Source: a virus
Lineage: Duplodnaviria > Caudoviricetes
Virus record (IMG/VR): IMGVR_UViG_3300020598_000096
Coordinates: 1 to 36,595 of that record
Length of the DNA stretch: 36,595 nucleotides
Reading direction: 5' to 3' (one strand)
Shown here in pieces: positions 1 to 36,595 of the stretch. The notes under the pieces were generated by a model. It was not told where the DNA came from. It ran no database searches and was given only the letters and a program-made list of their open reading frames with translations. Both the position numbers and the translations under genes were made by a program. Every line of letters starts with the position of its first letter. Positions within the stretch are counted from its first letter, which is position 1.

Positions 1-570
1 ATGGCCAAACTGAAGTTCAACCTGAGAGGGCACTCGTTTCAATCGGGTTTGAAATCTGTCAGACTTGGGTACGAAGCGGCCGAAAGCTCACTTCAAACTC
101 GTATCGATGAACTTCAAAAAAAGCTCGATGATGATGTAGATGGCTTGCTGACGGTTGCCGAGGTTGATGAAGATGGCGAATATGTCTGGTGTGAGGAGGA
201 AGGCATTCGCTTCGAGATTGATAGTTTGAATGATGCATTGAATGACATCCGTCGAACTTTTGCAGTTTCTTACTACCACCAATGGGAACGTTACGCGCAG
301 TCAGTGAACGAACACCATGCACAGTTTCACGGACGGATCGTTGAGGGCTTAAACGGGAAACGCATTCAGGTTCATGATCAAATGGATAAAATCTCGACCC
401 TGGTAAATGCCATAAAGCATAACAACCCGAAGCATATCGAGAAGCTGCAAAACTCGTGGCCGGAAGTTGTTCGAGCGGGAGCGCCGTCCTCGTTCACTCA
501 AATATTTTTATGTGAGGGCCATATGGACCATATCTATCACGTTATCTCCAGTAGCGGCGAAAGTGGGTAA
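1..570 (+). CDS. Hypothetical protein, HEPN-like
   Basis: 189 aa helical ORF with FAVSYYHQWER and LVNAIKHN, resembling the HEPN helix-E and (R)NxxxH motifs; canonical Arg absent. Confidence 0.5.
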   Translation: MAKLKFNLRGHSFQSGLKSVRLGYEAAESSLQTRIDELQKKLDDDVDGLLTVAEVDEDGEYVWCEEEGIRFEIDSLNDALNDIRRTFAVSYYHQWERYAQSVNEHHAQFHGRIVEGLNGKRIQVHDQMDKISTLVNAIKHNNPKHIEKLQNSWPEVVRAGAPSSFTQIFLCEGHMDHIYHVISSSGESG

Positions 571-588
571 CCCTCGTTTGAATCCGGT

Positions 589-795
589 CTAACTTCGCCC
601 ACCCGGTCTTGTAATTCGACCGAATATGTCATCTGACAAAATTTGCCGCATGCTCCTCGTATCACTGCTAGCTAGATTGTTGAGATACCAGCTATCTTCG
701 CACCCGCATGTCGGACATTGCTCCGGCTTCTTACCTCTACCTTCGGTGTCGCATTCTACGCAAAGCCACCGCCAATTTTGATCATGCGAATTCAT
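589..795 (-). CDS. Small rubredoxin-like zinc-ribbon protein
   Basis: WLCVEC...PEQCPTCG (two CxxC); ATG at 795 follows a G-rich RBS and overlaps the end of the AAA gene. Confidence 0.6.
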   Translation of the reverse strand: MNSHDQNWRWLCVECDTEGRGKKPEQCPTCGCEDSWYLNNLASSDTRSMRQILSDDIFGRITRPGGRS

Positions 796-2872
796 AGTAG
801 CACCCCCCATTCTCATATTCGTCACGCTCTTGCATGCTCTTCAAAAGCCGAATTCCTCGTCTCTTCAGATTTAGAAGTCCGTTGATTTGCTCGCCCGTCA
901 GCTTCTCGTGAGCGAGCAAGGCGTCGGCAAGACGGCGGACATCGCTTCGGCGGCGCTCGATGATGGCCGTCGCTTCACGCATGCTGTTCTGCAGCGACTC
1001 TTCGACCTGTTTTCTGATGTCTGGATACAACCGTAGCGCCGTCAAAGCGTTGTCTGGATCAGACAGGTAAGTTAAACTCCCGGACTGACCGGTGCACAAA
1101 TACATCCGCGCTAGCCAGTGCGTTGCCACTCTTAGATCATACGTCCCCGTATCAGAGCGCTCCTCGAAAAAGATGTCTTCTGCTGCCAGACCGCCGATAA
1201 GCTGTTTGACCGAACTCAGAATTTGCGAAGACGTCATGATATGGCGCTCGCTTTCTGAAATGCGAACCGTTACGAAGCCGCCGAATTGACTATCTACTCC
1301 CTCAATGACCTCCCGCTTGACTTCCGCTCTGACCACTTGTTTTCCAAGTTCGAGCGCGACAATCGCGTGTCCAGCTTCGTGAATTGCGGCGCGTTCTAAG
1401 TTCTCAGGCGACATCGCCACGCGCTTCGGAAGAGCATTCAGCAGATCAGCAAGCGTTACCTCTCGCCTTTGCCGACGCGCAGTTCTTCTAGCGTCTCGCA
1501 CGAGGCCTTCGAGCCACGCACCAGCCATGCCCTCGGTGTTCTCGACAACTGGCGACAGGTCAGCACCTTCAAGATCACCTTTTAGATGAAAACGCAGGAT
1601 TCCCTCGCGCGCTGCCGCATCGGGTAGGGGAATTTCCACAAGCTTGTCGAGACGCCCTGGTCGACGTAACGCCGCATCGATTTTGTCAGCATGGTTCGTA
1701 GCGCCAACGACGACGACGCCCTCACGTCCTGCTGCTCCGTCAAGACACTCTAAAAGTCCGTTCACTGCTCGACGGATGTAATCGCTGCCGTCGCTATCGC
1801 TTGAGCTCGAATTCCGGTCGCCCGCTGAATCGAATTCATCAATAAAGAGGATGCAGGGCGCTTGCTTTTGAGCCTCGTCAAAAGATTTTTGCATGGCTTT
1901 CAGATAGTCGCCGAGGTGGCCTTTCGCCTGCCACTGCGCCATCGAAGTAGCTACCAACGCGACGTCGCAAGTGCGAGCTAATGCTGAAGCGAACGTTGTT
2001 TTCCCAGTGCCTGGAGGTCCGTAGAGAAGCACACCACGATCTACATCCGACCATGAAATCCTGCCTGCCTGCCAGTCTTCCAAATCCCGAGCCAGATCGC
2101 GACCCCATTCGCCAGCAGCCCCCAAGCCGTGCAGATCGTCAAGCGTGGGTTCGTCCGTATCTAGTGCAGGCTTGATGTCAGTCCGCTCACCAAACTCTGC
2201 GGCTTCAAGCCATGCGTAGGCCAACTCGAAACTGTGGAGAGGATCTCGACCTTTGGAAAAGATATTCATGAGCTGTTGAATCGGCACAGCCATCAGCTCG
2301 TCGCCGATCTTAGCATCGAGCCAGAAATCAGACTTCACATGCTTCTGGACGGCAGCTTCAAGAGCTGCAGGAGAACATCTGATCTCGATGTCGGCATCTA
2401 CGAAGCGTCCGACTTCAGGCGGAATTTGATGATCTTTCGTGGCAAGAATGAAAACACGGCGGTGCTCAAAAAGGCGCGAAAGGAGAGCTTTCGACGTCTT
2501 TTTGCTGTCGTACGCATACTGCTCAAGGTAGACCAAAATCGACTTCGCTGGATGCGGCCCGCGATATCGCTGGCGCATGCCGTCTGCCAAGACTTCTTCG
2601 ATACCAACGCCAAAGATATCGACTTCATCGGTGCTGGCGCAGCGCAGCACGAGCGTACACGGACACTTTGCATCAAAGAATTTTTCAGCGGCGGCTGGTG
2701 AAGCGGCTTTCAGGCTGTCGACAAAGATCTCGTATAGCAGACCGACCTTGAAGCCGTCGATGATCGGGTCAAAAAGAGAGCTTTCTGACGCTTTCTCATC
2801 TTCGGTGTCGCTGACCCATTCCATATCTCCGAGGTCGATGTCGTTATGGTTGTCTACGGCTTCCTTTGCCAT
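782..2872 (-). CDS. Soluble FtsH-like AAA+ ATPase / M41 zinc metalloprotease
   Basis: Walker A GPPGTGKT, Walker B ILFIDEFD, SRH GATN...ALRRPGRLD, HEAGH zinc motif and GGLAAE; no N-terminal transmembrane segments; AAGGAG RBS. Confidence 0.9.
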   Translation of the reverse strand: MAKEAVDNHNDIDLGDMEWVSDTEDEKASESSLFDPIIDGFKVGLLYEIFVDSLKAASPAAAEKFFDAKCPCTLVLRCASTDEVDIFGVGIEEVLADGMRQRYRGPHPAKSILVYLEQYAYDSKKTSKALLSRLFEHRRVFILATKDHQIPPEVGRFVDADIEIRCSPAALEAAVQKHVKSDFWLDAKIGDELMAVPIQQLMNIFSKGRDPLHSFELAYAWLEAAEFGERTDIKPALDTDEPTLDDLHGLGAAGEWGRDLARDLEDWQAGRISWSDVDRGVLLYGPPGTGKTTFASALARTCDVALVATSMAQWQAKGHLGDYLKAMQKSFDEAQKQAPCILFIDEFDSAGDRNSSSSDSDGSDYIRRAVNGLLECLDGAAGREGVVVVGATNHADKIDAALRRPGRLDKLVEIPLPDAAAREGILRFHLKGDLEGADLSPVVENTEGMAGAWLEGLVRDARRTARRQRREVTLADLLNALPKRVAMSPENLERAAIHEAGHAIVALELGKQVVRAEVKREVIEGVDSQFGGFVTVRISESERHIMTSSQILSSVKQLIGGLAAEDIFFEERSDTGTYDLRVATHWLARMYLCTGQSGSLTYLSDPDNALTALRLYPDIRKQVEESLQNSMREATAIIERRRSDVRRLADALLAHEKLTGEQINGLLNLKRRGIRLLKSMQERDEYENGGCYYEFA

Positions 2873-2964
2873 TTGTGGTTTCTCCTTGAAGTTGGGGCGC
2901 TCGACCTGAATTTTTCAGGGAGCGGGAATGCGCATGCGTAGTCGTGATGTATGTGCGTCCGACG

Positions 2965-3519
2965 TCAGGCCGTGACGTAGGTGGCCAGACCGGGCAGGGC
3001 GGCTTTCAGATGCTGGAAAGTTCGGGGGGTGAATGTGACATCTGGCAGGTCGACACCGACGTCGCGGGACATGCCGACGGAGTCGAGCGTCCCATGGCTA
3101 TGACCATAGAAATGGACGGCACCTTTGTTACTGGTTGGCCATACGCGGTGTGCGTAGTGCGACAGGAAAAGTCTCTCGCCGCCGTCGCTAGTGAGCAGCG
3201 TATGCCGAGGTTCCTGATCCCAGTCTAGCTCAAGTAGATGTGGGAGGGCGTTGCCAGCTCGGTCGACATCATGGTTGCCGAGGACCAAAATCTTGCGGCC
3301 ATTTAGACGTCGGAAAATCTGCTTCGCATGCGCTGCGCCGCCAAATGCGAAATCACCGAGGTGGTGGACGATGTCAGATGGCCTCACGACGCTGTTCCAA
3401 GCGTCTACCATTGCGTCATCCATCTCACTGACGGATGAAAACGGACGTCCACAAAGGCCGATAATGGCTTCATGCCCAAAATGAGTATCTGAGATGTAGA
3501 ATTTTTGCACGTAGGACAT
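2965..3519 (-). CDS. Calcineurin-like metallophosphoesterase (phage type)
   Basis: Motifs ISDTHFGH, LGDF, LGNHD, SHY, GHSHG, DVGVD. Confidence 0.9.
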   Translation of the reverse strand: MSYVQKFYISDTHFGHEAIIGLCGRPFSSVSEMDDAMVDAWNSVVRPSDIVHHLGDFAFGGAAHAKQIFRRLNGRKILVLGNHDVDRAGNALPHLLELDWDQEPRHTLLTSDGGERLFLSHYAHRVWPTSNKGAVHFYGHSHGTLDSVGMSRDVGVDLPDVTFTPRTFQHLKAALPGLATYVTA

Positions 3520-3623
3520 GCTAGGTTCCTTTCGAGTACGGAGATGAATGCAATGAAAACAGGCGATTAGCCTGCTAGATTCATGCAGTCTTACGTATCG
3601 AGTTTAGGAACCTCATGTTTACG
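3510..3623. promoter_or_regulatory. Long imperfect inverted repeat covering the RBS and start of the phosphoesterase gene
   Basis: CGTAGGACATGCTAGGTTCCT (3510-3530) pairs imperfectly with AGGAACCTCATGTTTACG (3606-3623); nested stems TCGA, TACG/CGTA, TGCAATGAA/TTCATGCA, CAGGC/GCCTG. Confidence 0.55.
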
Positions 3624-3724
3624 CCCCGGGATGACACCCATGCCGGAAGTAGTCCGGCACCAATGTCGTGGGGAGGCGTATACTGAGATCTCTTTGCTCT
3701 TTCAAGTGCCTTCAAGTGCCCATT

Positions 3725-4558
3725 CTAGGAAACCGTGTGAGGCACAGTCTCAATATTCGTAAAATCTTTGACCTCCGGTGAGCTAATAACACTCTTGCAA
3801 GTGTCCATCGCGGCTAGCGGATTACCTCGCATCAGCGCAATTGCATACGAGCGCCACCAATTCGGAAATCTTGGGTTCGCCGCGATGACGCTCATCGTCC
3901 GCGAAATCAGGCCGCCCATGGCTTCATCTGCTCGCCCGATTTCGGGCCAGTCAGCGCTTAGGCGGTTGACGAAGTACTCGTTTATCCAAGCGGGATCGGA
4001 GCTCATCATGATGCAATCGAGGCGCTGCTGAAACTTTTCCGCCTGATCTTTGAAGTCAGATGACAACATGAATTGCAGGTGCTCGGGGACGGTCGCTGGA
4101 TCAATAGTCTGAGGACGCGACGTCTCTTTCTTCGATACCGGAAGTCTCGGCTTCCTCTTCGGCTTTATGGTCCTCTTCTTAATCTCTTCGAAGATGTTGA
4201 AATCGTAGAGAATTTTCCAAGCTGCAGGGTCGTTACTATCCTTGGTTGCAATGCGCATCTGGCGGAAGAGGTCGAGAATGAGATCGGGGTCGTTCGGTAC
4301 GAATATCCCGGTGGGCCAGCCGAACGCGTTTTTAGATCGCGACCACAGTACTATCTGCAGAGACTCGCCAGTGGCTTCGGGATGTTGAGATATTACGAAA
4401 TCGATAGCCGATTTGTAGAAGCGCTCGTCACCAGGCATCACGGTGCCGAGCATTTCGAAAACGAGAGCTTTTTCGATGAGGTGCTTCGGATAGCTCTTCC
4501 GCGCAGGAGCTTCAGCTTCCGTGGGATTTATCAAAAACTTGGGTGCTGAAATAGCCAT
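3725..4558 (-). CDS. Hypothetical protein translationally coupled to Rep
   Basis: 277 aa ORF; TAATG stop/start overlap with rep at 4558 and GGAGA RBS. Confidence 0.75.
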   Translation of the reverse strand: MAISAPKFLINPTEAEAPARKSYPKHLIEKALVFEMLGTVMPGDERFYKSAIDFVISQHPEATGESLQIVLWSRSKNAFGWPTGIFVPNDPDLILDLFRQMRIATKDSNDPAAWKILYDFNIFEEIKKRTIKPKRKPRLPVSKKETSRPQTIDPATVPEHLQFMLSSDFKDQAEKFQQRLDCIMMSSDPAWINEYFVNRLSADWPEIGRADEAMGGLISRTMSVIAANPRFPNWWRSYAIALMRGNPLAAMDTCKSVISSPEVKDFTNIETVPHTVS

Positions 4559-6369
4559 TATGAAATCTCCTTATATGTAATGAAATCGGGTTCGCTAATA
4601 TCGTCATCTAATAAGCGGTCGGCGGCAAGCGTATCCGTGATGTAGGCGATGTCTTCAGGGGAGACGTCGCGTTGACCGAATGTGAATTCTTCTACCAGAC
4701 CATCTATCCAGCAGCGGACGGTTAGCTCAATTTTGTGCTCTCCGGTGTAGATAATGTTCTGGATGACTGGGAAAACGCGCTCATCCACCTCTTCGTAGCT
4801 AAGTTCGTGGTCGGCCGTCCAGATAATCTCTCGGATGTTGGATAGATCGGGCATCGCGTCGGTCTCTTCAGGAGCTTCGTCTTCTAGAAGCTCCGTAAGC
4901 AGCTTGGTCGTTATATCATCGATGGCCGGATCGTAGTTTGCTGAAGTTTCTGGCTCAAGTTCGGGCGTCGGCTCGGAAGGCTGCGTGGGTTCAGCGCGTT
5001 CGAACTTTTGATCTTCTTCAGCTAGTAGCTCTTCGAAAAGCTGCATTCCGACGCTTGACGTCGTACCTTCATCCTCATTAGAGGTCGGGACGGTGGATGC
5101 AACTTCCGTTTTTGAAAGGTCCTGTCCGCGAGCCTGGCTACTGAGCTTTTCCTTCTTTGGCGGCTTGGGAACGATGCGCTTTTTACGCGCTTCTGATGCG
5201 ATTGCGGCTTCTTCCCAGAATAAGCTCTTGACTTCATTCGACAAGAGATCAGGAGCCTGCACTTCCTCGGCACAAAACTGGAAAGCCGCTTCGTCAGGTC
5301 CGTACAGCTTGATAACGTTCAGAAGTCTTTTGCCGCGATAGTATCGGATGTCGTATTCTGGAGTAATTGGATCGGCGTCGAGCGCTTCTTTCAGAGCTAT
5401 CTGCCAAGCTCCAAAATACGAAATGTTCATATCTTGGCTGAATCCGCTGAAAGCGCGCTGTACACGCTGCCAAACGTAACTGTTGACGCGAAATTCTGGC
5501 GCATCCACGCCGCCGACACCTAACAACCTGTGAGTGCGTTTGTTAAACGATACGCGTGTGAGATGATGGCTAGGCGCGCGCAGGATTACATGGAAATCCA
5601 CGCGTTCAAGCGGGCGTCCACGCGCTTCCTTTCTGATTTCTTCTACGCTGATATTGAAGCGGCGGACGGTCGCCAGTTCGTAGACGAGTTTGTTCAGAAC
5701 CCGCTGGCGGAATTTCCCGAAGTTCATCTTCCCGGTGTCGAGCGGGAAGCCCGTCCACCGATAGAGGTCCTCAAGAGACGCCGATACGACAACCTTGTTC
5801 TCTCCGTCAGGTGTCCACTTCTGGCGCGCAGCCGCAGCTGCAAAAATCCGGTACAGCCGCACAGAGTACTTGGATTTCATCTGCGACAGGGGGGCGAGTT
5901 CAAGATACGCATAAGCTGGCATCGAACGCATCAGAATGCGGATCGGCTCGGGGAGCGAGTAGCGGATGACGTCTTCGCTCTCGTTTGTTTCCAGGTAGCT
6001 AAATATAAGAGGGACATCTTCAAAACGGCGGCTCTTCTTGGTGCCGTAGCTGACGGTCGTAGCCATCAGGCGTCTCATAGAGACTTTCAAGGCGTCTCTT
6101 CGTGCATGAGTACCCAGGAACTTCAGAGCGGTCGCGACTGGTAGAGACGTGAATTCGGCCGTCATGCCTTTGTCCGCTTCGTACGCAGCGGATACGAGCA
6201 GTTCATGCAGCGCGGCATCGTCTGCCGTAAGGATGTCTGACGAGGTGATTTCCACGCTGTCGAGCATCTCCAAGGGTCGGGGACTCTCGGGTGCAATTTT
6301 TGAAAGCTGGCTTTCCGTAATCGCTTTCGTAATGGATCCGCGTGTGGCGGGCTGAATGAGTTTTTTCAT
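4558..6369 (-). CDS. Plasmid replication initiator (Rep_3 family) with long acidic C-terminal extension
   Basis: Rep_3-like motifs YLELAPLSQMKSKYSVRLY, NFGKFRQRVL, GRPLERVDF in the first ~265 aa; repeat array immediately upstream. Confidence 0.85.
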   Translation of the reverse strand: MKKLIQPATRGSITKAITESQLSKIAPESPRPLEMLDSVEITSSDILTADDAALHELLVSAAYEADKGMTAEFTSLPVATALKFLGTHARRDALKVSMRRLMATTVSYGTKKSRRFEDVPLIFSYLETNESEDVIRYSLPEPIRILMRSMPAYAYLELAPLSQMKSKYSVRLYRIFAAAAARQKWTPDGENKVVVSASLEDLYRWTGFPLDTGKMNFGKFRQRVLNKLVYELATVRRFNISVEEIRKEARGRPLERVDFHVILRAPSHHLTRVSFNKRTHRLLGVGGVDAPEFRVNSYVWQRVQRAFSGFSQDMNISYFGAWQIALKEALDADPITPEYDIRYYRGKRLLNVIKLYGPDEAAFQFCAEEVQAPDLLSNEVKSLFWEEAAIASEARKKRIVPKPPKKEKLSSQARGQDLSKTEVASTVPTSNEDEGTTSSVGMQLFEELLAEEDQKFERAEPTQPSEPTPELEPETSANYDPAIDDITTKLLTELLEDEAPEETDAMPDLSNIREIIWTADHELSYEEVDERVFPVIQNIIYTGEHKIELTVRCWIDGLVEEFTFGQRDVSPEDIAYITDTLAADRLLDDDISEPDFITYKEIS

Positions 6370-6427
6370 AATGGGTACTCAGGGTTTGTAATACCAGTGT
6401 GAGTCGTCGGCGGAAAATAAGTCAAGC

Positions 6428-6613
6428 TGTTTAGATGACGCCGTTCCAGAACGTGTCATTTGGACAGATGGGTGTTTAGATGACACGGATGGGAAGTGTG
6501 TCATTTAGAGGCGAGGGTGTTTATATGACGTCGTCGTAGACTGCGTCATATAGACGTTCAGATGACACGATTTCGGGGTATGTCATGTAAATCGGTTTTG
6601 GGATTTGTGTCAT
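6428..6613. repeat. Iteron array / putative oriV: four ATGAC-N15-GTCAT palindromes plus a half-site
   Basis: ATGAC at 6435, 6480, 6525, 6562; GTCAT at 6455, 6500, 6545, 6582 (spacer always 15 nt); lone GTCAT at 6609. Confidence 0.85.
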
Positions 6614-7642
6614 AAAAACAATGTTGACGAGCCTAGGCTGTGCAACGGTTTGCAGCGGTTTTCCCCGAGCGGGATTTTGACGATTCTAAATAGAAGATTT
6701 TGGCGGTCGATTTTCTTTCCTTTGGTTTAGACCAGCCGTGCCTGCTCCGCAGGGGGTGCTCCGCACTAGGACTGGGTCGAGCAGAGTGATGAGCCGTGGC
6801 GGATTTGATGAGCGTTGCACGGCTCACGCGATTGTCGGTCAGTCCGTTGGTCTCGTAGAGGTCCTTCCAATTATCTCGTAGAGACGGTGGTTTGGGATTT
6901 GTGTCATAAAAACAAAGTGGACGGGATTGGATGAAACAACGGTTTGCGGAGGTTTCCCGCAGGTCGCATTTTCCCGATTCTAAATAGACTAGTTTGAGGT
7001 CGAATTTTTCGGATTATTGATTCAATTTTTACCGTGCTGCTTCGCAGTGGAAGGGACTGGTCGAGTATAGTTCTGGAGCGTAGTGCGTTTCGCACGGTGG
7101 ATCAGTAGACACTGCCATGTACCAAACAGTGCACTTCGTGAGAGGCGCACAGGAGCAGCAGTTTAACGGGCGCGTTTCAAGGTGGTGGCACTGGAGTAAG
7201 GCCGGAGGGATGAAAGGCCTTAAACCGCACGGCAAATGCTCGGAATAGCTAAAAGCGGATCAGTGCTGGTGATGAGCCGTTGCACGGATGGTGTCGTTGT
7301 ACGTCTCGCAGGACGTTGCGAGAGGTCCTTCCAATTATCTCGTAGAGACGGGGGGTTGGGATTTGTGTCATAAAAACAAAGTTTACGAGCCAAGGCTGTG
7401 TAACGGTTTGGGACGGTTTTCCGCGAGCGGGTTTTTCCCGATTCTAAATAGACAAGATCGAAGTCGGTTTTGTTGGATTATCGATTCAGTTTTTGCCGTG
7501 CCGCTTCGCGGGGAAAGGACTTGGTCGTGTTTGGGTCTGGAGCGTAGTGCGTGTGATTAGCGACGCAGTGCCGTCGGCGGATTTGATCTGCCTTTTGTCA
7601 CTTGCAAGCTCCAACGGCACTCTTCTCGTATCTCGTAGAGAC
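6597..7642. repeat. Three long degenerate direct repeats with conserved boxes
   Basis: GGGATTTGTGTCATAAAAACAA near 6600, 6894, 7358; AACGGTTTG at 6644, 6938, 7402; CGATTCTAAATAGA at 6681, 6975, 7439; TATCTCGTAGAGAC at 6872, 7336, 7629. Confidence 0.9.
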
Positions 7643-7659
7643 AAAGGAAGGAGCGAGAG

Positions 7660-8034
7660 ATGATGAAGTTGGAGATGACAATGCCGAGACCAATAAACAT
7701 GACGGATGTGGGACAAGCCAAGGCGGCACGCCAAGCCCAGTACCGCATCAAACTACGCCAGCGGCGCGAGCCGGAAGCGGATCGTGTAGATACGGCCCTT
7801 TCTCAAGCACTTGTGGCTTTTATGAGCTACGTGTCGGAAGAGAGGCTCGAAGCGCATAAAACCGTGGTGCAAATGCTCCTGAGGGCTACTTTAGATTTGC
7901 TAATCGATGCGGGATACGATGCAGATGCTGCTAAAAAGGTTCTGCATCGCCGGGTTTCTTCTTTAAGCCGTCCAGATATCGCCGAGTTCATTCGTGTTGG
8001 ACGGTTGGATAAGCGTATCAAAACGGCTCACTGA
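7660..8034 (+). CDS. Small basic helical protein, possibly DNA-binding
   Basis: 124 aa; strong RBS AAGGAAGGAG; Arg-rich N-terminal helix AARQAQYRIKLRQRR. Confidence 0.75.
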   Translation: MMKLEMTMPRPINMTDVGQAKAARQAQYRIKLRQRREPEADRVDTALSQALVAFMSYVSEERLEAHKTVVQMLLRATLDLLIDAGYDADAAKKVLHRRVSSLSRPDIAEFIRVGRLDKRIKTAH

Positions 8035-8169
8035 GCTGCTCCCCCCATTACTCCCAATCCTAGAATCAAAAATCTGGCGTTTCTCGAAGAGACGCTGGAT
8101 CGTCTCTGGCGGTAGTTTCTTGCAGGTTTCCCGCATCTCCTAGTGCACATACTGCGGGAGATTTAAGCC

Positions 8170-8838
8170 ATGCAAAAATCAGCACATATTGCCAGCCTAG
8201 CGACACGTTTGAACAACCTCGAACAGAAAGTCGACGCACTACCCGAGGGCGAGGGTGGAGGAGGAGGTGGTGGAAGCGACGTCGACATGCAACGGCTCAT
8301 CAGAGCAATGATGCTGGATGCCGGGACGTCGGCGGTCATGCCAGGAAACATCGTCGAGGAGGTCTACTATTTCGACATCAACACGAGCAAGTCGCTCGCT
8401 GGGTCCGTGTTCGGCTCATATCACCACAATCCGACCAACTACACGTCGTGCAACCGGGTGAGCTTTTTCAGCCAGACCTTGGCGGGCTACGGCGGGTATT
8501 TCAGCTTCTACGACGCTTATCCGAACACAAGATCTCTTGCCGGGGCGATTTTTGCCGGAGGATATGAGGATTATTTCGCTGACACGACAAAGCGATCTCT
8601 TTCGGAGTCGGTGTTTAGCTCTCCAGCAGCCGTCGAGTACTGCCAAACGGCGGCTGGCGGGCGGGGCCTCTTCGCTAAAATCTTCGGGAGTGAAGCGTCT
8701 CGCTTCAATCGAATGCAGACTGTGCACGGCTCCGATCTGTCATCCGACAATAAGAATTTGCTGGATCTCCTAGTGACGCTCCGCAGCGAAATAAACTCGC
8801 TGAAGAACCGAGTAGCGTACTTGGAATCGAGACTTTGA
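8170..8838 (+). CDS. Hypothetical fibre-like virion protein
   Basis: GGAGA RBS; N- and C-terminal heptad coiled coils, poly-Gly hinge, aromatic/Gly-rich core. Confidence 0.65.
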   Translation: MQKSAHIASLATRLNNLEQKVDALPEGEGGGGGGGSDVDMQRLIRAMMLDAGTSAVMPGNIVEEVYYFDINTSKSLAGSVFGSYHHNPTNYTSCNRVSFFSQTLAGYGGYFSFYDAYPNTRSLAGAIFAGGYEDYFADTTKRSLSESVFSSPAAVEYCQTAAGGRGLFAKIFGSEASRFNRMQTVHGSDLSSDNKNLLDLLVTLRSEINSLKNRVAYLESRL

Positions 8839-8889
8839 TTTGACAAAAAAAGAATTGAAACTTGCATCTGACCACGCCATCTTATGTCT

Positions 8890-8980
8890 ATACAGCAATG
8901 AGTTTTCCTTCCTTTCCTTGTTGCTGTATTTTTAAAGTCGCCTGCGAAGAGTTTTAGGGTTTCTCTTCGCAGGCATTTTT
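8890..8980 (+). ncRNA. Candidate two-hairpin sRNA or attenuating leader with an anti-SD loop
   Basis: Stem ATACAGCAA/TTGCTGTAT enclosing TTTTCCTTCCTTTCC, then 12-bp stem GCCTGCGAAGAG/CTCTTCGCAGGC followed by ATTTTT; possible -35 (CTTGCA) at 8862. Confidence 0.45.
8940..8980 (+). terminator. Intrinsic terminator upstream of the gpZ-like gene
   Basis: Perfect 12-bp stem 8940-8951/8963-8974 plus T tract. Confidence 0.7.
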
Positions 8981-8995
8981 AAAAGTGAGAGTTCT

Positions 8996-9778
8996 ATGAA
9001 GTTTGACGTCCAATTTGACGAACGTGCATTGCAGAAAACCCTGTCTTCCATCCAGCGTGACGTCCTCCCTAAAGCCGCCGCAGGCTTTCTGAACGGGATC
9101 GCTTTCGAAGCTCAGAAAGCCCTTAAAGACCACACCGCCGAAGCTTTCGATGGTCATGTAAAATTTACCGAGAGGGCGTGGAAGGTGGAGAAAGCGAAGC
9201 CAAACGCGGCGCCGACGTCCATGTTTTCGGAAGTCCGTGCTCAGCCTGCACAAGCGGCTTATCTTCGTTTCCAGATCGATGGCGGCGTCCGCAAGACAGG
9301 TGACGCTGGTTCAGCCAGACATGGCCTATTCGTTTTCGGCGCGAAGAAGAACAAGGCTGGCAACATTAGGTGGGGCTACCAGAAACAGCTCACGAAACAG
9401 CTCGGTGAAGAGCGTTCAAAGCGGAAGGAGATGCGGTCAAAGAGAGTCGCCGCGAGGGCTGCTGGCGAACGAACGTCTCCGTTTGCGTATTTCCGTGCTG
9501 TTAGGATCCGTCCTGGCATCTTCTTTGGCGATGTCGGCGGCTCGCTCGGCTACTGGCAGCGTCCGAAGCGGTCGAAAGCGGCTCGCAGGCGCATCCCAGG
9601 CATTATTTCGGTGCGTCCGACTGAGAAACTGAAGCCGCTGCTGTCGGTAGCGGATCGCGCTCGGTACAAGCCGAGATATCTATACCAGAAGCAGATATCT
9701 AAGGCGCTCAGCCTGAGGGCTAATCAGGCGTCGTTTGCGCACGAGCTGGACAGACAGCTCAGGAAGAGCGGGCGGTGA
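8996..9778 (+). CDS. Basic tail-completion / minor tail protein (lambda gpZ or HK97 gp10-like)
   Basis: 260 aa, very basic; LPKAAAGFLNGIAFEA and YLRFQIDGGVR segments; lies upstream of the terminase genes. Confidence 0.6.
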   Translation: MKFDVQFDERALQKTLSSIQRDVLPKAAAGFLNGIAFEAQKALKDHTAEAFDGHVKFTERAWKVEKAKPNAAPTSMFSEVRAQPAQAAYLRFQIDGGVRKTGDAGSARHGLFVFGAKKNKAGNIRWGYQKQLTKQLGEERSKRKEMRSKRVAARAAGERTSPFAYFRAVRIRPGIFFGDVGGSLGYWQRPKRSKAARRRIPGIISVRPTEKLKPLLSVADRARYKPRYLYQKQISKALSLRANQASFAHELDRQLRKSGR

Positions 9779-9795
9779 CGGCATCAGCTCGCAGC

Positions 9796-10419
9796 TCAGA
9801 ACAGTGCGAGAAAAGCCTCCCAAGTGTTCTCTGCTGCCAGACCGCCCAAAAAACCTGCAACTCCCCAACCCCATTTCCAAACGGACGCCCGCTGGAAACC
9901 TTGTGCAGTCCCTTTAGCTTTGAAGATGCGTATCCATTGGTACCAAAGCCATTGTCTCCAAGACGCTTGTAGTCCTTCGCTGGTGAGGTAGTGGTAGTCG
10001 ACCAACCTCTTCAGATCGGCGTCCAATCTGCTACGGAGCTGATGCCCTGTGAACCGACCATGTCTGAGAAACACATGCTTCTCATGGGTCGACATCAAAG
10101 CCGATGTGCAAGGGTACAGCACTATAGCAACCGGGCCAAATGCGGAGAGAGAATATAAGAGCTTGGATCCATTTTCCAGAATTGGCTGACCTTGGATATT
10201 GGGATAGCTGAGTCCTCGTTTTCCGAATCCAATTTCTATCGTATCTGAATCAGCTAGGCGGCAAATGAAGTTGGTCAGTGGGATGACGTCGTTCGCGAGA
10301 GGGTTCCTATTTACGATCTCCATAATGAGGTCCTTCGTCGCGTACTCGCGGAAGTATTCGAACTCCATCTTCGAAGCTCGTCTGATGTGTTCGGCTTTGA
10401 CATAGGGAAACCGGTCCAT
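9796..10419 (-). CDS. Hypothetical moron protein with a hydrophobic C-terminal segment
   Basis: 207 aa; GAGGG RBS; C-terminal WKWGWGVAGFLGGLAA. Confidence 0.7.
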   Translation of the reverse strand: MDRFPYVKAEHIRRASKMEFEYFREYATKDLIMEIVNRNPLANDVIPLTNFICRLADSDTIEIGFGKRGLSYPNIQGQPILENGSKLLYSLSAFGPVAIVLYPCTSALMSTHEKHVFLRHGRFTGHQLRSRLDADLKRLVDYHYLTSEGLQASWRQWLWYQWIRIFKAKGTAQGFQRASVWKWGWGVAGFLGGLAAENTWEAFLALF

Positions 10420-10462
10420 CAGGGCTAGCGTACCCTCTCTTTGTTCCTAATGGCATTCACCC

Positions 10463-11413
10463 TTACATGTCCCCGGTCTGGAAGAACTGCCTGACTTTCA
10501 TCATGAAGGTCTTGAAATCCTTATTCTCATTGGCAAGTCGGCTGCACATCGGCCACTCAATATCTGGCTTCTCACGAGCTGGGACTAGTATCTCGCTTTC
10601 GACAGGATTTTCCTCATCGAGACGGATAAGGCCGATGCCGTGCATAGCGTATAGAATCCGCAACTCCTTGAGCGTCTCCGCGCCTTCGAAGTTTGCTGCA
10701 ACCAGATAGCCGAAATTTGCCCAAGACGAGTTAGACACGGCTTGGAAATATGTCTCGCGGGCGTTTGACCGGTTGATCAAAAGCTTTACTTCAAAGGACC
10801 ACAGCCGGATTTGCCGATCCCTGCTTTCCCGCACGGCCGTTATCACTTCTGGGTGAAGGCCTGTTGTCAGGTTCTCCATGCCAACGACGTCGGGAAACAG
10901 CCACTTGTTTCCACCCGAGCCATAAGCATTCGATGACCTTTTCTCATCGATCCTAAAGCCCCGAACGTTGTGCTCGGCTTCGAGGAACTCAATGAGCATC
11001 GGGTAGAGATCGTGTTCTGAGCGTCGGGGTGTGACCTTTTCGACTTGTTTTGGAGCATCACGCTCGGCAACATCAATATCGACTTCTATATGCCCGCTGC
11101 CGCCGCTCTCAACTTCCTCCACTTCCTGGCGTTCAGTCTTCTCCGTCCAGTAGAAGAGGCGAGGGCGGACACCCTCCGTTGTGCGAAGTTGCGGCATCTG
11201 CCGCTGCCATTGCGGGCGGTTTGCGCCTATCTCAGCGACGATCTGGTTGAGCAGTTGCGTATGATTGTGAAGGGATGCACTCTTCTCAAGCTTTGCTGCG
11301 GACGCCTCGGGATATGTCTCGGTAATCCACACTGCTATGTCGCGGGCTTTGTATCGCTTGCCGGGGTTTGCGGACAACAGCTCAACCACGCGTTTTCTTA
11401 AATCGAATTTCAT
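10463..11413 (-). CDS. HrgA-like (COG2958-type) PD-(D/E)xK nuclease with N-terminal winged helix
   Basis: SEHDLYP, WLFPDVVG, WSFEVK, YFQAVSNSSWANFGYLVA motifs; alternative GTG start at 11425. Confidence 0.75.
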   Translation of the reverse strand: MKFDLRKRVVELLSANPGKRYKARDIAVWITETYPEASAAKLEKSASLHNHTQLLNQIVAEIGANRPQWQRQMPQLRTTEGVRPRLFYWTEKTERQEVEEVESGGSGHIEVDIDVAERDAPKQVEKVTPRRSEHDLYPMLIEFLEAEHNVRGFRIDEKRSSNAYGSGGNKWLFPDVVGMENLTTGLHPEVITAVRESRDRQIRLWSFEVKLLINRSNARETYFQAVSNSSWANFGYLVAANFEGAETLKELRILYAMHGIGLIRLDEENPVESEILVPAREKPDIEWPMCSRLANENKDFKTFMMKVRQFFQTGDM

Positions 11414-11440
11414 AGAAGCCGTCACCAGTGTTACAACCCG

Positions 11441-11783
11441 TCAGCAAACTTTCCGCCATAGAGCGTCGAAATCGCTGACTTCGCTTGCCATGTAGACGCC
11501 TAAAGTAGCACCCATCCCGATATATCGCTCAGCACCTGAGTAACCGCCGAAGCTGTTTCTGGCATTCACGGTGCCGCATACGACTGGACCACCAGATTTG
11601 TAGGAAACATAGTCGTTCGCGAACTTCGCGCTGTCTGGATCCTTTAACTTTTGCTTTAGCAGCCTTTGGTTGTTGCAGATCCAAACGAATTCTTGGCTGC
11701 TCGAAAGTTTCTCGACCGTGGTCTCGCCATGCAGCGGATACCATGGTTCCTAGCATGGCGATTACGCCAAACGCGATAAGCAT
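11441..11783 (-). pseudogene. Frameshifted exported (lipo)protein gene
   Basis: Signal-like MLIAFGVIAMLGTMVSAA from ATG 11783; a different frame continues GETTVEKL...KLKDPDSAKF...VVCGTVNARNSFGGYSG...WRKVC to a stop at 11441; shift near 11730. Confidence 0.7.
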
Positions 11784-11925
11784 CTATCACCCACCCGACT
11801 TACTAACCCTACGTCTATTTGCCACAGAGATCGGCCATTTACTACTACGTTGTCGAAATCGAAGTGGGCGTCTGCGACAACGCCTGGATCCAAGATTGCC
11901 GAGCAGTCCTTCGAAAAAGTTGACC

Positions 11926-11980
11926 GGGGACCCTGTAAGTTCTTGGTTCAATGCGGGTAATTGGCGACAGCACCCTGTCG
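11926..11980 (+). other. Candidate cos packaging site
   Basis: GGGACCCT (cf. lambda cosQ GGGTCCT), then GCGGGTAATTGGCGAC and inverted repeat CGACAG-CACC-CTGTCG, about 130 bp upstream of terS. Confidence 0.5.
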
Positions 11981-12109
11981 GTCTTTCCGAAAATTTTTTT
12001 ATCCAGTCATCATCAGCACCCCCGACTAGCTCAGTCACCCCACTCTGGAATCTTGCAGACGCTCGATGCCCAATGAATTCAACAAGTTTTGAGTTCAAAG
12101 GGAGCGGCG

Positions 12110-12724
12110 ATGACTACGAAGACGCCAAAAAAGAGGGTGCTGAAAACTGGCGACGAGAACACCGCGATGTCCAGCACAGAGCGTAACATCTCATCAGCAC
12201 GCCGCGCAGCAGCGAAAAAGCGCTATGTGTCCTTGGCAGAACTCGCGAGCTTTCTCGAACGGGACCGGAATACCGTCGCTAAATGGCCGGATGCCGGACT
12301 TCCATATGTCGAAAAAGCGGATCGAGATCTCGGAAAACCCTGGATTTTCGACACGGCTGAAGTCGTCCGCTGGCTTGAAAAGAGAGCCGCCGACACCACT
12401 GCTGAGAAGCTCGGCAACATAGCTATCGATGGTCGGACGTCAGAAGAGGAAGCGAAGAGACGTCGCGCTGTAGCGGCCGCTATTATCACAGAGCTGGAAG
12501 CCGCAGAGGCGGTCCGAACGGTTGTCCGTGTCTCTCATGTCATCGAGAAAATCGCGGCTGATTATGCTGAAATCCGCAGCCGCCTTATGTCATTACCGGA
12601 CGCTATAGCTGGCCGTGTTGAGGCTGGTGTCGCTCAGAAAGTTCGCGAAATCGCTGATGAGCAAGTCCGCACCGCATTGAAAGCCTTACGCGTAGATCGG
12701 GATTTTGAGCAAGCTGAGGTCTAA
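12110..12724 (+). CDS. terS: Terminase small subunit (Nu1-like)
   Basis: Winged-helix ELASFLERDRNTVAKWPDAGLP...FDTAEVVRWL plus coiled coil; GGAG RBS before ATG 12110. Confidence 0.9.
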   Translation: MTTKTPKKRVLKTGDENTAMSSTERNISSARRAAAKKRYVSLAELASFLERDRNTVAKWPDAGLPYVEKADRDLGKPWIFDTAEVVRWLEKRAADTTAEKLGNIAIDGRTSEEEAKRRRAVAAAIITELEAAEAVRTVVRVSHVIEKIAADYAEIRSRLMSLPDAIAGRVEAGVAQKVREIADEQVRTALKALRVDRDFEQAEV

Positions 12725-12729
12725 TCAGC

Positions 12730-14841
12730 ATGTTTGACGAGGCGCTGGACGTCAGTTTTGATCATCTAGATCTGTCGGAAGCCGCCTTCGCTTTCGACAA
12801 CGCTATCGCTGATCTGCGCAATACGACGCTCCAGATCCCACCATTCAAAGATCCAGTTGAATGGATTTTCGACAACATTGAGTTGCCGAAACAGGCCACT
12901 TTTAGACCCGGAAACATGCGCCTCAACGGCTTCCAGCGTCCAGTAGCGCTTGATGCTCTCGACCCCGAAGTTGACCAGATCACTGTGCTGAAAGGCGTGC
13001 AGGTCGGTTGGTCCAGCTTTCTGAAAGCGATGCTATTCTACGGCATCAGCTATCTGGCGTTGAAAGCCATCCTCACCCAGCCCACCGACGACGATGCCAA
13101 GGGCTATTATAAGGACCAAATCGAACCGCATTTTGGCGACGTCCTTGCTGGCATCAGACGGTCACCAGCACGCGGTGAGGTGCAAGACACCTGGGACGAA
13201 CACCGCTTCAACAACGGGGCTCAGCTGTATTTTCGTGGTGCTGCTTCTGATGATGCCTTTCGAAGGATCAGCGCCCAGTGGATGATGGCTGACGAAGTCG
13301 ATGCTGAGGCATGGCAGCCGAGGTCAGAAAAGAAGGCTCAAGCCGATAAACTAGCCCTCTACCGAGATCGCGGCACAGCTTTCATCGACAGTAAATTGTG
13401 GGTCGGCTCGACACCTCTCTCACGCGAAACGTCGCTCGTATGGCGGGAATGGAGCCTGTCGGATCAGCGCCGTCTTCATATCGCATGCCCGCATTGCGGC
13501 ACCGTCCAGTATCTGAAATGGGGGTCGCCAAAAACTGATTATGGCTTCCGCTGGACGGTGAACGAACACGGCCATGTGACTGAGGCGTGGTATCAATGTG
13601 AAGGCGAGGGATGCCGCATCAATGAGCACCACAAAGAAGACATGGTGGAAGCGGGCGAGTTCATCCCGACAGCGATCCCGAATAGACCCGGACATAGGGG
13701 ATACCACTGGCCTGCTTGGCATTCCTCTGCACCGAAAGCGCGGTGGACGATCCTTGCACAGCAGTGGCTCGACGCCCAAGGTGACACCGAACTCCTAAAA
13801 CGGTTCATAAATAACGTGCTCGCCGAGCCATGGGACGACCTCGGCGGCGAAGTCATCGACAGTGACAGCCTGAAATCTCTCCGTATCCCGTACCGTGCTG
13901 AGGTGCCGGATGACGTCGTCGTATTGACCGCTGGTGTCGACACCCAAACAAACAAGGAAGGCTTGAAGGGCGGAGACCACGACCGCATCGCCTCGCGTGA
14001 GATCTCGGTCTTCGGCTGGAATAAGAAGCGCATGCCACGGCTCATTATGCACAAAATCATCGCGGGCGAGCCGGGAGATGCCGATGCCGACGCCGAGCTT
14101 GATGAAATTCTCAACAGACGTTTCCAGAAGGCCGACGGGACGGAACTAAGAATTCAGGCTTCGTCTATCGATCTCGGAGGCGACTATGGCGACCAAGTGA
14201 AAGCTTTCGCGAAGGCGAGGGCGGCTCGAAGAGTATGGGCTATCAAGGGCGCGAACAAGTCTAAGGGCACCAGATCATCGTCAGTTTGGCCGCGCAAAGT
14301 GTCCCGCTCCACGCGCAACGGCAGTACGTGGTACATGGTGGACACGCAGCTTGCGAAAGACGCCATCGGACGCATGCTGGCTATTCGTGGTCCGGGTGCT
14401 GCGACTTTCCCGTCGACGTGTGACGATGCGTATTTCGAAGGCCTGACAGCCGAAAAGCTGCTCATCGACAAAAAAGGAAATAGGCACTGGCAGCGTAAAA
14501 AGACGAGCCAAACGGGGGAAGAATGGGACTGCCTCATCTACGCCTATGCCGCCCTCTGCGGCCTTCAGATGTCCTCAGCATCGTATCGCGACTTGAATCT
14601 TGCAGCGCGCAAGCTGGGAATAGAAGACGTGTTGCCGCCCCACGATCCCGAGACTGGCGAGCTTCTGGATGAACCAGAACTCACCAACGTTCCAGTTAGA
14701 ACAAATAGAAAACGCGAGGCAGCACACCCGCAACGGCATGGTGCCGTGGCTGAGGAAGAGACGTCAACGGTGACGCCCAAACCGAAGCCGAGGCGGAAGA
14801 AAGTAACTGGCGGACGCGTCGTTTCGAGCCGTCGGTGGTGA
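12730..14841 (+). CDS. terL: Terminase large subunit (lambda gpA family)
   Basis: KGVQVGWS Walker A variant, MMADEVD, STP coupling motif, CPHCG zinc motif, LTAGVDTQ and EEWDCLIYA nuclease motifs. Confidence 0.95.
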   Translation: MFDEALDVSFDHLDLSEAAFAFDNAIADLRNTTLQIPPFKDPVEWIFDNIELPKQATFRPGNMRLNGFQRPVALDALDPEVDQITVLKGVQVGWSSFLKAMLFYGISYLALKAILTQPTDDDAKGYYKDQIEPHFGDVLAGIRRSPARGEVQDTWDEHRFNNGAQLYFRGAASDDAFRRISAQWMMADEVDAEAWQPRSEKKAQADKLALYRDRGTAFIDSKLWVGSTPLSRETSLVWREWSLSDQRRLHIACPHCGTVQYLKWGSPKTDYGFRWTVNEHGHVTEAWYQCEGEGCRINEHHKEDMVEAGEFIPTAIPNRPGHRGYHWPAWHSSAPKARWTILAQQWLDAQGDTELLKRFINNVLAEPWDDLGGEVIDSDSLKSLRIPYRAEVPDDVVVLTAGVDTQTNKEGLKGGDHDRIASREISVFGWNKKRMPRLIMHKIIAGEPGDADADAELDEILNRRFQKADGTELRIQASSIDLGGDYGDQVKAFAKARAARRVWAIKGANKSKGTRSSSVWPRKVSRSTRNGSTWYMVDTQLAKDAIGRMLAIRGPGAATFPSTCDDAYFEGLTAEKLLIDKKGNRHWQRKKTSQTGEEWDCLIYAYAALCGLQMSSASYRDLNLAARKLGIEDVLPPHDPETGELLDEPELTNVPVRTNRKREAAHPQRHGAVAEEETSTVTPKPKPRRKKVTGGRVVSSRRW

Positions 14842-14861
14842 GTTTGATTTGGAGATTTTGG

Positions 14862-15104
14862 ATGAGGTTATTTCGATTTTGGACACGCGAGCAATGCACG
14901 GAAGCCATCATTGCACTTGAAGAAGGCCTCGCTTCCGGCGCTCAGAGCATAAGCTATCCAGCTGGCGGTTCACTCTCCTACACGACATTTGAGAATGCCG
15001 AGAAGCTTCTCCGCGCCCTCTATGGTCGCATCGATGATCTCGATGGACGTCGCGGTAAGAAGCCCGTCCGCATCGTCCCATTCATCGTGAAGAGGGGGTA
15101 CTGA
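14862..15104 (+). CDS. Head-tail joining protein (gpW-like)
   Basis: Small ORF between terL and portal; ALEEGLASGAQSISY...Y pattern; GGAGA RBS. Confidence 0.8.
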   Translation: MRLFRFWTREQCTEAIIALEEGLASGAQSISYPAGGSLSYTTFENAEKLLRALYGRIDDLDGRRGKKPVRIVPFIVKRGY

Positions 15105-15105
15105 T

Positions 15106-16644
15106 ATGTCGGTTCAAGCCTCTAGCTCACGCACCTCCAAGCCCGCAGCCAGACGCGTCCGAACGCACGCCAGATCAGTCCGTTCGTCCTCATTCCTATC
15201 TAATGTGTTCAGCGCTGCTAAGAACTTTTTCGAAGCCGCCTCAAACTCAAAATTCATCGAGCAGGCGGTAGACGTCGGACCCAACGGCCATAACAGCGAG
15301 ATCGAGAAAGTGCGGCGTCGTTCGCGCTGGATGTATGCCAACGACTCTTTCTATCGGCAGGCATGCCGACAGGTTGCGAATAACGTCGTGCACTACGGCA
15401 TTAAACCCGTCATTAAGGACAAGGCGCTCTTAAAGCTTTGGAATCGGTGGCAGAAAGAAGCAGACGCGCGCGGACGTCTGGACTTCTATGGCCTGCAGTA
15501 TGTAGCGGGTTTCGTCATCCCGCGTGACGGCGAGGCTCTTGTTCGCTTCCGGGAACGACGTCCAGGTGACATGCGTAGCGGAGTGAATTTCCAGTTACAG
15601 ATGCTCGAAGCCGACCATCTTCCGCTTGCATATACGCAGCAAGCGCCCAACGGACATTGGATCGTGAGTGGCGTCGAGAGAGACCTAATCGAGAGACCGT
15701 CTGCATACTGGATTTACGATTACCATCCAAAGGACTGGCAGGGCACCGGGAAGCAGTCTTTTGAACCCAAGCGCGTGCCAGCGGAAGACGTCTTGCACAT
15801 CTATATGCCGGAACGCCTGAGCGATAGCCGAGGCTATCCGTGGGGCGCATCTGCGCTCAACATTACCGAAAGAATTCGGACGTCTGACGAGGCTCAGGTC
15901 GAGAAACAGTTGACGCAAGCAGGGTTCGCTGGCGCTTTCAAGAAACCTCGCATGGCTGGCGACGAACCAGAGGAGTTCGATGCTGAGACTGATGAAAATG
16001 GCAGTGACTTTGTAGCAATTGAACGCGGAAGTTTTGCAGTCGTGCCTGAGGATTGGGACGTCGAATTCGCGCCCCAGACCACCTCTGATGCGAACTACGG
16101 TGTTTTCCGCCGTGAGCATTTGAGCGGTCTGGCGGTCTCAATGGGCCTTGCCGTCGAGCACATCACCATGAATTTCGAGAAATTGAACGACCGCACCTAT
16201 CGGGCAGTAATGTTGGAGTGCCTTCGCTTCATTGAGAGCGTGCAATACCATGTGTTCGTCAACCAGTTTTGCAAGCCAGTGTGGCGTCGTTTCTTGAGCT
16301 ACGCGGTCCTCCATGGTCTTTGGACGGTGCCAGAAGGGGAGGAGCTTGATGACCTATTTGAGGTCGAATGGATGACGCCAGCGCGTGGTCATATCCATCC
16401 GCTTCAAGAGATCACGGCTTTCTCAGAAGCAGTCAAAAATGGCTTCACCAGCCGCAAGCGGGTTGCCGCTTCTTTCGGTGAAGACGTCGAAGATATTGAT
16501 CTCGAAAACAGCGAGGATCAGACGAGAGCCAAGTTGTTGAAGCTGCTTTATCCGATATACGAGAAGCTGATGTCAGACGAAGAGCGGAAGCAGATTCTGG
16601 CGGCATATGATGCAGAGCCAGAAAAGCCTGAATTCGTGAATTGA
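15106..16644 (+). CDS. Portal protein (lambda family)
   Basis: RRRSRWMYAND, DGEALVR, LQMLEADHL, VLHIY...RGYP, IHPLQE motifs. Confidence 0.95.
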   Translation: MSVQASSSRTSKPAARRVRTHARSVRSSSFLSNVFSAAKNFFEAASNSKFIEQAVDVGPNGHNSEIEKVRRRSRWMYANDSFYRQACRQVANNVVHYGIKPVIKDKALLKLWNRWQKEADARGRLDFYGLQYVAGFVIPRDGEALVRFRERRPGDMRSGVNFQLQMLEADHLPLAYTQQAPNGHWIVSGVERDLIERPSAYWIYDYHPKDWQGTGKQSFEPKRVPAEDVLHIYMPERLSDSRGYPWGASALNITERIRTSDEAQVEKQLTQAGFAGAFKKPRMAGDEPEEFDAETDENGSDFVAIERGSFAVVPEDWDVEFAPQTTSDANYGVFRREHLSGLAVSMGLAVEHITMNFEKLNDRTYRAVMLECLRFIESVQYHVFVNQFCKPVWRRFLSYAVLHGLWTVPEGEELDDLFEVEWMTPARGHIHPLQEITAFSEAVKNGFTSRKRVAASFGEDVEDIDLENSEDQTRAKLLKLLYPIYEKLMSDEERKQILAAYDAEPEKPEFVN

Positions 16645-16709
16645 TCAAAGGAAGGCTGACGATATCGTCAGTCCTGGACGACGCGTGGACAGCTCGACGG
16701 TTCTTCCGG

Positions 16710-17159
16710 CTAAAGTGTCGATGCCATACGGCGCATGGATGATATCTGATTGTCCAGGCCCGTTTCAATTTCTTTCACAATCTGTCCTAAAACTAAATCA
16801 GAACAATTGCTTGACAAAAGTCGCGTAGATGCTGATGCATGTCCTTGCGCAAACCTTGTCTCTGTCTCGGGATCAGAAAGGTGTTTTTCGATCACCTCTT
16901 TATATTTTTCGTAGGCCTTTCCATAAGCGTCACGAATGCTCTGTTTGAAGTTCTCTACAGTTGCCTCTGGGTCTTCGGTTTTACGGCATTTTGCGACGGC
17001 TTGGCGACTGCCCCAGAGTGTCGCCCCGTATTTTCCGGTATTGTATATTGATTGCACTACGTTGAGGTTGCGCCGTTCTTGTGCGAGGCCCTGCGCGCCA
17101 GCCAAGGAAGTAGCGGCAACAGAGCATAAAACTGAGAGCGCAGTGAGGGAATTCCTCAT
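16710..17159 (-). CDS. Exported hypothetical protein (moron)
   Basis: Signal peptide MRNSLTALSVLCSVAATSLAGA; two Cys in the mature part; ATGA overlap with the upstream gene, GGAGG RBS. Confidence 0.75.
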   Translation of the reverse strand: MRNSLTALSVLCSVAATSLAGAQGLAQERRNLNVVQSIYNTGKYGATLWGSRQAVAKCRKTEDPEATVENFKQSIRDAYGKAYEKYKEVIEKHLSDPETETRFAQGHASASTRLLSSNCSDLVLGQIVKEIETGLDNQISSMRRMASTL

Positions 17160-17707
17160 TGTGCAGCCCTCCGAGTGTCGAGTTTTGGCCAATTAGCAGG
17201 TCGTGGTGCCGTCGTTCCAGATGCGCATTCCCCAGCATAATCGGGCTGCCCGCGCCCCCAACGACCGCGAACTTGCATGTCGTACAACCTACCTTCTGCT
17301 TGTTTGATCGCCTCACACTCGCATTGCTCGTTCCGGACTTTCTCTTCAACGTTGTACAGGCGATCCACGCAAAGACGCTTATTTCGGGCGATAATCCCTT
17401 CAGGGTTCGGGCACTCGAACCGAAGGTCATCCATCGCGTTGTGATATGATACGTTGGGATCGGTTGTCAGCCGTATCTCCACGAATCTTCCTGTAATGCA
17501 CGCGCAATCATGTTCGGCGGCAAATATGTGATTAGACGCGCAGTACCCCTGAAGTGCTTGAGTATCAGCTTCCAGCTTTTTTTTTGCTTCGGGCTCCATT
17601 GCTACATAGAGTGCTTCAACTTCTGTAGATAACGTCAAATCTTGCGCAGATGCCAGGACACTAGAGAATGCGAAGAAAAATCCTCCAACCGCGATCTTCA
17701 ACTTCAT
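17156..17707 (-). CDS. Exported cysteine-rich hypothetical protein (moron)
   Basis: Signal peptide ending VLASA; 8 Cys including two C...CxC units; GGAGAG RBS. Confidence 0.75.
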   Translation of the reverse strand: MKLKIAVGGFFFAFSSVLASAQDLTLSTEVEALYVAMEPEAKKKLEADTQALQGYCASNHIFAAEHDCACITGRFVEIRLTTDPNVSYHNAMDDLRFECPNPEGIIARNKRLCVDRLYNVEEKVRNEQCECEAIKQAEGRLYDMQVRGRWGRGQPDYAGECASGTTAPRPANWPKLDTRRAAQ

Positions 17708-17887
17708 CACGTTCTCTCCATCTCTTTATCAATTCACATTACTGAACCAGCGGAGGCCTCAGTCGGCAATTTACCTTTTAGGATAAGCGTACGCACGTAT
17801 CGCCGATTATCCTTTCGCGAATTCGCACTTAAATCTTGCAGACCCCGGCCACATCATCATCCGAGACAACGACTTCTGGGACGATAG

Positions 17888-19027
17888 ATGCCGAAGCAGC
17901 TTCAGCAAAATCACGGTCAAATGCGCACTCGGGCTTTCGCTCGTGTGCCTGCTTCTGTTGACGTCGAGAAGAAGAGCTTCGGTATCGTAATCTCGACAGA
18001 GACGCCCGTCCGCAGCTTCATCCGGAATCCTGCTCAGCCAAATATGAACGCCGACGACTCGTATATCGAAGTCGATGAGGTCCTTCTGACGTCTGGCCTG
18101 GACTTCAGTCGCACGGCCGGAATGCCACTGGTTGACTGCCATGACACCTTTTCTGGTGTGAACACGATCCTGGGCAAAGTCGATGATGTTCGTTCGGTCG
18201 GCACTGAAGTCCACGGAACGGCGGTTTTAAACAGCAGAAACTCCGACCTGATCACAGATATTAATGATGGTCATTACAATCAGATCAGCGCGGGCTACGG
18301 CGTAAATTCATACGAGATCGAGCATCGTGACGGCGACGTGCCTGTTGCCTATGCGACCTCATGGACACTGTATGAGGCGTCGCTCGTAGCCGTAGGCGCG
18401 GACCCGAACGCCAGCGTTCGTAGTGCTGGTCGCACTATCCCGGCTCCGAAACTTTCCTACCGCAATAAGCCAGTAACGGCGTCGAAGAATTCAACACGCG
18501 CTGCTGAGCGCATCAGACGAAAATTGGAGAAACGTACTATGAATGAAGAAGAACTCGTAGAGCTGGTAGAAGCTGCAGAAGCTGCTGCTGAGATCGTTGA
18601 AGAGGCGGTCACGGCTGTTGAGGCTGCCGTCGCGGAAATTGGTGACGATGTATCCGACGAGGTGCTTGAGCGCGTTCGTAAGCTCCGTGCTGAGAGCGAT
18701 GAAGAGCAGGAAGAGCGCAAGCGTAGCGACGACACCGAGGAAGAGCGCGGCAAGCGCAACGACGAAGAGGACAAGAAGGAAGAGGAAGAAATCCGTTCCA
18801 TCCGTTCTATCGCAAAGTCATACGGCCTTTCGAAAGCTGTCGATGACCTCGTAGCACTCGGTACTCGGTCGAAAGACCTCAAGGCGTCCATCCGCTCCGC
18901 GATCATGTCGAAGGCCATGAATGCAAATTCGGGTGCTCGGTCTGACATCGAGCCGAAGCCTGTCCGTAAGGAGCCGAAGCTGACGTCCGCTCGCGACATC
19001 TACGCGAAGCTGAACAAGCGCGCCTAA
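17888..19027 (+). CDS. Prohead maturation protease (HK97 type) fused to an acidic scaffold domain
   Basis: PLVDCH, ISAGY, LYEASLVAVGADPNA motifs; Glu-rich helical C-terminal half. Confidence 0.9.
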   Translation: MPKQLQQNHGQMRTRAFARVPASVDVEKKSFGIVISTETPVRSFIRNPAQPNMNADDSYIEVDEVLLTSGLDFSRTAGMPLVDCHDTFSGVNTILGKVDDVRSVGTEVHGTAVLNSRNSDLITDINDGHYNQISAGYGVNSYEIEHRDGDVPVAYATSWTLYEASLVAVGADPNASVRSAGRTIPAPKLSYRNKPVTASKNSTRAAERIRRKLEKRTMNEEELVELVEAAEAAAEIVEEAVTAVEAAVAEIGDDVSDEVLERVRKLRAESDEEQEERKRSDDTEEERGKRNDEEDKKEEEEIRSIRSIAKSYGLSKAVDDLVALGTRSKDLKASIRSAIMSKAMNANSGARSDIEPKPVRKEPKLTSARDIYAKLNKRA

Positions 19028-19063
19028 CCACTGTTCTTACAACCGATATTTTGGAGATTTTAG

Positions 19064-19450
19064 ATGACAAGATTTTATAAGCAGCGCGCCAACCTAGCGT
19101 TTCTTCTGATGGCAGCAAGCGGCGACCGTTCGTTTGAGGAGATCACTGTTGCGGCTTCGGAAACACCGTATGAATCCGGCACCATTCTCGTGAAGGGCGT
19201 AGATGGCGTCTATGCGGCACTGACCGCAGCGGACGTCACACCCAGCGAGGAAGGCGATGTCGATGTCGAGATCGCGATCCTCGCGGCGCGCACCGTCTTC
19301 CAGTCTGATGACGAAGCAACTGACGCACCAGCTCTAGCCGTTGTTCGAGATGCCACGGTCAAGTCGTTCGAACTCGGGTTGCCGGAAGACGTCACCGTCG
19401 CCGACGTCCAGCCATATCTGGAGCGTCAAGGCCTCATCCTTCGCGGCTAA
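19064..19450 (+). CDS. Head decoration protein (gpD-like)
   Basis: RSFEEITV...YESGTIL, AVVRDATV, GLILR; directly before the capsid gene. Confidence 0.85.
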   Translation: MTRFYKQRANLAFLLMAASGDRSFEEITVAASETPYESGTILVKGVDGVYAALTAADVTPSEEGDVDVEIAILAARTVFQSDDEATDAPALAVVRDATVKSFELGLPEDVTVADVQPYLERQGLILRG

Positions 19451-19456
19451 TCGTTA

Positions 19457-19471
19457 GAACAAAACGCAAAC
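19457..19471 (+). promoter_or_regulatory. Near-consensus alphaproteobacterial LexA box upstream of the major capsid gene
   Basis: GAAC-AAAACGC-AAAC, one mismatch to GAAC-N7-GAAC; shares TAGAACAAAA with the box at 33278. Confidence 0.5.
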
Positions 19472-19488
19472 ATATTTTGGAGATTTAG

Positions 19489-20490
19489 ATGGAACTCAAT
19501 AACATTTTGAATAGCGGCAACGAGCTGTTTTCCAAGGTTGCTCTGACCGATTACGCGGTAAGCCAGCCATACGTGCCTGATCTCGTATCTAAGTGGCTGC
19601 CATGGCATAGTGAAGGCGTTCACCTTCCGACTGTCGCCATCGATTTCACGGACGGCACACTCGATCTGATTCCTGAAGCCGTTCGCGGTGCACCTGGTGA
19701 TGCTCCCGAGCGCGACACTGACAGCTCTGTCATCGTCAAAATTCCACACTATCCGCAGCAAGACGTGCTCCTTGCTACCCAGTTTGAGGGCATTCGTGCG
19801 GCTGGGTCGGAACTGCTTGTGACGGTTGAAGGTGAACGGAACAAGCTGATCTCCAAATTCAGCAGGCGCAATAAGCTGATGTGGGAAGTTTCTCGGATCG
19901 GTGCCATCACTGGAAAGCTCTTGAACAGCAAGGGCCAAATTTCCAAAAACTGGTACAAGGAATTCGGCGTCCAGCAGACGAAGGCTGTTATCGACTTCGC
20001 GTCTTCGAACACGAAGCTGCGCACCGAGCTGGTAAAGGCAAAGGACAAGTCTGAGGACAACCTCGGCGAGTTCACTGCGGACCACTTCATCCTCATCGCA
20101 GGGAAGAACGCGTTTCCGTTGATCACGGATCATCCTAACTTTGAGAAAATTTTCGAGCGTCACAACGACGGTGCGATGCTGCGAGATGACATCTCTGGCG
20201 GCTTCCAGATCGCGTCGAATATCACGATGGTCAAGTACACGCGCAATAAGGTCGGCTCTCAGACGATTTTCGGCGACGATGACATGTACCTCGTCCCAAT
20301 TGTGGATGGGATGTTTCAGACCCGATTTGGTCCGGGAACGGGCATGAGTGACCTCGGTGCTATCGGCCTTCCGGAATACGTCTCTCCGCACGACCTTCCG
20401 CACGACGAAGGCGTCGAGCTGAAGGCTCAGACCAACGTCATCAGCTGGGCTCAGCGCCTTCAGGCAATCGTCAAAATCGAAGCCAAGTGA
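19489..20490 (+). CDS. Major capsid protein (lambda gpE family)
   Basis: 333 aa; RGAPG, IPHYP, RIGAITGKLL, FQTRFGP, GVELKAQTN; position after the decoration gene. Confidence 0.92.
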   Translation: MELNNILNSGNELFSKVALTDYAVSQPYVPDLVSKWLPWHSEGVHLPTVAIDFTDGTLDLIPEAVRGAPGDAPERDTDSSVIVKIPHYPQQDVLLATQFEGIRAAGSELLVTVEGERNKLISKFSRRNKLMWEVSRIGAITGKLLNSKGQISKNWYKEFGVQQTKAVIDFASSNTKLRTELVKAKDKSEDNLGEFTADHFILIAGKNAFPLITDHPNFEKIFERHNDGAMLRDDISGGFQIASNITMVKYTRNKVGSQTIFGDDDMYLVPIVDGMFQTRFGPGTGMSDLGAIGLPEYVSPHDLPHDEGVELKAQTNVISWAQRLQAIVKIEAK

Positions 20491-20498
20491 TCCCATAT

Positions 20499-20570
20499 TG
20501 CCCGCGCTTCTCCTCTGGCGCGGGCATCAAGCCGGGGGCGGGTGGCTCCTTCTCGCCCTCGGTTTCTATT
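20499..20570 (+). terminator. Double hairpin after the capsid gene
   Basis: TGCCCGCGC/GCGCGGGCA (20499-20526), then GCCGGGGGCGGG/CTCGCCCTCGGT (20531-20563) followed by TTCTATT. Confidence 0.65.
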
Positions 20571-20599
20571 CGGAGCCAGATATTTTTAGGAGATTTTAG

Positions 20600-20929
20600 A
20601 TGTCCATTCCTGTCGTAAAAACGGCCATTGCGCCATCAGGCGGCATGCCAGCGCACCCCGCGCCGAGCGCCGTTTCCATGAACGTGAGCCAGATTTCTTT
20701 AGACGCGGAGACGCCAGCATCGCACACTGTTGCCACGTCGACTTCGCTCATCCAGCTGTATCCGACATCGGACGTCCTCTTTTATACGGACAAGGAAGGC
20801 GAACCTTTCACTCCCGATTTTGGCATGCCTCTAGCTGCTGGCGGGTATTACAGCTTCTCGGTTGACGCCGGATGCATGCTCCATTTCAGCGCCGAGAAGG
20901 CTGCTCTCATCTACGTACTGGAGGGCTGA
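20600..20929 (+). CDS. Hypothetical beta-rich virion protein (possible head-spike base)
   Basis: 109 aa; late-type RBS AGGAGATTTTAG. Confidence 0.75.
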   Translation: MSIPVVKTAIAPSGGMPAHPAPSAVSMNVSQISLDAETPASHTVATSTSLIQLYPTSDVLFYTDKEGEPFTPDFGMPLAAGGYYSFSVDAGCMLHFSAEKAALIYVLEG

Positions 20930-20933
20930 AGCC

Positions 20934-21236
20934 ATGCTGAATCCCATCCTTCCAAGATCAACATCAAGCGGCGGAGAACCGCTCACGTCAGCAGACTTCC
21001 CCGAGGCTGACGTCATCGTCGGCGAGGACAAAGTGCTGCTTGTAATCGAAGACGAGTTTGCTTCGGCGCCCGTCAACAAATTGTTCGCGCCCATCATGAA
21101 TCTCATCGACGGACTGCAGGATCAGATCGACAACATCGAACCCGGTGGGTCGGCACCTGCGCAATATAGCTCGTCAACAAATCTAAGCACGTCGGGCTTG
21201 GCGTCCGGTGCACCAGAAGTTTCAGACCAGGAGTAA
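20934..21236 (+). CDS. Hypothetical acidic virion protein
   Basis: GGAGG RBS before ATG 20934; short coiled coil LIDGLQDQIDNI; fills the operon gap. Confidence 0.65.
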   Translation: MLNPILPRSTSSGGEPLTSADFPEADVIVGEDKVLLVIEDEFASAPVNKLFAPIMNLIDGLQDQIDNIEPGGSAPAQYSSSTNLSTSGLASGAPEVSDQE

Positions 21237-21241
21237 TTTTC

Positions 21242-22594
21242 ATGACGATTCAAATGATCAACGTCGGCAGCGGTCCTAACGCGCAGGATGCAGACAGCAT
21301 CCGCGATGGCCTCACAAAAGTGAATTCGAACTTCCTGCAAGTCGACAACCGCTTGAAGAAACTGGAACGCTCGGCTCACCCGTTCGGCGCTTACGAAGAC
21401 CCAGGTTTCCCCCCATTTCCGGCTTTCACATATGGCGATAGGGCATGGGAAGGCTATACGTCGGTGGGCAGAATTCACGAAATTGACGGTCTGAGTGCGG
21501 CGAATATAACCGCTGGAGCTAGGATTTTTGCGATGTCGGCGACAAGGTATTTGCTCGTCGCAATCAACAATTCGAGCTTGATTGTGAAGGTCTTCGAGCT
21601 GAGCGAAAACGGACTTACGAAGTCTGCTGAACAGACAACATCCGTCGGGTCCTCAGCACGCTTATTTTCTGTTGCCGTCATCTCAGTGAACTTCGCGAAG
21701 ATTTTCTATGTCACTACGTCCGGCTCATCTACCATCCAGTATGCAATCGAAGTCGATTTTACTGACGGAGTTTTGAACATAGGAGCAGTTCAAACCTCTG
21801 GTGCCATAAGCACAGCATCCAGCGTCATAACGCCGTCAAACAACTCGCGGGCTGCATTGCTTAATAGCTCATCCGCGATTTCATTCTATCGTGGCGGGAC
21901 GACTGGCATCGGGCACCTCTGGGTGAGCAGGTATCAAACAGGGCAGGGACTAAATAGGCATCTCGACACTGCTATCGGCATGTCTTTTGCAGGAACGTCT
22001 ACAAGCAATCCTTCTTATGACTACCTGAGCGAAGAGCGTTTCATCATTGCGTACGTCAGCAGCACCATTGACAGCGGCGATATAAAGCTCGGCATCTCCG
22101 TTGTAGAAGCCGACGACGGCCAGGTGAAGGTCCTTGGCACGACTCATTTCATGAGCGACGTCGCTGGTGGCATCTCTGTTTTCTCGCTCTCTCCGTCGCT
22201 TGCTATCGTGTCGTGGCAGGCTGGTGGCGTCCATCGCACAATCTCCGTAGGCATCAATGGTGATGGCCAACCATATCTGCTTGGCCCGGCATCAAGCTCT
22301 GGCGCATCTGGCACGCCACTCATTTGCGGCACACCCTTTGGCCAGACGTTGCTTCTGGCAGGCTCATGGCCTACGCCTGCAGATCCCGGTCGTCTTGTCC
22401 AGCTGGGAGTTGATACCGACACAGGTGTCATCACAGAGTCGGGCTCCATTGATTACGACATGTCCTGGGCAGCGGCTCAGGGCAAATGGCACGATATGAT
22501 CCGCTTGGGCGAGAACAGGGTGCTGATAGCCGCGACGCCGACAGTGTCTCCGTACGGCGTCGTTCTCGATGTTCTTGATTTGGACGTCGCATGA
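21242..22594 (+). CDS. Fibre/spike protein with a T4 gp9/gp10-like N-terminal anchor and probable beta-propeller
   Basis: INVGSGPNAQDADSIRDGLTKVNSNF resembles the INxG...DxLRxxFxKxNxNF fibre motif; repeated beta blades (MSATRYLLV, LSEERFIIAY, LSPSLAIVSW, LGENRVLIA). Confidence 0.7.
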   Translation: MTIQMINVGSGPNAQDADSIRDGLTKVNSNFLQVDNRLKKLERSAHPFGAYEDPGFPPFPAFTYGDRAWEGYTSVGRIHEIDGLSAANITAGARIFAMSATRYLLVAINNSSLIVKVFELSENGLTKSAEQTTSVGSSARLFSVAVISVNFAKIFYVTTSGSSTIQYAIEVDFTDGVLNIGAVQTSGAISTASSVITPSNNSRAALLNSSSAISFYRGGTTGIGHLWVSRYQTGQGLNRHLDTAIGMSFAGTSTSNPSYDYLSEERFIIAYVSSTIDSGDIKLGISVVEADDGQVKVLGTTHFMSDVAGGISVFSLSPSLAIVSWQAGGVHRTISVGINGDGQPYLLGPASSSGASGTPLICGTPFGQTLLLAGSWPTPADPGRLVQLGVDTDTGVITESGSIDYDMSWAAAQGKWHDMIRLGENRVLIAATPTVSPYGVVLDVLDLDVA

Positions 22595-22956
22595 CCAAAC
22601 ACCCAGCATTCAAGCATCTAGCACGGACTGCTCACCGCGTTTTCAAAGAGCGCGGTGAGCATTTTTGGCGACCCTATGATCACGGAAACCAACTTCCGAT
22701 AAGTCTTATTTTCAATGACTCATACGCTCCTGTAGATGCCGCTGGGGTGCAGGTGGAAGAGGCCCAACCGACGGCATTTATCCTCATCGATGATGCCCGA
22801 CGTCTGGCACCGCATCGTGTAGATGTTGCTCTCGACATCCTGTTTTCAAACCGCGACGAACTGGAAATCAATGGCGTCGGATACGGCGTGGAATCTTGCA
22901 GAAGCGATGGCTACGCTCAGTTGGAGATCAAGCTTTACAGGAAATCTGACGACTAA
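22591..22956 (+). CDS. Head closure / head-tail attachment protein (gpFII-like)
   Basis: DELEINGVGYGVE...DGY pattern; synteny; ATGA overlap. Confidence 0.7.
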   Translation: MTKHPAFKHLARTAHRVFKERGEHFWRPYDHGNQLPISLIFNDSYAPVDAAGVQVEEAQPTAFILIDDARRLAPHRVDVALDILFSNRDELEINGVGYGVESCRSDGYAQLEIKLYRKSDD

Positions 22957-23420
22957 TGACGCATGTAAGAAAGCAAGTTCGTGATGGTGTGAAGGGCGTT
23001 CTCAAGACGCTGCCCGCTCTCTCATCCGTGCATTCTGAGAGCCGTCTTTATCGCTCTGCGCAGCGGACCGAGTTTCCGATGGCGCTGGTGTCGGTTTCCG
23101 AAAATGTGGAGCTGGCGGATCGCAATCCGGTCGGCAACAGGGTCCTCCAACGCAACATGAATATTGTCGTCACGCTAGCTGTCCGTGACAGCAACGAAGA
23201 CGCCGAAGACCTGCTGGATGGGCTGGCGGCCGACGTCGAAAAGGCGCTCCTGATGCCGTCCAGTGTTGGTGCCGGAAAGCTCATGCATTGGCGTTTTACA
23301 GGTGCCGGAGCGATGACAGGCGAGCCGACGGGAGACGGGGTTATCGTCGTCCAGCCTCTGAATTTCAGTTGCTCGATTTTGACCAGGGACAGTGACCCAA
23401 CAACGAATTTACACCAATAG
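22956..23420 (+). CDS. Tail terminator protein (gpU-like)
   Basis: HVRKQVRD start, AEDLLDGLAADVEKAL; directly before the tail tube gene. Confidence 0.75.
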   Translation: MTHVRKQVRDGVKGVLKTLPALSSVHSESRLYRSAQRTEFPMALVSVSENVELADRNPVGNRVLQRNMNIVVTLAVRDSNEDAEDLLDGLAADVEKALLMPSSVGAGKLMHWRFTGAGAMTGEPTGDGVIVVQPLNFSCSILTRDSDPTTNLHQ

Positions 23421-23437
23421 TTTTTTGGAGACCGAAA

Positions 23438-24226
23438 ATGGCAACATATGCATTTCAGCAGATCACAGATGCTCAGAGGATTTCGGGCGGTCAAGTCGCT
23501 TTCAAGCCTAAGGGCTCGAACAAATACGTCAGCCTCGGCTCGTGCCCATCTGTTGAGTTCACCCCGAATATCACTGAGGTAGAAAGCTACAGCGCCGAAT
23601 TCGGTGACAGACGTCTGATTGGCAGCTGGGCCGTGGGCAAGGACGGCACTATCAATCTGACAGTCGAATCGTGGACGGAGATCCTGTATCAGGCGCTCTT
23701 CATGTCTGAGAAGAAGTACATCAAGCAAGCGGCAGTAACTTCGGCAACGATGACCATCGAAGACGTGGCTGTGGGCGACATCTTCAAGATCGACGGCATG
23801 AACCCTATCATCGTTGAAATCACCGACGGCGATACAGGTTCACTGGTCGAGGATGAGCATTATACGGTTCACCGCACCGGTTTCGTAGAAGTCATCGCGT
23901 TGCCTGAGGGTTTTGGGTCGGATGCCATTGTCGAATACGAGCTGCCTGAGATCACGGAAGCCGACAAGCTTCTCGACCTTGGCATCATGGCGATGTCCGG
24001 CGTTCGCGGCGAACTCGTCGTTGTAGGTGTCGTCGCGGACGGCATGCCGGGCTCGGAAACGGAGCAGACATACTGGGACGTCGAACTTCGCCCGAGCGGC
24101 GCGGTGCCGTCTATTGACACCGAAAATTTGAACAGTGCCACGCTCACAGGCCGCGTTTTCGCGACGTCAGGCAAGGGTGCTGGCAAGTCCTACGGGCAGA
24201 TGCGCTCGATTCCCAAGGCTGCTTAA
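23438..24226 (+). CDS. Major tail tube protein
   Basis: 262 aa acidic; LGSCPSVEFTP and VELRPSG patterns; synteny. Confidence 0.8.
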   Translation: MATYAFQQITDAQRISGGQVAFKPKGSNKYVSLGSCPSVEFTPNITEVESYSAEFGDRRLIGSWAVGKDGTINLTVESWTEILYQALFMSEKKYIKQAAVTSATMTIEDVAVGDIFKIDGMNPIIVEITDGDTGSLVEDEHYTVHRTGFVEVIALPEGFGSDAIVEYELPEITEADKLLDLGIMAMSGVRGELVVVGVVADGMPGSETEQTYWDVELRPSGAVPSIDTENLNSATLTGRVFATSGKGAGKSYGQMRSIPKAA

Positions 24227-24295
24227 CGGCCTTCCGACGGCGGTGTCTTAGCTGCCGTCTCATGATTTTCATAGTTCATTTCAAGGAGCAATTTT

Positions 24296-24751
24296 ATGAA
24301 CGCGATTGTAAAACCGGACGTCAAATCTATCGACGACCTACTGACTGCGGTCGACCATTCCTACCAAGACGTCGAGATCCTCGGCATGGTCATCAAGCTG
24401 CGACCAGTGACCATCTTGGAATGCCTTCGGCTGGTCAAACGCTTTCCGAAGCTTATGGATCTGTTTGAACCGAAGACGGACAAGGATGGCAACATCCTTC
24501 CGGACGAGATGCAGCCATCGCTGCTCTCGGTATTCCTCGATTCAGGTGTCGACGCCGCTGCTGCGTTCATCGCGTGTTCTGCTGGTCGCGAGGGCGACGT
24601 CGGCTTTGAGCAGACCATCGCAACGAAGCCCGACGACCTGACGCTCGCGCTCTTCTCATCTGCTGTGCAAGTGACCTTGGGCGAGGGGTCGCTCGACGAT
24701 TTTTTTACGAAGATTACGTCGGCTCTCAGCAGCGTTTTCCCAGCAAGATAA
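24296..24751 (+). CDS. Tail assembly chaperone (gpG-like)
   Basis: Between tube and tape measure genes; ends shortly after GAT TTT TTT ACG. Confidence 0.8.
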   Translation: MNAIVKPDVKSIDDLLTAVDHSYQDVEILGMVIKLRPVTILECLRLVKRFPKLMDLFEPKTDKDGNILPDEMQPSLLSVFLDSGVDAAAAFIACSAGREGDVGFEQTIATKPDDLTLALFSSAVQVTLGEGSLDDFFTKITSALSSVFPAR

Positions 24752-24996
24752 GACTGCCGAAGCCGATTAGGAAAGGCGGCCTCAATTTGACTGGGTCGCT
24801 CGTCGGGCTCGTGAAAGACGCCATCAGCTTCGAAAACCAGACCGGAATTTCAGGCTTAAATCTTTCACCACGCCAGCTCATGATGAGGCTACGCGTTCTC
24901 CGCCGCGACCAGAAACGGCAGCAAATCCAATTGGCCGAAGCGTTCCTGGTAGCGAATTCTGGAGACAAAAAGATATGGGATGAGTTCGTAAAGTGA
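24700..24996 (+). CDS. -1 frameshift extension of the tail chaperone (gpGT-like)
   Basis: Slippery T TTT TTT at 24700-24706; the -1 frame is open to TGA at 24994-24996, overlapping the tape measure GTG. Confidence 0.75.
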   Translation, partial: FFYEDYVGSQQRFPSKIRLPKPIRKGGLNLTGSLVGLVKDAISFENQTGISGLNLSPRQLMMRLRVLRRDQKRQQIQLAEAFLVANSGDKKIWDEFVK

Positions 24997-27362
24997 GCAA
25001 CGTGACGCCGGAAATCAGGACCAAATTCAGCTTGGGCGGCATGTCCGAGGCGGCATCTGGTTTTCGCAAATTTCAGCAGAACGCCCGCGAGTCTATCAAC
25101 AACATCAAGCAGACCGGTGCTAAGGCCCTTGAGCCATTCCAAAAAGATATCGAGAAGTCGAAGCGTGCACTTACCAGCCTAAAAGCGGCTTCCGTGACAG
25201 TCGGTCGCGTTGGCTTCGGAGGTCTTCAGAAAAGTGCGCAGACAGCTTTCAAAGGCATCACTGTCGGCGCGGCGTCTGCCGTAGCTGCACTCGCTGGTGT
25301 GTCGGCCGCTGCCATCAAAATGAGCAGGGATACGTCGGCCGAGTGGGACAAGATCTCCAAGCAATCGAGAGCGCTCGGTGTGTCGCCAGAAGACCTCAGC
25401 GTGCTCGGATTCGCGGGCGCTCAGGAAGGAGTACCCGGAGACGAGATCGTGAAAGGTCTCGCTAAGATTGGCAACGAATTCCTTGGCATCAGGCAGAAAA
25501 TCACGGAAGCCGATGACGCATTTTCGTCGTTTCGTGACAATGCTCGCAAAGAAGGTCTTCTTTCATATCGGATGGGCGATGTTCAGGGACTGACGTCTGC
25601 AGGCGAGGCCGTGGGGCAAGCTCGGATGTCGTCACTGGCTGGCGTCCAGGAGCGTCAGGCAACGCTCAGAGACTATATCGCTCGTGCTCAACCGTATGAA
25701 AACCGGAACATTCAGACACAGCATTTCGTGCATGGTCTACGCCGCGAGCTAGCCGAGCTTGAGAAAGCCGAGGTATCGATAAAGAGGTCGTTTGGACCCG
25801 TTGGTGAAGCGCTTTTCGGACTTGAAAAGTATGGGCTGGACGTCGAGAAAGCTTCGAAGGGCGGCATGGAAGGTCTTCTCGCGCTTTCAGACGCTATGCG
25901 CCGTGTAGAAGATCCAACGCAGCGATTACGGTTTGCTATCCAGCTTTTCGGTGAAGACGCGGGCGCGAAGATGGTGCCCCTCCTTGAAGGCGGACGCTCA
26001 GCAATTGAAGACTACCGTCGCGAGCTTGAGCGTCTGGGCGGCGTCGTGACGTCGAAAGATGCCCAAATAGGTGCTGCGTACTCTACCGCGTCTGAGAATT
26101 TCAGTAGATCGATAGCAGGCGTCCGGCTTGCGGTAGCTCGTGAAGTGCTTCCTTTGCTCACTGAATCCACGGACGCGATGACGGAGTTTTTGGTGCGTTA
26201 TCGGGAGAGGATTGCGGACGTCTTCAAAGCCGGATTTGTGTATGTCAGGAACTTTATCACGGACATCGTCGATGCATTCAACGGTAAGAGAAGTGGCTTC
26301 AAGACAGGCTGGCTCGACGTCCTTTTCGACAAGCTCAAGACGGCACGCGCATTCATCTCGGATATGTACAACGAGGTCAGGAAGCTGTGGAGCGGCGAAA
26401 ACTCGCGTTTCGAATGGCTTAACAAAATACGCGATGGCATCCAGACGGCGATCAAGTTCGTCAAAGATTTGTATGCGATCCTTCGCGGTCAGTCTGCGTC
26501 CGAATTCAAGTGGCTGAACGACATCAGAGACCAGGCTAAGGCTTTCGGAGCCGATTTCACAGCTGCGCTGGAGATGGTAAAGGGTGTCCTTTCCGCTATC
26601 CACGCCCTTCTTGAACCCATAGCCAATCTGTTTGGCACCAACGTCACAACGATGCTGTTGTTCGTCGGAATGGCCAAATTCATCGGGCTTTTTGGTGCTG
26701 CTACAACGGCTGTCGGCGTGCTGGGGAAAGCCATCGGTGCGCTCTTCGCTATGGGCGGCGGTGGCGCTCTGGCCAAAGGTATAGCCGGAATTGCGACAGC
26801 AGCTGGCGCGACGTCGGCCGTGGGCGGTGTAGCTGGCGGTGTCGCGGCAGGTGGTGCAGCTCGTGCTGCGGGCGCGATGTCTCTGGGAGCGAGGGCAGGG
26901 GTGTTAGGTGCTGCGGTTGTTGGTGGTGGTCTCATTGGCCACTACGGCGCGAACAAACTTTATGAAGTCTCGGGTGCGAAGTCGGCGGCTGACCGCCGCT
27001 GGCAGGAAAACATCAAAAATATTCGGACGTCTATGGACGCGTCGTTCGACCGCCATTTCATGATGTGGGACGATAAGCGAAAAGGCGATTATTTCAGATC
27101 GCGTGGCATCAACACGCAGATGGGATTGCCTGATCCAAACTTATTGCCAGGCGGTGTAATCGACGTCTGGTCAAGTGCTGGTATGCGCGCCCCAAGCGCG
27201 GAGATGACCAAATACTATGCGGAGAAATCGAAGGGCTCTCGTGAGACGGTAGACGTCAACTTGAACATGAACGGCCGCAACCTTGGCACACTTCAAGCTG
27301 ACGCCTTAACTGCCCGGAAACTCAAGCAAAACCTCTACAGCATGCAACATGGAGGAGCTTGA
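24993..27362 (+). CDS. Tail tape measure protein
   Basis: 789 aa helical, Ala/Gly-rich; LFGEDAGAKMVPLLEGG motif, WL repeats, hydrophobic segment. Confidence 0.9.
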   Translation: MSNVTPEIRTKFSLGGMSEAASGFRKFQQNARESINNIKQTGAKALEPFQKDIEKSKRALTSLKAASVTVGRVGFGGLQKSAQTAFKGITVGAASAVAALAGVSAAAIKMSRDTSAEWDKISKQSRALGVSPEDLSVLGFAGAQEGVPGDEIVKGLAKIGNEFLGIRQKITEADDAFSSFRDNARKEGLLSYRMGDVQGLTSAGEAVGQARMSSLAGVQERQATLRDYIARAQPYENRNIQTQHFVHGLRRELAELEKAEVSIKRSFGPVGEALFGLEKYGLDVEKASKGGMEGLLALSDAMRRVEDPTQRLRFAIQLFGEDAGAKMVPLLEGGRSAIEDYRRELERLGGVVTSKDAQIGAAYSTASENFSRSIAGVRLAVAREVLPLLTESTDAMTEFLVRYRERIADVFKAGFVYVRNFITDIVDAFNGKRSGFKTGWLDVLFDKLKTARAFISDMYNEVRKLWSGENSRFEWLNKIRDGIQTAIKFVKDLYAILRGQSASEFKWLNDIRDQAKAFGADFTAALEMVKGVLSAIHALLEPIANLFGTNVTTMLLFVGMAKFIGLFGAATTAVGVLGKAIGALFAMGGGGALAKGIAGIATAAGATSAVGGVAGGVAAGGAARAAGAMSLGARAGVLGAAVVGGGLIGHYGANKLYEVSGAKSAADRRWQENIKNIRTSMDASFDRHFMMWDDKRKGDYFRSRGINTQMGLPDPNLLPGGVIDVWSSAGMRAPSAEMTKYYAEKSKGSRETVDVNLNMNGRNLGTLQADALTARKLKQNLYSMQHGGA

Positions 27363-27363
27363 T

Positions 27364-27906
27364 ATGTCTGAGTTTCAAATCACGACAACGCTCATCTCTG
27401 ACAACTTGGCTATCGGCTGGCAGACAGCCCTCGGCCTCACCATCGAACTCGCACCCATCGACGAAAGCGCTCACATCGTGCGCTCATGGAACGGCCGCGC
27501 TCGCAACCTCGCAGCACCCGAATTCCAATTGTTCGCATGCACGATTTCTTCGTCGGACGACATGCGGCCGCCTGCGCTATCAGACATGTGGCCGGGCAAG
27601 ACTTTCACCATGGTGCCGCCAGCAGAACTGTCGGACGTCATCCAGCCGGGAGCTTCCTCACGCACGCTTATACGGACACCGCATCCAGGTTCGGTTCGTT
27701 GCCTCACACGGAATTTTGCTGACGTCGCATTCACGGTGGCTGGTAAAACGGTAACTCTGGCGTCTCCAGCAACCGAGCCAGTGCGGATTTTCTATAGGCC
27801 AGTCCTGAAGCTGTTCATCACCGAGCCTTGGACGTCGAGCACGCATGAGCAGAATGCTCAGGTTTCATGGACCCTCGTTGCTGAGGAAGAGGGAGGCGAC
27901 GTCTAA
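27364..27906 (+). CDS. Distal tail protein (putative)
   Basis: Follows the tape measure gene; GGAGGAG RBS; beta-rich. Confidence 0.65.
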   Translation: MSEFQITTTLISDNLAIGWQTALGLTIELAPIDESAHIVRSWNGRARNLAAPEFQLFACTISSSDDMRPPALSDMWPGKTFTMVPPAELSDVIQPGASSRTLIRTPHPGSVRCLTRNFADVAFTVAGKTVTLASPATEPVRIFYRPVLKLFITEPWTSSTHEQNAQVSWTLVAEEEGGDV

Positions 27907-29741
27907 TGCTTTATCTCTCTTGGGTTCCAGTATGGAACACACCTTTCGATCCTGACGCCCACGCTCGCGAAGACGAATTCTGCATCCGTGGCAGCATTTA
28001 CGAGCAAGAAGAGGGCGATATCATTGTTTCCGGCTTCGAAGTCGAGATTCCGAACCCCGGATTAGGCCTTTTGAGCGTAGGTCGAGCGGAAAGGTATGCT
28101 GTCCTATCAGAGAGGCTGGCTTCCGATAACATCGCTGTCGAACTCGCTCGCGGACGTGTAATTGCAGTGCCATCAGAGCTGGGCCAACAAACTTTGGTCT
28201 TACGATTTCAGTGTGTGCCGCCAGACGAGGACGAGGTGCTGAAGGCGGCAGCTGACGCCCTGCGTACGGGGGAGGTCGATGACTATGACCCCAACGGTTC
28301 TGCAGAAGATCGAGACGCAGCTGAAAGCTATGACGCCCTTTTTCATAGCCGCGACGCCAGCGATGATCCGATGTCAGCACTGGCTGGACGTCTAGAACTC
28401 TGGAGATGGAACAGGAAGACGCTGGCTATCGAACGGACGTCTATGATCCACGGCGACGCGGTTCACGATGTCCATCACAACGGCTTCGAAGACACGCTTT
28501 CGGTATCTCTTCGGAATCCTCCTCGGAAAACGACGCGCATGCGTGTTGTGGCGTCGTGGACTCAGGAGGCGAAGGGCGTCCAGACGTATCCTGCCGTTGA
28601 TCACAACGTCCAGACTTTTAGCTGGCAGGATCTTATCCAGAGCCTTCCGCAGCCTGGTACTCCCGTGGGAGAAAACACGGGCTGGCATGTAGCTGAAGCT
28701 GGAATCACGAATTTCACACCTGGGGAATTTCTCGATACCTTCGACGTCGACCCAGCGAAATATGCGCTGAACGATGACAAAGTCGCGACTTGTCAGCTTC
28801 TTTTGCAGCCTGCTCGCGTGGGGGTGCAGATCAGGTTGGGCTACGATTTCGAACAGCAGCGCGAGGAACACCTTACGATCCATATGCCAGTCGCCCAGCA
28901 AGATGTGTTGGGCGACGACAAGGTCGAAACAGTTGACGTCATCCATCTCGCGCCACTGAATATCGACCCGGCGACCCGCATTTGGGACATGTTCGATCCG
29001 GTAACGGGGGATATGGCTTCATACGAAGTTGGCGATGAGCGGATTTACAACGGCAAAAAATACCGCTGCGTGGTCGCTCACACGGCGATGCCTTTCATAC
29101 CTGCTTTCTGGCAGCAAGTGCCTCGTAAAGCCGCAATCGATCCGGCTGCAGCAAGATATTTCGACACAGACCGAGGCATCCGAAGCACCAGGTACGCAAT
29201 TAGGATGCTGCAGCGTCGGGTCTATGTCCGCGCTCGTTGTCTAGAAATCAGCTTTCAATGCGACTGGCAGACCGCTCGCGAGATGTCGTGCCGGGATGCA
29301 TGCCGTATAGAGAACAGGAAGTTGGGTGAAGTGACAGCCAAGATTTCGTCCATCAAATTGGTTGCGGATGGCGCGAAAAGGTTCGCTGAGATCACGCTTC
29401 TTGCTTGTCTCGGTGACAGTTCCGAGCCACCAGTCGCTGACAACGGCACCGAGGAAATGACGTCGGACGTCGTTTACACCATGACGTCGACGTCACCATC
29501 GACGCCCACTGTGGCAAGTCAGCTCGCTACCAGAGCGCACTGGGTAGACGTTTTCAACGATTATTCAGATCAATGGATGGCAGCGGCGGGTGAGCCTGAT
29601 CCCGTTGAGATCATCGAAAATATGCCGACCAGAGTGGAGATTTACGTCAATTCCATTCGGGAAGAAGACCTTCTGACGCGACAACTGACGGCGACTTGTG
29701 AACCGATTTGGCTTCCCCGAAATGCACTTATCGGAAGCTAG
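27906..29741 (+). CDS. Tail tip / hub protein with an internal CBM5/12-like module
   Basis: 611 aa; SYEVGDERIYNGKKYRCVVAHT...PAFWQQV resembles chitin-binding type 3 modules. Confidence 0.65.
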   Translation: MLYLSWVPVWNTPFDPDAHAREDEFCIRGSIYEQEEGDIIVSGFEVEIPNPGLGLLSVGRAERYAVLSERLASDNIAVELARGRVIAVPSELGQQTLVLRFQCVPPDEDEVLKAAADALRTGEVDDYDPNGSAEDRDAAESYDALFHSRDASDDPMSALAGRLELWRWNRKTLAIERTSMIHGDAVHDVHHNGFEDTLSVSLRNPPRKTTRMRVVASWTQEAKGVQTYPAVDHNVQTFSWQDLIQSLPQPGTPVGENTGWHVAEAGITNFTPGEFLDTFDVDPAKYALNDDKVATCQLLLQPARVGVQIRLGYDFEQQREEHLTIHMPVAQQDVLGDDKVETVDVIHLAPLNIDPATRIWDMFDPVTGDMASYEVGDERIYNGKKYRCVVAHTAMPFIPAFWQQVPRKAAIDPAAARYFDTDRGIRSTRYAIRMLQRRVYVRARCLEISFQCDWQTAREMSCRDACRIENRKLGEVTAKISSIKLVADGAKRFAEITLLACLGDSSEPPVADNGTEEMTSDVVYTMTSTSPSTPTVASQLATRAHWVDVFNDYSDQWMAAAGEPDPVEIIENMPTRVEIYVNSIREEDLLTRQLTATCEPIWLPRNALIGS

Positions 29742-29758
29742 AAAGCATGAGGTGATAT

Positions 29759-29986
29759 ATGGAAAGAGAAAATTCTAGCGAGATTTTGGCCGTTCTGCAG
29801 GCCGTCAAATCCCAGGCGCAGGAGCAAGCACGCAAAGATCGGATGTCGCAGCCTAATACGTCGTCAGTCCGCGATGCCTCGGCGCGACGTCGCGATAGCG
29901 CATCGACTGTATTGATGATGGGGTCGGTGCAGCGTTGCGACGTCAGTTCCGCAATTGTAGCCACGAATGTCGTTCGCTCGGCTTGA
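29759..29986 (+). CDS. Hypothetical protein
   Basis: 75 aa; GAGGTG RBS; continues the tail operon. Confidence 0.55.
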   Translation: MERENSSEILAVLQAVKSQAQEQARKDRMSQPNTSSVRDASARRRDSASTVLMMGSVQRCDVSSAIVATNVVRSA

Positions 29987-30055
29987 TTTAGGTGGAATCT
30001 TGCACTGGCTACCGGGATCGTGAAGACAACGAAATTTCTTCACGAGACCATTTTC

Positions 30056-30307
30056 ATGACGTCAGATTTTCCCTCGAAAGAGCTATTAGAAGTGATCCGT
30101 TCGCAAGCCCGGATGGAAGAGAAGCTGGATGCATTCCTTAGGAATTCGGCTTCGATGCAGTCCAAGCTATCGGCGATTGAAAAGGACGTCGCCGAGCTGA
30201 AAGCCAAGAGGCGTGAAGATCGCGCCTACATCGCCGCTCTGTCGGCGGTTTTCTCACTGGTTTTTGCATTCTTTTCGCCGATCCTGAGAAAATTCTTGGG
30301 TTTTTAA
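30056..30307 (+). CDS. Small coiled-coil protein with C-terminal transmembrane helix (XhlA/holin-like)
   Basis: ARMEEKLD...LSAIEKDVAEL, then YIAALSAVFSLVFAFF; alternative GTG start at 30020. Confidence 0.65.
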   Translation: MTSDFPSKELLEVIRSQARMEEKLDAFLRNSASMQSKLSAIEKDVAELKAKRREDRAYIAALSAVFSLVFAFFSPILRKFLGF

Positions 30308-30450
30308 ACGCGTGTTTTAGTCAGGCGGGACGTATCCTTGTCAACTTTCTATCTTATAACTATTTGAATTTATTATAGGAATCACTTGTTTGCGGTTGCC
30401 TGCCCGCTGATAGTGATCTTGTCAGTCTAGAAAAAGGAAAGGATGACAAG

Positions 30451-32229
30451 ATGACTATAAGTAAAAACCTCAAAGAGCATATCGAAAGAGAACTCCGGAG
30501 CCAGATCGACTTAGAAGAATATATCGACCATCTGACCACTGTCGAAGCGATGGCCATCGCTCTTTTTGCAGCTGGCAATTCTATCCGAAAAACTGCTGAA
30601 GCCCTTGGAATCACATACTACGCCGCTCGCAAAATCTGGCTGTCGATCAGAGGGCCAGACGACCCCAACTCCGCTGCTAAAGCTGTCGAAAAGCTCTGGC
30701 CTGCGTCCGAGCCAGAAGCCGCCAACGATGACCACGACATTACTCCAAAGCGGAAAGCACCGCGGATCTCTGAGATTCCCACTATCGAAGCTGGTCTGGA
30801 GCGCGGCGTCGTTCATCGCTTTCTGATCTCGTCAGCTCAGGACGACACGCCCGTGCACGCCGACCTCTTGGAAAACATGGAGGCGTACGCCGCTTACATC
30901 GGTGCTCACATCATCATCGGCGGCCACACATATCAGCTCGGGCTTTTCGATGATCATGCTGCCGACGCCAACATTTATGATGAGCGTATCGTGCCATACC
31001 TCTGTCACGAGCGGGTCGAGCTAACGTCTGACCTGCTCTACATCGGCAGCGCAAACATTCTCCCGACGACTGCCAATCCCCTCAACGGATGGGCTACCCA
31101 GAACCGTGGCAATCACGTCATTATCCCGCATTCGCGCATAGCGCTTCAGTCGATACCAAGGCTGCAGGGTCAGGACCCGAGATTTGCGGTGTCGACTGGC
31201 ACCGTAACCATCCCAAATTACACGGCACGCGCGGCTGGGCAGAAATCGATTTTTCACCACACATATGGCTTCTTGGTTGTCGAAATCGACACCGACGGTG
31301 AGGTCTTCCTCCGCCCAGTTTCAGCGTCTGACGACGGCAGTTTTCAGGATTTGAACACCGTTGTGATGGACGGCATTTGCCATAGCGATCAGCGCGTTCG
31401 CGCCATCAGTTGGGGCGACATCCACCATGAACAGCTCGACGCCACTATCGCTGCCGCAAGCTTTGGATACGACCGTGAGACGAAGTTGAGGCTGGACAAC
31501 ATCAACATTCTCGACGGCCTGCAGCCGGAGGTCCAGTTCTTTCACGACACGCTTGATTTCCGACGTCGCAACCACCACAATTTGGCAGACCCGCATGTGA
31601 TGGCGTCGGTGAATGCTACGAGTTCCGCAAACGTCGAATCCGAGGTGCAGGAAGCTACGGATTTCATCAGCGCATGCACCCGTGAGTGGTGTACGACCGT
31701 TGTCGTTGAGTCCAATCACGACAATGCTTTGGCGAAATGGCTCAAGAACGCTGATGGAGCTGCGGACGTCGAAAACGCCTACTACTGGCATGAACTCAAC
31801 GCGAGTTGGCACATGTCGATCCGTAGTGGAAACAGCAGTTTCAACATTGTGGAGTGGGCGATGAGACGCGCGGACCTGCCAGATAGCGTCGAGTTTGTCG
31901 GAGCGGGCGAGGGGTATCAAGTCGATGGCGTCGAATGCGGCCTACATGGCGATCTCGGGATCTCTGGAAGCCGTGGCTCTCCGACCCAGTTCAAACGGTT
32001 CGGCGTCAAGACGTCTACTGGCCACACTCATACGCCGTCGATCTCAGAAGGTGCGTATGTAGCGGGCGTCTCAGCGAAACTGGATCAGGGCTACAACAAA
32101 GGTCCTACGACATGGGCGCACGCGCACATCGTCCAGTATCACAATGGAAAGAGGACCATCCTCCTGATGTCTTCGGACGGGCGCTGCCAGGCGATGGGAG
32201 ATCGTGTTGCCTTGGAAATGGCTGCCTAA
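30451..32229 (+). CDS. T5 A1-like metallophosphoesterase-fold nuclease with N-terminal HTH
   Basis: Colinear motifs recalled from T5 A1: RFLISSAQ, NILPT, STGTVT..NY...AGQK, WGDIH, DF..RNHH, VESNHD, ECGLHG..G..GSRG, TGHTHT, AGVS..LD.GYN; N-terminal SIRKTAEALGIT. Confidence 0.8.
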   Translation: MTISKNLKEHIERELRSQIDLEEYIDHLTTVEAMAIALFAAGNSIRKTAEALGITYYAARKIWLSIRGPDDPNSAAKAVEKLWPASEPEAANDDHDITPKRKAPRISEIPTIEAGLERGVVHRFLISSAQDDTPVHADLLENMEAYAAYIGAHIIIGGHTYQLGLFDDHAADANIYDERIVPYLCHERVELTSDLLYIGSANILPTTANPLNGWATQNRGNHVIIPHSRIALQSIPRLQGQDPRFAVSTGTVTIPNYTARAAGQKSIFHHTYGFLVVEIDTDGEVFLRPVSASDDGSFQDLNTVVMDGICHSDQRVRAISWGDIHHEQLDATIAAASFGYDRETKLRLDNINILDGLQPEVQFFHDTLDFRRRNHHNLADPHVMASVNATSSANVESEVQEATDFISACTREWCTTVVVESNHDNALAKWLKNADGAADVENAYYWHELNASWHMSIRSGNSSFNIVEWAMRRADLPDSVEFVGAGEGYQVDGVECGLHGDLGISGSRGSPTQFKRFGVKTSTGHTHTPSISEGAYVAGVSAKLDQGYNKGPTTWAHAHIVQYHNGKRTILLMSSDGRCQAMGDRVALEMAA

Positions 32230-32254
32230 TCAATAAAAAAGAGGAGGAATAATC

Positions 32255-32764
32255 ATGAAATACCAGCCGCTACCATCCGCTACGAACGCCGAAACCGATG
32301 TCGTATTTACACCTGAAGCATGGGCAAAAACGATTGTTCGACTACTGCCGTTATACGGCCGCGTGCTCGACCCGTGCCGAGGTCAGGGAGCCTTCTATAA
32401 CCTCTTCCCAGACGACTGTGAGAAGCTCTGGTGCGAGATCTCTGAAGGAAAGGACTTTTTCGAATTCAACGCGAAAGTTGACTGGATCGTGTCGAATCCG
32501 CCGTGGTCGAAGATCAAAGAATTCCTAGGTCACTCGTTCAAAATCGCCGACAACGTCGTTTTCCTTATCACGACGAACCACGCTTACACGAAGGCTCGGG
32601 TGCGTTTAGCTCAAGAAGCGGGCTTCAAAATGCGGGGAATTCTGCATCTTCCTACCCCTCCCAAGCCGTGGCCTCAGAGCGGCTTTCAGCTCTCCGCGAT
32701 CTGGTGGCAGAGAGGGTATCTTGGTCAGCCGGAAGTGCTGCACGCAGTGGACCAGCTAGCTTAA
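32255..32764 (+). CDS. Minimal amino-DNA methyltransferase (m6A/m4C, gamma-like motif order)
   Basis: DVVFTP (motif X), VLDPCRGQGAF (motif I), IVSNPPW (motif IV); 169 aa; GAGGAGG RBS. Confidence 0.85.
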   Translation: MKYQPLPSATNAETDVVFTPEAWAKTIVRLLPLYGRVLDPCRGQGAFYNLFPDDCEKLWCEISEGKDFFEFNAKVDWIVSNPPWSKIKEFLGHSFKIADNVVFLITTNHAYTKARVRLAQEAGFKMRGILHLPTPPKPWPQSGFQLSAIWWQRGYLGQPEVLHAVDQLA

Positions 32765-33210
32765 TTCCTGATGCAGACGTCAGATGCCGAGACACGGTCG
32801 AAGAGGTCGTCTTCTCGGTCAACGTAAGGGCTTTCCCAGACATGATCTCTGAAAATCAACTGGGAGGGATCAGGAGTATACGCAACGTAGAATTCGTGAT
32901 CCCTCAGCCGTTCTGCGTTTTGCGTGCCAGCTCGATAGAACCACACCTCGGCCTGTGCAGAGCCGTTTTCTGAGACTGCTTCTTGCAACAGGTATTTCGC
33001 TGCCGAGGCGAATTGTTCGACGTCGCTGAAGTCAGATATCGCTCTGATCTCGGTGAGATAGACCCTATCAACATTGTGGTCATCATCGAGCTTGATCTGC
33101 TCGGACGTCTGGACGTCAACAATGATGCAGTTGGCTTCGTCGGCAAATCCGACGTCCGCATAACCAAACGTGATGAATGCGCATAGCGCAGCGCAAGTCA
33201 GCTTTTTCAT
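32761..33210 (-). CDS. Exported acidic hypothetical protein (moron)
   Basis: Signal peptide MKKLTCAALCAFITFGYADVGFA; Cys near each end of the mature chain; GGGGG RBS. Confidence 0.75.
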   Translation of the reverse strand: MKKLTCAALCAFITFGYADVGFADEANCIIVDVQTSEQIKLDDDHNVDRVYLTEIRAISDFSDVEQFASAAKYLLQEAVSENGSAQAEVWFYRAGTQNAERLRDHEFYVAYTPDPSQLIFRDHVWESPYVDREDDLFDRVSASDVCIRN

Positions 33211-33277
33211 AGTCCGCCCCCCGGCTTAGTTACCCTCGAACAGTGCAGACTAAGCCGTTGAAGCTTGCAAGTTAATA

Positions 33278-33292
33278 GAACAAAATAAGAAC
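33278..33292 (+). promoter_or_regulatory. Alphaproteobacterial LexA (SOS) box at the lysis cassette promoter
   Basis: Perfect GAAC-AAAATAA-GAAC, downstream of TTGCAA (33265-33270) and 20 nt before the endolysin ATG. Confidence 0.8.
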
Positions 33293-33312
33293 ATTGGTTC
33301 AGAGTTCATTTA

Positions 33313-33744
33313 ATGCGCAAGATTCATACACTCGTAGTCCATTGCACAGCGACGCCCGAGGGCCGTGACGTCACTGTTGATACAATCCGCACTTGGCACG
33401 TCCGCGACAACGGCTGGCGGGACATCGGTTATCACTATGTCATCTACCGGGACGGCTCGATCCACACTGGACGTCCAGTCAGCCAAATTGGCTCTCATGT
33501 CGCTGGCAAGAATACAGGGTCGATTGGCATCACGTATGTTGGCGGCGTCGACCGCGACATGAAGCCCAAGGACACCCGGACGCCCGAACAGAAAGTGGCT
33601 CTCCGCAAGTTACTGGCTGACCTGTCGCAACAGTTTCCAATCACCCAGATCGTTGGCCACAACGACTTCGACAAGCGCAAGGCGTGTCCGTCATTCGATG
33701 CGAAATCCGAGTATGCGGACATCTTGAAGGAAGGGTCACGATAA
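33313..33744 (+). CDS. Endolysin, N-acetylmuramoyl-L-alanine amidase (T7 lysozyme-like)
   Basis: VVHCTAT, GWRDIGYHYVI, GSHVAG, VGHND, KACPSF. Confidence 0.95.
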   Translation: MRKIHTLVVHCTATPEGRDVTVDTIRTWHVRDNGWRDIGYHYVIYRDGSIHTGRPVSQIGSHVAGKNTGSIGITYVGGVDRDMKPKDTRTPEQKVALRKLLADLSQQFPITQIVGHNDFDKRKACPSFDAKSEYADILKEGSR

Positions 33745-34001
33745 TGGCTCGCCCGACATACCCCTCTTCATATCGCTGTTTTTCATATCGAGTTCTCATC
33801 GACGACCTATCTGAATCGCTTGAGAAACACATCAAAGCCAACAACCTGACCGCTGCGCAAATCAGCAAATACTACCCATCGGTGCGCGACGCCCACATCC
33901 GCAAAATCCGCTGCGGGAACGGCCACGAACTCGGCATCAAAATGCTTTTCTCGATTGCTGAAGCCAGCGGTCTCAAGGCTAAGGTGGAGTTCGCGGCATG
34001 A
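33744..34001 (+). CDS. Small XRE-like HTH protein inside the lysis cassette
   Basis: TAATG overlap with endolysin and ATGA overlap with holin; NNLTAAQIS...HIRKIRCG...LGIKMLFSIAEASG. Confidence 0.65.
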   Translation: MARPTYPSSYRCFSYRVLIDDLSESLEKHIKANNLTAAQISKYYPSVRDAHIRKIRCGNGHELGIKMLFSIAEASGLKAKVEFAA

Positions 34002-34294
34002 GCAATCAGCAACAGGAAATCACCCGAAAATTCTCGAAGACGATCACCCTGAACTCACTAAAAACCTTCTTCGCTGCAGCGTTCCTTGGCTTACTGTGGG
34101 ATGGCGAACACACCGCCGAAATCCTGCAGGCGCTGGGCACATGGGTTGTCGCCATGCTCGCCATCTACATGAGCATCGGCTACCTCGATTTCAGAACCGC
34201 GAAGGGAATGCCAGGGTTCATCGACAACCTCCTGGGCCTTGTTTTCACTGGCCGACGTCGCAATAGGAAGACCGAAGGGGAGGGGGAGGAGTGA
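33998..34294 (+). CDS. Holin (putative)
   Basis: Two hydrophobic segments and a charged C-terminus; between endolysin and spanins. Confidence 0.7.
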   Translation: MSNQQQEITRKFSKTITLNSLKTFFAAAFLGLLWDGEHTAEILQALGTWVVAMLAIYMSIGYLDFRTAKGMPGFIDNLLGLVFTGRRRNRKTEGEGEE

Positions 34295-34668
34295 TGTCCA
34301 TTTTCTCAAATTTTCGCCTCCTGATCACTATCACAGCGGGCGTCGCTTTAGCTTCTGGCTGGCTCTATATCGGTATCTTGAAGTCTCAGTTGGAGACGAA
34401 GGACGTCGAGCTAGCGAACACCAGGGCAGCTCTCCAGTCAGCCATCGCGACCGCGAATTCTAACGCCGATGCCCTTCGGGAGGTCGACGCCGAACACAAG
34501 CGGACGCTCATGTTGCTGAACAAAGTGACGTCCGATTTGCAGAAGGCGAGCACCCAGAATCGTAAACTCGAACGAGAGATCACATCAGGTGACGTCGGGG
34601 CAGATGGCGACGTCGCGCCAGTGCTCGAAAATCTGCGCATGCGCAAATTCTCGGGAGGCGTCAGATGA
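34294..34668 (+). CDS. Inner-membrane spanin (Rz-like)
   Basis: N-terminal transmembrane helix, coiled coil, DGDVAPVL tail. Confidence 0.8.
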   Translation: MSIFSNFRLLITITAGVALASGWLYIGILKSQLETKDVELANTRAALQSAIATANSNADALREVDAEHKRTLMLLNKVTSDLQKASTQNRKLEREITSGDVGADGDVAPVLENLRMRKFSGGVR

Positions 34669-34928
34669 TCAGGCTGGTCGGTACCATGGTCGCATGCCTC
34701 CTGCTGTCTGGATGCCTGGTGAAGCGGGACCCTGACGTCATAACCAAGGTTGAGACACGACAGCTGCAGATACCGGAGCAGCTTCTGACATGCATGCCTG
34801 AGCCAGAAGCGCGGGAAGTCTGGAAAACGCAGAAGGACGTCGCGCTTTATCTGGTGCGGATTTCTGAGGCGGGGGATGATTGCAGGCAGAAGCTGGATGG
34901 AGTTCGGCGTCTGGTGGGTGGGCAATAA
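34665..34928 (+). CDS. Outer-membrane spanin lipoprotein (Rz1-like)
   Basis: Lipobox LLSGC; IPEQLLTCMPEP and DCRQKL. Confidence 0.85.
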   Translation: MIRLVGTMVACLLLSGCLVKRDPDVITKVETRQLQIPEQLLTCMPEPEAREVWKTQKDVALYLVRISEAGDDCRQKLDGVRRLVGGQ

Positions 34929-34977
34929 AAAGGAGCGGAATAACCGTATTCGGTCGTTGCCATACTTTTAAAGTCGC

Positions 34978-35010
34978 AAAAAAGGCCTCGGTTCTCCGGA
35001 GGCCTTTTTT
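34978..35010. terminator. Bidirectional intrinsic terminator
   Basis: AAAAAAGGCCTC...GAGGCCTTTTTT between convergent genes. Confidence 0.9.
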
Positions 35011-35070
35011 CTGATTTAATTTCAATGGATTGGGCTACGTCATTCTGAGTAGCTCTAGCTTATTTTTTCG

Positions 35071-35499
35071 TCACGCTGCTTCCGCAACTGAAAAATGCCC
35101 AAGGTGGTGCTTTACGGCTTTCCGATACTGCTCTTCTGAGAGAGTGACATAAATTTCTCCGCGCTTGCTATCACCGGGATACATTGATGTCCGTTCCACA
35201 CTCATGACTCTCCAGCCCTCTTTGTAGCGCTTCATCGTCATCTTGGTCGTTGCGACGCCATAGCTATAACCCTTGTCCGGTGCGAAACCGTAGAAAGTAG
35301 CTGTAGCACCTGGTCGAAATGTTGAGGCGATTCCTGCCTTCACAAGCTGCTGCTCGGCGTCCTTGGCAAAACCTACGGCTTCGCTGGCTGTCAAGATGAA
35401 ACGGCTTGCGCGACCGTTCACAGCGTCCAGAGCTTCTTCGAGCTTTTCAGTTTCGCTAATCTTGATACCAAATTTAGAAATTTCATAAGACATTTTCAT
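35071..35499 (-). CDS. Hypothetical protein
   Basis: 142 aa ORF with GAAGGA RBS, ending near the bidirectional terminator. Confidence 0.75.
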   Translation of the reverse strand: MKMSYEISKFGIKISETEKLEEALDAVNGRASRFILTASEAVGFAKDAEQQLVKAGIASTFRPGATATFYGFAPDKGYSYGVATTKMTMKRYKEGWRVMSVERTSMYPGDSKRGEIYVTLSEEQYRKAVKHHLGHFSVAEAA

Positions 35500-35717
35500 T
35501 TTCCTTCATAGACGGGGATTGAGTGAGGGTTTGTTTGTCCGTCTATATATAGGATTGTCTGAATATACCGTCGGCGCAATAACTATTTTTGCTGATTAGC
35601 ATAAAGAGTGGACGGATGTAGACTGTATGAATGCTATTTATTTGGAAAAATGTTGGAGATACAAAGGAAGTTTATCTGTCAACGGCCGACAGAATCTAAA
35701 TCTGCCGACGGAAAAGC

Positions 35718-35739
35718 AAAAGGCCCCGTAACCGAGGCC
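35718..35739 (-). terminator. Probable terminator after the 35768 gene
   Basis: Minus strand reads GGCCTCGGTTACGGGGCCTTTT. Confidence 0.6.
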
Positions 35740-35767
35740 CTCGACAGCGCATTCCCATCTGCAGATT

Positions 35768-36064
35768 TCATGGGAAATCAAAATCAGGCGCGTAAGAATG
35801 GATGTACTCGTCCAGTTGCTCAAGTGCTCGCTCAGGGTTTCGTAAGTGGCTGTAGAAAGCCTGCGCATCGTCGCCGCGACGGGCTATATCGATGCATTCA
35901 GGACCATCCATCTTGTCACTGCGAAATCGCATTCTGATGCGATCACCATCTTCGAAGATGATGTACTTCGTGCAGCCCAGTTCTCGGCGTCCGTTCTCAT
36001 TCAGGATCACTGCAGCGCGGTTGTTGTCGATGTCGTGAACGGTGTTCTCAATCAAATTTGGCAT
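35768..36064 (-). CDS. Hypothetical acidic protein
   Basis: GGAAGGA RBS before ATG 36064; followed by a terminator. Confidence 0.65.
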   Translation of the reverse strand: MPNLIENTVHDIDNNRAAVILNENGRRELGCTKYIIFEDGDRIRMRFRSDKMDGPECIDIARRGDDAQAFYSHLRNPERALEQLDEYIHSYAPDFDFP

Positions 36065-36220
36065 TTTTATTCCTTCCATTTTTTTGCGTGCTATTCATTA
36101 GCCTCTGATATCATTATATTATTTCATGTTTCTGGGCGCAAATTGGCTACCTAAATGTGTTGACCAGCATCGGTTAGGTCTGGAATCCCGACCGCGCCGA
36201 CGGCCGAAATCGGCGCTCAG

Positions 36221-36595
36221 TTAAGCGCCGACGAGATTTTCTAGGTTCAATACCCAAGCTTCTTCCGGCTGGATGCCCCACGCCGTTTGGAAGCCGATCC
36301 GGCCGACGTCGTATTCAGCCAACCCAGTGGCCTCTACAAGCTGCTCTTGGCTGGCATGGCGAGCCGCGCGGAACCAGCGGACTACCAGGTCTTCCTCAGG
36401 CGTCAGTTGGCTCGACGTCCGATTGTGCGGAGCAGCTCTGATTTCTTCACCAGCAAGCGCATGCCTGTAGACCGCACGGATGCGAGATTTCGTGACTAGA
36501 TTGCCGACCGTCCAGCTGTCCTGTTCATCATTGAAAGGTAGACGTCGGAAATCGGGATCGCTCGCGATGTAGAGAGCGGCTTCCTGCCGGAGCAT
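36221..36595 (-). CDS. Hypothetical protein with possible C-terminal HTH; may be 5'-truncated by the window edge
   Basis: SQEQLVEATGLAEYDVGRI; the ORF begins at the last base of the window. Confidence 0.55.
   Translation of the reverse strand: MLRQEAALYIASDPDFRRLPFNDEQDSWTVGNLVTKSRIRAVYRHALAGEEIRAAPHNRTSSQLTPEEDLVVRWFRAARHASQEQLVEATGLAEYDVGRIGFQTAWGIQPEEAWVLNLENLVGA

What the first reader, a model, noticed from the sequence alone, without database searches (positions are those of the whole stretch)
1230..36546. Element-wide highly iterated palindrome GACGTC (HIP1-like signature)
Seen: my manual tally gives about 96 GACGTC sites, one per ~380 bp, including four within 29459-29494 and two at 33104/33112. 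If GC is about 55% (estimated), independent-base expectation is 10-11, so the excess is about 9-fold. Sites fall in all three codon phases (GAC GTC, xxG ACG TCx, xGA CGT C), so Asp-Val codon usage alone does not explain it. I found none in 1-1200, 6600-8270, 10900-12400, 16500-17950, the capsid gene or 34850-36300, most of which are moron or non-coding segments. Established: cyanobacterial HIP1 is a hyper-abundant palindrome associated with DNA methyltransferases, whereas phages usually avoid palindromes. Inference: this lineage creates or selects GACGTC as a dense self mark or protein-binding site, perhaps tied to the methyltransferase and A1-like nuclease at 30451-32764.
Basis: partly seen in the sequence, partly recalled or inferred. 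Interest (0 to 1): 0.82.

Follow-up and report, generated by a model that had tools for sequence, protein, structure and literature searches.

The report
Phage clade saturated with GACGTC palindrome
One branch of temperate phages, probably of Ochrobactrum soil bacteria, carries the six-letter palindrome GACGTC three to five times more often than its proteins and codons allow and about ten times more densely than Ochrobactrum chromosomes, likely as a landing site for a still unidentified DNA-binding protein rather than as the target of the methyltransferase gene found in this genome.

Summary
Confirmed: exactly 96 GACGTC sites. In genes there are 92 against 26 under protein- and codon-preserving shuffles (z 14), and 91 against 32 when junction trinucleotides are also kept. 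The window is a lambda-type temperate phage whose relatives are Ochrobactrum prophages. Host-genus chromosomes hold 0.12-0.51 sites/kb against 2.6/kb here.

Strong enrichment (3.2-4.6x) marks one clade: window, L045, G005 and the G135 prophage. Only 15 of 69 positions are shared with G005, so the force is ongoing. It acts on DNA: all three codon phases, both strands, intergenic DNA, and an excess of Asp-Val and Thr-Ser dipeptides.

The methyltransferase link fails. Three enriched relatives lack the gene, a carrier of a 75% identical copy is not enriched, and it is an amino-methyltransferase. Other A1-encoding phages show no such word. The VSP-repair prediction also fails, since GATGTC is raised, not depleted.

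Best reading: a selected 6-bp landing site for a clade-encoded dimeric DNA-binding protein, reader unidentified. Biased repair remains a real rival. Precedent: GGATCC in B3 mycobacteriophages.

The parts
1230..36546 (.). Field of 96 GACGTC palindromes (2.6/kb), plus 76 GACGCC/GGCGTC near-cognate sites
24296..30450 (+). Tail module, 28 sites (4.6/kb), including the four-site cluster at 29459-29494
   Evidence: gene names from PHROGs
32765..34928 (.). Lysis region and a long-resident small gene, 14 sites (6.5/kb)
32255..32764 (+). 169-aa amino-methyltransferase (NPPW motif, phrog_799), a moron with 0 sites; absent from the three other enriched clade members
   Evidence: a related contig in run X6 skips 32204-32767
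30451..32229 (+). T5 A1-like protein (phrog_1745), core gene of the whole family, enriched or not
36221..36595 (-). C-terminal part of a ~201-aa HTH protein (gene cut by the window end; whole in L045). Candidate reader, untested
   Evidence: (weak HTH hits)
4558..6369 (-). Rep3-family replication initiator; argued against as reader
6430..6615 (.). Iteron-like inverted repeats upstream of rep (ATGAC...GTCAT half-sites); one happens to contain the GACGTC at 6527
9796..12088 (-). Moron block not found in relatives, 2 sites (0.9/kb)
16645..17887 (-). Moron block not found in relatives, 0 sites
34929..36220 (-). Variable small-gene block, 0 sites
12089..20490 (+). Lambda-type packaging and head genes (terminase gpA, portal, protease, decoration, gpE capsid), which place the element

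Best explanation
GACGTC is a DNA-level word that one clade of these temperate phages keeps at three to five times the level its proteins and codons allow, likely because a dimeric DNA-binding protein encoded by the clade binds it and many weak, interchangeable sites are likely favoured by selection as a coat or self mark on the phage chromosome. Shown: the excess, its restriction to the clade, its absence from hosts, site turnover, strand symmetry, intergenic presence, protein distortion and the sharp 6-bp width. Inferred: selection rather than repair bias; a protein reader with half-site preference GAC > GGC/GAT (outer G strict, central pyrimidine-purine step tolerant); and a role in silencing or marking the prophage. 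The most likely reader among genes seen is the repressor-like HTH protein whose end lies at 36221-36595; this is untested.
For: Excess survives protein-, codon- and junction-preserving nulls. It is equal on both strands for the asymmetric variant: GACGCC 36/15 and GGCGTC 33/16 on the coding strand. Intergenic DNA of the four clade members holds 9 vs 2.2. Asp-Val is 77 vs 47 and Thr-Ser 65 vs 42, while host DNA gives 74 vs 72 and 46 vs 50. Many sites align to different amino acids in relatives, so they arose by several kinds of change. All three outer-base variants, transversions included, are drained alike: 49/85, 42/77, 33/52. Window-L045 conservation is 18 of 28 vs 10.1 expected, p 0.002. 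The four enriched genomes group together with support 1.0 in two unrooted trees, although third codon positions between window and G005 are only 43% identical and 15 of 69 sites are shared. Genes without homologues in relatives are site-poor. The HTH helix reads RQSWYQH in the five weakly enriched genomes and differs in the three clade copies seen.
Against: No reader was identified: folds and searches of two candidate proteins gave nothing. Conservation is not clearly above a matched control of C-ending codon pairs (9 of 12 vs 19 of 30) and ranks only 94 of 787 words between G005 and G135; biased repair also protects sites. No flank information survives codon control except weak dips at +2 T and +4 G, whereas HTH repressor dimers usually read longer, spaced half-sites (established knowledge). 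The helix difference coincides with the clade split, so it is not independent evidence, and the three clade helices differ from each other. The window lacks its integrase end and right end, and its actual host is not known.
Confidence: 0.42

Rival explanations
1. Biased repair or gene conversion (Elhai-type): an enzyme acting on phage DNA resolves mismatches in favour of the strand that reads GACGTC, or less strongly GACGCC, so sites accumulate without being useful. Leakage at a methylated third C would give the GRTGYC excess.
For: Outer-base variants are drained. All four C3-to-T products of GRCGYC rank 1, 2, 3 and 10 of 256 NN-TG-NN words in the clade, against 66-126 in host DNA. Site conservation is modest. 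Intergenic DNA is enriched by a similar factor.
Against: No C5 methyltransferase (PF00145) was found in 5 of 5 phage records searched (61-86% complete for the three closest) or in the G135 host genome, whose prophage is 3.2x enriched; the family is patchy in the genus, 33 of 43 genomes. A host enzyme should also reshape the host chromosome, which is flat. Vsr-type repair predicts depletion of T variants; GATGTC is raised and GACGTT is drained no more than transversion variants in the pooled clade, though more so in G005 alone (8/28).
Confidence: 0.24
2. The reader is a host protein (nucleoid protein, regulator or defence sensor) that this phage clade exploits or titrates by carrying many copies of its site.
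For: No gene is shared by the four enriched genomes and missing from the weakly enriched ones among the genes that could be compared. The weakly enriched relatives still show 1.5-2.4x.
Against: Hosts are flat or slightly depleted (14/20). More distant A1-carrying relatives favour a different word, GATATC at 2.1-2.5x, which host samples do not favour; a drifting word fits a phage-borne reader better.
Confidence: 0.13
3. The word is the self mark that spares phage DNA from the A1-like nuclease while host DNA is degraded.
For: T5 A1 is essential and sufficient for host DNA digestion and how T5 DNA escapes is stated to be unknown (bioRxiv 10.64898/2026.04.02.716235). A1 is the gene common to the relatives with GACGTC or GATATC excess, and A1-carrying G010 has its own iterated word. 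A1 sits beside methyltransferase genes in phiCbK and XM05 too.
Against: Most of those relatives were found through A1, so the association is ascertained. Weakly enriched relatives keep A1 at 77-78% identity. None of 8 other A1 phages sampled, including a T5-like one, has a comparable palindrome. Spacing is random (CV 1.06) with gaps up to 1.75 kb, poor for a protective mark.
Confidence: 0.11
4. The 169-aa methyltransferase at 32255-32764 modifies GACGTC and drives or exploits the excess.
For: It is present, intact and has the NPPW motif; its specificity is unknown.
Against: Absent from L045, G005 and the G135 prophage, all enriched; present at 75% identity in G008, not enriched; its own gene has 0 sites (one Asp-Val, written GATGTC).
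Confidence: 0.05
5. Codon or amino-acid composition artefact.
For: GAC and GTC are the preferred codons and the order-4 Markov model expects 83.
Against: Protein- and codon-preserving nulls leave z 14; all phases, both strands and intergenic DNA are affected; among 77 viral loci picked for three close GACGTC none of 10 kb or more exceeds 2.1x.
Confidence: 0.02

Closest known systems
GGATCC/GATC over-representation in subcluster B3 mycobacteriophages (PMC4841201; section 13 and passages read)
   Same: A 6-bp palindrome raised about fourfold genome-wide in one phage subcluster and not in its sister groups; cause unexplained.
   Different: Different word and host phylum. That study used base-composition controls only; here codon controls, host chromosomes, site turnover and gene tracking were tested.
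HIP1 (GCGATCGC) and alternate HIPs of cyanobacteria (PMC4390886, abstract and passages; PMC5861425, abstract only)
   Same: Dispersed short palindrome in all reading frames, DNA-level, with the same selection-versus-repair question.
   Different: HIP1 is a chromosome-wide host feature, 15-300-fold, with cognate methyltransferases. This word is phage-only, 3-5-fold after codon control, and no cognate methyltransferase tracks it. In the GrCGyC case described by Elhai, GGCGCC is high and GACGTC low; here it is the reverse.
Stoperators of cluster A mycobacteriophages (recalled, not from a call)
   Same: Many dispersed intragenic copies of a word read by a phage-encoded protein; the functional model used here.
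   Different: Stoperators are longer, asymmetric and oriented; this word is a 6-bp palindrome with no flank consensus, and no reader is shown.
Met box AGACGTCT of the ribbon-helix-helix repressor MetJ (PMC3413123, passage read)
   Same: Contains GACGTC; shows that a small dimeric protein can read this core at its dyad.
   Different: Only 3 of 96 sites are AGACGTCT and one pair is 8 bp apart; no ribbon-helix-helix protein was identified in the phage.

Membership tests
HIP1 / alternate HIPs | Short palindrome over-represented throughout the replicon, independent of reading frame | tested here: met
   92 vs 26, three phases, intergenic 9 vs 2.2; the fold is lower than the 15-300 reported for HIP1
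HIP1 / alternate HIPs | Cognate methyltransferase present wherever the word is high | tested here: not met
   Window's enzyme does not track the word; no PF00145 in 5 phage records or the G135 genome
HIP1 / alternate HIPs | Feature of the cellular chromosome | tested here: not met
   44 genus genomes 0.12-0.51/kb, 91 family genomes at most 0.85/kb, sampled stretches near expectation
HIP1 / alternate HIPs | Sites conserved beyond neutral expectation | tested here: inconclusive
   18 of 28 vs 10.1 (p 0.002) but 9 of 12 vs 19 of 30 against matched codon pairs; rank 94 of 787, 1 of 654 and 223 of 407 in other pairs
HIP1 / alternate HIPs | 10-90 kb periodicity | not testable with these tools
   The element is about 40 kb; local spacing is Poisson-like with no 10.5-bp phasing
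Dcm/Vsr-type repair signature | Depletion of the single C-to-T variant of the methylated site | tested here: not met
   GATGTC 151/108 raised; GACGTT 49/85 drained like the transversion variants 42/77 and 33/52
Stoperator system | Longer asymmetric word in one orientation relative to transcription (recalled) | tested here: not met
   Perfect 6-bp palindrome, no flank motif after codon control, no gapped GAC-N-GTC partner
Stoperator system | Word bound by the phage immunity repressor | not testable with these tools
   Needs binding assays; candidate HTH gene only
Met box (MetJ) | Tandem 8-bp AGACGTCT boxes in promoters | tested here: not met
   3 of 96 full boxes, 1 pair 8 bp apart, 2 intergenic sites
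Chi / DNA uptake sequences | Non-palindromic word enriched in the host chromosome (recalled) | tested here: not met
   Palindromic and not host-enriched
Rep iterons | Word bound by the initiator, co-varying with it | tested here: not met
   Iteron type shared by window, G135, G001 and G006 (high and low) but different in highly enriched G005

The most novel reading that the evidence does not exclude
A family of Rhizobiales temperate phages runs its own genome-marking system without methylation: a phage-encoded reader whose word drifts between lineages (GACGTC here, GATATC in distant relatives, AAGGAYTC in another A1 phage) lets the phage tell its DNA from the host's, possibly to steer or survive its own A1-type nuclease. 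That would supply a small, testable model for both the function of highly iterated palindromes and the open question of how A1 phages spare their own DNA.
Probability: 0.15. Interest if true: 0.85.

Novelty: new variant of a known kind. Interest (0 to 1): 0.6.

Why it matters
Phages in this group purge many palindromes (CGATCG, CTCGAG, GCCGGC and CACGTG are all at zero in the window) yet pile up this one, even changing amino acids to do so. Highly iterated palindromes have lacked a function for decades, partly because thousands of chromosomal copies cannot be removed. Here about a hundred copies sit on a 40-kb element with close relatives that differ two- to five-fold in density, and one clade member lies in a genome of a sequenced species representative.

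Tried and rejected
Order-4 Markov control: circular for a hexamer this abundant; replaced by codon nulls and a core-conditional test. Longer or gapped motif: the apparent GACGTCGC and +5 T preferences vanish under protein-preserving shuffles; GAC-N(1-10)-GTC is not raised. Helical phasing: none at 10.5 bp; period 10 gave p 0.027, one of 8 periods tried. Methyltransferase, A1, Rep, Met box and Vsr links: see rivals and membership tests. Search for unrelated elements with the same word: 80 of 121 returned loci were fetched, 77 of them were at least 5 kb and were scored, from 3 of 64 parts of the viral collection; none of 10 kb or more passed 2.1x and none was a relative. Candidate readers: the 277-aa gene beside rep gave a poor model (pLDDT 41) and no Atlas hit. 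A conserved 222-aa protein seen only in relatives folded moderately (pLDDT 73, beta-rich N-terminus) but had no Pfam, PDB-sequence or Foldseek match; my impression that it is AbrB-like is recalled and unconfirmed, and the wider structure search was not obtained. The HTH protein has 10 relatives at 50% clustering and only weak HTH hits. Runs X5 and X6 hold small shares and were not used for habitat. G137, the genus outlier at 0.51/kb, could not be assessed because the stretches fetched were too short. The 4 kb of the parent contig left of the window could not be read, so the integrase end is unseen. The CCGAGG excess in weakly enriched relatives showed no extended consensus.
Full report
OBSERVATION. 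The tally is exact. Expected counts are 10.1, 13.4 and 22.2 under order-0, -1 and -2 models. The order-4 model expects 82.8, but it is trained on pentamers that consist mostly of the motif itself. A non-circular test asks whether G before and C after an ACGT core are coupled: the odds ratio is 5.0 (p 6e-6) in the window and 0.64 in 100 kb of host DNA. With every protein and the codon pool fixed, 41 genes hold 92 sites against 26.3 (z 14.4, the top hexamer). A model that also fits junction trinucleotides gives 91 against 32. The defensible excess is therefore about threefold. At the same time CGATCG, CTCGAG, GCCGGC and CACGTG are absent and GAGCTC and GGCGCC occur twice each, so this element avoids many palindromes and favours this one.

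WHAT THE ELEMENT IS. PHROGs and Pfam give a lambda-type head and packaging module, a siphovirus tail, amidase and spanin genes, a Rep3 initiator, an FtsH-like ATPase, a phosphoesterase, a T5 A1-like gene and a small amino-methyltransferase. The closest named relative is a prophage in Ochrobactrum chromiisoli (terminase 82%); other near terminases are labelled Ochrobactrum or Brucella (formerly Ochrobactrum) species. Relatives have an integrase-like gene at the left end and tRNA-Val(TAC) at the right. The window lacks both ends. Its host is inferred from these relatives, not shown.

NOT A HOST TRAIT. O. chromiisoli has 834 sites in 4.7 Mb. All 44 genus genomes lie at 0.12-0.27/kb except one at 0.51, and 91 family genomes reach at most 0.85/kb, against 2.62/kb here. 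Codon-controlled samples of seven other family genomes (20-40 kb each) and two host-genus genomes are near or below expectation.

A CLADE TRAIT WITH TURNOVER. Observed/expected under codon shuffles: window 91/26, L045 23/5, G005 63/16, G135 prophage 42/13. The remaining close relatives are weaker: G006 23/11, G001 prophage 23/12, G002 20/10, G003 19/8, G004 16/11, L051 5/2. The four strong ones group with support 1.0 in two unrooted trees (L045 could be placed only in the first). Third codon positions of window and G005 are 43% identical and 15 of 69 aligned sites are shared, so the density is kept while positions change. More distant A1-carrying relatives favour GATATC instead (G007 52/25, G008 27/12, L073 17/8) and G009 has both words (65/37 and 32/13). 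As a background check, 77 viral loci selected for three nearby GACGTC gave no locus of 10 kb or more above 2.1x (only 3 of 64 parts of the collection were scanned).

THE FORCE ACTS ON DNA AND BENDS PROTEINS. Sites occur in phases 53/13/26; 53 of 77 Asp-Val pairs are written GACGTC; Asp-Val is 77 vs 47 expected and Thr-Ser 65 vs 42, while host DNA is flat. The asymmetric neighbour is raised equally on both strands (GACGCC 36/15, GGCGTC 33/16), which argues against an RNA signal. Intergenic DNA of the clade holds 9 against 2.2. Blocks without homologues in relatives are poor in sites, as expected for recent arrivals. The word is six bases wide: apparent flank preferences disappear under protein-preserving shuffles, apart from weak symmetric dips at +2 and +4. 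Spacing is Poisson-like (CV 1.06) without helical phase.

NEIGHBOUR PROFILE. In the pooled clade the three outer-base variants are drained alike (49/85, 42/77, 33/52), GACGCC/GGCGTC is raised (153/89), GATGTC/GACATC is raised (151/108) and GGCGCC is nearly absent (2/30). The four third-position T variants of GRCGYC rank 1, 2, 3 and 10 of 256 comparable words in the clade, 1, 4, 5 and 20 in three weak relatives, and 66-126 in host DNA. These genomes are related, so the pooled counts are not independent. Two readings fit: a reader strict at the outer G and tolerant at the central step, or deamination of a methylated third C. The second needs a C5 methyltransferase. None was found in five phage records or in the G135 genome, and the family is patchy in the genus (33 of 43). 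Classical very-short-patch repair predicts loss of the T variant, which is not seen.

THE PROPOSED GENE LINKS. The methyltransferase is a moron: L045 runs from A1 directly into the next shared gene, G005 and G135 have other genes in that slot, G008 carries a 75% identical copy with 15/14 sites, and a contig in run X6 skips it. Its NPPW motif makes it an N6-adenine or N4-cytosine enzyme (established knowledge), so it cannot explain a 5mC signature either. A1 is present in strong and weak relatives alike, and 36-40 kb samples of eight other A1 phages show no comparable palindrome; their best hexamers reach z 4-10 against 13 here. A 2026 preprint states that T5 A1 suffices for host DNA digestion and that the protection of T5 DNA is unexplained (abstract and passages read), which keeps a self-mark role conceivable but unsupported. 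Rep is argued against because its iterons are shared by strong and weak genomes and differ in G005.

MECHANISM. I commit to a selected landing site for a clade-encoded dimeric DNA-binding protein (0.42). Many weak, replaceable sites would let the protein coat or mark the phage chromosome, most plausibly to keep the prophage quiet, in the manner recalled for stoperators. The best candidate seen is the roughly 201-aa HTH protein cut by the window end. Its putative recognition helix is constant in the five weak genomes and differs in the three clade copies seen, but this follows the tree and proves nothing, and HTH dimers usually read longer sites. Evidence for selection is mixed: 18 of 28 sites are kept between window and L045 against 10.1 expected, yet matched C-ending codon pairs are kept almost as well, and ranks in other pairs range from 1 of 654 to 223 of 407. 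Biased repair or conversion is therefore a live rival (0.24), followed by a host reader (0.13), an A1 self mark (0.11), the adjacent methyltransferase (0.05) and a codon artefact (0.02).

COMPARISON AND NOVELTY. It works like a highly iterated palindrome but fails two defining HIP features tested here (cognate methyltransferase, host chromosome), so I do not file it as a HIP1-family member. The nearest published case is the fourfold GGATCC excess of B3 mycobacteriophages, also unexplained (PMC4841201, section read). Searches for GACGTC with phage and overrepresented, for highly iterated palindromes with phage, for GRCGYC, for GACGTC methylomes and for Ochrobactrum prophages listed no report of this word in these phages. 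The library omits most subscription papers, I saw the Ochrobactrum phage survey PMC5492332 only as a listing, and I opened no supplements. Earlier notes of this scan describe similar phage-wide words (AGTACT, GTTTAAAC); they are unchecked leads and show that the phenomenon recurs. Verdict: real, a new variant of a known but unexplained kind, reader unknown; interest 0.6.

Noticed in passing
G010:C1:1-60000 (loci L080-L082): A 65-kb direct-terminal-repeat phage found through its A1-like gene carries a dispersed non-palindromic word AAGGAYTC: 38 AAGGATTC vs 2.7 expected and 23 AAGGACTC vs 2.6, on both strands. It contains the GANTC that is otherwise depleted in these phages.
   Followed up: partly
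G007, G008, G009, L073: Distant relatives have GATATC at 2.1-2.5x under codon control, while sampled family chromosomes are at or below expectation.
   Followed up: partly
window 6430-7700: Putative origin: inverted-repeat iterons upstream of rep, three ~97-nt direct repeats at 6598, 6892 and 7356, a 151-nt duplication, and TATCTCGTAGAGAC repeats. A Rep3 initiator in an integrating lambda-type phage.
   Followed up: partly
window 30451-32229: A T5 A1-like gene sits in the late operon just before the lysis genes of a temperate phage; A1 genes of phiCbK and XM05 also neighbour methyltransferase genes.
   Followed up: partly
G006, G001 prophage, G003: CCGAGG/ACCTCGG is 2-3x raised in the weakly enriched relatives (37/11, 27/10, 20/10), without an extended consensus.
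   Followed up: partly
window 19064-20490 versus G001 and G005: The decoration and capsid genes come in two types: 82-87% identical in some relatives, 35% in G001 and G005, regardless of GACGTC level.
   Followed up: no
window 782-3519: FtsH-like AAA ATPase with a peptidase M41 domain and a calcineurin-like phosphoesterase are core early genes in all near-complete relatives.
   Followed up: no
G137: One genome of the host genus has 0.51 GACGTC/kb, twice any other of the 44; the stretches fetched were too short to test.
   Followed up: no
G006 10888-12153 and G002, G004: A 421-aa gene whose start resembles Y-family DNA polymerases (recalled motif) occurs as a moron in three weakly enriched relatives.
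   Followed up: no
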